Of a stretch of 39,237 nucleotides of DNA, positions 1 to 39,237 are shown piece after piece. This stretch comes from a virus, in IMG/VR virus record IMGVR_UViG_3300045988_144194; one strand, written 5' to 3'. Made by a program: the position numbers and the translations under genes. How positions within the stretch are numbered: position 1 is the first letter of the stretch; the number at the start of each line of letters is the position of its first letter. The notes under the pieces were generated by a model. The model searched no databases, was not told where the DNA came from, and saw only the letters and a program-made list of their open reading frames with translations.

Positions 1-316
1 TACGCGGGCATGGGGTCGGTGGTGCGCCATACGCCGGTGCATCCCGCATACGCGTTGTTCGGGTTGCCGAGCATGACCACACGGCCCGTATGCTCGCCGT
101 AGAGGATGAACGTGGTGTTGCCGCCGAACACGGCGATGGGAACGTTCGACGTTTCCGCTGGACGATACCCCACGGGTATGGTCTCCCGCGCCTGTGTGTA
201 GTTGTTCTCGCCGCTCTGGTTGAATTTCACGTTGCCGCCCGCGAAGCAGATATCACCCACGCGCGTCAGCGAAATACTGTTGTTGCTGTAGGGGACCCTC
301 CATGTCGTGGAACGCT
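1..316 (-). other. Silent alternative tail-fibre C-terminal cassette B (left copy), truncated by the window edge
   Basis: Read from the 15-bp site in the DSLT register, the frame stays open for about 105 codons to the window edge with strongly GC-rich third positions (DSLTQRSTTWRVPYSNNSISLTRVGDICFAGGNVKFNQSGENNYTQARETIPVGYRPAETSNVPIAVFGGNTTFILYGEHTGRVVMLGNPNNAYAGCTGVWRTTDPMPA...). It has no start codon, so it is absent from the ORF track. Confidence 0.6.
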
Positions 317-331
317 GGGTTAGGGAATCCC
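317..331. repeat. Recombination-site candidate L2, GGGTTAGGGAATCCC
   Basis: One of four identical 15-mers in the window. It overlaps the TAG stop of cassette A and precedes cassette B. It contains the imperfect palindrome GGGA-A-TCCC. Confidence 0.7.
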
Positions 332-1104
332 TATCCGCGCCACATGACGGCCCAGTTGACGCGGATAGGTGCCGTGTTTTTACCGTCGAACATGACATCG
401 ATACGGTTTCCGCTTCTCGTGACACGCACCGAGGTGACTTGACGGCCGTTCGCGTCCCAGTCCCCGTTCATGGCGGAAATGCAAACGTCATCGCCCCAAT
501 TACGGCCGAACTGTTGCCGGAACTGGCTGAACGTCCATAGGGTCGCATAACCGCCTGAGCCAGCATCATAGAGCACGCTGCTACCCGTGTAGAGATGCAA
601 CGGGGTTAGGGAATCCCACACGTCGCTCATCGGCTTCAACACGTTGAACAATGCGACTGGTGTGCCGATGGTGATACCGTCCAGCGGGATGCGGTACAAG
701 GGCATGTCGTAGGTGGTGCCCCCGTCCAACGGGCTGGTGGTGTTCACGGCGGGGTCGGTGGGCGTGCCCGTGGTGGGCGTGCCCCTGACCACGACCAGTT
801 TCGCGCTCTCGATGTTCTGCGAGCCCTTCGCATAGCGGCATACGATCAGGTCGTTGCGTTTCTGACCCTGCGACCCGTTGGTGACGATCAGGTCCTCGGG
901 CGTGCCCTGGCTGACGTGACGGCCCTGCATGACCAGCTCGCCCGTGCCGATGGTCACCTTGTTCGCGCTGACTACCGTGATTTCGAACTTGTTGTGCACG
1001 TTCAGGACATAATCGTCCAAGCCGAGAATGCCGGCGTTCAAACCAGCGGCCTGTTCCGCCGTGGCGTGAGCCTTGTTCGCGTGCCCGGTGACGAGTTCAA
1101 CCAT
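331..1104 (-). CDS. Tail fibre / receptor-binding protein, made of a constant N-terminal part (1104-618) fused to cassette A (last 89 aa)
   Basis: Last gene of the tail module. The ATG at 1104 follows a GGAGG and overlaps the upstream stop (AATGGTTGA). The sequence becomes part of the 617-bp repeat exactly at the 15-bp site (..VWDSLT|PLHLYTG..). Confidence 0.8.
   Translation of the reverse strand: MVELVTGHANKAHATAEQAAGLNAGILGLDDYVLNVHNKFEITVVSANKVTIGTGELVMQGRHVSQGTPEDLIVTNGSQGQKRNDLIVCRYAKGSQNIESAKLVVVRGTPTTGTPTDPAVNTTSPLDGGTTYDMPLYRIPLDGITIGTPVALFNVLKPMSDVWDSLTPLHLYTGSSVLYDAGSGGYATLWTFSQFRQQFGRNWGDDVCISAMNGDWDANGRQVTSVRVTRSGNRIDVMFDGKNTAPIRVNWAVMWRG
603..617. repeat. Recombination-site candidate L1, GGGTTAGGGAATCCC, inside the tail-fibre gene
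   Basis: Same 15-mer as 317-331, and inverted relative to 38621-38635 and 38907-38921. It encodes the conserved DSLT junction. Confidence 0.75.
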
Positions 1105-1339
1105 TCCGCTTGCCTCCGTTCTGCATCCAACTGTCGAAGCTGTTATCAAAGTCCTTGAGCTTGTTCACATAGTCCGCGTAATCCTGATCGCAAAACAGGT
1201 AGTCGTGGCCCGTGCCGGAGGAGTCCAACCGGTTGACGTTGTACCACGTCTTGATATCCGGATCGTCCAAGTCCTTGTACCATTTGTTTCTGCCGCAACG
1301 GTCGCATTGCATGACCGTCGCATTGTCGATACGCGCCAT
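1097..1339 (-). CDS. Small Cys-containing tail-module protein, function unknown
   Basis: 80-aa ORF lying between the Tal-like and fibre genes. It carries a CDRCG motif and is translationally coupled to the fibre gene. Confidence 0.55.
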   Translation of the reverse strand: MARIDNATVMQCDRCGRNKWYKDLDDPDIKTWYNVNRLDSSGTGHDYLFCDQDYADYVNKLKDFDNSFDSWMQNGGKRNG

Positions 1340-1356
1340 AATCGGCTCCTTACTGT

Positions 1357-2319
1357 TTACTCGGCCCCGTAATCGACGCTTAGGACGCCGTCGGAGACCT
1401 TGACGATTTTCTTGCTGATAGTCGCGTTGACGGTGATGCCCATGAGATTATCCCTTGCGGTCACGGTGTCGCCAACGTCGAACACGATGCCCGAATCCTC
1501 ATGCACGGTGACCTTCACCTCACCCTCGGACTGCAAGTCCTGAAGTTTCTTCTTCGTGTTCTTCGCCAACTCGTCCGCCTCGGCCGACGAATAGTCGTAC
1601 ACTTGGGCAATCTCGTCCAAACCCTTGAACGTCTGGGTTTGGCTGACGTTGCCTTTCGCGTCCGCGTACCAGTGGACGACCACGCGGGCCGCCAAATCGC
1701 CCTTGCCCAAACCGATCAGGTGATTCGGCTTCCTCCACGTGCGCGTCGCGTCGAAATCGATGAGGTCACTGTCAATCGAATCGCCGTAATGCGCGACAGG
1801 CTCAGCCCAGATGTTGACCCGGCCGGACGCATAGGCAAGCCTGAGTTTCAGTCCGTTGGCCGCGCACATCCTCCGCAAACCCGTATAGCAGTCCGTGTAG
1901 CGGTCGAACCGGTAGCTTTTGATGGTCTGCGCGCCGGCAGTGGGCGAGTCCACCGCGTCGAACACGCCGTCAAGGCCGACGCGACTGATGAGCGAGCCGA
2001 TGACCGTGCTGGCCGTGCCGCTCACGGTGAGATAATCCTTGCCCTTATCAGGCTCCAAAATCTTGTTCGCCAACATGCCGTGCCACGTGCGACCGCCGTA
2101 GGTGAGGGTGCTGCGGCCGTCCTTCAGCGAGTCCTTCAGGGAGTCCACGACGCCCCCGCATTCGCCGCCGTCGAAATACACGTAGCTACCGGCATCGATG
2201 AGCCGGTCCACGGTCAGTTCGAAATCGTTCTCGTCCGCGCCCCACGCGGCGTCGAGCGTGAAGTCCTCAAGGCTGGCTTGGTCCACGTGGCTCGCATCGG
2301 TGACGATCAGTTCCGCCAT
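1357..2319 (-). CDS. Tail-associated / baseplate protein (Tal-like position)
   Basis: Sits downstream of the Dit-like gene. The ATG at 2319 (MAELIVTDASH..) overlaps the upstream gene end. Call rests on synteny. Confidence 0.6.
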   Translation of the reverse strand: MAELIVTDASHVDQASLEDFTLDAAWGADENDFELTVDRLIDAGSYVYFDGGECGGVVDSLKDSLKDGRSTLTYGGRTWHGMLANKILEPDKGKDYLTVSGTASTVIGSLISRVGLDGVFDAVDSPTAGAQTIKSYRFDRYTDCYTGLRRMCAANGLKLRLAYASGRVNIWAEPVAHYGDSIDSDLIDFDATRTWRKPNHLIGLGKGDLAARVVVHWYADAKGNVSQTQTFKGLDEIAQVYDYSSAEADELAKNTKKKLQDLQSEGEVKVTVHEDSGIVFDVGDTVTARDNLMGITVNATISKKIVKVSDGVLSVDYGAE

Positions 2320-3137
2320 GGTGGCTCGCTTTCCTCCTGATAGACGGTCAAATCGACGCCGAAGCCGCTCCACTGCACGATGGAATCGCCAGCCGGTATC
2401 GGCTGGAAGATGTATTCGCCCCCGTTGAGACCGGTTCCGCGCCGGCCCTTGTCGAACACGTTGGTCTCGTCGCCGTTCTCGGCGGTCATGACGATGGTGC
2501 GACGGCCTGCAATCGAGGTGACGGTCACGTAGGAGCCCGAGGGTATGTCCATGTCGAGCGCGTACGTGTTGCCGCCCAACGTGAGTTGCGGGTTCGACAC
2601 CGGTCCGAATATCACCATCTGGAACGGCATGGCAGTGGGCATGGGATTCGAGGCCACCGCATTCCTCGTGGTCGCCAGATAATCATGCGGATAATCATGC
2701 GGATAGTCGAGGTCCAGTCCGGGCGTGAGCGCGTCGCTCCAGAAGTGCTGCGATTCCCAGGCCTTACGCCAGATGCCGTCAAGCATGACCACGGTGAGCT
2801 TCTGCTGGATTATCACCGGCGTGATGGTCTGCGGCTCCGCCTTGACCACGTAGGCGCGAGTCGTCCAGCCGTCAGCATCAAACATGCCCGGCGTTCCTGC
2901 GGCAACGTCGGCATCGAACAGGCGGCGCGTCGAATCCACCTTCTCGGGGCAGCGGACATAGGTTAGGTCAAGCTCGGCCTCGCGCGCCGTACGACTTACT
3001 CCGGTCAGACTCCGGTATCCGATGGTGTACGACCATTCGCGACCGCGCAGCCCATCCGCCGTCTGGGCCCAGGTATCGGGCCCTTCCAGTGGGATCGTCT
3101 CACCGGTCGAGGCGCATATATAACTAAGCGATCGCAT
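2307..3137 (-). CDS. Distal tail protein (Dit-like)
   Basis: Lies immediately downstream of the tape measure gene and has the size typical of siphovirus Dit. Call rests on synteny. Confidence 0.6.
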   Translation of the reverse strand: MRSLSYICASTGETIPLEGPDTWAQTADGLRGREWSYTIGYRSLTGVSRTAREAELDLTYVRCPEKVDSTRRLFDADVAAGTPGMFDADGWTTRAYVVKAEPQTITPVIIQQKLTVVMLDGIWRKAWESQHFWSDALTPGLDLDYPHDYPHDYLATTRNAVASNPMPTAMPFQMVIFGPVSNPQLTLGGNTYALDMDIPSGSYVTVTSIAGRRTIVMTAENGDETNVFDKGRRGTGLNGGEYIFQPIPAGDSIVQWSGFGVDLTVYQEESEPPWRN

Positions 3138-6042
3138 TGCGTATCACCCTTCCGAGTTCACGACCATCCACCTCGATGCCAAGCTTCTCCATAATCAGCG
3201 GCATATCCGCGTGCAGTGAGCGCAGCTCCGATAGGAGTTCGCCGAGTAGTTCGCCGGACTGGTTCTGGTATGTGCCGTTCGCGGTGCCTGTGCCGACGCC
3301 CGAGCGTGGCGTGTCCATGCCGTGCATGAGTTCCATGCTGGCCGGGCTGATCGCGGCGCGGGTGGCGTCCACGAGGCCGGCCCGGCGTTGGAGCATGCCC
3401 TCGGCCAGACCGTCGATGATGCTTTGGCCGGAGTAGAGGGTCCAGCCGTGGCCGCTGAACGGGCCTTCCTTCGCCGGGGAGTGCGGGAACAGTTTCGAGA
3501 TGGCCTCCATCGCGTTGGATGCGGCGTCAACGGCGGCGCTGATGCCGTTCCTGATGCCTTGGGCGAGACCGTCCATGATGCTGCGGCCGGATGAGAGGAG
3601 CCACGAGCCAGCGTTGGAGAACAGGCTTTGTATGCGTCCGGGCAGGCTCTGCAATGTGCCGGTGATGCCTTGCAGGAACTGGTTGCCGGCGTTGCGTGCG
3701 CCCGCCCCCATCTGTCCGCCCCATGCCTGTACGCTGCTTATCGCGCCGGTCAGCCATTGCCAGATTCGTCCGGGCAGCGACTGAAGCCATTGGCCAAGCC
3801 CGGTCAGGAACCGGCTTCCCGCGTCTCCGGCCTGCGCCATCATCTGTCTTCCCCATGCCTGCACGTTCTGGATGGTTTGAGTCAGCCATGTCCAGATTTG
3901 TGACGGCAGCTGCTGTATCCAGTTCGATAGGTTCGTCACGAAGTTCTGTCCGGCTTCCATCGCCTTGGAACCCAGTTGTTGGGCGAACGCGATGGGGAGC
4001 ATGATGGCGTAGCCGAGCCAGTAGCCGATGGTCTGCGGCAGCTGCTGGAACCATTGGCCGATGTTGGTCAGGAACTGGCTCCCCGCGTCCATGGCCTTCT
4101 GCGGCAATGATTGGAACCATTGTCCGATTTCGTCGAGCTTGGCCTTCACCGGTTCCACGAACGTGGAAAAGAAGCCGTTGACGGCGTTGGCCCCGGCGTC
4201 GCCGGAGAACAAGCCGAACAGGTTGCCGGCCATGTCGGCCAGCGAGCCCATCGGGTCGAGCAGGAATCCGATCACCTGGCCGAGGATGGGGAACTTCTCG
4301 TTGAGCCAGTCGATGCCGTCGGCGAGTTTGCCGACCGCCGACGCGATGCCGTCCAACACTCCGGCGACGGTCTCGACCACATTGGCGACCGCCCCGATGT
4401 ACGCGACGAATCCTTTCGCGGCGGCGGCGGCCGTGTCGAGCCCGTCACCCGCCCCTTCGGCGGACTTCTTGCCGCCGTCCAACGCCTTGCCGAGCCGTTT
4501 CAATGAGCCGAGGGCGTCGCCGAGCGCGGAGAATATGCGTTCGAGCGCGTCCATCCACGTGTCCAATGCGCCGCTGTCGGAGAGAGTGTCGGTGAATTTT
4601 TTCACCCATTCGGCCACGCGTTTGAGCTGGTCGGCCATCTTCTGCACGAGGTCGGCCGCGACCTTGATAACCGCACCCAGCAGTTCCGCGGAGCCCTTGG
4701 CCGAGTCGAAGCGGCCGGCCGCTGATTCGGCCATGTCGCCGGCACCACGGAAGGCGTCAGCGACGTCGCCGATAGCGTCGAACAGGCTGCCCAACGCGCC
4801 GGCAAGCTGCTGCACGGCCCCGGTGTCTTTCAGTGCGGCGATGAACTTGCTCCACCATTCGACGGTGTCGGCCACCCAGTCCGCGAAGTCGGAGAACACC
4901 GTGCCCACGTATTTGAGCACGTCCTCGATGGCGGAGACTATCGCGCCGTCCGGCACGAGGCCCTTGAACGACCCGGCGATGCGGTCTACCGCCTCGGTGA
5001 CGCGGCTGCGCGCGGATTCGAACGCCGTGGAGATGGTGTCCTTGAACCGGGTTATCGCGCCGGTCTTGTCGAGCTTGTCGTACAGGCCCTTGATCCACTT
5101 GCCCGCTTCGGAGAACTTCTTCTTCACGTCCGTGACCATGCTCGCGGCCGCGTCGCCCACCTTGCCGAACTGGGAGCTGAACCTGTTGATCGCGCCGGCG
5201 ATGTTCTCCACTCCGACGGCATCGATGACCTTCTGCACGGCCTTGGCGACGCGGTTCTTCACGTTCTCCATGGCCGTGCCGATGCCCTGCGTCGCGTCCT
5301 TGGCCTGCTGTGCGAACGAGGCGTATTTGCCGAAACCGTTCTGGTTGAGGTCCATGACGGCCTTGTTGAAGTCGTCGAAGCTGAACTTGCCGCTTTTCAT
5401 GGCCTCGTACAGGTCGTTCGCATTATGTCCCGCGCCCATCATGGCTTCGGCGACCTGATTGAGCTGGCCGGGCATGGCCGCCTGGATGCTGCGCCACGCC
5501 TGCATGTCCACCTTGCCGGCGGAGAGCATCTGCGTGTACTGGGTGAGCGCGTTCTCCTGCTCCATGGTCGAAGCGCCGCCGGCGAGCATGGCGTTATTGA
5601 ACGCCAAAGCGATGTCGGTGGCCTCGTCGAGGTTCGAGGTCAGTGGGGCGAGCTGCTGGACCATGCCGGTCATGGCCGAGCTGGTGGTGGGCAGACCGTC
5701 GAGCGCGTCACTGATCTTCTTGATGCTCGCGGCCGCATCGGTGGCCGAATATCCGAGGTTCTTCATGACCTTCGGGAAGTTGTTCATCTGGTCGGCGCGG
5801 TCAACTGCGGAACCAAGGCTGGACGTGACGACGGACGCGACCTTGCTGAACACGGTGGACGTGATGCCGGCCACGGCTCCGACCTTGGAGGCGAATCCGA
5901 CGGACAGTCCCTTGCCGATGCTCTGTCCGGTCTTACTGCCGGTGGTTTTGGATGCGTCGCCGAACGCTTTTTCAATGGCCTTGCCGACGCCATCCATGGA
6001 GGGCACGATGGGCACATATGCGGTGGCGAGATTATAGGCCAT
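3124..6042 (-). CDS. Tape measure protein
   Basis: 972 aa from the ATG at 6042. Ala/Gly-rich helical protein with internal roughly 40-aa repeats (QWFQ.LPQ.., AWG.QM.. motifs). Located after the chaperone pair. Confidence 0.9.
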   Translation of the reverse strand: MAYNLATAYVPIVPSMDGVGKAIEKAFGDASKTTGSKTGQSIGKGLSVGFASKVGAVAGITSTVFSKVASVVTSSLGSAVDRADQMNNFPKVMKNLGYSATDAAASIKKISDALDGLPTTSSAMTGMVQQLAPLTSNLDEATDIALAFNNAMLAGGASTMEQENALTQYTQMLSAGKVDMQAWRSIQAAMPGQLNQVAEAMMGAGHNANDLYEAMKSGKFSFDDFNKAVMDLNQNGFGKYASFAQQAKDATQGIGTAMENVKNRVAKAVQKVIDAVGVENIAGAINRFSSQFGKVGDAAASMVTDVKKKFSEAGKWIKGLYDKLDKTGAITRFKDTISTAFESARSRVTEAVDRIAGSFKGLVPDGAIVSAIEDVLKYVGTVFSDFADWVADTVEWWSKFIAALKDTGAVQQLAGALGSLFDAIGDVADAFRGAGDMAESAAGRFDSAKGSAELLGAVIKVAADLVQKMADQLKRVAEWVKKFTDTLSDSGALDTWMDALERIFSALGDALGSLKRLGKALDGGKKSAEGAGDGLDTAAAAAKGFVAYIGAVANVVETVAGVLDGIASAVGKLADGIDWLNEKFPILGQVIGFLLDPMGSLADMAGNLFGLFSGDAGANAVNGFFSTFVEPVKAKLDEIGQWFQSLPQKAMDAGSQFLTNIGQWFQQLPQTIGYWLGYAIMLPIAFAQQLGSKAMEAGQNFVTNLSNWIQQLPSQIWTWLTQTIQNVQAWGRQMMAQAGDAGSRFLTGLGQWLQSLPGRIWQWLTGAISSVQAWGGQMGAGARNAGNQFLQGITGTLQSLPGRIQSLFSNAGSWLLSSGRSIMDGLAQGIRNGISAAVDAASNAMEAISKLFPHSPAKEGPFSGHGWTLYSGQSIIDGLAEGMLQRRAGLVDATRAAISPASMELMHGMDTPRSGVGTGTANGTYQNQSGELLGELLSELRSLHADMPLIMEKLGIEVDGRELGRVIRNAIA

Positions 6043-6064
6043 TGTTTCGCCTTCCTCTGTTCGG

Positions 6065-6550
6065 TTATGGTTGTCCGGTCTGCGGCCGGTTCTCCACACG
6101 GTTCACGGTCGTGAACCGTTGGCTCATGAATCGGTCGAGCTGTTCGACGCTCATGCCAACGGCCTTGATGGTGCGCGTGCGACGGATGGTGTTGCCATCG
6201 GGTTCTGGGTTCTCTGATCCGGCTTCCATGGCCGGGCCGGTTGCTTCCGGCGTGGCGTGGTGTTGGCCGGGGCGTGGCAGCGGCCGGGGTTGCGGGCCGC
6301 GTTTCCTCGGGTCGCCGTTTGCCCAGATCCACTGGTTCATCTGTTCGATGCGCAGCACGGCCAGATACTGGTCGAACGTCCACGCGCGCGGCGTGTCCAA
6401 CGTCTGCCAGACGAGTGAGCCTGCGGGGAGGTTCGCGGCCAGTGCGGCCGTCTCCAACGGGTCCAGGTCGTGCATGCCGAGCCCGTACTCCCTTCTCATG
6501 TCCGCCGCCAACTGGTCAGGACAGCGGTCGAGCAGGAGCACGAGCGTCAT
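6065..6550 (-). CDS. Tail assembly chaperone T segment, probably made as a G-T fusion by -1 frameshift
   Basis: This ORF is in the -1 frame relative to 6547-6903. The slippery heptamer C CCA AAC sits 6 nt before the G stop. Confidence 0.75.
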   Translation of the reverse strand: MTLVLLLDRCPDQLAADMRREYGLGMHDLDPLETAALAANLPAGSLVWQTLDTPRAWTFDQYLAVLRIEQMNQWIWANGDPRKRGPQPRPLPRPGQHHATPEATGPAMEAGSENPEPDGNTIRRTRTIKAVGMSVEQLDRFMSQRFTTVNRVENRPQTGQP

Positions 6551-6903
6551 GAGTTTGGGAAAGCCTTACCCATCTCCTCGAACAGCTCGGTCAGGAAGGT
6601 GCCCATAGTTTCGCCGTCGATGCGCCCGTCTGCGCCTCGCAATCCGTTCTTGACCTTGTCGTATGAGTCGCCTAACAATCGGCGTAGGAACGGGATGATC
6701 TGCAAGGCGTTGCCCTTCGGATCGGCCTGAAGGTCATAGAGCGATTCCATGAACTCCCAATCGTCCAAAACCTTCGGGTCGATATCGATATCGATTCCAC
6801 GGACGTTGACACGGCGAACCGTATTCTTGGACTGCTTGTGGTCCTGTGGTCGTCCTGCAATCTGGCTGACATTGGCGCGGCGGTGGTTTCGGTTGCGTGA
6901 CAT
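6547..6903 (-). CDS. Tail assembly chaperone G
   Basis: Lies between the tail tube region and the tape measure gene. ATG at 6903 (MSRNRNHRR..). Conserved G/GT architecture. Confidence 0.75.
   Translation of the reverse strand: MSRNRNHRRANVSQIAGRPQDHKQSKNTVRRVNVRGIDIDIDPKVLDDWEFMESLYDLQADPKGNALQIIPFLRRLLGDSYDKVKNGLRGADGRIDGETMGTFLTELFEEMGKAFPNS
6553..6559 (-). promoter_or_regulatory. -1 slippery heptamer C CCA AAC (chaperone G/GT)
   Basis: The minus strand reads ttC CCA AAC TCA TGA in the zero frame. After a -1 slip it reads CCC AAA CTC ATG ACG.., which is the frame of 6065-6550. Confidence 0.7.
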
Positions 6904-7005
6904 TGACGTTCTCCTCGAAGAAAAAAAAATCTCTCCTTGACGGTTAAAAAAGAATTCCCCTCGCGGCAAGGAGAGAATGAAGGAATCCGCGAGGGGACGT
7001 GTTGG

Positions 7006-7314
7006 CTAGTCGAGCCGGTAGATGCGCGGGGTCAGGTCGATGTCCACGGTCTTCCCTTCGGCGACGAAAAGGCTGACCCCATAGTCGGCGGCTTCGAGCT
7101 TGACGGACGCGCCGCCCAGCTGGGAGGTATTATTGCCGTCGAGGAACCGACATCCGTAATTCCAGCCATTGCTGTTGTCGCACGTGAGCATGTAGGTGCC
7201 AGCGTCCAGTCTCACGGATGCGTCGACCTGCGCCCACGTGGTCGCCGTGCCCTTCACGTGCACGGTGTGCCCGTCCCTGCTGGTGAACGTGACGCCGTTG
7301 CTTGTCTTGGGCAA
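7006..7314 (-). CDS. Structural-module ORF (putative lectin/jelly-roll-like domain), paralogous to the C-terminal part of 7344-7886
   Basis: Shares the motifs G(V/L)T.T..DG..HV.GTAT..W and VSLF with the upstream ORF. It has only a TTG start and no Shine-Dalgarno sequence. Its frame is open upstream as far as the G8 tract. Confidence 0.5.
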   Translation of the reverse strand: MPKTSNGVTFTSRDGHTVHVKGTATTWAQVDASVRLDAGTYMLTCDNSNGWNYGCRFLDGNNTSQLGGASVKLEAADYGVSLFVAEGKTVDIDLTPRIYRLD

Positions 7315-7343
7315 CAGAGACGCGAACGAGGGCGCGAGGTTCG

Positions 7344-7886
7344 CTAGCTCATAGCCCCCCCCTTAAGGCTTGTGTTGTCGGGTTTCATCCAATCGTGCGC
7401 GGTAGTACCGGATTCCAACTGGATTCGGAGGTCGCCGTCCTTCGCGGTGGGCGTGGCCTCGGTGGAGATGACGTTGAGGAACAGGCTGACGGTGCCGGCA
7501 TGGATTGCCATGACACTGTTACCCAAGTTCATTTGGTCTCCCAGTTGCTGCCCCTTGGCGTCGAGGCACTTGATGTTGAAGCTCAAACCGTCGAGACTAG
7601 TGCCGCTGAGTTTCACGGTGCCCTGTACCGGGCATGGGAACGTCCACGACAGGCCACGCCATTGACCGGTGGCGGTGCCGGTGACATGCAATGACCCGTC
7701 ACTGTTAACGGTGGCGGTCAAACCGCTGCCCGACGCGGGGCCATAAGACAACAGGTTACGGGATTTGACCGTGACCGGCACCTTTTTGCTGATGTTCGGA
7801 TTGGTTGTCGACTTGATGGCGATTGTGGTGGTTCCGGGTTCCACACCGGTGACGCTTACCCCACCACTAAATACTTCATCAGCCAT
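7344..7886 (-). CDS. Tail/decoration protein that begins with the C-terminal half of a Big_2-type Ig-like domain
   Basis: The N-terminus ADEVFSGGVSVTGVEPGTTTIAIKSTTNPNISKKVPVTVKS resembles the second half of bacterial Ig-like group 2 domains. RBS AAAGGAG precedes the ATG at 7886. Confidence 0.7.
   Translation of the reverse strand: MADEVFSGGVSVTGVEPGTTTIAIKSTTNPNISKKVPVTVKSRNLLSYGPASGSGLTATVNSDGSLHVTGTATGQWRGLSWTFPCPVQGTVKLSGTSLDGLSFNIKCLDAKGQQLGDQMNLGNSVMAIHAGTVSLFLNVISTEATPTAKDGDLRIQLESGTTAHDWMKPDNTSLKGGAMS
7355..7362 (-). repeat. G8 homopolymer (C8 on the plus strand) at the junction of ORFs 7344-7886 and 7006-7314
   Basis: Counted directly from atagcccccc ccttaagg. The downstream ORF frame opens right after a TAA inside CTTAAGGGGGGGG and is -1 relative to the upstream ORF. 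Confidence 0.95.
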
Positions 7887-8322
7887 GGTTCACTCCTTTT
7901 CGAGAGATCGATGCGATGGACTTGTCAGCGACAGTCGCGGTCACCGTCTGGTCCGCGCCCTCCGGCAGGACCTTGACGTCGAGGCCCGCGGTCTCGCCGA
8001 CCCTGAGTGTCAACGACTCGGGCGTGACCTGGATGCCGGTGGGTTTGGACGGCAGCGGGGCCGGCAGCACGGCCTCGCCCTTCGCACGCGCATACGAGCC
8101 ATTGACCGTGCAATCCACAACAGTGACCACCTGACCGGTCTTGCCGTTTACCTGACCGTCCAAGGGGAACACGGTCCAACCGAACGCGAGGTCTACCACC
8201 GTGGCGCTTTCAACAACCGGTTTCGCGTCCGCGCTGGTTATCTTGTATCGACGCTGAAAGCCGGATGCTGGAGCCTCCGACACATTGACCTGCTGGCCCC
8301 CTTCACGGGCCGAGACAGTCAC
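7879..8322 (-). CDS. Extension ORF of the major tail protein (reached by -1 frameshift), ending with the N-terminal half of a Big_2-type Ig-like domain
   Basis: In the -1 frame relative to 8334-8909 and contiguous with it after a slip at CCCAAAA. The C-terminus IQVTPESLTLRVGETAGLDVKVLPEGADQTVTATVADKSIASI is Big_2-like. Confidence 0.65.
   Translation of the reverse strand: MTVSAREGGQQVNVSEAPASGFQRRYKITSADAKPVVESATVVDLAFGWTVFPLDGQVNGKTGQVVTVVDCTVNGSYARAKGEAVLPAPLPSKPTGIQVTPESLTLRVGETAGLDVKVLPEGADQTVTATVADKSIASISRKGVNHG
7913..7971. repeat. 59-bp perfect direct repeat (partner 10479-10537)
   Basis: gcgatggacttgtcagcgacagtcgcggtcaccgtctggtccgcgccctccggcaggac is present at both places. It encodes LPEGADQTVTATVADKSIA on the minus strand. 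Confidence 0.95.
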
Positions 8323-8333
8323 AGTCAGAGGCG

Positions 8334-8909
8334 TCAGCCTTTTGGGATACCGATATATTCGATGGAGGTGACACCATCGCCCATGTCGTTCGCGGCCACA
8401 GTGAGGTCATAGCCGAGCACGTCGCTCGAATGCATCTGGCGGTCGCCGAATTCGGAACGGGTTGCGGAACCGATGACGGTACGGTCCTTCACGTTGCCGG
8501 TTGCAACGATCTCGAACACGAGCGAGACCGGTGTATCGTCGGGCATCTGATGCTTGATGACCATGCTCTTGTCCTTGCCGGTCACCGCGTCGTTGCCGTA
8601 GCGCATCTGCGCCGCTGCCTTGCGCAGGAACTCGATGAGCACGAACTTGTAGGATTCGGCGTAGCTGGAGATGACCTTCATCACGGTCGTACCGTTCGCG
8701 TCCTTGACTTCGGCGGTGTCGGTGTCAGTCGTGTTGGTGATGCCGGCCTCCGACAGGTAGCCGATGAGCTGGAAAGCGGGGTCGAGTGCGCTTTCCGAAT
8801 CGGTGGGCAATGCGGTGCCGACGGGTGCCGCGTACGCGTAGCCGCCGACCTTGAACTTGCCGAACGACACGTTTGTGGAATCGTTCTTCGTTGTTGTTTC
8901 ATTAGCCAT
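8334..8909 (-). CDS. Major tail protein
   Basis: 191 aa from the ATG at 8909 (MANETTTKNDS..). Lies between the head-tail connectors and the chaperones. Composition is typical of a tube protein. Confidence 0.8.
   Translation of the reverse strand: MANETTTKNDSTNVSFGKFKVGGYAYAAPVGTALPTDSESALDPAFQLIGYLSEAGITNTTDTDTAEVKDANGTTVMKVISSYAESYKFVLIEFLRKAAAQMRYGNDAVTGKDKSMVIKHQMPDDTPVSLVFEIVATGNVKDRTVIGSATRSEFGDRQMHSSDVLGYDLTVAANDMGDGVTSIEYIGIPKG
8340..8346 (-). promoter_or_regulatory. -1 slippery heptamer C CCA AAA at the 3' end of the major tail protein gene
   Basis: The zero frame reads atC CCA AAA GGC TGA. The -1 frame reads CCC AAA AGG CTG ACG CCT CTG ACT GTG ACT.., which is the frame of 7879-8322 (checked codon by codon). 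Confidence 0.65.
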
Positions 8910-8935
8910 GATTAGGCCCTTTCTGGAAATGATGC

Positions 8936-9304
8936 TCATTCGTCGGTCTTGACGGTGAGCTGGATGAGTATCTGGTAGCGTGGCCGTCCGTCCGGCATGG
9001 GGAAGTCGGTCAGGCCGGTGATATCCCAATCGGCCACCTCGGGCAGTTCAACGATGCGTTTCAACCGTGGCAGCACGAGACGCTGTGCCACGTCCGAAGC
9101 CTCCCAGCGTGAAGCGGCCCACACCTGCACAGCGATCAATGGTCTCGACACGAACCGGCCTTCCGAACCTCCCGTGCGTTCCACGGTGACGAACGGGATA
9201 CGGTTCGTGGCGCTGGATTCGGCGGGAACCTCGAAGCTCGCGGGATAATCCTTGAGTTCGGGTGCCGCGTTGAGCCAGTCCATGACCAGCTTCTCCGCGT
9301 TCAT
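8936..9304 (-). CDS. Tail terminator / head-tail joining protein
   Basis: Assigned by synteny in the connector gene block. 122 aa. Confidence 0.55.
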   Translation of the reverse strand: MNAEKLVMDWLNAAPELKDYPASFEVPAESSATNRIPFVTVERTGGSEGRFVSRPLIAVQVWAASRWEASDVAQRLVLPRLKRIVELPEVADWDITGLTDFPMPDGRPRYQILIQLTVKTDE

Positions 9305-9570
9305 CAGCCGCCTCCCAACGCCTTGGCGAGCGTGTCGCGCACGGCGTTATCGATGCGCGCGGCGAGATTATCCGTATGCACGAGCACCGTCGCGCCCTTC
9401 TCGTTCGCCCGCGGGCCCTCCGCCGTGTACGACGGCTGCCCCGCGTGAGTCGGCGCGGCCATGGAGTTGGCGCGGGCCGCGATCTTCTGTGCCTCCGACA
9501 AGGCGGCGCGAGCGCCCTCGTTGCGCCTGTACGCCTGGAATGCCGAATAATGCAGTTTCACCCGTTTCAT
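9304..9570 (-). CDS. Head-tail connector-block protein
   Basis: Assigned by synteny. 88 aa, coupled to its neighbours by overlapping stop and start codons. Confidence 0.5.
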   Translation of the reverse strand: MKRVKLHYSAFQAYRRNEGARAALSEAQKIAARANSMAAPTHAGQPSYTAEGPRANEKGATVLVHTDNLAARIDNAVRDTLAKALGGG

Positions 9571-9573
9571 GCA

Positions 9574-9912
9574 CTATCCCTCCGCGTCGGTGACTTCGAC
9601 CGTGAGATTCCATGCAGTCGGCTTCATGCCGCCGCCCAATGGCCTCGGGTCTCCGATCACCTCGTAGTCATGTGAATTGATGCGCACACTCGCCCCGCGC
9701 AGACTCCGGTATGCGTAGCTGCGGGGGAAGAGGCAGGTGAATGCAACGGTCACGCCGTCAGGTCGAATCGAGTCGGTGGCGTTGCTCATCGCGCCTGGTG
9801 AGACGAGCACGTTGTCCACCGACTCGATATCGACCTTCGTGACTGGCGAGCCGCCGGGGTCGGTCTCGCCGGTCGGCGTGTAGCGCACCACTTTCACGGT
9901 CTCGCCCCTCAT
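9574..9912 (-). CDS. Head closure / head-tail adaptor protein
   Basis: Synteny and size (112 aa) fit the SPP1 gp16-like position. Confidence 0.55.
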   Translation of the reverse strand: MRGETVKVVRYTPTGETDPGGSPVTKVDIESVDNVLVSPGAMSNATDSIRPDGVTVAFTCLFPRSYAYRSLRGASVRINSHDYEVIGDPRPLGGGMKPTAWNLTVEVTDAEG

Positions 9913-10316
9913 GACGCCTCCCCGTTTGACAGGTCGATGCTGTAGAAGCGTTGGCCGGTGAGCCTGAGCGCCTTCTTCTGCCCTTTGGACAGGTAGAATT
10001 CGCCGCGAGGGTTCGCGAATGTCATGGACTGGGTGAAATTGCCCGCCGTGAGGCTGAGATTGCTGGCACCGGTGGTGTCGAAACCAGCGCCCTCGGTCTG
10101 CATGTCGGATGAGATCGCGTCCTTGGCGAGTTCGCAGGCGATGCGTTCAAGCGTCGCCTGCGATATGTTCCGCCAATCCGGGCATTGTTCGCGGAGGAAC
10201 TGCGAGGCATCGGCCAGACGCTGATCCACATAATCGGGGTCGTCCGGCATCTGCTTCCAGCGTTTGGCCAATTCCAAATGCGTGGCAAATGGGTTTTCTT
10301 CCGTTTCATCGACCAT
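9909..10316 (-). CDS. Head-tail connector protein
   Basis: Assigned by synteny. Preceded by the RBS TAAGGAGG. Confidence 0.55.
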   Translation of the reverse strand: MVDETEENPFATHLELAKRWKQMPDDPDYVDQRLADASQFLREQCPDWRNISQATLERIACELAKDAISSDMQTEGAGFDTTGASNLSLTAGNFTQSMTFANPRGEFYLSKGQKKALRLTGQRFYSIDLSNGEAS

Positions 10317-10332
10317 GACGGCCTCCTTAATG

Positions 10333-10464
10333 TCAGAATGCGATGATGCCGAAGCCGCGTGCTGCGGCCAGCAGCATGTCCGCCTGCGCCCGTTCCGCGT
10401 CGGTGAGAGGATGCCACCGGGCTTCCAGATCCTCGTGAGGGGCGAACACGGTATTGTCAGTCAT
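10333..10464 (-). CDS. Small 43-aa ORF (MTDNTVFAPHEDLEARWHPLTDAERAQADMLLAAARGFGIIAF)
   Basis: Below the ORF-track length cutoff. Its ATG overlaps the stop of the capsid extension ORF (GATGACTGA), and GC3 is high. Confidence 0.35.
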   Translation of the reverse strand: MTDNTVFAPHEDLEARWHPLTDAERAQADMLLAAARGFGIIAF

Positions 10465-10630
10465 CGGACACCACCGTGGCGATGGACTTGTCAGCGACAG
10501 TCGCGGTCACCGTCTGGTCCGCGCCCTCCGGCAGGACACGTACCGTCACATTGGTTGTCTCGCCGGCTCGGACGGTGACGGTTTCAGGACTGGTCTCGAT
10601 GGATTGGGGTGCCGGCGTCACACTTTTGGG
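10457..10630 (-). CDS. Capsid C-terminal extension ORF (reached by -1 frameshift) encoding the N-terminal half of a Big_2-type Ig-like domain
   Basis: The -1 frame after CCCAAAA reads PKSVTPAPQSIETSPETVTVRAGETTNVTVRVLPEGADQTVTATVADKSIATVVSDD*. It shares the 59-bp repeat with 7913-7971. Confidence 0.6.
   Translation of the reverse strand, partial: PKSVTPAPQSIETSPETVTVRAGETTNVTVRVLPEGADQTVTATVADKSIATVVSDD
10479..10537. repeat. 59-bp perfect direct repeat (partner 7913-7971)
   Basis: Identical 59-mer, see 7913-7971. Confidence 0.95.
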
Positions 10631-11565
10631 GCTGCGATCACGAAGGCGGGGAAGCGCTTCGTCTTGTCGGGCTGCACGTCGTTGATGGGGTTGGCGATTT
10701 GGAAGCCGACGCGGAACACGACGCGCATGGCGACGCAGTCCTGCTGGGCGAGGTTCAGAATCACCTTGCCGTTATCGTCCGAGATAACCGACTGGTCAAG
10801 CATCTTGTAGGTGATGTCCTGACGGATGCCGACCACGAAGTTCGACCAGTCTGCGCCGAGCAGCACGGCCTTGGTGGAATCCCACGCGCCGTTGTCGACC
10901 TCGTTGAGATCGAAGCCGTAGAGGGTGGACGGCGCGCCGGAGGCGAGCGAGGGCACGTAGATTGGGGTGCCGTTGGTGTTACGCAGGCCGATAAGCTCCC
11001 AGTTCAGGCCCGGCTTGCCGGCGAAGCCGTTCATGGCGAAGCCCTGTTCGGCGAGCTTCTGTCCCATGGAGGCCACGTCCTTGGCGAGGTCCTTGCCCTG
11101 GGTGAGCGTGTTGCCCGCCGTGATGGCCTGCGGGATGATGCCGTCCGGGAAGCTGGACGGCTTGTCCACGCCGAAAAGGGTCGCCTGGTCCAGCTTGTAG
11201 CCGAGCGCGGAAGCCAGACGCGGCATGACCTCCGGCCAGATTGGGATGCCGGAATCCGCGATAACGGCTTCGGGGATGGGCACGATGGCCGCAAGTTCCT
11301 CGGCCGTGATGCTCAGGCCCGACCACTTCATCTTCGTGGTCTGTTTCAGGCCGGTATCACCGCCCACCCAGTAGGCGATCGGCTTGGAGTCAAGCACCGG
11401 CTGCGTGCGCGTGCGGGTGCTCATGCGAATCTGACGCATACGGGTCAGGGACACACTCGACTTGGGAGCGTCCTGGATAATCTGGGTGGCGTATTCGGTG
11501 GGGATGAGTCCGCCGCCGAGGTCGCCGCTGGTGATGATGGAGTTCACGTTGGAAGTCATCGTCAT
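10618..11565 (-). CDS. Major capsid protein
   Basis: 315 aa lying downstream of the scaffold-like gene. Composition and size are typical of HK97-fold capsid proteins. Confidence 0.88.
   Translation of the reverse strand: MTMTSNVNSIITSGDLGGGLIPTEYATQIIQDAPKSSVSLTRMRQIRMSTRTRTQPVLDSKPIAYWVGGDTGLKQTTKMKWSGLSITAEELAAIVPIPEAVIADSGIPIWPEVMPRLASALGYKLDQATLFGVDKPSSFPDGIIPQAITAGNTLTQGKDLAKDVASMGQKLAEQGFAMNGFAGKPGLNWELIGLRNTNGTPIYVPSLASGAPSTLYGFDLNEVDNGAWDSTKAVLLGADWSNFVVGIRQDITYKMLDQSVISDDNGKVILNLAQQDCVAMRVVFRVGFQIANPINDVQPDKTKRFPAFVIAAPKV
10624..10630 (-). promoter_or_regulatory. -1 slippery heptamer C CCA AAA at the 3' end of the major capsid gene
   Basis: The zero frame reads gcC CCA AAA GTG TGA. 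The -1 frame continues open for 55 more codons. Confidence 0.6.
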
Positions 11566-11586
11566 ACCTTCTTTCTATGAGGTGGA

Positions 11587-12075
11587 TTATTTGCGTTTCT
11601 GCTTGAGGAACTGATCGCGAAGCCAATCGCCGGATGTGTTGGATGGCGCGGGAGGCTGGTTGGATTCGGAGGAGGCGTGCACCTTCGGCTTGGTCTTCTC
11701 GGCGATGTAGTCGGCGAGCGCCTTGCCGTTGGCTTGCATTTCTTCGAGGGTGGAGCCGTGGAGCAGTGCGATGGGCACGCCGGTTTCCTTGGAGACCTGC
11801 GTCTTCCATTCGTTCTGCTGTTTTTCCGCCTCGTAGGCGGCGTTCTTGGCTTCAAGCTCTTTGATGTGCTTGGCTGTCTTTTCGGCTTCGGACAGTTGGG
11901 CCTCCTTGAGCTGTTGCAGTTCGTCGGCGGCTGTCTTGTTGTCCTTGGCGAGTTTCTCCCATTTGCGGGAATGGGCGACGGCCTCCTTGTATTTGGCCTC
12001 GTAGTCGATTTCGGGCGGCTTCGCTCCGTTCTCGGTCGATGCCGCCTGCTGGTTGCCGTTGGCCTCTTCGGTCAT
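11587..12075 (-). CDS. Scaffolding protein
   Basis: Charged coiled-coil-like sequence (KEAQLSEAEKTAKHIKELEAKNAAYEAEKQ) directly upstream of the capsid gene. ATG at 12075. Confidence 0.7.
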   Translation of the reverse strand: MTEEANGNQQAASTENGAKPPEIDYEAKYKEAVAHSRKWEKLAKDNKTAADELQQLKEAQLSEAEKTAKHIKELEAKNAAYEAEKQQNEWKTQVSKETGVPIALLHGSTLEEMQANGKALADYIAEKTKPKVHASSESNQPPAPSNTSGDWLRDQFLKQKRK

Positions 12076-12144
12076 GGTTCCTCCTAGTGGGTTGGGCCCG
12101 TTTCGGGCATAAAAAACCACCCGTGCGGGTGGTTGGGGAAAATC

Positions 12145-12972
12145 TCAGTTCGAGTGCGACGGTCGTGGCACCCCGTAGCCGTCCTTGTAACGGTCGGGGT
12201 AGAGTCGGCGCATCACATAGGTGATCGTGTTCGGGTCGTTGGGATTGTCGGGATTGCCTTTTGTGGTGGCCTTTATCATCCGATAGGTGTCGTCGTCCAG
12301 GCCGCCGTTCTCGATGAGGCTGCGGGCGTGCATGTATTCCGAGTACATGCGGTCAGGGTCATAACCCTCGATGTGAGCTTGGTCCCTGTCCCATTCGGGC
12401 ACGATCTGGCAGTCGCAGTCGTCGTGGAACAGTCTGAACGAGCCTTTGACGTATTTCGCGGTCTTCTCGCTGCGGTACACCCAGCCGCGCGAGCAGAGCA
12501 TCGTGCAGAACGCGCACGTCTTCGCGCCTCTCGGCACGCGCGCGTACCGGGGTTCGGACGGGTCGTGCTCGCACAGGCGTGCGATGGTTTCACGCCCCGA
12601 ATACATGACCCAACGCATCATCGCGCCGACCAGAAACGCCTGCATGGTCTGCGGGTCCGTCCACAGGTGGCCGGCCTGCCAGCGTATGGTCTTGTCGATG
12701 CCGTCGCCGGGAAACGAGTCGGACAGGTCGTACTCCCACGGGTCGGGCACCGATTCGCCACGGACGCGCATATACCATTCATAGGCGGCCTGCGCCGCGA
12801 GGTCGCCGTATTTGACGACCAGTTGCGGCACGTAGTCGAGCAGCATGTCACGCTGCCATTCAGGGCTGAGCTGTTGCAGCGTCTCCCACAGTTTCGCCAG
12901 ATCGCGGCGTGCCAGTTCCACCGCCCGAGCTTGGCTGGCTTGCAGCTGTTCCAGTTGCCGGTTGTCCGTCAT
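12145..12972 (-). CDS. Minor head / head morphogenesis protein (MuF, SPP1 gp7-like)
   Basis: Lies after the portal gene. The Cys-rich motif CAFCTMLCSRGWVY..HDDCDCQIVP is typical of this family. Confidence 0.7.
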   Translation of the reverse strand: MTDNRQLEQLQASQARAVELARRDLAKLWETLQQLSPEWQRDMLLDYVPQLVVKYGDLAAQAAYEWYMRVRGESVPDPWEYDLSDSFPGDGIDKTIRWQAGHLWTDPQTMQAFLVGAMMRWVMYSGRETIARLCEHDPSEPRYARVPRGAKTCAFCTMLCSRGWVYRSEKTAKYVKGSFRLFHDDCDCQIVPEWDRDQAHIEGYDPDRMYSEYMHARSLIENGGLDDDTYRMIKATTKGNPDNPNDPNTITYVMRRLYPDRYKDGYGVPRPSHSN

Positions 12973-14395
12973 CCTTATTGCCTCCGTTCACGAGGGAGTC
13001 AAGCACGCTGCGGGTCTCGGCCTTGCGCTTGTCGACCAACAGGCGTGTGATATCGGAATCCGTGTAGCCGAGCTTCTCCAACACCACGTCGGAGTTGGCG
13101 AGCCATGGAATGGCCGTCACCTGCTTCACGATGGCATCGGAGAGCGCGGCCTGCGATGGGCGTTCGGGGTCACGCCAGTTGACCTGCAACCGATTGAGCT
13201 CGTCGCTGTCCTCGCTGGTGCCGTTGAGGATGGCGATGTCCCTCGCGGCCTTGCGTAGCTGCACGCCGATGGCGCGGCAGGCGTTCTTCGCCTCGATGAC
13301 AAGTTCGCTTTCCGCCGCCATGATCGCTTCCGAAGAAGAAGGGCCGGAATCCGTCATCACGCCGAACTGGCTGAGCGGCACGCCGGTCGCGCCGCTCATG
13401 CGTGCCGCGAGGGCGCGAAGCATGTCGGTGTGCGGCTGCATGGTCATCTGCGTGAACTGGCCGATGACGGGCGCTTGGCCGTCCTCGTTGAGGCTGATGT
13501 TGAGCATCTTCGAGATGGTGGCTTCCCAGCCGGTCAGCTTCCTGCCGTTCTTGTCCTCGGGCGGCTCGTCCGCGCCGATGAGGTAACGTTGCGGGCTCGA
13601 ATAGAATTCGGCGCTTACCTCCATGCGCAGCATGGTGCGCACCGCCGTGTCGGTGATGCTCATGACCTCACGGCTGATGCGCGAGCGGCCAAAGGGGCGG
13701 TTCAGGTCCTGATGGTAGGGGATCAGGTACACAGGCACATGATCCATGTACGTGTTACATGGAGCGTCCGCATGATAGCGGCCTGATTGCGTGCGGCGTA
13801 TACGAATCGTGTAGCCGGGCATGTAGAGCATGAGCTCGGAAGGCACGATGGTGTTCGCCTGCGCGTACTGTGAGCGGTCGATATCGGTTATCGACAACGC
13901 CGCCGACAGGCCGCGACGGGCGTAATCCCACAGGCCGGTCTCATAGAGCGCGCTACGGAACGACACGGACACCTTCGAGCGCAGACCATCCTCGGGTTCC
14001 GCGCTGCGCACGTTCAGGAACGAGCATGAGTGAATGAGCGCGCTGCGGATGGCCTGCGGCAATTCCACGTCGAAGTCGTTGTCTGAAAGAATCGAATCCA
14101 AACCCAACGGATCGCGGCTGTCGTCGCCGACTCCGACGAAACCATCGAACACGATGCGGTCGGCCAAAGCGTCCACCGATTTCTGCGGCCAGCCCACGAC
14201 CTCGCTTATCCCCGCCATGCTGTCCGGCACGGCGATGGACAGATTCTTAAGCTCGTTGCGCCCGTCGTAGTATTTGGTGCGCAAAAGGTTACGTTCGAGC
14301 TTCTGGGACCATTGACGTATCATCAAATCCCACGGTTCTCGGCACTCGTCGGGCAGATTATCGACCTGCACGTTTTCAAGACTGGGAATCTGCAT
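12860..14395 (-). CDS. Portal protein
   Basis: 511 aa from the ATG at 14395, immediately downstream of the large terminase. Its low-complexity C-terminal tail overlaps the next gene by 113 nt. Confidence 0.85.
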   Translation of the reverse strand: MQIPSLENVQVDNLPDECREPWDLMIRQWSQKLERNLLRTKYYDGRNELKNLSIAVPDSMAGISEVVGWPQKSVDALADRIVFDGFVGVGDDSRDPLGLDSILSDNDFDVELPQAIRSALIHSCSFLNVRSAEPEDGLRSKVSVSFRSALYETGLWDYARRGLSAALSITDIDRSQYAQANTIVPSELMLYMPGYTIRIRRTQSGRYHADAPCNTYMDHVPVYLIPYHQDLNRPFGRSRISREVMSITDTAVRTMLRMEVSAEFYSSPQRYLIGADEPPEDKNGRKLTGWEATISKMLNISLNEDGQAPVIGQFTQMTMQPHTDMLRALAARMSGATGVPLSQFGVMTDSGPSSSEAIMAAESELVIEAKNACRAIGVQLRKAARDIAILNGTSEDSDELNRLQVNWRDPERPSQAALSDAIVKQVTAIPWLANSDVVLEKLGYTDSDITRLLVDKRKAETRSVLDSLVNGGNKDDGQPATGTAASQPSSGGGTGTPRSGETVGDAATAQP

Positions 14396-15861
14396 CAGAA
14401 TGCCACCGCCTTCGCTCTTCTTCCCGGATGACGTTTGGAAGTCTTGACGTTCCAATACGCGAGAGCCACCGCTTCCACGGGACTCACGTCGATGTTCTCC
14501 ATGGACGGCTCGTAGCCGAACCCGTCGCCGATTTTCCTGTGCTTCGCATGACCCACCGCCTCGTCAAGCAGAGGTTGGCCGAAATGGGTAAGCCCATGGT
14601 CGTTCACGGCCTGTTCGAGCATCGAACAAGCGTCCGCCACGTCGGAAGGGCGCGGAACCACGATCACTCTTTTCGACACGCCCTTGTCGATGAGGCTGTT
14701 GACCAGGGTGGGGGCTCCCACGCGCCCGTCGATGATGATGCCGATGGCGTTGCGCCATCGTTCCGCACCGTTCTTCTCGGCGGTCAGCCAGTCGGCCAGC
14801 CAGCCGGTGCCGCCGCGCATGCTGCGCGAGGCGATGACCTCCACGTGCGGCAATTCACTCGACTTGCGGGGCGGGCGCACGCACGCCACGAGGGTGACGT
14901 TCGCGCCGTCCGCGCTGAACTTGACCGCATACGAGTTGTAGCCATCCATGCAGGGCTTGTCGGTCTTGCACTTGGCCCACTCGTCAACATCGATATCGGA
15001 CAGCGCGCCGGCCTGATCGTTCCACCAGCCGAGACGTTCGCGGGCGAAACCGTCAGGGGTCATCTTCTCCGACTCGGAAACGACCACGCTTTTCAACAGG
15101 CGGGTGCCGAGCGATGGATTGTATTGGTACCAGCGTTGCTGGTCGTGCACGTCGCCGATCTCGGTCGCCGCCCATTCGAACCAGCACAGGTTCTTCGGCG
15201 GCTTGTCGCGATGCGCGTTGCGGCGCATGCGCGCGAACACCGTGCCCGGCGAAGTCGGCGGGGTCGGCGTGCCCGTGTAGATGGTCAACGGATTGCCCGA
15301 GGGTGCCGACGAGATGGCGGGCTGTATGGCCTCCATCTGCTCGTCGGTCAGCTCCTGCGCCTCGTCGCACACCAGCACGTCCACCGTGAAGCCACGGCCC
15401 GAACTCTTCGAACGGGCGATGAACTCAATGCTGCCACCGTTCTTCAACACGATGGCCTCCTGACCGTTCGTGGCCCGGATATAGGTGACCAACTCCGCCA
15501 GTTCGGGGAACTTGCGCGCGTTCTCGAAGTAGTATTTCATACGCAGGAAATGCTTGCGGCAGGTCTTCACCTCATGCGCCGTATGCAGGATCTTCATGCC
15601 GAGGATCGCGGCAAGGTACAATTCCGTGAACTCGAGAATCGCGTTCTTGCCGTTCTGTCGCGGCACCGCGCACCCGCAATCCGACGCCGCCCATTGCAGC
15701 TTCGAATCCGTGGCGAGCCACCCCTCGAGCACGATGCGCTGCCACTTGTCCGGCTTCATGTCGTAGCCGGCAGCGAGCGCGCACGCCTCTCCTCCCTCGG
15801 ACTGCGCGTGCTTGGGAACCAGAGCGAAGCTAGGTTCCTGTACGCCTCTTCGTCTTGCCAC
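14395..15861 (-). CDS. terL: Terminase large subunit
   Basis: A Walker A-like region (AVPRQNGKN), VLVCDEAQEL (Walker B/DE), and a nuclease-like C-terminal half. The true start may be internal. Confidence 0.9.
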   Translation of the reverse strand: MARRRGVQEPSFALVPKHAQSEGGEACALAAGYDMKPDKWQRIVLEGWLATDSKLQWAASDCGCAVPRQNGKNAILEFTELYLAAILGMKILHTAHEVKTCRKHFLRMKYYFENARKFPELAELVTYIRATNGQEAIVLKNGGSIEFIARSKSSGRGFTVDVLVCDEAQELTDEQMEAIQPAISSAPSGNPLTIYTGTPTPPTSPGTVFARMRRNAHRDKPPKNLCWFEWAATEIGDVHDQQRWYQYNPSLGTRLLKSVVVSESEKMTPDGFARERLGWWNDQAGALSDIDVDEWAKCKTDKPCMDGYNSYAVKFSADGANVTLVACVRPPRKSSELPHVEVIASRSMRGGTGWLADWLTAEKNGAERWRNAIGIIIDGRVGAPTLVNSLIDKGVSKRVIVVPRPSDVADACSMLEQAVNDHGLTHFGQPLLDEAVGHAKHRKIGDGFGYEPSMENIDVSPVEAVALAYWNVKTSKRHPGRRAKAVAF

Positions 15862-16204
15862 CCTCGATCACCCTCAGCTTCCGTCGTTCGGCTATCTCGT
15901 CAAGCGGCGTATGCCGCTCCTGCTTCTGGACTTTCGCCTGCATGATCTGGCTGCGCGCGGCGGGCGTGATCCCGTAATCCTGCAACAGCTTGTTCAGTAT
16001 GGGCACGCTGGCGAAATTGCCGGAACCCCAGATGTCCGCGTGGATCAGGGCGGCGTTCATGAGGTTGTCCCAGTCGGCCTCCGTCCACGAGTCCGCGCCT
16101 GGAGTGGAAGCCAAATGCTCCCACCATCGCACGGTCGCCTCCGGCCATTCGATGCCGTCAGGCAACTGTGGCTGCGTTATCGTGGTCTTGGCCAACTGGA
16201 TCAC
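15830..16204 (-). CDS. Terminase small subunit (putative)
   Basis: Sits directly upstream of terL and overlaps it. 124 aa. The start is uncertain (GTG at 16204, or a TTG four codons in). Confidence 0.55.
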   Translation of the reverse strand: MIQLAKTTITQPQLPDGIEWPEATVRWWEHLASTPGADSWTEADWDNLMNAALIHADIWGSGNFASVPILNKLLQDYGITPAARSQIMQAKVQKQERHTPLDEIAERRKLRVIEGGKTKRRTGT

Positions 16205-16217
16205 CTCGAATCAATGT

Positions 16218-16301
16218 CTAGGAGCCGCTGGAGCGACTCGCGCGAGCGGAACCGGCTGCACGAGAGAAATCAAACTCGCCCTGCACGTATCTCGGACGCA
16301 T
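16218..16301 (-). CDS. 27-aa basic peptide (MRPRYVQGEFDFSRAAGSARASRSSGS)
   Basis: Preceded by the strong RBS GGAGGTGAT. Ends in RSSGS, like the neighbouring small ORF. Confidence 0.3.
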   Translation of the reverse strand: MRPRYVQGEFDFSRAAGSARASRSSGS

Positions 16302-16323
16302 GACAATCACCTCCATCGGGAAA

Positions 16324-16425
16324 TCAGGAGCCGGAGGAACGCGAGCCGCCGCGAGAAAAAGCGCTGCGGATACGACCGGCCACATTACGCACCGCACTAC
16401 CGGCACGCTGGAACAGGTTTCGCAT
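16324..16425 (-). CDS. 33-aa basic peptide (MRNLFQRAGSAVRNVAGRIRSAFSRGGSRSSGS)
   Basis: Preceded by the strong RBS AAGGAGGTG five nt upstream of the ATG. Shares the C-terminal RSSGS. Confidence 0.3.
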   Translation of the reverse strand: MRNLFQRAGSAVRNVAGRIRSAFSRGGSRSSGS

Positions 16426-16496
16426 AATCCACCTCCTTTCGTGGCATAAGAAAAGCCGCTGCGGATCACAGCGGCCAAACTCTAGGAGGCGGAACA

Positions 16497-17108
16497 TCAC
16501 CCGCCAAGTTTCTTCATGACGGCCATGCCGTCCATGTACTTGTCGCCGAGCTTGCGAAGACCATACTCGGCAAGGAAAGAGTCCTTGTCGTCTCGCAACG
16601 GGAACGCGATGGCGAACCAGTGTTCGGAATCGGTCGGCTCCACGAGCTTCCTGGGACTGCGAGCCTCGACCAGCGCCCTGTGCAGGGCGGCGAACTCGGC
16701 GAGACAATCCTTCTCCAGATCATCGGAGTACTTGACATCGGCGAGCGGATCGGGCGTCTTCTCCGCGAACCCGAGACCGCCACCGAAGCCGACGCCGGCA
16801 CCGAACGCCACGGCGGACGACTTGGCCGACTTGTACGGGGCGAGTAGCTTCTCGACATCACGGTACGCATAGATCCGGTGTTCATCGCCGAAACCATACC
16901 GTTCACGCCACCGCGCCATCTCAACGGGGGAGGGGAAACACAGGCACAGCCAGAACTCGGTGTCGGTCGCATCCACGAAACGCTTGCGCTCCGCACGGGC
17001 GCGCTCGCGGTATTCCTTCGCGTTCTCGTCCAGATTCTCCGGCACCGGCTTCACAGCCTTCTTGCCCTTGGGCTTCTTGGAAAAAGAGAACTTGAAATCA
17101 CCTGACAT
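16497..17108 (-). CDS. Protein with an internally duplicated domain, function unknown
   Basis: 203 aa from the ATG at 17108 (RBS GGAGGTGG). Two related halves are visible (DATDTEFWLCLCFP..RWRERYGFG and EPTDSEHWFAIAFP..FLAEYGLRKLG). The longer track ORF 16497-17516 is an artefactual N-extension. Confidence 0.6.
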   Translation of the reverse strand: MSGDFKFSFSKKPKGKKAVKPVPENLDENAKEYRERARAERKRFVDATDTEFWLCLCFPSPVEMARWRERYGFGDEHRIYAYRDVEKLLAPYKSAKSSAVAFGAGVGFGGGLGFAEKTPDPLADVKYSDDLEKDCLAEFAALHRALVEARSPRKLVEPTDSEHWFAIAFPLRDDKDSFLAEYGLRKLGDKYMDGMAVMKKLGG

Positions 17109-17799
17109 GATCCACCTCCAACAAAGGGAACCATTCAAGCAGCGTCGCGTAATCGTCCGGAGCCTTGTCCTTGAGCACCTTGGTGAACCTCTTATCGATG
17201 CCATCGAACGAACGCCCGAACCACGCATAATCACACGGCAGCTCGATATCATGCGATCTGATGCAGTCCAGCACCTCGCCCTTGAGCCAATCCCCGATAG
17301 GACTGACCTTCTTGAGATTGCGCCGCCAGTACCCGTACTGGACGAACGCGCCACGACGCTGAATCGAATCGGCGGCGCGCACGCCATCCGCGCACCACGT
17401 GCTCTTATCCAAGCCCACGTCGGCGCGGATGAAATCCCACATCTGCTCATACGACGGCTCAGGCAACCGCGCCGCCTCGATATAGCGCAACCGTTCGGGA
17501 GCCTGGAACACCGCATTGTTCAGCCACCGGTACAGCGACGGGTGCGGATACCTTTTGATTCTGGTCTGGAATTTCTGCTCGAAATAATCAAGTTCCTCGT
17601 CCACGAACCTCAAACCGGGCACATAGTAGAGGTACGCGGGAACGACCTCGATACCCATGTCCCGCATCGCCAGCCACGCGGCGATAGAATCCTTGCCGCA
17701 CGAAAACGCCAACAGCACGGGCTTGCCTTCGGCGGCGAGCTTCTCACGCACCGCGAGGCTCGTGCCCTGATTGCGAATAACCGTGGTCACTTCGGCCAC
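17098..17799 (-). CDS. PAPS-reductase-like protein (adenine nucleotide alpha-hydrolase superfamily)
   Basis: The N-terminal PP-loop-like motif LLAFSCGKDSIAAWL is typical of the PAPS reductase/DndC-like family. Translationally coupled on both sides. Confidence 0.7.
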   Translation of the reverse strand: MAEVTTVIRNQGTSLAVREKLAAEGKPVLLAFSCGKDSIAAWLAMRDMGIEVVPAYLYYVPGLRFVDEELDYFEQKFQTRIKRYPHPSLYRWLNNAVFQAPERLRYIEAARLPEPSYEQMWDFIRADVGLDKSTWCADGVRAADSIQRRGAFVQYGYWRRNLKKVSPIGDWLKGEVLDCIRSHDIELPCDYAWFGRSFDGIDKRFTKVLKDKAPDDYATLLEWFPLLEVDHVR

Positions 17800-18287
17800 C
17801 TCCTCCCCGTCATGCGGATGAACCGCGAATGCGAATAAAACTCGACGCCGTCACGCCGGAAACTCGGCTCCGACGAACGGACGAACACATGCAAACCATG
17901 TCCACTGGTCGAAACCTCCGCATAGATCGCTTCGGACAACAGTTCCACCGCCTGCGCGGGCGGACTGGTCAAATCAACATGGTCGAAATCCCAGCACGCA
18001 AGCCCATCGCCGAGCATGATGCCATAGCCGTCGCCGGCCTTCGAGCGCATGACCTCCGGGTATGACGCCCAGGTATCGGGATCAGTCGAACTGGCTGGTG
18101 ACCCATCGCACATAATCGGGCGCTTGCCATCGGCGCGCACCCAACGGCGCAATGCCTTGAGTTCCTGCGGTATCTGATGTTTGCGGCTCCACGCCTTGCG
18201 GCATCTGTCCGAGCAAAACAGTCTCGGACGCCTAGGGTTCGGTGTGGATTGAAAGAAATGGCCGCAATTCCTACATTGGTTGACCAT
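17787..18287 (-). CDS. Zinc-ribbon plus archaeo-eukaryotic primase (PrimPol)-like domain protein
   Basis: CRNCG..CSDRC zinc ribbon, then AEP-like motifs LACWDFDHV (DxD), STSGHGLHVF (sGxGxH) and GVEFYSHSRFIRMTG. The start is taken at ATG 18287 (MVNQ..). Confidence 0.55.
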   Translation of the reverse strand: MVNQCRNCGHFFQSTPNPRRPRLFCSDRCRKAWSRKHQIPQELKALRRWVRADGKRPIMCDGSPASSTDPDTWASYPEVMRSKAGDGYGIMLGDGLACWDFDHVDLTSPPAQAVELLSEAIYAEVSTSGHGLHVFVRSSEPSFRRDGVEFYSHSRFIRMTGRRWPK

Positions 18288-18294
18288 AGCTATA

Positions 18295-18323
18295 ACTATA
18301 GCATATATTCCAATGGGTTGCAA
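18295..18323 (-). promoter_or_regulatory. Sigma-70-like promoter TTGCAA-17-TATAGT, predicted to give a leaderless mRNA for 17787-18287
   Basis: The minus strand reads TTGCAA CCCATTGGAATATATGC TATAGT TATAGCT ATG. The -10 lies in a GCTATAGTTATAGC palindrome. The 10-mer TGCTATAGTT is shared with the repressor-gene promoter at 31409-31418. Confidence 0.5.
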
Positions 18324-18541
18324 CCATAATTTCGTGACATATCAAAACTGCGGAGAATCAAACGTAACAGCCTCGAAAACAAGCGAGGCAAAAGTGTCAA
18401 ACCAGCTCCGAAACGGCTCGCACGGGCGCTCGCAGGCACCCCAACGGCCAAACGTACGATACTCCACGCGGATTGCGGGGGGACGGCGGCGCTAGGACCT
18501 TGGGGGAGCCTTGCATGGGAGGGGGAGGGTATGGCCCCCGG

Positions 18542-18877
18542 TTACCATTGGCGGCTGATTGGGATGGTGTTTTGTGGTTGTTTTTTTGTGTTTTGGTGGC
18601 CTGTGGTGTTGGCGATTATTTTGTTTCTTTTTCTTTGATTGCAGATTCTGTGTGTGAGTTGTGTGTTGTCATAGCTGGTTGGTGATCCGCCTCGGCTGAA
18701 TGGGATGATCTCATCGAGCTCGCAGCTGAGTGGGTGTGGTGTTTTGAGCGTGAGGTCTATGGGTTTGCCGCACAGCGGGCAGATCGGTATTGGTCCTTCG
18801 GCTGCGATGTGTCTGGCCTTGCATTTGCGGCGGGCTGCTCCATTTTGGTATCGGCCTGAGCCTGTCTTGTTGCTCAT
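18542..18877 (-). CDS. HNH endonuclease
   Basis: CPLCGKPID..ELDEIIPFSRGG..NTQLTHRICNQRKRN is a classic HNH motif. Its position near the terminase is typical of HNH-assisted packaging. Start taken at the internal ATG 18877. Confidence 0.85.
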   Translation of the reverse strand: MSNKTGSGRYQNGAARRKCKARHIAAEGPIPICPLCGKPIDLTLKTPHPLSCELDEIIPFSRGGSPTSYDNTQLTHRICNQRKRNKIIANTTGHQNTKKQPQNTIPISRQW

Positions 18878-18895
18878 GTTCCCATCCTGTGTGTT

Positions 18896-19006
18896 TGGTG
18901 GCTTGGGCGAGATTCGAATTCGCGGTGGCCCGACATGGTTAGTCTGTTTTGACCACGCCGTCGCAATCACTGCGATGGCCGGTTAGTCCTCTACCGTACG
19001 CAAGCC
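18896..19006 (-). other. Degenerate tRNA-like element (111 nt) with TTCGAAT T-loop and an encoded CCA end
   Basis: The minus strand reads GGCTTGC..GCGAATTCGAATCTCGCCCAAGCCACCA. The acceptor pairs at 6 of 7 positions and the T-stem has an A/C mismatch. No canonical anticodon arm is present, and about 35 extra nt include a 9-bp hairpin. Not a standard tRNA. Confidence 0.3.
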
Positions 19007-19007
19007 G

Positions 19008-19083
19008 TGGCATACGCGGTTGGCTTCGATCCAACGACCTGCGGTTTTGGAGACCGCCGCTCTACCTGCTGAGCTACGCGCAT
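19008..19083 (-). tRNA. tRNA-Trp (anticodon CCA)
   Basis: The minus strand folds by hand as ATGCGCG TA GCTC AGCAGGTA GAGC G GCGGT CTCCAAA ACCGC AGGTC GTTGG ATCGAAG CCAAC CGCGTAT G CCA. This gives a full cloverleaf with one G-U pair in the acceptor stem. Confidence 0.85.
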
Positions 19084-19237
19084 AGGCGGTCATGCCGGTT
19101 GATTGCCATGGCACATGACCATTGGGTGGATATGAGTAAAGCCCCTGAACCGGTTGATTCAGAGGCTTCCACACTAATCCTGATACGGAGTATACCACGG
19201 GGTGGATTCACCCTACTCCTGTCTGTGTTTTGTTTTT

Positions 19238-19522
19238 TCAGGCGGCTTGGATGGTGAGGCGTCCGCCGAGGGCGTGGATTACCTTGGCGATGGTCTGGAA
19301 GCTGGGGTTTCCGTCCTTGCTGAGGCTTTTGTAGAGGCTTTCGCGCCCCACGCCCGCGTCCTTGGCGATCTGGGTCATGCCTCGAGCCTTGGCGACGTTG
19401 CCGAGTGCGGCCTGCATGAGTGCGGGGTCGTCGTATTCGGCTATGGCGTTGAGGTAGGCGATGATATCCTGTTCGTTTTCGAGGTATTCGCTGGTGTCGT
19501 AGTCGGTGATTTCGGTGCTCAT
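19238..19522 (-). CDS. HigA-like antitoxin (addiction module antidote, HTH)
   Basis: The motifs AYLNAIAEYDDPALMQAALGNVAKARGMTQIAKDAGVGRESLYKSLS are characteristic of the antidote family paired with RelE/HigB-like killers. ATGA overlap with the toxin gene. Confidence 0.8.
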   Translation of the reverse strand: MSTEITDYDTSEYLENEQDIIAYLNAIAEYDDPALMQAALGNVAKARGMTQIAKDAGVGRESLYKSLSKDGNPSFQTIAKVIHALGGRLTIQAA

Positions 19523-19824
19523 TGCTGCTCCTTGTAGTCGTCGAGTATGGCGTGGGCTTGTTTGATGTCAGTCTGCTGGGTGCTTTTGTCGCCGCCTGCG
19601 AGCAGCAGCATGAGCACGTTGCCGCGCGTGGTGAAGTAGACGCGGTATCCGGCTCCGATGTGGAACCGCATCTCGCTGACCGGGCCTCCCACGGGTTTGA
19701 TGTCGCCGAACGGCCTGCCGGCGAGCTTGCAGGCGTCGAGCCGGGCTTGGATGGCGGCTTTCGCCTCGCGGTTCCTGAGTTTCTTGAACCACTTGCGGTA
19801 TTCGGCGGTTTGCTTGATTTCCAT
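19519..19824 (-). CDS. RelE/HigB-like toxin (addiction module killer protein)
   Basis: MEIKQTAEYRKWFKKLRN..GPVSEMRFHIGAGYRVYFTTRGNVLMLLLAGGDKSTQQTDIKQA matches the killer-protein family pattern. Toxin-first gene order. Confidence 0.8.
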   Translation of the reverse strand: MEIKQTAEYRKWFKKLRNREAKAAIQARLDACKLAGRPFGDIKPVGGPVSEMRFHIGAGYRVYFTTRGNVLMLLLAGGDKSTQQTDIKQAHAILDDYKEQQ

Positions 19825-19855
19825 ACCCTTATTGTATCTCACAGGCTACACTATG

Positions 19856-20632
19856 TCAAGCCGGGCGGCCGCTGGAACCCATCGCCAACGCCAGAATCTC
19901 CCGTATGTTGAACTCCCAGTAGCCGTCATCGACCGGCTTGCTGCTGGGCAGCTTGCCGCGGTTGAGCCAGTTGCTGATCTGCTTGCGGCTGACCTCGTAC
20001 CCGTAGTTGTCCTTGAGCCATTGGCTCATGCCTGCTGGTGTTTTGGTCAGGTGGATTGCCTCGGCCTTGTCTCGGCTTTGCTCGCGCAGCTGTTGCACGT
20101 TGATTGGGTTGCCGCATTTGCATAGCAGCAGCGATTCGCCCTTCGCGGCCATGACCTCGCGTCCGCATTCGGGGCAGACGCCGATTATCCGGCGCGTGCG
20201 CGGCCTGCGGTCGATGAGCGGTTCGATGCGCTCGCAGGTGTGGATGAGCCATGTCAGCCAATGTCCCGAGCGACTGGCGCGGCATAGGTCGGGCAGTCGT
20301 CGTGGCGAGTCCCTGAGCAGGGTCTGCCATCTCGGACGGCTTTCCACGCCGGTTTCGTTCCACATGTCCTGCAAGCCGTCCTCGGTCTGGTCGAGCATGT
20401 CCTGCGCGTGGAGGTTGATGGGCGCGGGCGCCGCGCCTCCTTGCGGTTTGCCGCCCGCTCCGGGTTCTCCGAGCTTGTAGGCGTGACGGGACACCTGTTG
20501 CAGGAGCATCATGTCGCGGCGGAGCCGGTGGAGCGTTTTCGCGTAGACGCGGCGGCAGTCCCGGCAGAGCGTCCATGGTGCCTCGACCTGTCGGCTGCCG
20601 CAGTATTGGCATGGTTCGGTGGTGATGAACAT
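19856..20632 (-). CDS. Zinc-ribbon / C-terminal HTH DNA-binding protein (possible late-gene regulator)
   Basis: Several CxxC pairs (CQYCG, CRDC, CPECG, CKCG) and a C-terminal HTH-like segment SRKQISNWLNRGKL. RBS GGAGGG before the ATG at 20632. Confidence 0.55.
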   Translation of the reverse strand: MFITTEPCQYCGSRQVEAPWTLCRDCRRVYAKTLHRLRRDMMLLQQVSRHAYKLGEPGAGGKPQGGAAPAPINLHAQDMLDQTEDGLQDMWNETGVESRPRWQTLLRDSPRRLPDLCRASRSGHWLTWLIHTCERIEPLIDRRPRTRRIIGVCPECGREVMAAKGESLLLCKCGNPINVQQLREQSRDKAEAIHLTKTPAGMSQWLKDNYGYEVSRKQISNWLNRGKLPSSKPVDDGYWEFNIREILALAMGSSGRPA

Positions 20633-20720
20633 TATGTTGAAACCCTCCACGTTCCGGCTATCATGGTGCTTGGTGAGCGTGCCCTCCATCTTTTCGGTGG
20701 AGGGTTTCGTTTTTTTACGC

Positions 20721-20748
20721 TGAATTCAGTGTTTTTGCGCTGAATTCA
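20721..20748. repeat. Two tandem copies of CGCTGAATTCA, each with the palindrome TGAATTCA, 20 bp apart
   Basis: ttacgctgaattcag tgtttttgcgctgaattcaa lies in the 113-bp gap upstream of 19856-20632. Confidence 0.8.
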
Positions 20749-20934
20749 AATCAATGGTTCGATGAATTCGGGCGTGAAATCATCCTTGTGGGGTGCGGGC
20801 GTTTCAGGATGGGCGATGATGTACAGCACCTCATCCAATGGCACGCCGAGCAGTTTCGCCGTGTATTCGGGCGTGGCCGCTTTGCTCCGATGCCATTTGA
20901 GTATTTCCTCGCGTTTGAGACTGCTTACGCTCAT
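20746..20934 (-). CDS. Small hypothetical protein (possible HTH)
   Basis: 62-aa ORF coupled to the upstream gene by an ATGA overlap. Confidence 0.5.
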   Translation of the reverse strand: MSVSSLKREEILKWHRSKAATPEYTAKLLGVPLDEVLYIIAHPETPAPHKDDFTPEFIEPLI

Positions 20935-21140
20935 GATTCCTCCTTGAGCGTGGCGACATATGCGATGGCCTTGCGTTCACGATTCGCATACTTCTCGCAT
21001 TTGCGCTTGAGACGTTTGAGGCTCATGGCGTATATGTAGGCTCTGAAGTCGCCGTCCTCGGTGATTCTGGCCTCGTACCGGCTCAGGGCTGAGGCCCTGA
21101 ATTGCGCGGTCAGATGGTTGGTAAGCTGTACTCCGTTCAT
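20931..21140 (-). CDS. Hypothetical protein
   Basis: 69 aa from the internal ATG at 21140 (MNGVQLTNH..). The start overlaps the stop of the upstream small ORF. Confidence 0.45.
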   Translation of the reverse strand: MNGVQLTNHLTAQFRASALSRYEARITEDGDFRAYIYAMSLKRLKRKCEKYANRERKAIAYVATLKEES

Positions 21141-21256
21141 TCCTCCGGCTCCTGTGATTCGTTGTAGAAGTCTTTGGGAGTGATGGTCACGCTGATCTGG
21201 CATCCGGCGGCGAGCGCCGCGCTGATGATGTCGGTGAGGTTCGTGTTCTCGTTCAT
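21137..21256 (-). CDS. 39-aa ORF (MNENTNLTDIISAALAAGCQISVTITPKDFYNESQEPEE)
   Basis: Below the track length cutoff. Coupled by ATGA/TGA overlaps at both ends, and GC3 is high. Confidence 0.35.
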   Translation of the reverse strand: MNENTNLTDIISAALAAGCQISVTITPKDFYNESQEPEE

Positions 21257-21561
21257 TCTGCTGTTCCTTTTTTCTGGATTGTTGTGATGATTGTGCGCAC
21301 CCGGTTGCGGTAGATGGCTTTGTTGCCGTCCGGTAGTCTGTTCCAGTCTGAGTCGAGGAGCAGGCCGGAACTGTTGCAGTCCGAGTAGTAGAGCTGTTCG
21401 GCGGCGGCTTCCACCTCCAAGCCGGTGGGCTTCCGTTCCGCACCGGTCATGTACGCCTCCTGCAAGTCGTCACTGGTGTAGACCTGGGCCAACGTGTCGT
21501 GCACGTCGTCCACCGTGCAGTTGGGGTAGCGGAAGCACGCTTCCTTGCTGATGATGCTCAT
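21253..21561 (-). CDS. Hypothetical protein
   Basis: 102 aa from the internal ATG at 21561 (MSIISKEACFRYPN..). Confidence 0.5.
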   Translation of the reverse strand: MSIISKEACFRYPNCTVDDVHDTLAQVYTSDDLQEAYMTGAERKPTGLEVEAAAEQLYYSDCNSSGLLLDSDWNRLPDGNKAIYRNRVRTIITTIQKKGTAE

Positions 21562-21980
21562 AGCCGGCCTCGTTCCTGGTTGCGGACGAGGCAATCGTCC
21601 ATAGCCTGAGCAAGTTCCTCGTCGGTGATGTCGAACGCGGTAATCAGGTTGCCGACCGTCTGCAACACGTCGGCGAGCTCGTTGAGCATGGCCTGGCGGC
21701 GCTGGTCGCGCACGTAACCTATCCATCCGGCTTTCGCCCTGTCCCGGTCATCGCCAAGCTCGCCGCCCACGTTCACCCCGAAGCAGGCGAGGCAATTCGC
21801 ATGGTCATCGAACTCCCGGCCAATGCCGCTCGGGTCTGTCGGGTCGCTGGCTTTCAGGTATTGTTTCCCGGCCTCCACCATCTCCGCCGCCTCCTCAAGC
21901 GTCTTCAACAACAGCCACTTGTCGGGCGTGAGACGGCCGAAAGATTCAACCGGAGGCATTTGGACGATACGATTGCTCAT
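21558..21980 (-). CDS. MazG-like nucleotide pyrophosphohydrolase
   Basis: LLKTLEEAAEMVEA and LNELADVLQTVGNL helices carry the EExxE/D-type motifs typical of phage MazG-like proteins. Confidence 0.7.
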   Translation of the reverse strand: MSNRIVQMPPVESFGRLTPDKWLLLKTLEEAAEMVEAGKQYLKASDPTDPSGIGREFDDHANCLACFGVNVGGELGDDRDRAKAGWIGYVRDQRRQAMLNELADVLQTVGNLITAFDITDEELAQAMDDCLVRNQERGRL

Positions 21981-22402
21981 ACTTCCACCGCCTTTGTGAC
22001 GCGGAACCGTTTGCGAATCTCATACTCGCCCGGCTCCAAATACCGGAGGGAGTTGCAGGCTTCCTCATACGTGTCATATTCGTGTGAGCAGTGGCTGCGG
22101 TCATCCGGCTTTTCAACCACGAAGCAGCTTTCGACATGTGAATCGTCGGGCATCTCACCGGCTTTCCTCCAAGGGTTTGTCGATGCGTCAGCCGGGTCGT
22201 ACATCACGGCGATTTCCGGATAGTCCAACACGTGTTTCACTCCGGCATTCCATGCCGGGGCGGCGGCTTGCCGACATATCTCAGTCAGGGACGCGGCGCA
22301 TACCGTTTCCGCATCCTCCAGTCGAGGGTCATGCGTCCGCTCGTATTCGGCTGTGATGCCGGCTGCGAGTAGGCGCTTTACGTCAAGGACCGAAAGGCTC
22401 AT
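21977..22402 (-). CDS. Hypothetical protein
   Basis: 141 aa from the ATG at 22402. Translationally coupled. Confidence 0.5.
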   Translation of the reverse strand: MSLSVLDVKRLLAAGITAEYERTHDPRLEDAETVCAASLTEICRQAAAPAWNAGVKHVLDYPEIAVMYDPADASTNPWRKAGEMPDDSHVESCFVVEKPDDRSHCSHEYDTYEEACNSLRYLEPGEYEIRKRFRVTKAVEV

Positions 22403-23064
22403 GCTTCCACCACCTTGGCCGGACGGAACGGAGCTTGAGTGGTCACGTGCTTGCTGTTGAGGCCCGACCACACAGGACCGGTGACGGGGGATTCCGGGTC
22501 ACCGATAAGCAAAGCGACCAACTTCGAATCGTCCATGCCGGAGATGGCGACGCTCCACAAGGCATTGTCCTTATCCCACCACAACCCGTCATGGTCGGGC
22601 AGCTTCGGCTTCCGACGCAAAGCGTAGGCGAAATCATCGGAGTCGATGCAGTACTCACCGTCTATCTCGCTGATGCGGATACGCAGGAGCATGTCGCCTA
22701 GAGGGTCAGGCTTGAGATCGATGACGCGGAAATGGTTTCCCTCCGTCGTGCAGGCAATATCGCCCACCTGCACATTTTCGATATTGTCGATGCGCTCATA
22801 CTCGGGGTCATCCACCAATTCGATGGTATCGACGTAACTGGGAATGACGGGCGGCGTATCAGATGATTCAGCCGAGAACACGTGTAAATATGTTCGATGC
22901 GCGTCGAGCTGCATCGAAAGGTGACATATACCGTCCGTGTCTCTGGAACGCCGTATGAGCTTCCCTATGAATACGTCTCCGTTCTCCATTGTCACCTTGA
23001 CTCGCTGATCGAGATTCTGAATCTCCATAAGGGTCTTGCCTTCCCAGAATGGTTTCTCACTCAT
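22399..23064 (-). CDS. Hypothetical protein
   Basis: 221 aa from the ATG at 23064 (MSEKPFWEGK..). GC content is lower than in the neighbouring genes. Confidence 0.55.
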   Translation of the reverse strand: MSEKPFWEGKTLMEIQNLDQRVKVTMENGDVFIGKLIRRSRDTDGICHLSMQLDAHRTYLHVFSAESSDTPPVIPSYVDTIELVDDPEYERIDNIENVQVGDIACTTEGNHFRVIDLKPDPLGDMLLRIRISEIDGEYCIDSDDFAYALRRKPKLPDHDGLWWDKDNALWSVAISGMDDSKLVALLIGDPESPVTGPVWSGLNSKHVTTQAPFRPAKVVEA

Positions 23065-23266
23065 TGTCATTCTCCTCCTTTTCGTTGTTTTCGATTGCGT
23101 CCAGCAGATCGCATTCGGCGAGCATGAGATGCGCCTGGGCACGGGTCATTGATTTCAGCGTCTGCGGGTCGCTGCCGGCCATCCAGCCGAGAGAGCTCAC
23201 TTTCTCCTCGAGCGTGTGGGTCTGCGCCGCTAAGACGCGCAATCGACCATCAAGCAGCATGGTCAT
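23057..23266 (-). CDS. Hypothetical protein
   Basis: 69 aa. Preceded by the strong RBS AAGGAGGAA. Confidence 0.5.
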   Translation of the reverse strand: MTMLLDGRLRVLAAQTHTLEEKVSSLGWMAGSDPQTLKSMTRAQAHLMLAECDLLDAIENNEKEENDNE

Positions 23267-23441
23267 CGGTTTCCTCCTTGTTGAGTCGTGTTTCGATTTC
23301 GATGCACAAGTCGAGCGCCGCCGTGAAACCGGCCTGATAGGCGTATAGCGCGGTCTCCGGCCGGCTCATGCCGCCAATCTCCGTGGCCTCCAACAGCCAC
23401 GCCATCGCACGCTCCTGCGGGGTCGGGAACTTTTCGGCCAT
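23250..23441 (-). CDS. Hypothetical protein
   Basis: 63 aa from the internal ATG at 23441 (MAEKFPTPQER..). Confidence 0.45.
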   Translation of the reverse strand: MAEKFPTPQERAMAWLLEATEIGGMSRPETALYAYQAGFTAALDLCIEIETRLNKEETDDHAA

Positions 23442-23920
23442 CACGCGCCCCTCAGAATCGAGCCGAGTGAGGCAGCACCCAGCTTCTGGGCACCTGCGAA
23501 CCGTCTGGCCGTGGAACGTGACTTCGGCTGCGCGGCGGGCAGTTCGAGTGGGTTGCGCATGGTCAACGCCTGCTGCTGCGCCTGCTCCGGGCCGTTGCCG
23601 AGCATCCGCTGGCGGCGGTACATCCACGCCTCGTCCGCGGATAGGCCCCGCGCCTCGCATTCGCGCGCTATCTGCGCCTCAGAGGGCTTCGACTCGTTGC
23701 GCATCCTGCGCACGATGGCGTTCACATCGCCGGAACCGCACCAGCAACCCGTGCTGTTGTCCGCGTAGAAGCGCTTCACCGCCTTCAACGCCTCTCCCAG
23801 CGTCATGTCCGCGCGAAGCTCCTCGTGGAACGTGCGAGCCTCCAAGTCGGTGATGGCCGCGTTGCCGTGGTGGACGCGAATCTTCGCCAGCACGAGCGTG
23901 CTTTCCTTGAGCGTCAGCAT
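23441..23920 (-). CDS. Hypothetical replication-module protein
   Basis: 159 aa from the ATG at 23920. Sits directly downstream of the initiator-like gene. Confidence 0.5.
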   Translation of the reverse strand: MLTLKESTLVLAKIRVHHGNAAITDLEARTFHEELRADMTLGEALKAVKRFYADNSTGCWCGSGDVNAIVRRMRNESKPSEAQIARECEARGLSADEAWMYRRQRMLGNGPEQAQQQALTMRNPLELPAAQPKSRSTARRFAGAQKLGAASLGSILRGA

Positions 23921-24849
23921 GTCAGTACTCCTTCCCGTGATTGGTTTTCGGCGGCTTCCTCGGCCGCGTAGTGGGCTATCAGTGCCGCGTTCGCATCCTG
24001 GTTGGCCTGCGAACGGTTCCACGCCGATGGCGAGGGGCGTGCGGTCGGCTCGGGTTTGGCCGGCAGCGGGTCGTCGTCCCAGTGTTCGCCGTCCAGCCAG
24101 TTCGCCGGGGTGAGCGTGTAGCCGGGCTCACGGTTCGGGTCGGCGGCGTACCTCGACGCCTTGGCGATCAGGAACGTGTTGTTGGTTTTCCTCCGCGCCT
24201 TCCGCCAAGCCTCGAAGGCCTTGCGTTTGCCGGTCTTGCGTGGATAGGTCTGCCAGAACTGCTCGAACTCGATGGGATAATCCTCGTCGGCGCTCTCTGC
24301 GGCCCCCTCGGCTTGCGAGGGGGTTTGTGGGAGAGAGAATTCTTCGTTAGAAGAATTCTTATCTGTATCTGTATCTGTATCTGTATCTGTATCTGGCTTC
24401 GTTTTGCTTGAGTCTTGCTTCACGTCTGCTTCGTTTGTGCTTCGCGTCTGCTTCGTTTTGCTTGAGTCTTGCTTCACGTTGCGTGACTTGCCGGACGCTG
24501 CGCCACCTTTTCGGCCGGCTTCGGCTTTCTTCGCTTTAGCCTCCTCCACGTCAGCACGAGAACGACCCTGAGCTGCGACGAAATCATGCAGCCACAAGGT
24601 GCCGTCCTCATGCTCGTCTAAAAGATGCGCGTCGATGAGTGCGTCTATATCTTCATCGGAAGCGCCGAGCAGACATTTCAAATGGAAGCGGGACAGTTCA
24701 CCGTCGTTTAATTCGCCAGCGCAGTACGAGATCGCGAACGTCCACACGGAGAACGCGGAAGGGTGCTCCATTGCAAACACGCGAACTTTCTCGTTCTGCC
24801 ATAGGCGTGTGCTGAGCTTCGCGAACTTTTCCATATCGTGCCCGGCCAT
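23914..24849 (-). CDS. Replication initiator / replisome organiser-like protein with a repetitive linker
   Basis: The N-terminal winged-helix-like region and conserved C-terminal region (FEQFWQTYPRKTGKRKAFEAWRKA) are of the DnaD/phage-initiator type. They are separated by a low-complexity linker carrying VKQDSSKTK x2 and (DT)5. Confidence 0.6.
   Translation of the reverse strand: MAGHDMEKFAKLSTRLWQNEKVRVFAMEHPSAFSVWTFAISYCAGELNDGELSRFHLKCLLGASDEDIDALIDAHLLDEHEDGTLWLHDFVAAQGRSRADVEEAKAKKAEAGRKGGAASGKSRNVKQDSSKTKQTRSTNEADVKQDSSKTKPDTDTDTDTDTDKNSSNEEFSLPQTPSQAEGAAESADEDYPIEFEQFWQTYPRKTGKRKAFEAWRKARRKTNNTFLIAKASRYAADPNREPGYTLTPANWLDGEHWDDDPLPAKPEPTARPSPSAWNRSQANQDANAALIAHYAAEEAAENQSREGVLTC
24336..24359. 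repeat. Perfect 10-bp inverted repeat AGAATTCTTC-gtta-GAAGAATTCT
   Basis: Read directly from the sequence. It abuts the hexanucleotide repeat. Confidence 0.9.
24361..24395. repeat. Hexanucleotide microsatellite (ATCTGT) x5 plus a partial copy
   Basis: atctgt repeated in tandem. It encodes PDTDTDTDTDTDK on the minus strand. Confidence 0.95.
24396..24425. repeat. 30-bp direct repeat, copy 1 (gcttcgttttgcttgagtcttgcttcacgt)
   Basis: An identical 30-mer recurs at 24450-24479. Confidence 0.9.
24450..24479. repeat. 30-bp direct repeat, copy 2
   Basis: Identical to 24396-24425. Confidence 0.9.
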
Positions 24850-25034
24850 CAGTCCGCCTCCTTTCTCTTGTCTCTTTGGTATTCGGCTATCAATGCCAGC
24901 AGTTCGGGGTTGGCCGCGATTATCTCGCTGGGCTTCAGCCCCTCGCCATTGGTCTTGGGTTTGCGGTGGTAGCCGCCACGCAAACCGGTGCGACGGCTGC
25001 CACCGATGTAGGTATGAGGGCTAATCCTGGCCAT
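24849..25034 (-). CDS. Small basic hypothetical protein
   Basis: 61-aa ORF coupled to its neighbours. Confidence 0.4.
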   Translation of the reverse strand: MARISPHTYIGGSRRTGLRGGYHRKPKTNGEGLKPSEIIAANPELLALIAEYQRDKRKEAD

Positions 25035-25554
25035 CGTCCGGCCCCAACGCCAAGCCGTCGTTCAGCAGGAGCGCGAACAATTCGAGCGGCATCCACACGA
25101 GCATCGGATTGGAGGGCACCGGCCTCGATTCGCCGCGCAGCCGGTTCGCGAGCTCGCGGCGAATCCGGTAGTCCGGTCCTAACACGTGCCCCATGTGAGT
25201 GGCGAGGAACCGTTCGAGCGTTCCGATGTCGAACACGGCCATCTGCCGGGCCATGCCCTTGAGGCTTTTCACGCCCACGCCCCTGCGGTGTTGGATGAGC
25301 ACCCCGTAGGGAGTGTCCATGTTCGCCATCTCCACTTTGAGCTCCCGCCAATGCTTGCGATAGTTCGGCATCTTCGTGTCCTTGCATTCCACGCACACCG
25401 GCTCGCCATGGAACATGACGCCGATCAGATCGCCCTGGTCGGCGTTGCCATGCAACGGCATACGGTCGATGCGCGTGTCCTGCAACGCCCACGCGAGGTA
25501 ACGCACCGTCCACGTCTCAAGGCTCGTGCCCTTTTTCTTGGCGGGGTTAACCAT
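25021..25554 (-). CDS. PD-(D/E)xK-type nuclease (putative Holliday junction resolvase)
   Basis: 177 aa from the ATG at 25554. The motif GDLIGV..x..VECKDTK fits D...ExK. Located in the recombination/replication module. Confidence 0.55.
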   Translation of the reverse strand: MVNPAKKKGTSLETWTVRYLAWALQDTRIDRMPLHGNADQGDLIGVMFHGEPVCVECKDTKMPNYRKHWRELKVEMANMDTPYGVLIQHRRGVGVKSLKGMARQMAVFDIGTLERFLATHMGHVLGPDYRIRRELANRLRGESRPVPSNPMLVWMPLELFALLLNDGLALGPDDGQD

Positions 25555-26173
25555 TCTGCTCACCGTCCTCGTGTGCGGCTTCGATGGCGATGGTCTCGAA
25601 GTTCGGCTGCTCGGTGGGGAACATGCTTTTGAGCGTGTCCATCGTCTCCGCGATGGAGAACTCGGAACTGCATGAGATGTGGTCGCCCATCGTGTACTCG
25701 AAACGCTGGCCGCAGACACGGCACCAGCGCGGCAACGGGTTCCGTTTCAGCAGCTGCTGCGTCTCCCTCAGGTCGGTGGTGCCTTCCTGAGCCCATACGG
25801 GTTTCTTGCAGCGCGGGCACAGCGACCAGGGGGGGCGTTTCACGACCGGTTTGGCCGGCGCGAACAGCTTCTTCATGGCCTTCTCCGTGGAACCGAACAC
25901 CAAGGGCCACGAGTCCATGATCTGCTGATATCGTTCCTCCGGCCGGTCCTCGAAATCATCACGGAACCGGTTGAATTCCTCGATGCCGTGGAAGATATGG
26001 CTCGAGGCGAGCCACAGCAGGGTCACGGCCACGTAGTCGGGGTAATAGCGGTTAGGTTGCACGCTGACGCGCACGGTGGTGTCGTAGGAGAGTCCCGCCT
26101 CCGCGTCCAACGCGCTGTAGGACACCTCCATCGAGTGTGCGAGCGTAATCAATTGGTCTTTTTCAGCGTTCAA
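25547..26173 (-). CDS. Hypothetical protein with C-terminal zinc ribbons
   Basis: TTG start at 26173, 8 nt after GAGGAG. CPRCKK and CRVCG pairs. Confidence 0.5.
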   Translation of the reverse strand: MNAEKDQLITLAHSMEVSYSALDAEAGLSYDTTVRVSVQPNRYYPDYVAVTLLWLASSHIFHGIEEFNRFRDDFEDRPEERYQQIMDSWPLVFGSTEKAMKKLFAPAKPVVKRPPWSLCPRCKKPVWAQEGTTDLRETQQLLKRNPLPRWCRVCGQRFEYTMGDHISCSSEFSIAETMDTLKSMFPTEQPNFETIAIEAAHEDGEQNG

Positions 26174-26306
26174 TGTGATACTCCTCTTCGGCTTCCTCTT
26201 CGCATTCCGGGCATGGAATCGGCCGTGCCGGGTACAGCGTGCAGCCGTGCTTCGGGCAGACCGGTTCCACGTCCGTCGGCGTCTCATCGTGATACAGGTG
26301 CAACAT
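26163..26306 (-). CDS. 47-aa Cys-rich protein
   Basis: MLHLYHDETPTDVEPVCPKHGCTLYPARPIPCPECEEEAEEEYHIER. Coupled to its neighbours. Confidence 0.4.
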   Translation of the reverse strand: MLHLYHDETPTDVEPVCPKHGCTLYPARPIPCPECEEEAEEEYHIER

Positions 26307-26308
26307 GG

Positions 26309-26788
26309 TCAGAACTCCGGGTCGCTTCCGCCGTTGGCCCACGGGTCGGAGGCCGGTGGCTGCGACTGCTGGTATCCGCCCTGCGTCTGCTGCGTGTAGC
26401 CGCCCTGCGCGCCGTAACCCTGAGACTGTCCGCCGCCCTTCTGCCGAACGTTGGTGATGGCGACGGCGCTGGCGTTGACGTTGCAGCTTGCGGTAGCCTC
26501 GCCCTTCTTGTTCGTGTAGGAGTCGAGGCCGCTGATTTCGCCCACGATGGTCACGTCCACGAACTGGTCCTGATTCTGACGCAGCTGGGCGATCTGGTCG
26601 AACACTGGGTTGAGGTTCGCGTAGCCAGCAGGCCACACCGAGTAGTACTGTTCCGGCTGGCTGACCCAGTTGCCGTTCCGGTCACGGTAGCCGGGCGACA
26701 TCGATACTCTCAGATACCGTTTGCCGTTCTGCGTTTCTCGCACGCCCCACGCCGTGCCCTGGATGATGATGGTCGCTCTTCCCGCCAT
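26309..26788 (-). CDS. ssb: Single-stranded DNA-binding protein
   Basis: An OB-fold-like N-terminal region, a Gly/Gln-rich linker (GGGQSQGYGAQGGYTQQTQGGYQQ) and an acidic tip GGSDPEF. Confidence 0.85.
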   Translation of the reverse strand: MAGRATIIIQGTAWGVRETQNGKRYLRVSMSPGYRDRNGNWVSQPEQYYSVWPAGYANLNPVFDQIAQLRQNQDQFVDVTIVGEISGLDSYTNKKGEATASCNVNASAVAITNVRQKGGGQSQGYGAQGGYTQQTQGGYQQSQPPASDPWANGGSDPEF

Positions 26789-26790
26789 GG

Positions 26791-27828
26791 TCACTCGCCT
26801 TCCTTCACGCTGGCCTTCAACTGGCCCAGCACCTTGTCAAGCTCAGCCTCCGACAGTTCGTCGCTGGCCTTCACCTCACGGTTCAGAATCTTCGTGATGG
26901 TCTCGCACGCCTCCGCGTCCGAAGCCACGCCCAACGCCTGGAAGCGGCGAATCATCTCCGCACGCTTCACATCCACCGGGGAAGGCTCCGCCTCGGGCTG
27001 GGTTTCCTGTTGCGGCTGTTCGGACTCGTCCACGCTCACGTCAACCGGCGAATCATCCACCGTCTCGTCGGGCAGGGGGCGGAACAGTTCGGAATAGTCG
27101 GGCGTGGTCTCGTCGGAGACGGCCGCGGACTGGGCTTCGACGCTCACCGGGAGCCATTTGAAGCTGCGGCGCACCACCGTCTTCAACGCCATGGCCTCAT
27201 AGTCGGTGCGCCATGGGCCCTTGTTGCCTGCGGGGCTGCGGCGTTTGACGGCCTCGACTTCTTCCTTGGTCATGTGCACGAACACGCTTCCTGCAGGCAG
27301 CAGCTGGGCGTTCACATACACGTCGGTCAGCGTGGCCTCGGTGTGCGGCACGCCACGGGTGGCGCGGAACTTGAAGTGCTGGCCGGTCTCATCCTCCCAG
27401 TAATCGAATTCGTCGCCCTGGTACACGGCCTGCGCGTGAATGCTCTTCAACTGGCCGGAACGACGGGCCAACGCGATCATGCCGCGATAGCCGAGCACGA
27501 ACATGGCCTCCTTCTGGCCGGTGCGCATGTTCTTGTTACCGAATGGCAGGATGTAGGCCATGCCGAGCCCGTTCACGTTCGACGGTTCCAGACCGAGGCT
27601 CGTGCAGCGCATGAAGCATGACAACACCGATTCGACCGAGCAGCTGGCCAGCTGGGGTTCGCGGTTGATGGTGCTCACGTACATCTGGTAGAGGCGCTTC
27701 TCGCTCATCTCCTGCGGCATGACCGCCGCGATGCGAGGCCAGCTCTTCTCGAGCAGCTGCTTCATCTGGCGCTGCGGGTTCATGGCCTGCATCTGCACGT
27801 TCTGCGCCTGTGTCGCTAACTGTCCCAT
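26791..27828 (-). CDS. recT: RecT-family single-strand annealing recombinase
   Basis: The motifs LGLEPS..GMAYILPFGN..VLGYRGMIALARRSG are typical of RecT. Paired with an upstream exonuclease. Confidence 0.85.
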   Translation of the reverse strand: MGQLATQAQNVQMQAMNPQRQMKQLLEKSWPRIAAVMPQEMSEKRLYQMYVSTINREPQLASCSVESVLSCFMRCTSLGLEPSNVNGLGMAYILPFGNKNMRTGQKEAMFVLGYRGMIALARRSGQLKSIHAQAVYQGDEFDYWEDETGQHFKFRATRGVPHTEATLTDVYVNAQLLPAGSVFVHMTKEEVEAVKRRSPAGNKGPWRTDYEAMALKTVVRRSFKWLPVSVEAQSAAVSDETTPDYSELFRPLPDETVDDSPVDVSVDESEQPQQETQPEAEPSPVDVKRAEMIRRFQALGVASDAEACETITKILNREVKASDELSEAELDKVLGQLKASVKEGE

Positions 27829-27841
27829 AATCGGTTCTCCT

Positions 27842-28831
27842 TTACTTGGTTTTCTTCGGTTTGATTTCGCTGAATCGGAAGGTGCGGCCCTCCCATGGTT
27901 CGACCACGCGCGTGTAGCCCTTGCGTGAGGAATGCTTGTAGGTGGCCTGCAGGTTGCCGCAGCGCACCCCCTCGTGGTCTCCGATATAGGGGAGTATGCA
28001 GTCCTGCAACTCCTCCTTGTGCTGCTTCAACGCGCTCAGGTCGGCGGTCGTCTGCTGGTAGTCGGCCATGAGCCTGCGCAGATCGGTGCTGTCGCTCATG
28101 TCCTCGATGCCCTCCGAAGGCTCCGGGTACGCCTTGGCCACGTCCGCGCCGGTGAGGGTGGGCATTTCGTCGCGGGTGACGAAACCCCAGAAGTCCTCGG
28201 CGGCTTTGATTACAGCGTGAATGTCGTCCTCGTCGCGCTCGAACCGCACCTCGACCGGTTCCGACTCTCCGATATCCGCGTAGAACACGCCCCACGTGAA
28301 GCCGGTGACGGCCATGTAATGCGTGACCTGCGCCATGTAGTACTGCGGGGCCACGAGCTCGCCCGTCTCGTCGTGCCAGTCGGTGCGCCCACGGTTCGCG
28401 TTCGCCGTCTTGATCTCGAGAATGCCCCACGAATCGCTCTCCTCGTCGTAGACGAAGCCGTCCAGCGAGGCGTGCATCAACGGATGCTGCTTGGATACCA
28501 AGGAAATGTCGGTGCCGTCGATGACCTGGTACTCCGGGTGCAGCTGGCGGAACCGGCGGCGCAGTTCGACCTCCAAGGCGTTGCCCTTGACGATCGCCCA
28601 CTTGCCGCTGATATCCTCCGGCTGCTGACGGTTCGTCTTCTCCAACCACAGGTCGTAGGGGGTCGAGTACGGGTTGAGGCCGAGAATCGTGCTCATGTCC
28701 GAGCCGCCGACACCCAGTGCGCGGAACGCGTGCCACGCACTCTCACGCTCCTTCTTCGTGTGCTGGCGGAAACGGTGCACGTCGAACAGTCCGGTCGCCT
28801 GCGCTGCCATGTCAACGGTCACTCGCTTCAT
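27842..28831 (-). CDS. YqaJ/lambda-Exo-like recombination exonuclease
   Basis: GVGGSDMSTILGLNPYSTPYDLWLEKT and GILEIKT (PD-ExK) are hallmark YqaJ motifs. Confidence 0.85.
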   Translation of the reverse strand: MKRVTVDMAAQATGLFDVHRFRQHTKKERESAWHAFRALGVGGSDMSTILGLNPYSTPYDLWLEKTNRQQPEDISGKWAIVKGNALEVELRRRFRQLHPEYQVIDGTDISLVSKQHPLMHASLDGFVYDEESDSWGILEIKTANANRGRTDWHDETGELVAPQYYMAQVTHYMAVTGFTWGVFYADIGESEPVEVRFERDEDDIHAVIKAAEDFWGFVTRDEMPTLTGADVAKAYPEPSEGIEDMSDSTDLRRLMADYQQTTADLSALKQHKEELQDCILPYIGDHEGVRCGNLQATYKHSSRKGYTRVVEPWEGRTFRFSEIKPKKTK

Positions 28832-29060
28832 TCCTGCTCCTTAGCTTCGACTTGCTGACGTATTCCACTCGCGCGCTCACCCTGCGCCGTTGCCTGTCGG
28901 TGACGACCATGCCCGGCAACGGCATCACGTACAGGTACGGGTTGCCGGTCTGACTGTTCCGGTCGCTGATCAGATCCATAAACTCCACGATCAGTTCGCC
29001 CGGCGTCATGCTCATGCCCTCGTCCGTGATCGGACTCCACAGTTCCACCGTGTCCGTCAT
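28812..29060 (-). CDS. Hypothetical early protein
   Basis: 82 aa with high GC3 from the ATG at 29060. RBS AGAGGA. Confidence 0.5.
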   Translation of the reverse strand: MTDTVELWSPITDEGMSMTPGELIVEFMDLISDRNSQTGNPYLYVMPLPGMVVTDRQRRRVSARVEYVSKSKLRSRNEASDR

Positions 29061-29223
29061 CCATATCCTCTCGTAGTCCGACGAGCCGCAGCCCGGCCTC
29101 GTGGATGCTCAGGCCAATGAGGCTCGCGAGGCTCTGGCGCGTGGGGTGGGCGGTCAGGATGTCCAGATTCTTGAGCAGCTTCCCGGCGACCGCCAGCCAC
29201 ATGTCGTTCGGCAGATCAGTCAT
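28828..29223 (-). CDS. Hypothetical early protein. Only the first ~55 codons look coding, and the rest overlaps 28812-29060 out of frame.
   Basis: The ATG at 29223 is coupled to the upstream stop (TATGACTGA). GC3 drops at about 29065, where the other frame becomes coding-like. Confidence 0.35.
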   Translation of the reverse strand: MTDLPNDMWLAVAGKLLKNLDILTAHPTRQSLASLIGLSIHEAGLRLVGLREDMDDGHGGTVESDHGRGHEHDAGRTDRGVYGSDQRPEQSDRQPVPVRDAVAGHGRHRQATAQGERASGIRQQVEAKEQE

Positions 29224-29431
29224 ACAGGTATTGCTTGTGGGTTCGTTGGTTGCGCTGGTCAAAACGGTTCACCTCCTCGACGCGGAAGCCGAGCACCTGT
29301 CCCGTGTCCGGGTCCAATACCGGCACGGGCCCCCAGCCTCGGGTGAGCTTGTTCTGGATGGTTTTCTTCGCCCTCCCGTAGTGTTCGGCGAGCTGGGCCA
29401 CACTCATGAGATTCGGTGTTTCCGCGCTCAT
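29216..29431 (-). CDS. Small HTH DNA-binding protein (excisionase/MerR-like)
   Basis: 71 aa from the ATG at 29431. LMSVAQLAEHYGRAKKTIQNKL is HTH-like. Confidence 0.55.
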   Translation of the reverse strand: MSAETPNLMSVAQLAEHYGRAKKTIQNKLTRGWGPVPVLDPDTGQVLGFRVEEVNRFDQRNQRTHKQYLYD

Positions 29432-29465
29432 GGGGTTATCCTTTCTGTTGAGAGTTTTTCTTCTC

Positions 29466-29496
29466 GCCCCCGTGCCAGCGGGGGCTTTCTTTTTTT
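29466..29496 (+). terminator. Hairpin GCCCCCG-tgccag-CGGGGGC followed by TTTCTTTTTTT (intrinsic-terminator-like on the plus strand)
   Basis: Perfect 7-bp GC stem plus a T tract. No plus-strand gene lies upstream of it. Confidence 0.5.
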
Positions 29497-29508
29497 GAAC
29501 TTGTGTTC

Positions 29509-29545
29509 GTGGACGGCCACGGAGTCGAACCGTGGTCCCGGTCTT
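29509..29545 (-). other. Orphan tRNA 3'-half-like fragment (T-arm plus acceptor 3' strand)
   Basis: The minus strand reads GGGACCACGGTTCGACTCCGTGGCCGTCCAC, a canonical GGTTCGACTCC T-loop/stem. No matching 5' acceptor strand (GGACGGC) and no canonical anticodon loop lie upstream. Confidence 0.5.
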
Positions 29546-29651
29546 TGCCGCGCATACATGACCTACGCGATCTCGACTGGGGGCAACCTGCACCGCCCGA
29601 AGCGGGACGCCGGAGAATAGACCAAAGCCGACGCCCCACCGGTTCAAGAAA

Positions 29652-29682
29652 ACTGACACCGTATCTGTCAGTTGTTTTTTCA
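29652..29682. terminator. Bidirectional intrinsic-terminator-like hairpin AACTGACA-ccgtatc-TGTCAGTT flanked by A and T tracts
   Basis: T-rich tracts follow the stem on both strands. It lies just downstream of the minus-strand gene ending at 29752. Confidence 0.55.
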
Positions 29683-29751
29683 GTTATCACGTGGGTTACC
29701 GGTTTTCCTTCCGCTTGGCCGGCCGGTTTTCCACGCCGTCCGGCAAGACTG

Positions 29752-29997
29752 TTATTCGACGCCCGCCTCGCTCAAAACGAGGCACAGGAGCCGCAAGGGA
29801 ACGAGCCCGAAGCCCATGAGCGCGGCCAAACCGTTGCCGATGGGATGCGCGCAACCCGTGTGGGTCATCACCCAGCCGATGCACACCGCGAACACGAGAA
29901 TCCAGAAGACGAGACGACTCATGAAACCTTGGGACGGCTCGGTGGCTTCCGGCTTCCGGTAGCCGCTGAAGTGATGGCCGTAATCCTTGGTGTTCAT
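29752..29997 (-). CDS. Small membrane protein (two predicted TM helices)
   Basis: Hydrophobic stretches LVFWILVFAVCIGWVM and GLAALMGFGLVPLRLLCLVL. Confidence 0.55.
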   Translation of the reverse strand: MNTKDYGHHFSGYRKPEATEPSQGFMSRLVFWILVFAVCIGWVMTHTGCAHPIGNGLAALMGFGLVPLRLLCLVLSEAGVE

Positions 29998-30179
29998 TTC
30001 GAGTCCTTGAGTGCTTGGTTGATTTCCGCTTTCATGGCCTTCAGGCCGCTCTTGGTGACCCTCTGGATCGTGTGTCCGTCAAGGGTGACGGAGAAGAGGC
30101 ACGGGTATCCACGGGACTCCAACTCTGGGGTGCGCGCCACCCGGAACTCACGACAGTCGTTACTGGAAAGGACGGCCAT
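29994..30179 (-). CDS. Hypothetical early protein
   Basis: 61 aa from the internal ATG at 30179. ATGA overlaps on both sides. Confidence 0.45.
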   Translation of the reverse strand: MAVLSSNDCREFRVARTPELESRGYPCLFSVTLDGHTIQRVTKSGLKAMKAEINQALKDSK

Positions 30180-30430
30180 CACGCCACCTCCTTGCCGTTG
30201 GTGTCGAGCGCGTCGGCCAAGGTCTTGACCGGGTCTCCGCCCGATAGTTGTTGTGCGGCCACGAATGCGGCGAGGCTCATGTCGTCGCCGTCGAGCCATT
30301 TGGCGATGGTCATGCGGTTGCGGTTGCTGGCGTCGGCGATGCTGGTCATCTTGGTCTTGGACAGCAGCACGCGGTTACGGGTGTCATGGGTCGCCCGTTT
30401 TGCGACTTCAATTGCTGGTAGGTTAGACAT
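30179..30430 (-). CDS. Cro/XRE-type HTH early regulator
   Basis: TSIADASNRNRMTIAKWLDG is a typical HTH. It is a small protein at the head of the leftward gene string. Confidence 0.65.
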   Translation of the reverse strand: MSNLPAIEVAKRATHDTRNRVLLSKTKMTSIADASNRNRMTIAKWLDGDDMSLAAFVAAQQLSGGDPVKTLADALDTNGKEVA

Positions 30431-30453
30431 GTGCTAATTCCTTTGACTGATGA

Positions 30454-31248
30454 TTGGGGGTATGGGGCGTGGTGAACGCGGCTACCTATGTGAAGCGTTT
30501 TCTGCTGGCCAATAAGGCGGATGGCATAACATATCGTTTCCCGGATGTATCGGGCGCGATGGCCGAAGTGGACAGCACGTTGAGAACGGCTGCGGCGGCC
30601 GGAGACGAAGATGCCGACCTCGCCTGCCGTTGTCTCGCCGACATCTGGTACAACATCTCAGTTGCTTGGGAACGGAACCAGCGCAGCATGGAGATGATGG
30701 ATTCGAAGGTTCCCATCTCGAACGAGGATCGCATGGCGCTACGCACCGCGGAACGTCTGCTGGATGCGAGGGCCGCCGAATATCCGCAGGAGAGAAGAGA
30801 CAGTATCCGAGAGCTTGTCGCCGACGTTCCCGGCTTGCTCAAGGCCGTCACGCTGCCGAAGGACCTCAAGGAGTACGTGGCCCGTCTTGTCCGCGAGGTC
30901 GGCACCGCATTGGATGAGTATGAGCTGACCGGCGACTTCAAACTGGACATCGCGTTCACCCGATTGCAAACTTCGTTGAATATCATCGCCGCGACCCCCA
31001 AAGACGAGAAATCACAGCGAACAGTGATGGAGTTTTTGCAGAAGCGTGTGGTCCCTTGCGTTGCAGCTGTCGGTTTCGCGTTAGGGGCTCTTGCCGATTC
31101 CGCGACGATACTGGAGTATCTGGGATATTCTCCTGCCCAGATCGAATCCCATGAGCCGCGTAAAACTCCCGAACCGCCTGCGAGCGATATCCCGCAAGCC
31201 GTTCAGGCGTCAGACGCTCATCCGGAGAATCCTCAATCAGACGAGTGA
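30454..31248 (+). CDS. Unknown protein with a C-terminal hydrophobic helix, opposite in orientation to the early genes (start uncertain, 30454-30556)
   Basis: Coding-like codon usage over most of its length. VVPCVAAVGFALGALADSATIL is TM-like. No recognisable family. Confidence 0.5.
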   Translation: MGVWGVVNAATYVKRFLLANKADGITYRFPDVSGAMAEVDSTLRTAAAAGDEDADLACRCLADIWYNISVAWERNQRSMEMMDSKVPISNEDRMALRTAERLLDARAAEYPQERRDSIRELVADVPGLLKAVTLPKDLKEYVARLVREVGTALDEYELTGDFKLDIAFTRLQTSLNIIAATPKDEKSQRTVMEFLQKRVVPCVAAVGFALGALADSATILEYLGYSPAQIESHEPRKTPEPPASDIPQAVQASDAHPENPQSDE

Positions 31249-31336
31249 CGTCATCCACCACGGCATCCAACACATCAACGGCAGCATCAAAGGAGCTACC
31301 CTCATATCGAGATAGATTTAGCTTCATCTCAGCCAC
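30983..31336 (-). CDS. First leftward early ORF, convergent with and overlapping 30454-31248 by 266 nt
   Basis: An excellent RBS (AGGAGGTG, 6 nt, ATG) and a consensus-like promoter lie just upstream. The first ~65 aa look protein-like and the overlapping tail is doubtful. Confidence 0.45.
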   Translation of the reverse strand: MAEMKLNLSRYEGSSFDAAVDVLDAVVDDVTRLIEDSPDERLTPERLAGYRSQAVREFYAAHGIRSGQENIPDTPVSSRNRQEPLTRNRQLQRKGPHASAKTPSLFAVISRLWGSRR

Positions 31337-31339
31337 CTC

Positions 31340-31418
31340 CTATAGCAAATGCTCTATCTAAAATTAAATATAGCGTCTGCTATATTCTGTAGCAACTGCT
31401 CGGCGTGTCTGCTATAGT
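31340..31418. promoter_or_regulatory. Operator cluster and rightward repressor-gene promoter (-10 TATAGT at 31412-31417, leaderless geometry)
   Basis: GTCTGCTATA occurs at 31375-31384 and 31407-31416. The inverted half-site CTATAGCA is at 31340-31347. TATAGT, then 8 nt, then the ATG at 31426. Confidence 0.45.
31367..31395 (-). promoter_or_regulatory. Leftward early promoter TTGCTA-17-TATATT
   Basis: The minus strand reads TTGCTA CAGAATATAGCAGACGC TATATT, in the AT-rich divergent region. An operator-like GTCTGCTATA lies in the spacer. Confidence 0.55.
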
Positions 31419-31425
31419 TGTCCGT

Positions 31426-31824
31426 ATGAATACGGATAAGCGAGAGCGCACCATCGTTGACGATGTGTCTGCGCAGGCAATAGACAAGATGATTCATCGA
31501 GCCGGTATGAATAATTCCGCAATAGATAGAGCATCTAGAAGCGCTATTGGCTACAACCGTGTTCGAGATATTCGCAAAAAATTAAAAGCTCCCGTTAAAC
31601 TGTCTGAATTCCTCATCATTTGTGATGTATGCAATGCCGACCCGGTGCAGACGTTGCGGGAGATCATCGCCGAAGCACGGCGCATCGAAACGGAGCAGGA
31701 GCGCGAGCGTCGCGTGGAGGAGACGAAGCGTATTCTGGCGGATAACCCGATGGAGCTTGCGGCCTACACCGACCCGGACAAGGAGAAGTACATCGAATAC
31801 GGGAACGGGGATGATCCAGCATGA
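31426..31824 (+). CDS. ImmR/XRE-like phage repressor
   Basis: An HTH region (MNNSAIDRASRSAIGYNRVRDI). Sits immediately upstream of, and overlaps by ATGA, an ImmA/IrrE-type protease gene. Confidence 0.7.
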   Translation: MNTDKRERTIVDDVSAQAIDKMIHRAGMNNSAIDRASRSAIGYNRVRDIRKKLKAPVKLSEFLIICDVCNADPVQTLREIIAEARRIETEQERERRVEETKRILADNPMELAAYTDPDKEKYIEYGNGDDPA

Positions 31825-32234
31825 GACCGTTGCCGTTGAACCTGAGAGACACCTATGGCCATGTGCGCATGGCCGTCTACAGTGCCGGACTCGACGTAGA
31901 GATACGCAGCGCCGACCACCTGCCCAACGGCATGATGGGCTGCTACAGCGAGCGCACTCGCACGATACTCATAGACCGTCGTCTCCCATACGTGGCCAAA
32001 CGATGCACCCTCGTGCATGAGCTGGTCCACTGGTCCCACGGTGATGACCGGTGTGGCCTGCATGAGATGCGCACCCGTGCGGAGACGGCTCGGCTATTGA
32101 TATCGCCAACCGAATACGCGCTGGCCGAACGAATGTACGACGGGAACGTCTGGCGTATCGCAGACGAACTCGAAGTCACATCAGGCATCATCAATGATTA
32201 CAGGACACTGCTGCACGACAGCGTGGCCGCATAG
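31821..32234 (+). CDS. ImmA/IrrE-family zinc metallopeptidase (anti-repressor protease)
   Basis: HEXXH motif (TLVHELVHW) in the context typical of ImmA/IrrE. Paired with an HTH repressor. Confidence 0.8.
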   Translation: MRPLPLNLRDTYGHVRMAVYSAGLDVEIRSADHLPNGMMGCYSERTRTILIDRRLPYVAKRCTLVHELVHWSHGDDRCGLHEMRTRAETARLLISPTEYALAERMYDGNVWRIADELEVTSGIINDYRTLLHDSVAA

Positions 32235-32248
32235 GGTGAAGAGAGCTT

Positions 32249-32977
32249 ATGTTTGGTTTTCTCAAAAACGTGTCGCGTGGACCAGCAGCTAATATGGCGA
32301 ATATTGCCGTTCCGCCCACACCGCAGAACGTGATGACCGGACCCGTTGAGTACAAAGTCTACGTGTACGACAATAGGCCGCTTCTTCGCATCCCTCCCGG
32401 GCACAGGTTCCTCACGGGCATAGTCAGGCAGCGGGCAATACTCACGAGCGTCCTCACCGATACTGAGTACGACACCGCAGACGGCGGATATGCGCTCGCG
32501 TACAATGGGGCGATATTCGGCGTGCTGTCCTCATGGAAGCTCTGCGATTATCTGGACCGCTACGGATTCGTGTACATCGAATGCGTGTGGAACCAGTGGT
32601 ACGACTTCCCGCACCGGTTCCCGCTCGTCGTGGCCCTAGGCCGCGAACTGAAGAATGGGGCTGACATAGGAGCCGTCTTTCATAAAACCGTCAGCAAGCA
32701 TTCTCCCGTAATAGAACGTCTTCTGAATGGCATCCCGGAAGCGACATTGCCGGCCGAAGTCACAGCTCTACCGGTTCCAAAAGGCTCGCAGGCGAAGCCC
32801 CATGTGGCAATCACCGTTGGTGGCGAGACGATATGCGAAATCGGCGCACGCTCGTGGGATTATACGAATCTTGCGTCTCTTGTCGGAATGAGAGGAGGCG
32901 TGAGACTTCAGCGATGGGTATCCCGATATGAGGATGATGACGATGGCTACTATTACGTGATAGATCTCATCAGATAA
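32249..32977 (+). CDS. Unknown 242-aa protein between the immunity genes and the integrase (moron or exclusion candidate)
   Basis: Clean ORF in a lower-GC segment. No recognisable motifs. Confidence 0.55.
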   Translation: MFGFLKNVSRGPAANMANIAVPPTPQNVMTGPVEYKVYVYDNRPLLRIPPGHRFLTGIVRQRAILTSVLTDTEYDTADGGYALAYNGAIFGVLSSWKLCDYLDRYGFVYIECVWNQWYDFPHRFPLVVALGRELKNGADIGAVFHKTVSKHSPVIERLLNGIPEATLPAEVTALPVPKGSQAKPHVAITVGGETICEIGARSWDYTNLASLVGMRGGVRLQRWVSRYEDDDDGYYYVIDLIR

Positions 32978-33102
32978 GAATTTGCCCTGCTGACGGTGCA
33001 ACGTCAGCAGGGCTTGAAGGAACCACCAGACCACCAGAGAAATGGAAAGGAGGACGCTTCGCCTCCCATCCTAGCCGATGGGCGTGGCGAAGCACACCCG
33101 AA

Positions 33103-34236
33103 ATGGCGAACGTCACCAGATACAAGACCAGCAGGGGTGAGACTCGGTATCGAGTACGATACCGCAAGCCGGACGGCACGCAGACCGACAAGAGGGGCTT
33201 CCGCCGCAAGATAGACGCGGAGAACTGGGCGGCGGAGCACGTCACCATCGCCAAGGCCACCAACAGTTATATAGATCCGCAAGCCGGGAAGGCGACGGTG
33301 GAAGCATTGTGGCCGTCATGGATAGCCGCGAAGAAAGTCAAGTGCAAGGTAAGCTACATCGACTCGCTCGAAAGGGAGTGGAATCATCGCGTGGAACCCA
33401 TGTGGGGGAGCCGCGAGCTCGTATCCGTCACACACTCCGAAGTGCAGGAATGGGTGGCCGCGTTGACGGCGGCCGGGTCAAGCGCCACCGTGGTATTGCG
33501 CGCCGAAGGCATCCTATCCGGCCTGTGCAAACAGGCAGTGCGTGACCGGCTCATAGGCTCCAACCCCTGCGACGAGTTGGAGCTGCCGAGGAAGCACCGG
33601 AAGGAGCACCGGTATCTGAGCATGGCCGAACTGCTATGCCTGGCGGAAGCGTCGGGCTGGCGCAAACTCATTGTGCTGGTCCTGGGCTTGACCGGCATAC
33701 GCTGGGGAGAGCTCGTGGGTTTGCAGGTCAGGGACGTTGATTTGCGACGCCGCCGGCTGTGGATACGCAGGAACGCCACCGAGGTGCAACGTGAGATAGT
33801 GGTCAACACTCCTAAGTCGGACAAGTGGCGTCAGGTCGTGTATCCGGCAATGCTGGACGATGACATGCGGGCGTTGTGCGAGGGCCGCAAGCCCGACGAT
33901 ATCCTCTTCGAGGCTCCGGGCGGCGGCTACCTGCGTCGCACGCATGGGCCCAACACGACAAGCTCGTGGTTTTACTGGTCTAAGCGGCGCGCGGGCATCG
34001 AGGGCCAGATGACCGTGCATGATCTGCGGCATACCGCCGCGAGTCTCATGGTCAAAGCCGGCGCGAACGTCAAGGCCGTGCAACGCCAGCTCGGCCACAC
34101 TTCCGCCGCGATGACATTGGACGTGTACGCCGACCTGTTCGACGATGATCTGGACGCGGTGGGCGAGGCCGTGAACGCGATGCTGCTGGAGAATGTGGGC
34201 AAAATGTGGGCAAGGGATGCCGGTGAGGCCGCGTAA
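33103..34236 (+). CDS. int: Tyrosine integrase
   Basis: N-terminal arm-binding/SAM-like region (YRVRYRKPDG..FRRKIDAENW). The catalytic motifs GIRWGEL (R), HDLRHTAAS (H-x-x-R) and LGHTSAAMTLDVY (H...Y) are present. Confidence 0.92.
   Translation: MANVTRYKTSRGETRYRVRYRKPDGTQTDKRGFRRKIDAENWAAEHVTIAKATNSYIDPQAGKATVEALWPSWIAAKKVKCKVSYIDSLEREWNHRVEPMWGSRELVSVTHSEVQEWVAALTAAGSSATVVLRAEGILSGLCKQAVRDRLIGSNPCDELELPRKHRKEHRYLSMAELLCLAEASGWRKLIVLVLGLTGIRWGELVGLQVRDVDLRRRRLWIRRNATEVQREIVVNTPKSDKWRQVVYPAMLDDDMRALCEGRKPDDILFEAPGGGYLRRTHGPNTTSSWFYWSKRRAGIEGQMTVHDLRHTAASLMVKAGANVKAVQRQLGHTSAAMTLDVYADLFDDDLDAVGEAVNAMLLENVGKMWARDAGEAA
34192..34213 (+). repeat. Arm-type site candidate P: 2 x AATGTGGGCAA
   Basis: A 22-bp tandem 11-mer inside the 3' end of int. 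An identical 22-mer recurs at 34402-34423. Confidence 0.6.
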
Positions 34237-34261
34237 TCCAAGCGGGAGTAGGGCTTTCTGG

Positions 34262-34299
34262 TTTGGTTGGCCGGGGTTCAATTCCCCGCGCCTCCACCA
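34262..34299 (+). other. attP core candidate: 3' end of a tRNA/tmRNA-like gene (..CGGGGTTCAATTCCCCGCGCCTCCACCA)
   Basis: T-arm plus acceptor 3' strand plus CCA, with no 5' half upstream. Flanked by the 14-bp direct repeats GCGGGAGTAGGGCT at 34242-34255 and 34333-34346. Confidence 0.65.
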
Positions 34300-34360
34300 A
34301 TCCGCCTCGGCGGAAACAAGCCGCTTTGCCTTGCGGGAGTAGGGCTGAGCGGCTTTTCTT

Positions 34361-34396
34361 ATTCCCACGGTTTCCCTCGTATTCCCTCGGTTTCCC
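34361..34396 (+). repeat. Two 16-bp direct repeats, ATTCCC(A/T)CGGTTTCCC
   Basis: attcccacggtttccc tcgt attccctcggtttccc, located between the core and the P' arm sites. Confidence 0.8.
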
Positions 34397-34401
34397 GGAA
34401 T

Positions 34402-34423
34402 AATGTGGGCAAAATGTGGGCAA
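34402..34423 (+). repeat. Arm-type site candidate P': 2 x AATGTGGGCAA
   Basis: Identical to 34192-34213 and in the same orientation, on the other side of the core. Confidence 0.6.
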
Positions 34424-34429
34424 AAATTG

Positions 34430-34460
34430 AGCCCCGCACCGGATGGTTGCGGGGCTTTTG
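34430..34460 (+). terminator. Hairpin GCCCCGCA..TGCGGGGC plus TTTTG
   Basis: An 8-bp GC-rich stem and a short T run, downstream of int and the att core. Confidence 0.45.
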
Positions 34461-34532
34461 CATTGTCCTCCGAGTGTCAGCAAGGTGGACTGGTCCAGTC
34501 TAGCATTTCGACACGCGCGGTGTATTGCCTAC

Positions 34533-34561
34533 TTGATAATACATCTCAAGCGATGTATTAT
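34533..34561 (+). promoter_or_regulatory. Promoter TTGATA-17-TATTAT overlapped by the 10-bp inverted repeat ATAATACATC/GATGTATTAT
   Basis: Hexamers and spacer were counted directly. The repeat arms at 34536-34545 and 34552-34561 cover both hexamers. GTGTCAGCAAGG direct repeats lie at 34471-34482 and 34564-34575. Confidence 0.55.
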
Positions 34562-34590
34562 AGAGGTGTCAGCAAGGAAAGGACCCCAAA

Positions 34591-35001
34591 ATGGCACTCA
34601 CATACATCACCTACAAGTGCGGACACAGCGACAACGTCCAGATCTACGGCACCAACGTGCACGGCGAACGCGACCGCAAGGCCGCATGGTATGGCACAAT
34701 CGACTGCCCCGACTGTAAAAAGGCCGAAGCCGCCCAATGGTGCGCCGACAACGGCTGCGCCGCCTTGGTCGGCAGCGACAAGCAGGTCGCCTGGGCCGAG
34801 GCCATTCGCCGCGAGGCCATCGCCGGCCTCGAAATCGCCGCCGACATGATTCCCGTCGACGCTCCGGAAGCCGTTCGCCGGCAGGCCAGCGAGGTGATCG
34901 ACGGGGCCAAGGCCGAGACGCGCGCCTCATGGTGGATCGACAACCGCGACAGCGGCAACGTGCGGGGCGCGATCGACTACTACCGCGACGCGCAGTGCTG
35001 A
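34591..35001 (+). CDS. Unknown protein with an N-terminal zinc-ribbon-like motif (moron gene 1)
   Basis: YKCGH..CPDCKK. RBS AAGGAAAGGA. High GC3. Confidence 0.6.
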   Translation: MALTYITYKCGHSDNVQIYGTNVHGERDRKAAWYGTIDCPDCKKAEAAQWCADNGCAALVGSDKQVAWAEAIRREAIAGLEIAADMIPVDAPEAVRRQASEVIDGAKAETRASWWIDNRDSGNVRGAIDYYRDAQC

Positions 35002-35015
35002 TAAAGGAGAGCATA

Positions 35016-35423
35016 ATGGCGGAGATCACATTGAAGGAATATGCGGGGCGGCATGGCAAGGCCCCGGTGTCGGTCAGACAGCTCGCCCAGCGCGGGGGCT
35101 TTCGCACCGCCCACAAGATCGGACGCGACTGGGTGGTCGACGAGCATGAGCCCTATCCCGACGACAGGCGCGTCAAACCGTCCGAGGTCATCAACCGCGA
35201 GGCCATGGGCGGTCTCACGAGGACGGAGCAGAACTCCATCGCCCGGGGCGAGCGGGTACGACGCCTGTCGAAATGGGGGGACAACACCCTCACGTTCGGA
35301 CGACTGTGGGAAAGGCTCACGCCGTCGCTCATTGATACCTGCACGCCCGAACAGCTCGCGCAGATCGTTGACCTGCTGAAGGAGGCATATGATGACGGCG
35401 TGGCGGCGGGTCGCGACGAGTAA
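35016..35423 (+). CDS. HTH (excisionase/MerR-like) DNA-binding protein (moron gene 2)
   Basis: RBS AAAGGAG before the ATG at 35016. ITLKEYAGRHGKAPVSVRQLAQRG is HTH-like. Confidence 0.6.
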   Translation: MAEITLKEYAGRHGKAPVSVRQLAQRGGFRTAHKIGRDWVVDEHEPYPDDRRVKPSEVINREAMGGLTRTEQNSIARGERVRRLSKWGDNTLTFGRLWERLTPSLIDTCTPEQLAQIVDLLKEAYDDGVAAGRDE

Positions 35424-35565
35424 AGGAGTAGAATCATACCGGTCGCTGCCATGCTGATGGGCGCATGGATGGCGGTTCGAAGCCCAATCTTCGACACGGA
35501 TTGAAATTTATTTGCTTTGGTCTATGACAGGATTGAAGTGGTTCAGTCCACGACACGGATTGAAA

Positions 35566-35607
35566 GTGGCGGCGGAGTCTTCGTGATTCCGCCGCCACTG
35601 TTTTTTT
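35566..35607 (+). terminator. Strong intrinsic terminator: 11-bp stem GTGGCGGCGGA/TCCGCCGCCAC plus T7
   Basis: Perfect stem with an 11-nt loop, followed by tgttttttt. Confidence 0.85.
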
Positions 35608-35628
35608 ATCCCCGTAAAACGTAAAATT

Positions 35629-35688
35629 CGGCCCCGTCCGGCCGCAGTCCAGCTCTGTGCGAGCTGCCTGCAATGCCGGGCGGGGCCG
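35629..35688 (-). terminator. Long compound hairpin downstream of the lysis operon
   Basis: 14-nt arms CGGCCCCGTCCGGC / GCCGGGCGGGGCCG (one mismatch) enclose an inner CAGCTC/GAGCTG stem. On the minus strand it is followed by AATTTTACGTTTTAC. Confidence 0.45.
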
Positions 35689-35824
35689 AGTCTTAAAACG
35701 GGTCGTGAATTATTCCATTAGGACTTCGTGGGCGGTAAATTTTTACCGTCGTTTGCAATTTTCAGACCATCCGCAAATTCTCACGCGCTTTTTAACATCC
35801 ACGCGCGATTGTTGCACCCTCTCG

Positions 35825-36136
35825 TCACGCGGCGAGGTCAAGGCGTTGTTTGAGTGCGCTGACGCCGATGAGCGCGCCGGCGAGGATGCCGAGCGCGTTG
35901 AGCGTGGTCACTATCGCGTCCACGTGCGGCCAGCCCCATGCGGGGCCGACCGTGTTGACGAACAGGGCGAGTGCGGGCAGGACGATGAGGCCGAGCCATT
36001 TGAGGATGTCGTAGACGCGGCTGGGGATGAGCCAGTCGGGCACGTCATGGGTGACGTCGGCGGTTTCGGGCCAGTCGCCCGTGTCGGGGCCGGGGAGTGT
36101 TTCGCCGGTGTCGGCCGGGGTTTTGCTGTCGGTCAT
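35825..36136 (-). CDS. Holin-like membrane protein (two TM helices)
   Basis: 103 aa from the ATG at 36136. TM segments LGLIVLPALALFVNTVGPAW and AIVTTLNALGILAGALIGVSAL. Adjacent to the endolysin gene. Confidence 0.6.
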   Translation of the reverse strand: MTDSKTPADTGETLPGPDTGDWPETADVTHDVPDWLIPSRVYDILKWLGLIVLPALALFVNTVGPAWGWPHVDAIVTTLNALGILAGALIGVSALKQRLDLAA

Positions 36137-36198
36137 GTTTTGCTCCGATCGATGATGGGGTGGTGCCGCCGTCGGGGGTGACGGCGGCACCGGTTGGT

Positions 36199-37347
36199 TT
36201 AGCGGCAGGTCACCACGTCGCCCGGGTAGTAGACGTTGATGTTGCCGGAGGGGACGGTGCATTGGCTGACGTTGTAGCCGTGGGATGTGGCGAACTCCCA
36301 TACCGTGTCACCGTACTGGATGGTCTTGGAGACCCCGTTGGACGGCGCGGTTGTGGTGCCGCCGTAGGTGACGACATCGCCCACGTAGTAGCGGTTGATG
36401 TCACCGGAGGGCGTGCGCCATGCGGACAGGGGCCACGCGTTGTAGTCGACCGCGAGTCCCCAGATGGTCTCGCCCCACCGCATGGTGTGGCTGATGCCTC
36501 CAGTGCTGGGAGTGGGCTGGGGAGTGTTCGGCTGCACGGGCGCGGCCGGTGTGGCCGGTGGCGTGGAGCCGCCGGTCGGGTTGGCGTACAGATCCCACTG
36601 CCATGCCTCGCCGCGGAACACGTTGAGGTCGATGGGACTCCACGTGTTGACGACACCGGTGCCGCTGTATTGGCGCATGGCCTCGCCGTACGCGCCTATC
36701 ATCCACGGGTTGGCCTGATAGCCGGTCGGGCTCATGTTGGCGTACTGGGCGATCCACAGGCCGTACCGGTCGCGGATGTCCTGCGGGATGGTGCCGGCGA
36801 CCGGGCCGGTGTACAGCAATGGGCGCACACCGCCGCTCAAGCGTTCGCACTCCGCCATGAATCGGCGTACCCAATCCCAGTTGCCCCATGCGGGGTTGTC
36901 GTCCATCTCCCAGTCGAGCGCCACGATGCCGTGACGCCAATAGTTCGACGTGTTGCGATAGAAGAATTGGGCTTCGGCCTCCGGGGTGCCTCCCATGGCG
37001 TAGTGATACAGGCCGAATTTTTTGCCGGATGCCTGCGCTTGGGCGATCATGCGGTTGGCGTCCGTGTTGACGCCGGACACGAGACAGTTGTTATACACCT
37101 GTCCCGTGCCCCATGTGGTGCCGACCACCACGAAGTCGGCCTGCGTGTTGGCGATGTCGATGCCGCACTGCCAGTTGGACACGTCGATGCCCTGCATGTC
37201 GGCGTGCGCGGTCGCCGGGAGCAGCATCATACAGACGGCGGCGACTAGGGCCGTGATCTTGGCGAGCAGACGCTTCCACCACGGCTTGTCCTTGTTTTTA
37301 ACCAATTTTTCCCCTTTCTCTGAGGTGAATATTGTTTTGTGGCCCAC
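36199..37347 (-). CDS. Endolysin: signal peptide, GH25 muramidase domain and two LysM-like repeats
   Basis: MQGIDVSNWQ..FGLYHY..DWE..DLNVF are GH25 hallmarks. The N-terminal KRLLAKITALVAAVCMMLLPATAHA looks like a Sec signal. Two C-terminal ~45-aa repeats (WGETIWGLA.., YGDTVWEFA..). The start may be the TTG at 37305. Confidence 0.88.
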   Translation of the reverse strand: MGHKTIFTSEKGEKLVKNKDKPWWKRLLAKITALVAAVCMMLLPATAHADMQGIDVSNWQCGIDIANTQADFVVVGTTWGTGQVYNNCLVSGVNTDANRMIAQAQASGKKFGLYHYAMGGTPEAEAQFFYRNTSNYWRHGIVALDWEMDDNPAWGNWDWVRRFMAECERLSGGVRPLLYTGPVAGTIPQDIRDRYGLWIAQYANMSPTGYQANPWMIGAYGEAMRQYSGTGVVNTWSPIDLNVFRGEAWQWDLYANPTGGSTPPATPAAPVQPNTPQPTPSTGGISHTMRWGETIWGLAVDYNAWPLSAWRTPSGDINRYYVGDVVTYGGTTTAPSNGVSKTIQYGDTVWEFATSHGYNVSQCTVPSGNINVYYPGDVVTCR

Positions 37348-37356
37348 GGTCGTGGG

Positions 37357-37662
37357 TCAGGACTGTCGTGGCGCTATCGGCGCGGATTGGATGTCATTGT
37401 TGAGCGATGTCCCGTGGCCGTTGCCGCCCAGGCTGTGATAGCTGTCGTAGAGGCGTTGGGAGCGTGATTTGAGGTCCTCGTCCGCCACTCCGTCGTGCTC
37501 GATGACCATTTCGCGGCGCAGGTCCTCCAACTGGCACAGCAGGAGCTCGCGCAGCCCGTTGACCATGGCTTTGCCCCATCGCCACATCAGGCCCAAAACC
37601 GTGGCCACGCCGCCACAGATAAAAGGCACGAGCCAATCGACGACGTGAGTGAGCAAAGACAT
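37357..37662 (-). CDS. Single-TM holin-like / lysis-associated membrane protein
   Basis: N-terminal TM segment (VVDWLVPFICGGVATVLGLMW). RBS AAAGGAG. First gene of the lysis cassette. Confidence 0.5.
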   Translation of the reverse strand: MSLLTHVVDWLVPFICGGVATVLGLMWRWGKAMVNGLRELLLCQLEDLRREMVIEHDGVADEDLKSRSQRLYDSYHSLGGNGHGTSLNNDIQSAPIAPRQS

Positions 37663-37684
37663 TGGAAAGCTCCTTTACGGTGGG

Positions 37685-37737
37685 GAAAACCCACACGTTC
37701 GTCCCCGTTGGATAGGCCAACGGGCGTGTGGGTTTTC
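37685..37737. promoter_or_regulatory. Nested perfect palindrome (13-bp outer arms, 8-bp inner arms) between the divergent holin-like and recombinase genes
   Basis: GAAAACCCACACG ttcgtc CCCGTTGG atagg CCAACGGG CGTGTGGGTTTTC. It ends at position 37737, which is the c of cGGAGG, so the GGAGG RBS of the recombinase gene (37738-37742) follows immediately. Confidence 0.9.
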
Positions 37738-37748
37738 GGAGGTTGAAA

Positions 37749-38618
37749 ATGCTGTTACGAGAGTTTTGGAACGGCCGGTTTTGGCCGTATTGCACGGCGA
37801 ATCTGCGTGAGTCCACGTGTGTCGGCTATGAGTCGGCGTGGCGGTTGCACGTGGCCCCGAGGTTCGGCGCAATGCAGATGGAATCGATAAGCGTTGAATT
37901 GGTGGACAAGTGGCTCGCCGGTTTCGCCAGTTCGGGCGCGGCGCGCAAGGCGTGGGCCGTGCTCAGGGCCATATTGAGGCGGGCGATCCGCTGGAATCTG
38001 CTGGACGTGGATATCACGAGGCGTGATATCCGACTGCCGGCCAAGCCGCATTACGAGCCGGTGATATTGGGCATCCGTCAGCAGCGATCGCTGTTGCAGG
38101 GCTTTTACGACCATCCGCTTGAGGCGTGGCTTATCTGCGCCGTCTCATGCGGCCTGCGCACCGAAGAGGGGTACGGTTTGGAGTGGAGTGACATTGATCT
38201 GCGCGCAGGCGTCCTGCATATCGAGCGCGGTTTGCAATGGGTGAGCGGCCATGAGGTCGTCGTGCCGCCGAAGACCGAATTGAGCCGTCGCACGCTCCCG
38301 TTGCCGCGCTTCGCGGTCAAACGGTTGCGCGAGCTCAAGCCGCGCGAGGGAGGGCGACTCATCGGTGCGCTCACCCCGCCACAGGTGGCACGCCAGTACA
38401 AGGGCTGGTGCAAGCGGTATAGCCTGCCGCATGTGCCCGCACGCAACCTGCGCCACTCGTGGGCGACGAACACGTTGGCGGCGGGAGCGGATATCGCCAT
38501 CGTGTCGAAAATGCTCGGCCACAGCGATATCAAAACCACCGCGAAGTACTACCTCAAACCGGATATCACGGCTTTGCGAGACGCGCAACGCCTCTGGGAA
38601 CGAGCCCTAATAGCCTGA
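37749..38618 (+). CDS. Tyrosine site-specific recombinase (shufflon/Rin-type invertase candidate)
   Basis: GLRTEE (Arg), NLRHSWAT (H-x-x-R) and LGHSDIKTTAKYY (His...Tyr nucleophile). Smaller than int and lacks the arm-binding N-terminal domain. Its stop lies 2 nt from the 15-bp site at 38621. Confidence 0.9.
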   Translation: MLLREFWNGRFWPYCTANLRESTCVGYESAWRLHVAPRFGAMQMESISVELVDKWLAGFASSGAARKAWAVLRAILRRAIRWNLLDVDITRRDIRLPAKPHYEPVILGIRQQRSLLQGFYDHPLEAWLICAVSCGLRTEEGYGLEWSDIDLRAGVLHIERGLQWVSGHEVVVPPKTELSRRTLPLPRFAVKRLRELKPREGGRLIGALTPPQVARQYKGWCKRYSLPHVPARNLRHSWATNTLAAGADIAIVSKMLGHSDIKTTAKYYLKPDITALRDAQRLWERALIA

Positions 38619-38620
38619 AC

Positions 38621-38635
38621 GGGATTCCCTAACCC
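38621..38635. repeat. Recombination-site candidate R1, GGGATTCCCTAACCC
   Basis: Inverted copy of the 15-mer at 603-617. Confidence 0.75.
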
Positions 38636-38907
38636 CGTTGCATCTCTACACGGGTAGCAGCGTGCTCTATGATGCTGGCTCAGGCGGTTATGCGACCCTA
38701 TGGACGTTCAGCCAGTTCCGGCAACAGTTCGGCCGTAATTGGGGCGATGACGTTTGCATTTCCGCCATGAACGGGGACTGGGACGCGAACGGCCGTCAAG
38801 TCACCTCGGTGCGTGTCACGAGAAGCGGAAACCGTATCGATGTCATGTTCGACGGTAAAAACACGGCACCTATCCGCGTCAACTGGGCCGTCATGTGGCG
38901 CGGATAG
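38623..38907 (+). other. Promoterless copy of tail-fibre cassette A (DSLTPLHLYTG...AVMWRG*)
   Basis: Identical to the last 94 codons of 331-1104. No constant N-terminal part and no RBS. It starts at the site. Confidence 0.75.
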
Positions 38908-38921
38908 GGATTCCCTAACCC
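38907..38921. repeat. Recombination-site candidate R2, GGGATTCCCTAACCC
   Basis: Inverted copy of 317-331. It overlaps the cassette A stop codon. Confidence 0.7.
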
Positions 38922-39237
38922 AGCGTTCCACGACATGGAGGGTCCCCTACAGCAACAACAGTATTTCGCTGACGCGCGTGGGTGATATCTGCTTCGCGGG
39001 CGGCAACGTGAAATTCAACCAGAGCGGCGAGAACAACTACACACAGGCGCGGGAGACCATACCCGTGGGGTATCGTCCAGCGGAAACGTCGAACGTTCCC
39101 ATCGCCGTGTTCGGCGGCAACACCACGTTCATCCTCTACGGCGAGCATACGGGCCGTGTGGTCATGCTCGGCAACCCGAACAACGCGTATGCGGGATGCA
39201 CCGGCGTATGGCGCACCACCGACCCCATGCCCGCGTA
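38909..39237 (+). other. Promoterless tail-fibre cassette B (right copy), open to the window edge
   Basis: Same as 1-316 on the opposite strand. 109 sense codons with no stop, in the DSLT register. Confidence 0.6.

Follow-up and report, generated by a model that had tools for sequence, protein, structure and literature searches.

A probable Rin shufflon of tail-protein heads at the inverted terminal repeat of a metagenomic phage contig

The window analysed here is the entire contig of IMG/VR record IMGVR_UViG_3300045988_144194 (39,237 nt). At its left end an expressed tail gene passes from unique into repeated sequence within a few codons, and a second open segment follows in the same register. 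This raises the question of whether the locus exchanges the C-terminal part of a tail protein, which recombination would do so, and whether such a system is new. The locus is the already published Rin shufflon of Bifidobacterium prophages (PMC6109161), not a new system. As a whole, the window is very probably best explained as the Rin shufflon of a temperate Bifidobacterium siphophage, in which the mechanism proposed below would operate and the terminal repeat would record two states of one segment.

The tail gene, its switch site and the two cassettes

The left end of the window and the adjoining tail genes comprise the following features.

618–1104, minus strand: Rc, constant N-terminal part of a receptor-binding tail protein, assigned from its translation, PHROG profiles and tail-gene context
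603–613, minus strand: rix site L1, 11-bp core TTCCCTAACCC within the expressed gene, read as the codons GAT TCC CTA ACC
331–602, minus strand: Rv cassette A, the C-terminus now fused to Rc (PLHLY...VMWRG; TAG at 333–331)
317–327, minus strand: rix site L2, core in the same direction as L1, from site counts
1–316, minus strand: Rv cassette B (allele B*), silent C-terminus (QRSTTW...DPMPA), without a start codon and lacking the last base of its TAG
1097–6099, minus strand: upstream tail module, with the same gene order as in the related prophage L034
3124–6099, minus strand: tape measure, in the tail module
2307–3137, minus strand: Dit-like protein, in the tail module
1357–2373, minus strand: Tal/Gp37-like minor tail protein, in the tail module
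1097–1339, minus strand: 80-aa protein, in the tail module

The open reading frame at 1104–331 (minus strand) translates as ...MSDVW-DSLT-PLHLY.... Its ATG lies at 1104–1102, and its constant part spans residues 1 to about 167 (T167), including the DSLT encoded across the site. Rc comes immediately after the genes for the tape measure and the Dit-like and Tal-like proteins, matches PHROG 13141 (positions 2–195) and the tail-protein PHROG 6779, and has 2800 homologues, B. longum proteins among them. The earlier note on this DNA, made from the sequence alone, had placed the change from unique to repeated sequence at 617 within the W-D-S-L-T codons, and this position is indeed the inner edge of a 617-nt, 100% identical inverted repeat.

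The core TTCCCTAACCC is identical to the rix site of Mavrich et al. 2018 (PMC6109161). Exact copies are found at 603–613 and 317–327 on the minus strand and at 38625–38635 and 38911–38921 on the plus strand, with no other in the 39 kb. The longer motif GGTTAGGGAATCC is exact at 604–616 and 318–330 (plus strand), and its reverse complement at 38622–38634 and 38908–38920; at up to two mismatches the window holds six matches against 0.5 expected, a number reached in 0 of 100 shuffles. The 10-mer TTCCCTAACC is likewise confined to the rix sites and occurs nowhere else in the window, while the variants TTCCCTATCCC and TTCCGTAACCC are present in other lineages. The two sites within one arm had been described as direct repeats, and the cores of L1 and L2 do share one orientation, at a distance of 286 bp (1 modulo 3). 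The left flank of L2, ATAGGGAT, contains the stop of cassette A and renders 318–336 near-palindromic; the TAG at 333–331 sits in this extended site, so that the reported overlap of the stop with L2 holds.

Cassette A is 93 aa long, counted from S-L-T, and has six different upstream partners across other contigs. An AF2 model of the Rc–A protein reached a mean pLDDT of 46.7 (Rc part below 50, cassette A part about 70–90) because the alignment was shallow, at ≥90% identity, and Foldseek with this poor model returned noise-level matches only, with no fold match for cassette A.

Cassette B, 108 aa from S-L-T, is better defined by its model. Read in the GAT TCC CTA ACC register, 329–1 (minus strand) contains 109 stop-free codons; this is the sole open frame among six, and chance alone leaves 3.5% of shuffles open. 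Its GC3 is 0.81, compared with 0.84–0.87 in the tape-measure, capsid and Rc genes, in agreement with the open DSLT register and coding-like composition noted earlier. The cassette does not run off the window as had been supposed: its TAG stop begins with the TA at bases 2–1. The L003 copy of B, with a nucleotide identity of 99.4%, continues with G and then with a further site, GTAGTTTTCCCTAACCC. A stop near the window edge combined with poor conservation would have spoken against B as a C-terminus; the stop is present, but as the natural end of a cassette that is well conserved, and the reading stands.

Nor is B invisible to ORF callers, B-type cassettes being called as orphan ORFs of 87–121 aa in other contigs. 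With B alone as query, the homologue search gave only orphan ORFs of ≤178 aa and no full-length fusions, which reflects a limit of the search, since fusions exist in the loci themselves. The Rc-DSLT-QRSTTW junction (WDSLTQRSTTW), proposed earlier as a check, was found in at least six related contigs (L001, L003, L005, L006, L007 and L013), and in L003 Rc is 96% and B 99.4% identical to the window. The exact B allele of this window gave 0 hits in the metagenome scan.

The AF2 model of cassette B has a pLDDT of 91.4. Foldseek matched it to the receptor-binding protein (RBP) heads of the lactococcal phages TP901-1 and p2 (3d8m, 3da0, 2f0c and 1zru) with a probability of 1.00 and TMq of 0.66–0.72, the maximum being 0.72, and the cassette aligns to PHROG 13141 at profile positions 201–296. 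These matches are in line with the beta-rich receptor-binding domain suggested from the letters alone, and the model supports a beta-rich RBP head, while the junctions in relatives support B as a real in-register alternative C-terminus.

The Rin recombinase and the two contig arms

The right end of the window carries the recombinase and lysis genes, and both ends carry the arms of the repeat.

37749–38618, plus strand: rin, XerD-like tyrosine recombinase of 289 aa (Pfam Phage_integrase and SAM_3), convergent with Rc
38625–38635, plus strand: rin-proximal rix, with left flank AACGGGAT, joined here to cassette A
35825–37662, minus strand: lysis module, next after rin in the prophage gene order, as in L034
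37357–37662, minus strand: 101-aa protein, in the lysis module
36199–37347, minus strand: GH25 endolysin, in the lysis module
within 35825–36301, minus strand: Dp-1-type holin, in the lysis module
33103–34236: separate integrase of 377 aa, distinct from Rin
1–617, minus strand: left arm of the inverted terminal repeat, joined to Rc and composed of rix L1, A, L2 and B
38621–39237, plus strand: right arm of the same repeat, with rix, A, rix and B in the direction away from rin

Rin consists of a SAM-like and a catalytic domain without an arm-binding domain, and can be aligned with XerD from end to end. The alignment contains the Arg, an R-x-x-R in place of the H-x-x-R of XerD and the His of LGHSD; a candidate Tyr lies in the aligned KYY stretch, adjoining the position of the XerD catalytic Tyr. 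Against NCBIfam no cut-off was reached, and no Rci-type family was among the listed matches. The ORFs examined included no serine recombinase, and a promoter and terminator scan of the rin surroundings and the right arm gave nothing above chance. Five other assemblies encode an identical Rin protein and each of them ends shortly behind it, and the rin/A junction recurs in L023, L025, L026 and L027.

The right arm is the exact reverse complement of the left one (617 nt, 100%), and the repeat extends to both contig ends. Its inner edge lies at rix and its outer edge 3 nt short of the next rix, and both the Rc/A and the rin/A junction are contained in this contig. The shufflon middle is absent, the inverted Rv and rix copies seen here being the terminal repeat itself. 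The earlier note had counted on the inverted sites at the other end as partners for cassette exchange; a second set of cassettes there does not fit the relatives, whose contiguous Rc-to-rin loci carry each cassette once. Single-copy cassettes, 1.3–2.3 kb in all, join Rc to rin in L001, L003, L005, L013, L031, L033, L034 and L037, and prophage L034, with Rc–A 98% identical, has A once. Inverted cassettes with rix between Rc and rin are present in five of these relatives (L003, L031, L033, L034 and L037). Since each cassette is single in the contiguous relatives, the arms are best read as one A–B block in both orientations, and the inverted terminal repeat is most likely a single block captured in two orientation states. 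The same flank in two inverted copies also appears in L012 and L030, and other independent assemblies break at the same place. One point speaks against the one-block reading: a simple assembly-graph break would include the shared rix core, and the repeat stops 3 nt before it.

In L034 the gene order is Rc, cassettes, rin, the 101-aa protein, GH25 endolysin, holin and host DNA, with Ppx-GppA as the host gene adjoining the prophage end. Since the lysis genes follow rin here in the same way, the contig is probably a phage genome that is circularly permuted, with its break within the shufflon. A single A–B block would then have been assembled onto both Rc and rin, which implies that the sequenced population probably contained the entire Rv segment in either orientation. 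Contigs that end in inverted terminal repeats, counted as complete linear genomes by some pipelines, can thus be artefacts of invertible segments, and such a repeat then becomes readable as evidence for both orientations in a sample. A perfect 1234-bp palindrome, formed by joining the contig ends, was considered and rejected because B's conserved TAG stop would be lost and the relatives offer no parallel.

It is conceivable that two strains, each fixed in one shufflon state, were co-assembled and contributed one junction apiece, with the repeat as a chimera and without active flipping in a single phage population, given that the source is a metagenome and that close relatives are abundant in gut samples (the 2800 homologues). 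We consider this unlikely, as the arms are 100% identical over 617 nt compared with strain differences of 1–5% in A and B, and the two states would still stem from inversion at these exact sites. Two physical A–B copies, whether a large inverted duplication on either side of the remaining shufflon or true inverted terminal repeats of a linear genome, would make the exchange between the ends in the earlier note a literal one, but are very unlikely: de Bruijn assembly is blind to the difference between inverted duplication and inversion polymorphism, both junctions are present at 100% identity and rin/A was seen in four other samples with identical Rin, but in no contiguous relative is a cassette duplicated in inverted orientation (A occurs once in L034), the repeat boundaries coincide with rix sites, and the order across the contig ends is that of a permuted prophage (tail genes, Rc, cassettes, rin, lysis), so that genome termini in the middle of a tail-to-lysis operon would be odd.

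Proposed cassette exchange by inversion, and the deletion alternative

A census of about 40 related loci revealed ten to a dozen cassette types, variable in order and orientation between Rc and rin; the cassette pool of gut metagenomes therefore exceeds the five Rv types first described (PMC6109161). Cassette B is found behind 10 different upstream partners, and each type that recurs has two or more, with all breakpoints within rix. Each promoterless Rv cassette starts with rix in the same register, and Rc ends with W-D-S-L-T, the rix codons. Together with the Rc/B junctions in relatives, this agrees with the original proposal that cassettes are exchanged at the C-terminal receptor-binding part of the tail protein, with the repeated site as the switch point. 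Among 50,697 phage records, blastn of positions 1–1400 gave no match, and only distant protein relatives were found (PMBT6 and ctl617; Rc 35–40% and Rin 52–56% identical). The homologue source names include B. longum and B. pseudocatenulatum, and relatives of Rin occur in Bifidobacterium genomes, which supports Bifidobacterium as the probable host genus.

Comparison across loci also narrows the crossover. The left flank of rix (−8 to −1) stays linked to the upstream element in every case, and an A/T polymorphism at +6 goes with the downstream cassette across three different partners. We infer that strands are exchanged only within the 7 bp TTCCCTA, at 607–613 in L1; this narrowing is an addition beyond Mavrich et al. 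A GGGA-T-TCCC palindrome had been entertained as the architecture of the site and was dropped, because the flank-linkage data fit only a 7-bp overlap with short arms (TGGGT / ACCCA). The site is asymmetric: ACCC on the right is conserved, and the left side is degenerate.

We propose that Rin would recombine inverted rix pairs, so that segments flip and a different cassette becomes the C-terminal head; such a head exchange would alter host adsorption specificity. In this assembly A is fused to Rc, and B, lying behind A in direct orientation, would be reached via two successive inversions. The earlier note had expected an inversion with the far-end sites to fuse B in frame. Because B lies behind A in direct orientation, a single inversion cannot do so, and two inversions, the route given by Mavrich et al., or a deletion are needed.

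The 286-bp deletion, suggested as the other route to B, is frame-compatible as claimed, but its reciprocal product was not found: the A-end/rix/A-start junction expected from the excised circle (GGATAGGGATTCCCTAACCCCGTTGC) had 0 hits in the IMG/VR scan. It is accordingly quite unlikely that B is normally expressed through Rin excision between the direct sites L1 and L2, with 286 bp removed and A lost irreversibly. Such excision would be exactly in frame, L003 has Rc/B and A nowhere, and individual loci contain between 2 and 6 cassettes. In addition, L008 contains a B-end/rix/B-start junction with tandem B copies identical at 327/327 positions, a signature of an excised circle or of unequal exchange, and Rin lacks an arm-binding domain that could set the direction of the reaction. 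Yet many lineages keep stable multi-cassette arrays in which several rix sites are direct, and both cassette orientations are seen with tail-to-tail pairs intact, as inversions predict. Mavrich et al. observed only inversions (PMC6109161), and a conserved-right, degenerate-left asymmetry like that of rix has been proposed to restrict Rci to inversions in R64 (PMC11852207).

Inversion thus remains the preferred route, beside which Rin may also recombine direct rix sites at a low rate, excising cassette circles of ~290–330 bp or duplicating cassettes, although we regard this as doubtful. If true, the shufflon would also lose, gain and lock receptor-binding heads, and the 286-bp deletion would be an occasional irreversible route to Rc–B. 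The identical B–B tandem of L008, Rc/B without A in L003 and the spread of 2 to 6 cassettes between loci would all go back to such events. Combined with the 7-bp TTCCCTA and the degenerate left arm, this reading would open the directionality puzzle of Mavrich et al. to a direct test.

Comparison with known systems

The model of cassette B superposes on the C-terminal heads of the TP901-1 (ORF49) and p2 RBPs at a sequence identity of just 15–19%. These two proteins are not known to undergo DNA shuffling.

Phage invertases such as Gin (Mu), Cin (P1) and Min (p15B) exchange the receptor-binding C-terminus of a tail fibre, in the case of Min with several cassettes. They are serine invertases acting on gix, cix and mix sites with a Fis-bound enhancer, whereas the recombinase found here belongs to the tyrosine family (Pfam Phage_integrase), and the locus falls outside their group.

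The shufflon of R64 and IncI plasmids works in a similar way: multiple inversions by a tyrosine recombinase (Rci) swap the C-termini of a surface-recognition protein, and that locus, too, breaks assemblies. Like rix, its sfx sites combine a 7-bp core with a right side that is conserved and a left side that varies, an asymmetry that is proposed to keep Rci to inversions alone (PMC11852207). The 7-bp crossover and the sfx-like asymmetry of rix are relevant to the question of how a recombinase without an arm-binding domain might prefer inversion to deletion. In sequence sfx and rix are unrelated, and the conserved part of sfx is about 19 bp (7-bp core and 12-bp right arm) versus about 11 bp in rix. 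The target in R64 is the tip of the PilV pilus adhesin, compared with a phage tail RBP here, where no pilV is present, and Rin looks like a generic Xer-type protein, with no Rci-type family among its listed NCBIfam matches. The locus works like an R64-type shufflon without being one of its members.

The Rin shufflon was described in the dnaJ2-integrated Bifidobacterium prophages Bb423phi1, Bl157phi1 and Bl30698phi1 (Mavrich et al. 2018, Sci Rep 8:12772, PMC6109161), whose authors themselves label it putative and reported similarity of Rc to the RBP of phage 1358 (PMC6109161). A putative programmed phage host-range switch in a key genus of the infant gut has thus been in print since 2018. The window shares with it an Rc of about 167–168 aa following tape-measure, Dit and Tal genes, and promoterless Rv cassettes of about 90–125 aa. 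The core TTCCCTAACCC is identical, with two direct rix sites, the first within the full-length gene and the second immediately behind it. In both, Rin, a tyrosine recombinase without an arm-binding domain, is encoded convergently and followed by lysis genes, with a separate phage integrase, and a likeness of Rv to the TP901-1 RBP head (here for B) and a probable Bifidobacterium host complete the correspondence. We see no essential difference between the two: the window is another genome of the same group, with its shufflon partly assembled.

Locus layout and recombination sites

The window is an entire contig, since the longest contig recorded for its Rc-A protein measures 39237 nt, and represents the genome of a temperate siphophage with high GC content (60.6%); the locus at its ends is the already published Rin shufflon. 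It comprises Rc, the constant N-terminal part of the tail receptor-binding protein (RBP), variable C-terminal cassettes Rv (here A and B), recombination sites (rix) and rin, encoding a tyrosine recombinase.

Genes of the window
Minus strand: terminase, portal and capsid genes
3124-6099, minus: tape measure
2307-3137, minus: Dit-like gene
1357-2373, minus: Tal/Gp37-like gene
Between the Tal/Gp37-like gene and the ORF 1104-331, minus: 80-aa gene
1104-331, minus: Rc-A ORF (...PMSDVW-DSLT-PLHLY...), TAG stop at 333-331
37749-38618, plus: rin, 289-aa tyrosine recombinase, just inside the right arm
Behind rin, minus: 101-aa gene, GH25 endolysin, Dp-1-type holin
33103-34236: integrase, 377 aa, distinct from Rin

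A related prophage (L034; Rc-A 98% identical) contiguously carries the tape measure, Dit, Tal, the 80-aa gene, Rc-A and five more cassettes, followed by the convergent recombinase, the 101-aa gene, GH25, holin and host DNA. This gene order indicates that the contig is a circularly permuted genome cut within the cassette region, and that its two ends are opposite sides of a single locus. The probable host is a Bifidobacterium, as supported by homologues named B. longum and B. pseudocatenulatum and by relatives of Rin encoded in genomes of B. pluvialisilvae and B. pongonis.

The 13-mer GGTTAGGGAATCC occurs at 604-616 (L1, in the expressed gene) and 318-330 (L2, at the cassette A stop), with its reverse complement at 38622-38634 and 38908-38920. 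Six matches at up to two mismatches were detected versus 0.5 expected by chance, and the 10-mer core TTCCCTAACC has no further copy in the window beyond those sites. The spacing from L1 to L2 is 286 bp (1 mod 3). As the earlier note correctly observed, the two sites repeat in direct orientation, and B is open in the GAT TCC CTA ACC register.

Several other repeats were found. A perfect 59-nt direct repeat (7913-7971 and 10479-10537, 2566 bp apart) encodes the Ig-like motif VLPEGADQTVTATVADKSIA in both copies. One copy sits at the C-terminal end of a tail protein encoded at 7879-8322 on the minus strand; its counterpart directly follows the capsid stop, in an open frame different from that of the capsid gene, suggesting a frameshift extension or a decoration domain. 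Right after the integrase gene, AATGTGGGCAA is repeated (two tandem copies at 34192-34213, two or three at 34402-34434), and similarity to the end of prophage L034 resumes at 34312-34437; the region 34192-34434 probably represents attP, including arm-type sites for the integrase. A perfect 30-nt direct repeat in the early or replication region, GCTTCGTTTTGCTTGAGTCTTGCTTCACGT (24396-24425 and 24450-24479, 54-bp spacing), could be regulatory or consist of iterons. Between the divergent rin and 101-aa genes (37676-37735) lies a long hairpin, AAAACCCACACG...CGTGTGGGTTTT, uncalled by a simple terminator scan.

Cassette B as an alternative receptor-binding head

Bases 329-1 provide 109 stop-free codons (DSLTQRSTTWRVPYSNNS...DPMPA) in the GAT TCC CTA ACC register, the sole open frame among six, with a GC3 of 0.81 (Rc, capsid and tape-measure genes: 0.84-0.87). 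The earlier note had B running off the window. In the related locus L003 (Rc 96% and B 99.4% identical to the window), however, B ends in ...DPMPA, followed by TAG and the next site GTAGTTTTCCCTAACCC; window bases 2-1 are thus the TA of this TAG, and B is complete at 108 aa from S-L-T. An early stop combined with poor conservation, envisaged as evidence against the cassette, was not encountered: the stop is the natural end of B, and its family is well conserved, with 100 cluster representatives retrieved at identities down to 46% and motifs including GYRP and MLGNP (nearly) invariant. Nor do such cassettes escape ORF callers, as had been supposed, since B-type cassettes are called elsewhere as orphan ORFs of 87-121 aa. 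One 95-aa orphan ORF (P0220) is chimeric, with an E-type N-half (MPYSDRYITLVRVGRIV...) and a B-type C-half (...MLGNPNNAYAGCTGVWRTADPMPAA), suggesting homologous recombination between related B and E cassettes.

The predicted fusion junction WDSLTQRSTTW was found in L001, L003, L005, L006, L007 and L013. An AlphaFold2 model of B (49 homologues; pLDDT 91.4) contains eight beta strands, and its best Foldseek matches in the PDB are all lactococcal phage RBP heads, namely TP901-1 ORF49, p2 and their chimeras (probability 1.00, TMq up to 0.72). The model and these matches point to B being a beta-rich receptor-binding domain, as proposed earlier. Moreover, Rc aligns to profile positions 2-195 of PHROG 13141 and B to 201-296, so a phage protein family combining Rc-type N-termini with B-type heads already exists. 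The AlphaFold2 model of Rc-A was poor (pLDDT 46.7; below 50 across Rc), and its structural matches were not meaningful.

Crossover position and route of switching

About 40 related loci were collected from IMG/VR, ENA, Logan, NCBI and GTDB genomes; all rix were parsed and cassettes translated from the S-L-T register. About ten to a dozen cassette types were distinguished (A, B/B*, C, C', D, E, F, G, H, I and a few more), varying in order and orientation and always located between Rc and rin. In some human-gut contigs cassettes A and H follow a variant rix, TTCCCTATCCC, and the B. pluvialisilvae locus has this form alone (5/5 sites); B. pongonis possesses a minimal two-cassette switch with TTCCGTAACCC. 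Positions of TTCCCTATCCC or site variants are L005 2757, L021 340, L029 2175, L030 36, L031 264, L034 6713, L019 3073-4724 and L020 5648-6291. In L028, L029, L031, L032 and L034, A stands tail-to-tail with cassette I; in place of the functional site found after the A stop in the window, they have a decayed, rix-like relic, GTAGAAAAATCCCTTAACCC.

Comparison of 59 distinct sites shows no variation at positions 0 to +9 (TCCCTAACCC), in the T at -1 or in the G at -4; the rest of the left flank is variable. The left-flank sequence (-8 to -1) depends strictly on the upstream element, of which there are 13 (among them the Rc end TGTGGGAT, the rin side AACGGGAT and the B end CGTAGTTT), whereas an A/T polymorphism at +6 (TCCCTA[A/T]CC) travels with the downstream cassette: H has T behind Rc, rin and the E end, and the same left partners carry A before other cassettes. 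Together these confine the exchange to -1 to +5, the 7 bp TTCCCTA. A weak dyad (TGGGT / ACCCA) surrounds it, conserved on the right and degenerate on the left. The same logic is followed by R64 sfx, with its 7-bp core, conserved right arm and variable left arm, an asymmetry proposed to restrict Rci to inversions only (PMC11852207).

Since B lies behind A in direct orientation, a single inversion cannot fuse it to Rc. Inversion at L2 would turn B around, and a subsequent inversion at L1 would join it to Rc, the two-inversion sequence described by Mavrich et al. (PMC6109161). The earlier guess at the mechanism was thus broadly correct, but its deletion route, L1 x L2 recombination removing 286 bp, is unsupported and would be a rare side reaction at most. 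The product would be in-frame Rc-B; the number of cassettes per locus (2 to 6) and L003, which has the Rc-B junction and lacks A, are both compatible with occasional direct-repeat events. So is L008 (IMGVR_UViG_3300045988_114268), a contig starting exactly at rix that carries at 1-664 two tandem identical B copies (327/327) joined B-end/rix/B-start, a signature of duplication, of a cassette excised as a circle or of a loop made by the assembler. However, a search of IMG/VR for the reciprocal A-circle junction found none, multi-cassette arrays with several direct sites persist widely, and the tail-to-tail pairs C/D and I/A remain intact, as inversion-only dynamics predict.

The inverted terminal repeat and the published Rin shufflon

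The arms (1-617 and 38621-39237) form a perfect inverted repeat touching both window ends. Every contiguous Rc-to-rin locus (L001, L003, L005, L013, L031, L033, L034 and L037) has each cassette in single copy, the only exception among related loci being L008, which is incomplete, beginning within the shufflon and missing rin. At its inner edge the repeat begins exactly where the flank of Rc (..GTGT/GGGATTCCC) and that of rin (..GAAC/GGGATTCCC) come to agree; the outer edge falls 3 nt before the third rix. The repeat ends in ...CCCGCGTA (1-3 and 39235-39237), 3 nt short of the rix expected from L003 (GTAGTTTTCCCTAACCC); the repeat excludes the rix core, although a break of the assembly graph of the simple kind, at a site shared by both flanks, would have taken it in. 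Contigs with identical Rin end 32-405 nt past rin, with the rin-A junction in 4/5, and L021, L022 and L035 break just inside the shufflon.

Taken together, the single-copy relatives, the repeat edges, the rin-A junction and the similar breaks elsewhere lead us to interpret the repeat as a single A-B block that the assembly joined to each of its neighbours, which would make it evidence of both orientations in the sample. For the rin-A junction to arise, the rix of Rc must recombine with the one next to rin, which inverts the Rv segment as a whole; in virion DNA this variant was found to predominate (Mavrich et al., PMC6109161). In L012 (3531/4852), L030 (36/989) and L036 (730-1500) the same shufflon flank occurs twice, inverted (L012 and L036: Rc end; L030: B end), so two-orientation captures in one contig recur in these related loci. 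Cassettes at the other end, whose inverted sites the earlier note took as partners for exchange by inversion, are most likely an assembly image of the same DNA. A real inverted duplication of the arms is unlikely, and nothing supports it. Contigs with inverted terminal repeats may, as a warning, image an invertible segment.

Rin aligns with XerD in GLRTEE on GLRVSE, RNLRHSWAT on HVLRHAFAT and LGHSD on LGHSD, and its Tyr, in the aligned KYY stretch, adjoins the XerD catalytic Tyr. The sole departure in these boxes is Arg for the first His of H-x-x-R (R-N-L-R at residues about 232-235, window 38442-38453, versus H-V-L-R in XerD).

The Rin shufflon was described in the Bifidobacterium prophages Bb423phi1, Bl157phi1 and Bl30698phi1 (Mavrich et al. 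2018, PMC6109161) and also reported in Eggerthella lenta prophages (PMC8778435). The former study defined Rc as a constant RBP N-terminus of 168 residues, Rv as variable C-terminal genes of 95-100 residues, rix as the 11-bp TTCCCTAACCC upstream of each Rv, with two direct copies, one within the full-length gene and one just after it, and Rin as an armless tyrosine invertase (PMC6109161). The window rix matches the published one base for base, T167 is the last residue of the constant part, and the layout is likewise identical. Our additions are modest: a crossover narrowed to 7 bp, a larger pool of cassettes, variant sites from other lineages and the warning on inverted terminal repeats.

Follow-up and report, generated by a model that had tools for sequence, protein, structure and literature searches.

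The window, by which we mean the whole 39,237-nucleotide stretch that was analysed (IMG/VR record IMGVR_UViG_3300045988_144194), comes from a temperate siphophage of Bifidobacterium and represents its genome in excised form, nearly complete. The ORFs scanned include those of a large terminase, a portal protein, an integrase, RecET and a DnaD-like initiator; neither a terminal protein/PolB nor a protelomerase gave a signal among them. The integrase gene (33103-34236) and an attP core resembling the 3' end of a tmRNA, which ends at 34299, make up a plus-strand region (33103..34299) that lies well inside the record. Given that attP is internal and that host flank is absent, the record represents the excised form, as proposed in an earlier note on this DNA, which read it as a circular or excised phage opened inside a switching region. 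The same note regarded a 38-kb backbone lying between inverted recombination sites as an unusual geometry. This is not supported. When the molecule is drawn as a circle, an ordinary invertible segment of some 1.3-1.7 kb leaves the backbone as its complementary arc.

At the left end of the record the minus strand carries Rc, the constant N-terminal part of a receptor-binding-protein (RBP) gene (618..1104, 162 codons), followed by two variable (Rv) cassettes. The Rc-A ORF (331-1104, minus strand, 257 aa) is in frame throughout, running from the 162 constant codons through DSLT, encoded by the recombination site rix, into 91 further codons. Cassette A (331..601, minus strand) has a product of 93 aa, counting from the rix-encoded SLT. 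Cassette B (1..316, minus strand) reaches the contig end and stops at the 'TA' of its TAG stop codon, the final base being absent. Since the record is truncated within the array, only A and B can be seen, both in one orientation relative to the flank. At the other end the plus strand carries rin (37749..38618), encoding a tyrosine-recombinase invertase of 289 aa that has no arm-binding domain and whose stop codon is 2 nt from a rix site. Rin matches PF00589 at 1.1e-17 and the SAM-like core-binding domain PF14659, and its catalytic residues were read by eye. An exact look-up finds the identical Rin protein in five other assemblies, and no exact match on record in other assemblies for the Rc-A fusion protein or for the stand-alone A ORF. 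Rc is 88-99% identical among relatives (145 viral contigs). A phmmer sequence search of the PDB gave no match to Rc-A. Scanning a genome collection with Rin returned only distant Bifidobacterium relatives, at 63-74%, and no closed isolate genome that carries A and B.

Positions 1-617, when reverse-complemented, match 38621-39237 at every base (0 mismatches), and identity between the two arms is lost from base 618 on; the perfect terminal inverted repeat reported in the earlier note is thus confirmed. It is the sole long inverted repeat found by a repeat search of the whole window, the next longest being 29 nt at 79%, and it cannot have arisen by chance. The anatomy of both arms is rix, A, rix, B. 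The left arm (1..617) has this order on the minus strand, and the right arm (38621..39237) has it on the plus strand, reading away from rin. The inner boundary of the left arm is the rix at the Rc/A junction (602..617, minus strand, GGGATTCCCTAACCCC), and that of the right arm is the rix at the rin/A junction (38621..38636, plus strand, GGGATTCCCTAACCCC). The inner repeat edges hence fall, to the base, on the rix sites that adjoin Rc and rin; the junction strings are GACGTGTGGGATTCCCTAACCCCGTTGCAT for Rc/A and CTGAACGGGATTCCCTAACCCCGTTGCAT for rin/A. A second copy of the core lies within each arm where the tail of A meets the head of B, at 317..331 (minus strand) on the left, in direct orientation relative to the first rix, and at 38907..38921 (plus strand) on the right. 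With a rix at the Rc/A, rin/A and A/B junctions, the suggestion that the repeat is built from A-B cassettes set between recombination sites holds.

The switch is the already known Rin shufflon, and the window adds no new mechanism to it. This system was described in the Bifidobacterium prophages Bb423phi1, Bl157phi1 and Bl30698phi1 (Mavrich et al. 2018, Sci Rep 8:12772, PMC6109161) and is reported in Eggerthella lenta clade 1 prophages as well (PMC8778435). In the published system, as here, every variable cassette is preceded by the identical 11-bp rix core, TTCCCTAACCC, the array has as its direct neighbour a tyrosine recombinase that lacks an arm-binding domain, and an Rc of about 165 aa continues in frame through rix into Rv cassettes of 93-109 aa. 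The two are also alike in having rix in direct orientation after the expressed cassette and, probably, in having whole-array inversion variants side by side in one population; for the published system, read-level data show such variants to coexist among virions as well as within a clonal lysogen (PMC6109161). By HHpred, the published Rv cassettes resemble the head of the TP901-1 RBP, and Rc resembles the RBP of phage 1358 (PMC6109161). The window differs in that its attP resembles the 3' end of a tmRNA, dnaJ2 being the integration site of the published Rin phages, and in that just two cassettes are seen; moreover, the published loci are not reported as terminal inverted repeats.

Other inversion systems are more distant. 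Gin of Mu, Cin of P1 and Min of p15B are likewise phage-borne and use site-specific inversion to exchange the C-terminal portion of a tail-fibre or RBP gene, Min even using several crossover sites to give many isomers. However, these are serine invertases acting at sites of about 26 bp with a Fis-dependent enhancer, unlike the tyrosine recombinase and unrelated sites found here. A serine-invertase tail-fibre switch (Gin/Cin/Min/Hin) was accordingly rejected, the adjacent recombinase being of the tyrosine type. The R64/IncI1 shufflon (Rci, sfx, pilV) shares with the present locus a tyrosine recombinase, short asymmetric sites, multiple segments that undergo inversion only, and the swapping of the C-terminal ends of an adhesin. 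It differs in its site, sfx as opposed to rix, in its target, a pilin rather than a phage RBP, and in that the host here is an actinobacterium.

The outer edges of the repeat, by comparison with its inner ones, are not biological and look like an assembly-graph boundary. In 42 of 42 public occurrences the terminal 28-mer continues with a G and the rix core, so that the expected continuation past the end of B is G followed by TTTTCCCTAACCC; after this third rix at least 7 different cassette heads follow among the same 42 occurrences. The last allele-specific base of the contig end is base 55 (mirrored at 39183), which is the sole difference between the B of the window and the closest B allele, and the contig stops 54 nt beyond it. 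Of the fetched loci, 39 contain the terminal 54-mer and 0 contain the terminal 55-mer, a pattern expected from the k-1 overlap of a k=55 graph, that is, a de Bruijn boundary signature. A node-centric boundary at k=55 fits to the base; SPAdes output at K=55 would differ by one base. Branching at the third rix was rejected as the origin of the contig end, since the stop comes before the core and not after it. Closing the circle by joining 39237 to 1 was rejected too, as it deletes the stop codon of B and the rix that follows B in 42/42 public copies; after such a direct join B, devoid of its stop, reads 27 codons into its own antisense. Because every public copy has the third rix, the remainder of the shufflon is missing from the record, and the missing part comprises this rix and probably three further cassettes, roughly 1 kb in all. 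Cassette C would be among them, since L085, a contig with an identical Rin protein, has the order rin/C/B.

Several infant-gut metagenomes contain the same strain, which matches the window over 1.1-4.8 kb with 0-1 mismatch; the public runs SRR4408065 and SRR8090564 and the samples SAMN05827141 and SAMN10275756 are among those that have it. In the Logan assembly (k=31) of SRR4408065, one contig (L087) continues across rin/A for 102 nt and does not break at 30 nt; A therefore has a single left partner there, which is rin. A second contig, L221, ends exactly where the core after Rc ends, so that Rc must have at least two partners in that sample. Another Logan contig (L088, k=31) breaks 30 nt into A. 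L084 and L086 end 55 nt into A, a stop that could not be matched to a known k of their assembler and to which we give no weight; an indel upstream of rin sets them apart from the window, and their samples also contain segments that are 100% identical to it.

Relatives of the phage reveal how variable the array is. The head of A occurs in public contigs in five left contexts, namely rin, Rc and the tails of B, C and E, and the B/D junction, at which two tails meet without a rix, is preserved in more than 30 loci, whichever way it is oriented. The contiguous rin-to-Rc loci, about 38 in number, hold 2-5 different cassettes each, always in both orientations, and identical mirrored cassettes occur in 0 of them. 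This absence is weak evidence, because short reads would collapse such a structure. Terminal inverted repeats were absent from the first 127 fetched loci, most of which are partial contigs, so that this count has little weight. Duplicate C cassettes in L012, considered as a mirrored duplication, proved to be paralogs of about 60% identity. Contigs of relatives do hold two inversion states of a single-copy context. L045 reads rin/D ... C/rin' and ends with a 98-nt inverted copy of the 3' end of rin, and contig 3300045988_120845 has rin/D at one end and rin/C at the other. One shufflon is flanked by two rin alleles in L026 and another by two different Rc genes in L186, which we regard as wrong-exit assembly paths of a similar kind. 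Many related contigs break exactly at rix, and contig 111226 consists of backbone only, with a core at both ends.

A question remains, does the terminal repeat belong to the genome of the phage or to its assembly? The earlier note left two readings standing, a real set of mirror-image cassettes on both arms and an assembly that enters the same invertible segment in both orientations. Given the two-state contigs of relatives and the graph-boundary ends of the window, we favour the latter, and the former is less favoured. Most probably, the terminal repeat is the assembly footprint of a Rin shufflon caught in two orientations, with A-B present in single copy, and is not a real genome structure. 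The arm anatomy, the identity of the system, the two-state contigs and the k-mer pattern of the contig end are direct observations; we infer that both states coexist in this particular sample and that this phage has A-B once. In the Rin system, the recombinase inverts the DNA that lies between 11-bp rix cores of opposite orientation, by which Rc becomes fused to differing C-terminal cassettes. According to the proposed mechanism, the A-B end of the array would adjoin Rc in some molecules and, after inversion of the whole array, rin in others. Given these two array states, both ends of the 38-kb backbone would lead to one node, rix-A-rix-B. The assembler would append this node at both ends, giving a perfect 617-bp terminal inverted repeat, and the node would end where the B allele of the window merges into the k-mers of other B alleles, a few bases before the third rix.

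Some points sit uneasily with a two-state mixture. If it is a simple one, the alternative junctions, rin/Y and Rc/Y, should equal the A junctions in abundance, and an assembler would normally stop at rix, as in many related contigs. Extension into A at both ends needs a particular heuristic, such as path extension coordinated by coverage, a drop-out of the alternative junctions at low coverage, or a true double copy. We also count against our preferred explanation that the exact Rc-A fusion is on record nowhere else.

A true mirrored duplication is improbable, though it deserves to be weighed. The array would then read rin-rix-A-rix-B-rix-[centre]-rix-B'-rix-A'-rix-Rc, partly palindromic and with six cassettes, and a single exchange, Rin-mediated or homologous, between two genome copies of opposite inversion state could produce it. 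From short reads, its identical arms would collapse into one node, and the same contig would result. That the contig enters A from both Rc and rin without a stop at the rix core is what unique extensions give, and the stops of L088, L084 and L086 within A would be accounted for if the A head had another left partner. Cassette number and content vary in relatives, with an identical tandem B-B in L096 and B paralogs at 96% in L212; duplication by unequal exchange therefore occurs, or at least gets assembled. However, no contiguous relative has identical inverted cassettes, the Rv genes of the three published complete Rin loci are dissimilar, at 6-30% identity (PMC6109161), and six cassettes exceed the maximum of five seen in relatives. 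The same strain in SRR4408065 has A with a single predecessor, a duplicate copy brings no new specificity, and the outer edge is an allele-specific k-mer boundary rather than a recombination crossover point. That the phage carries mirror-image A-B sets round a short centre, fresh from Rin-mediated exchange between genome copies in opposite states, is likewise improbable, and slightly more so.

Much less probable is that the two junctions stem from two co-resident related phages, each fixed in one arrangement, whose near-identical backbones were merged. The contig end does show a second B allele co-occurring in the sample, the differing rin and Rc alleles that flank one shufflon in L026 and L186 would fit such a merger, and the indel of L084 and L086 stands alongside 100%-identical segments. 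Yet the 38-kb backbone is uninterrupted and shows no testable sign of mosaic breaks, and Rin activity is documented within clonal populations, which makes it a simpler source of both junctions; in practice, moreover, such a merger would itself count as an assembly artefact. Two further sources, a linear genome (protein-primed or hairpin-ended) with physical terminal repeats in inverted orientation and a fold-back chimera made during library preparation, have the inverted termini of the record in their favour and nothing more, and are very improbable given that both arms are made up of coding cassettes belonging to an RBP switch, that a random fold-back would not strike rix twice, that joined ends rob B of its stop, and that the ORFs scanned yield a terminase, a portal and an integrase with internal attP, next to RecET and a DnaD-like initiator, in place of a terminal protein/PolB or protelomerase.

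The preferred reading, a single-copy array assembled in two orientations, resembles the flip-flop ambiguity of assembly graphs known, for example, from the inverted-repeat isomers of chloroplasts, in which one segment, accessible from either end of a unique region, is printed twice in opposite orientation. It differs in that the shared node is here the product of site-specific inversion, with sites below k in length, so that both orientations, or a double copy, must exist in the sample. Our literature search found no paper on inverted-terminal-repeat artefacts that arise from inversions or phage shufflons. Completeness tools flag contigs with inverted ends as 'ITR' and would rate such a contig as a complete genome bearing inverted terminal repeats, when really about 1 kb of shufflon is absent and 617 bp are repeated. 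Where the inner edges of a terminal inverted repeat coincide with short recombination sites, the repeat is a marker of an invertible segment active in the community from which the sample came, and contigs with such repeats could be mined deliberately for active switches. That a phage whose attP is of the tmRNA type carries a Rin shufflon, in a strain that recurs between samples, modestly extends the known distribution of the system. If the mirrored A-B sets were nevertheless true, a tyrosine shufflon recombinase would be able, beyond inversion, to expand its own array by intermolecular recombination.

Positions 38621-39237 are the exact reverse complement of positions 1-617, as the earlier note had claimed; identity is gone at base 618, and in a repeat search this pair was the sole long inverted repeat of the window. 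A repeat of 617 bp cannot have arisen by chance. On the minus strand, the ORF at 1104-331 carries 162 constant codons and an in-frame GGGATTCCCTAACCCC (encoding DSLT), after which a 91-codon C-terminal segment, cassette A, runs to a stop. Directly after it a second copy of the core opens cassette B, which is read in a different frame and reaches position 1. At the opposite end, a 289-aa tyrosine recombinase with PF00589 and SAM-like core-binding domains (37749-38618) has its stop codon 2 nt short of the same core, followed by identical copies of A, core and B. The published Rin shufflon comprises an 11-bp rix core, TTCCCTAACCC, upstream of every variable Rv cassette, a constant gene, Rc, a tyrosine invertase, rin, that lacks an arm-binding domain, and a directly oriented rix site right after the expressed gene (PMC6109161). 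The switch in the window is this Rin shufflon, an already known system of Bifidobacterium prophages. Because the same core meets Rc at one end and rin at the other, the inner edges of the repeat are the shufflon's two outermost recombination sites.

The genome has a G+C content of about 61% and a siphovirus structural module on the minus strand, at about 0.3 to 16 kb, with genes for a tape measure protein (3124-6099), major capsid protein (10618-11565), SPP1-type portal (12860-14455) and large terminase (14395-15861), all on that strand. Further gene products are RecE/RecT-like proteins, a DnaD-like replication initiator and a lambda-type integrase (33103-34236). Among GenBank phages the closest are those of Bifidobacterium, with a nucleotide identity of only 66-73%. 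A perfect 59-nt direct repeat (7913-7971 and 10479-10537, 2566 nt apart) lies within the head/tail structural module and a tRNA-Trp gene with CCA anticodon (19008-19083, minus strand) in the early region, and a perfect 30-nt direct repeat (24396-24425 and 24450-24479, copies 54 nt apart), which may represent iterons or an origin, falls within the ORF 23914-24849, whose product scored as a replication initiation protein. Directly after the integrase, a fragment matching the 3' part of tmRNA ends at 34299 (attP region 34150-34299; partial Rfam RF00023 match, E=6e-8, below the gathering cutoff). In other samples, contigs with 100% identity to the window break off at this end or slightly beyond it, one (L219) at 34300, reported as two bases beyond it, and another (L218) at 34325, reported as 27 bases beyond it. 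Given that the tmRNA-like core is internal and that identical contigs break there, the record is the excised (attP) form, without host flanks, and the excised or circular phage proposed in the earlier note is supported. Published Rin phages integrate in dnaJ2 (PMC6109161), whereas the window phage, judged by its tmRNA 3'-end-like attP, looks like a Rin shufflon carried by a tmRNA-integrating phage. On either side of attP (34192-34434), AATGTGGGCAA motifs recur that may be integrase arm-type sites.

How does one segment come to stand at both ends? Most probably, the terminal repeat is a single rix-A-rix-B node that was output twice from a mixture of two orientations. On a circular genome the outermost inverted rix sites bound two complementary arcs, a short one that is the array and a long one that is the 38-kb backbone, and inverting either is equivalent to inverting the other; a 38-kb backbone between inverted sites, the geometry that the earlier note called unusual, is nothing out of the ordinary. 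With both array orientations present, both backbone ends would reach the same node, and a path-extending assembler could output it at both contig ends. Assemblies of the Rin shufflon do capture two states in one contig. One public contig (L045) runs from rin joined to D, by way of B, E and C, into the last 81 nt of rin reversed; it ends in a 98-nt perfect inverted repeat and gives single-copy rin two partners, D and C. Another, 3300045988_120845, opens on the final 39 nt of rin, joined to D, spans the entire array plus the backbone, and ends in rin joined to 40 nt of C. Coexisting array states have also been reported at read level (PMC6109161). Further cases of a path exiting the array via a "wrong" context are L026 and L186. 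In the former (IMGVR_UViG_3300029044_000167, 4110 bp), one cassette array stands between two distinct rin alleles in inverted orientation, which share 94% and 84% identity with the window rin; the contig is very likely an inter-strain assembly chimera formed via shared cassettes. In the latter (IMGVR_UViG_3300045988_086561, 3001-5000), an array E, B, D, E', its E copies 96% identical and mirror-oriented, is flanked by a convergent pair of different Rc-type genes, and rin is absent within 6.5 kb; either the assembly is chimeric or the two-RBP arrangement is real. Against the two-orientation mixture, alternative junctions are expected to be equally abundant and normally to halt extension at the rix core, where many other contigs do break (contig 111226, 38,740 bp, is backbone only with the core at both ends). 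The mixture needs something extra, be it extension guided by coverage, the dropping of the other junctions at low coverage, or a genuine double copy.

The outer edge of the repeat resembles an assembly boundary. The contig ends in 'TA', the final base of cassette B's TAG stop codon being absent. When the terminal 28-mer was searched in viral and metagenome collections, all 42 of 42 occurrences continued with G and a rix core, mostly GTTTTCCCTAACCC, and at least seven different cassette heads came after that core. A third rix site must therefore lie directly past both record ends, and the remainder of the array is absent from the record. Since the contig stops ahead of the core, its end does not coincide with a crossover point. 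Joining 39237 directly to 1 was rejected, since B would lose its stop codon and read 27 codons into its own antisense. The terminal 54-mer is found in 39 fetched loci and the 55-mer in none of them; only base 55 (mirrored at 39183) separates the window from the public B allele nearest to it (L125). An end k-1 = 54 nt past the last private base is expected when a k=55 path merges with another allele, and the contig end fits the boundary of a k=55 de Bruijn graph at a merger with a co-occurring allele, though SPAdes at K=55 would give one base more than is seen.

Contigs of the same strain (SRR4408065, SRR8090564, SAMN05827141 and SAMN10275756) show 0-1 mismatch to the window over 1.1-4.8 kb. 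Four contigs with the exact Rin protein enter cassette A; a fifth (L085, rin 99% identical in nucleotides) diverges right after the core, where it enters a C-type cassette followed by B. In SRR4408065 (Logan, k=31) the contig from rin goes 102 nt into A unbroken at 30 nt, and the head of A therefore had a single predecessor there; in SRR8090564 the contig into A is broken at 30 nt. On the Rc side, the contig of SAMN10275756 ends exactly where the core ends, and Rc therefore had at least two partners. These contigs indicate that A is probably single-copy and usually beside rin, that the array would also hold C and a convergent pair, and that switching is likely ongoing.

A true mirrored A-B duplication in the phage, the first of two readings in the earlier note, is unlikely; the two-state contigs and the graph-like outer edge favour the second, the same segment in both orientations. 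A single exchange between two genome copies that are in opposite states could produce a duplication, and rearranged arrays exist. In L096 (IMGVR_UViG_3300045988_114268, 1-654), two perfectly identical copies of rix and cassette B stand in tandem, through either unequal exchange or excision of a circle between direct rix sites, a reaction the Rin system supposedly avoids. Two B-family cassettes of 96% nucleotide identity lie in direct orientation in one contiguous array of a 373-kb contig (L212, 4726-5701), and paralogous cassettes can therefore coexist in a single shufflon. In IMGVR_UViG_2907562514_000001 (L063, 6364-6382), the rin stop is followed by GGGATAGGGAATCCC and the reversed Rc end with zero cassettes, two left contexts joined head to head in a fusion that ordinary rix inversion cannot yield. 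Relatives were found in 125 viral contigs with the Rin query and 145 with the Rc query, about 38 of them uninterrupted from rin via the array to Rc. Identical mirror-oriented cassettes occur in none of these contiguous loci, which is weak evidence against a duplication because short-read assembly cannot pass a 617-bp perfect inverted one. The sole inverted self-matches are among the two-state and wrong-exit contigs described above. The contiguous loci hold 2-5 different cassettes each, always in both orientations, and across relatives cassettes recur at other positions and orientations; in public contigs five left contexts precede the head of A (rin, Rc and the tails of B, C and E). Tail-to-tail pairs that lack rix stay intact in either orientation, such as B/D in more than 30 loci, as inversion at rix only predicts. 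The distance from rin to Rc and the tail genes, about 37 kb in the window, is only about 6 kb in IMGVR_UViG_3300029540_000159 (L053, 10,727 bp), which is a deletion derivative or else misassembled. The repeat can effectively be dismissed as a true physical terminal repeat or a random fold-back, since its two inner edges fall on rix sites and the gene content of the ORFs scanned argues against either. The main value of the finding is a caution against taking an inverted terminal repeat as the sign of a complete genome, and such a repeat may also serve to flag active invertible segments in silico.

Follow-up and report, generated by a model that had tools for sequence, protein, structure and literature searches.

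The stretch of viral DNA analysed here, referred to below as the window (39,237 nucleotides; IMG/VR record IMGVR_UViG_3300045988_144194), is very probably the complete contig of a temperate Bifidobacterium siphophage whose circular or concatemeric DNA was opened inside its Rin shufflon, with isomers of the shufflon giving the contig its mirrored ends. The invertible system is the published Rin shufflon, already known and not novel. The balance is about even on whether the terminal inverted repeat is, more specifically, the footprint of both whole-array isomers within one gut sample, in a lineage with a tmRNA-type attP where Rin would still be switching, with a single-cassette array and with rix variants spread across the genus. 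The host is most likely a Bifidobacterium of the B. longum group, and the source most likely the human gut.

The Rin shufflon was described in the dnaJ2-integrated Bifidobacterium prophages Bb423phi1, Bl157phi1, and Bl30698phi1 of B. breve and B. longum (Mavrich 2018, Sci Rep 8:12772, PMC6109161). The published locus consists of a 168-residue constant region (Rc) of the receptor-binding protein (RBP) and tandem Rv cassettes of 95–100 residues (variants Rv1–5), with an 11-bp asymmetric repeat termed rix, TTCCCTAACCC, upstream of each Rv; it is flanked by an XerD-like tyrosine recombinase that has no arm-binding domain and is separate from the phage integrase (PMC6109161). One rix lies within the full-length RBP gene and another, in direct orientation, comes after it, and isomers were found at read level in both virion and lysogen DNA for Bb423phi1 (PMC6109161). 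The directionality of inversion was left unexplained by the original authors, and integration of Rin prophages at dnaJ2 is an association with no mechanistic requirement (PMC6109161).

Results

The gene set of the window is that of a temperate siphophage. PHROG and Pfam scans placed the following genes on the minus strand: a large terminase (14395–15861), a portal (12860–14455), a major head protein (10618–11565), a tape measure protein (3124–6099), a 276-aa protein in the Dit position (2307–3137), and a Tal-like minor tail protein (1357–2373). An 80-aa protein of the upstream tail module is also encoded on this strand (1097–1339). The lysis module, which includes an endolysin (36199–37347, minus strand) and a 101-aa protein (37357–37662, minus strand), lies on the same strand as the structural genes. 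A canonical 377-aa integrase, separate from rin, is encoded on the plus strand (33103–34236), and the genome also contains RecT-like and RecE-like genes and a replication initiator.

Directly after the integrase gene, positions 34262–34299 carry CCGGGGTTCAATTCCCCGCGCCTCCACCA, an attP-like tmRNA 3' end. The Rfam tmRNA model aligns CCGGGGTTCAATTCCCCGCGCCTCCACCA as the 3' end of tmRNA with 27 bits, which falls short of the gathering score since the rest of the tmRNA is lacking, and the sequence shows 2 mismatches relative to the published tmRNA att core of Bb447phi1 and Bb1192phi1. The window had no match, at up to 3 mismatches, to the dnaJ2 att core known from the published Rin phages. Given that the integrase gene and attP are interior to the contig, what was assembled is best explained as phage DNA after excision, in circular or concatemeric form. 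Megablast searches of INPHARED, which does not include the published Rin prophages, gave no relevant match with either the rin/cassette end or 24 kb of the backbone.

Near the right end of the contig, rin (37749–38618, plus strand) encodes a tyrosine recombinase (invertase) of 289 aa. The gene has a GGAGG 6 nt before its ATG, ends with a TGA stop that is followed by “AC” and then by the first site at 38621, and is convergent with the RBP gene. A sequence-only reading of the window had placed the end of this gene 2 nt before the site and had described its product as a tyrosine recombinase without an arm-binding domain; both statements agree with the reading frame and with the domain content, which comprises a SAM-like core-binding and a catalytic domain (PF14659, 7.9e-07; PF00589, 1.1e-17). 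Rin aligns end to end with XerD (1a0p, 290 aa) and also aligns with the XerC-like 4a8e, and the only recombinase domains detected in the window are of the tyrosine family. All named homologues of Rin are from Bifidobacterium.

Alignment with XerD and the XerC-like protein identified R137, R235, H258, and Y267 as the active-site residues of Rin. Within a 14-member family alignment that extends down to 53% identity, R137, K175, R235, H258, and Y268 are invariant, and Y267, which is aligned to XerD Y279, is either Y or F. The catalytic set had earlier been called complete. This is nearly right: R137, K175, R235, and H258 are in place and a tyrosine lies at 267 or 268, but the histidine of the H-x-x-R box is Arg232 in the window Rin, giving R-x-x-R; this residue is R, Q, or E in the relatives.

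The 15-mer GGGATTCCCTAACCC occurs four times in the window, at 317–331 and 603–617 on the minus strand and at 38621–38635 and 38907–38921 on the plus strand, and no fifth copy was found in the window even when 2 mismatches were allowed. The expected count from dinucleotide-preserving shuffles is 0.03, and none of 100 shuffles reached four copies. Read in the frame ..G GAT TCC CTA ACC C.., each copy codes for D-S-L-T and opens a cassette. The number, positions, and orientations of the copies, and the DSLT that begins a fibre C-terminal segment at each of them, had all been given in the sequence-only reading and were recovered here by the search with shuffles and by reading the frames at all four copies. 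Its caution that the site might differ from that of the published case proved unnecessary, as the 15-mer contains the identical 11-nt rix core TTCCCTAACCC. No extra copy of this core was present in the window at up to 1 mismatch.

Homology to relatives breaks exactly at the rix adjoining rin (38621–38635, plus strand; core 38625–38635), the core of which is the published rix. The second rix (38907–38921, plus strand; core 38911–38921) is in direct orientation relative to the first, and its junction with the end of cassette E is also found in two related loci, L027 and L088. By the 15-mer search and inverted-repeat comparison, the site at 317–331 (minus strand) is the mirror copy of the second rix. 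The remaining site (603–617, minus strand) lies within the RBP gene, where it codes for W-D-S-L-T, and homology to relatives restarts at window 597–603. The GGGA that extends the 11-mer to a 15-mer arises because the ends of rin, Rc, and cassette E all finish in GGGA; cassette ends elsewhere in the relatives are TAGTT, TAGCT, or TAGCA. The part of the 15-mer beyond the core is thus a local coincidence of three left contexts ending in GGGA. Inspection of the rix flanks reveals that G at −3 is invariant in 55 of 55 distinct left contexts and that −1 is A or T, with the downstream flank being unconserved. A scan of 37300–39237 for promoters and terminators yielded nothing above shuffle expectation.

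Comparison of the two ends of the contig showed that window 1–617 and 38621–39237 form a perfect inverted repeat of 617 nt (100% complementary), the arms of which stop exactly at the outer edge of the 15-mer, a point absent from the sequence-only reading. Since the arms are 100% inverted copies of each other, the four sites and four cassettes are in fact two sites and two cassettes, seen at both contig ends. Inside the contig, the opposed rix copies accordingly belong to a single segment seen in mirror image at the two ends, and the central part of the array is not included. An exact search of a contig index with the RBP gene of the window found nothing, and a metagenome scan returned neither the source contig nor other contigs from its sample that could supply this central part.

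The Rv cassette next to rin, designated E (38636–38907, plus strand; cassette-family letters are our own labels), encodes 93 aa from SLT and lacks both a start codon and an RBS; its TAG stop (38905–38907) overlaps the second rix by 1 nt. It is followed by cassette A (38922–39237, plus strand), which encodes 107 aa and is open to the contig end, the DNA terminating 1 nt short of the cassette A TAG stop, with 3 nt separating the contig end from the expected core of a third rix. The mirror copy of cassette A (1–316, minus strand) is the same DNA as 38922–39237, with 100% complementarity. At the left end of the contig, cassette E is in the expressed position (331–602, minus strand; stop 333–331), fused in frame to Rc. 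This constant N-terminus of the RBP (616–1104, minus strand) covers M1–W163, with an ATG at 1104–1102 and a GGAGG RBS upstream. The in-frame Rc-E fusion and the shuffled rix contexts described below support the earlier proposal that cassettes lacking a start codon and RBS are joined to a constant N-terminus by recombination.

Rc matched the profiles PHROG 13141 (2.3e-69) and PHROG 9994 and, weakly, the “tail protein” profile PHROG 6779. The Rc-E fusion (1104–334, minus strand) comprises 257 aa and is 100% identical to a database protein (P0121). Cassette E fused to Rc was found in at least 120 public protein clusters, one of them from B. longum; the named homologues of Rc-E are all from Bifidobacterium, the closest being from B. 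longum at 95% identity. Contigs carrying the cassette A of the window came from human-gut metagenomes.

By HHpred, the published Rc was related to the N-terminus of the lactococcal phage 1358 RBP and Rv to the head of the TP901-1 RBP (PMC6109161). The PDB sequence, AF2, and Foldseek comparisons performed here gave no matching support for this link to lactococcal RBPs. No match to Rc-E was found in the PDB by phmmer at E≤10. The AF2 model of Rc-E had a mean pLDDT of 45, with Rc poorly and the E domain moderately (62–82) modelled; the poor quality is attributable to the alignment, which consisted of 21 sequences that are 90–98% identical to each other. A Foldseek search of this model against the PDB gave no match at E≤0.001, the weak matches being to tailspike and pyocin-fibre C-terminal domains only.

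A relative of Rin is encoded in 123 IMG/VR stretches, of which 80 were taken for comparison. Ten IMG/VR relatives that span the locus were compared with the window, each running from window ~36 kb to 38635, then through 0.7–2 kb of cassettes, and then from window 597/603 onward on the same strand, so that homology to the window halts and restarts exactly at rix. Where such relatives contain cassette A or E, a single copy matches both window ends. In an integrated prophage from an NCBI assembly (L103), the gene order is TMP-Dit-Tal-80aa-Rc[E><I]<A]..<D]<B]rin-101aa-GH25 lysin-holin-host genes, and the array of L027, rin[E>[A>[H>[G><D]Rc, corresponds to the right end of the window carried on through to Rc. 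Because the window ends are joined across the cassette array in the relatives, the contig represents a circular permutation opened inside the shufflon.

These relatives also bear on whether the 617-nt repeat might belong to a linear phage genome that truly ends in inverted repeats. This possibility has the inverted-repeat geometry of the contig ends in its favour and nothing else. It is effectively refuted by the continuity of the relatives, including the integrated prophage L103, across the junction; moreover, the integrase and attP-like tmRNA 3' end are typical of a circularising temperate phage, and the repeat is made of coding cassettes bounded by recombination sites. We therefore regard it as vanishingly improbable and favour a circular or concatemeric genome opened within the array.

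Other public contigs end in a comparable manner. Of the 80 IMG/VR contigs, 14 end no more than 100 nt past rin, and in another 15 the end falls inside the array. Two contigs, L043 and L078, extend from rin across the array and finish with perfect mirror copies of the rin end that are 98 and 78 nt long, respectively. In L095, junction classification assigned an Rc-type junction to both contig ends, and a search of this contig for a long inverted repeat found none.

The exact TTCCCTAACCC core was present in 75 of 82 loci, in one to five copies and in many orientation patterns (for example, ++−−, +−−−, and +++−). Clustering of the cassettes gave at least 18 Rv families. Across ~100 public loci, 296 rix sites combine freely 55 distinct left contexts (the ends of rin, Rc, and cassettes) with 47 distinct right contexts (cassette starts), and more than 100 public contigs show the same cassettes in a variety of signed orders, the breakpoints falling exactly at rix. 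As an example, the last 32 nt of the window's cassette A are identical in 18 IMG/VR loci, where they are followed by G-TT-TTCCCTAACCC and then by at least six different cassettes.

The order of the cassettes is constrained. Arrays always consist of forward cassettes, one tail-to-tail pair, and reverse cassettes. A model that restricts inversion to pairs of rix sites in opposite orientations predicts an unsplit tail-to-tail pair and 12 isomers for a four-cassette array. For the {A,B,C,D} arrays, seven orders were observed, all seven within the 12 predicted and none outside, and the A/C pair was never split. The comparison of arrays thus lends support to recombination at rix that would proceed by inversion only. 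Shuffled contexts, the isomer set, and the homology breaks all place the inversion breakpoints in rix.

If the mirrored layout were real, the genome would have two sets of E and A, one following Rc and the other, in inverted orientation, following rin, with a central segment between the sets. Taken at face value, the contig has just this layout, and paralogues of the same family can co-occur in an array, as with the two “B” cassettes of L011, although these are only 64% identical at the nucleotide level. By contrast, none of more than 60 public arrays that extend from rin to Rc contained an identical cassette in both orientations, and a perfect match that stops precisely at rix is what would be expected of a single segment that has two neighbours. 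Duplicated cassettes would also serve no purpose, given that inversion would yield the same RBP. A true duplication is consequently very improbable, and the two copies are better explained by the opening of one array between isomers.

Isomers could also have been contributed by two related strains or prophages, each fixed in a different arrangement and co-assembled, with a Rin shufflon that does not switch here. Metagenomes often hold several strains; strain chimeras are suggested by L026, the two rin copies of which are in mirror orientation and only 83% alike; and many public rin genes look truncated (~70% coverage), so some arrays may be frozen. Set against this, the arms match at 100% along all 617 nt, whereas between public contigs the same cassettes diverge by 1–19%, and the window rin is full length with all family-conserved residues. 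Such a mixture is accordingly unlikely, though less so than a duplication, and isomers co-existing within one phage population provide the preferred explanation.

More distant Rin orthologues are associated with variants of rix, among them TTCCCTATCCC and TTCCGTAACCC. A locus in B. pluvialisilvae (L001), with a Rin of 73% identity to that of the window, has five copies of TTCCCTATCC (three plus, two minus) coding for D-S-L-S. In B. pongonis (L002; Rin 63% identity to the window), the site is TTCCGTAACC, with one plus and one minus copy coding for D-S-V-T. The B. thermophilum phage PMBT6 (L102; Rin 52% identity) likewise has TTCCGTAACC and D-S-V-T, with three copies plus a degenerate rin-proximal copy. 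The rin reading frame of the B. pluvialisilvae locus contains a stop codon, and the rin homologue of PMBT6 is annotated just as “integrase.” No description of rix variation across species was found in the open-access literature searched.

Discussion

The structure of the contig can be explained by the following model. Rc runs into rix, and whichever promoterless Rv sits behind it supplies the last ~90–107 residues of the RBP, here those of E. Rin would recombine two oppositely oriented rix sites, one of them being the Rc-proximal copy or an internal one, inverting the DNA between the two and setting another cassette behind Rc; cassettes in the same orientation would become reachable after an intervening inversion. 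Inversion of the whole of an L027-type array would give Rc[E>[A>..., the arrangement at the left end of the window.

Given whole-array inversion isomers, the rix-E-rix-A segment would be linked in reads to both Rc and rin. In the assembly graph, this shared segment would be a single node that either end of the 38-kb backbone leads into, and an assembler extending the unique backbone into the shared node at both ends would generate inverted terminal repeats. The remainder of the array, beyond a third rix expected 3 nt past each contig end, would then be absent from the contig. The mirrored layout, which the sequence-only reading had treated as a feature of the locus, is in our interpretation a contig-end inverted repeat that results from assembling a circular genome through an invertible array, the assembler having broken the circular phage genome inside the rearranging region.

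Judged from contig structure by itself, the terminal inverted repeat most likely reflects inversion isomers co-existing in the sample, and it is simplest to suppose that both isomers, and probably more, were present. Catalysis by Rin is predicted, as are ongoing switching in the sample and a change of host range. Some observations count against this explanation. A simple de Bruijn graph would be expected to continue through the shared third rix core, yet the contig breaks off 14 nt short of the far edge of that core. Rin has Arg232 in place of the H-x-x-R histidine, and the AF2 model of the RBP gave no significant PDB match.

In its cassette arrangement, the array of the window would differ from the common A/C-paired arrays, with E and A each being single and followed by its own rix; its tail-to-tail pair is probably G/B2. 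The phage lineage with a tmRNA-type attP may be one in which Rin has not been described before.

As one more carrier of a Rin shufflon, the site and logic of which were published in 2018, the window adds little biologically. The minor additions are a tmRNA-type integration module in a Rin phage, the single-cassette E/A architecture, the R-x-x-R box, the rix variants, and support at population scale for recombination by inversion only. Invertible arrays can give rise to contigs with perfect “inverted terminal repeats,” which virome pipelines may score as complete linear genomes with ITRs; here, the repeat marks a circular genome that is missing a stretch of its shufflon. Public metagenomes already hold hundreds of Rin arrays, the cassette orders of which obey an inversion-only rule, and this lends support to the directionality for which the original authors had no explanation. 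The variation of rix across the genus could reveal the site-specificity code of Rin-type recombinases and so offer a route to the directionality question.

The R64/IncI1 plasmid shufflon, in which the Rci tyrosine recombinase acts at sfx sites to exchange pilV adhesin tips, follows the same logic. Rci recombines multiple short asymmetric sites by inversion only, and a constant N-terminal part is joined to alternative C-terminal cassettes. The likeness to Rin is functional: the target of the R64 system is a conjugative-pilus adhesin rather than a phage RBP, and the site sequence is unrelated. Set beside sfx, rix has 11 conserved nt and a G at −3 that never varies, and its right flank shows no conservation.

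The Min (p15B), Gin (Mu), and Cin (P1) systems resemble Rin in being phage-encoded switches of the tail-fibre C-terminus that operate by site-specific inversion, and Min, like Rin, is multi-segment (PMC6109161). Gin, Cin, and Min are serine invertases, whereas Rin is a tyrosine recombinase (PF00589) and falls outside that class. Clade 1 prophages of Eggerthella lenta have also been reported to carry a rin-type invertase together with RBP cassettes bounded by repeats (PMC8778435, 2022). That host is likewise an actinobacterial gut genus but belongs to a different class, Coriobacteriia.

The closest counterpart is the shufflon of the Bifidobacterium prophages, which the sequence-only reading had named and which the identical core and matching anatomy confirm as the relevant precedent (PMC6109161). 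In both systems, an armless XerD-like recombinase flanks the array, and the locus lies between the tail and lysis genes. The published Rc has 168 aa, compared with 163 aa plus DSLT here, and the Rv cassettes are of similar length (~90–107 aa). Only two cassettes are visible in the window because the contig is broken within the array. Unlike the published prophages, the phage of the window has an attP that resembles the 3' end of tmRNA and not dnaJ2. It is the identity of the site, together with the match to the elements of the published locus, that establishes the system of the window as the published Rin shufflon.

Contigs mirrored at the shufflon locus

The break in the window contig, between positions 39237 and 1, lies 1 nt short of the TAG stop codon of cassette A; a third core of rix, the Rin crossover site, is expected 3 nt beyond it. 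The break comes earlier than the end of the shared rix core, where a simple assembly graph predicts it. Inspection of the public contigs revealed that L043 (3281-3378 and 4676-4773) and L078 (5639-5716 and 6388-6465) are mirrored at the rin-array locus, with the end of rin on both sides of the array. L095 was tagged with a junction of the type made by Rc, the constant N-terminal part of the receptor-binding protein (RBP), on both array sides, although it showed no long inverted repeat, and L026 contains two rin copies that are 83% identical and inverted relative to each other. Because L043, L078, L026, and L095 are also mirrored at this locus, shufflon-induced mirror contigs represent a recurrent assembly outcome.

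Variant arrays, sites, and Rin proteins

Rin-like shufflons with variant sites were present in other Bifidobacterium species. The array of B. pluvialisilvae (L001, 3078-4723) contains five copies of TTCCCTATCC, and that of B. pongonis (L002, 5655-6284) contains two copies of TTCCGTAACC. The latter site also occurs three times, together with one degenerate copy, in B. thermophilum phage PMBT6 (L102, 5341-6358), the recombinase of which is annotated solely as "integrase." In the related contig L027, the rin-proximal site (3063-3080) is TTCCCTATCCC, the variant found throughout the B. pluvialisilvae array, and the rest of the array is of the TTCCCTAACCC type; the rin-proximal copy could be locked or have an altered specificity. 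A tandem pair of identical A cassettes ([A>[A>) was observed at the start of contig L091 (1-660). Candidate origins are a true duplication or unequal recombination at directly oriented rix sites, excision of A as a circle, and a loop in the assembly.

The rin frame of L001 is interrupted by a stop codon, and a stop codon in rin of Bl30698phi1 had already been reported in 2018 (PMC6109161). Dozens of database clusters (among P0050-P0101) align to Rin at 86-99% identity over just ∼65-75% of its length and have no catalytic-domain Pfam match, which suggests that rin is often truncated and arrays frozen. Separately, P0060, a 389-residue protein from a B. adolescentis metagenome-assembled genome, is a Rin whose reading frame continues across rix and into a variable (Rv) cassette (…ALIGQWDSLTPAEY…).

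Other elements of the phage genome

A strong hairpin (37663-37748; -36.3 kcal/mol, z = -4.5, RNA fold of the minus strand) separates the divergent starts of rin and a 101-residue gene. On the structural-gene strand, the hairpin is followed by UUUUCCCC, and the RBS of the 101-residue and lysin genes lies directly downstream. This element could act as an operator; alternatively, it could separate the lysis genes from the RBP array as a terminator or attenuator.

Two ORFs share a perfect 59-nt direct repeat encoding VLPEGADQTVTATVADKSIA, which appears to be a portion of an Ig-like segment. The repeat occupies 7913-7971 at the C terminus of tail ORF 7879-8322, and 10479-10537 within a 54-residue ORF (10457-10621) that overlaps the major head protein gene at its stop codon. 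This suggests that head and tail proteins carry the same appended decoration domain. Within the replication-initiator gene (23914-24849), a run of TATCTG hexamers spans 24360-24401, and a perfect 30-nt repeat occurs twice (24396-24425 and 24450-24479); these elements look like iterons or an origin. The genome also contains a tRNA-Trp (CCA) gene on the minus strand (19008-19083).

The attP core (34262-34299), which resembles a tmRNA 3′-end, lies close to the end of int (34236) and is flanked by copies of AATGTGGGCAA(AATGTGGGCAA) (34192-34213 and 34402-34434) that may be arm-type integrase binding sites. By contrast with this tmRNA-like core, the integration site of the published Rin-bearing prophages is dnaJ2 (PMC6109161).
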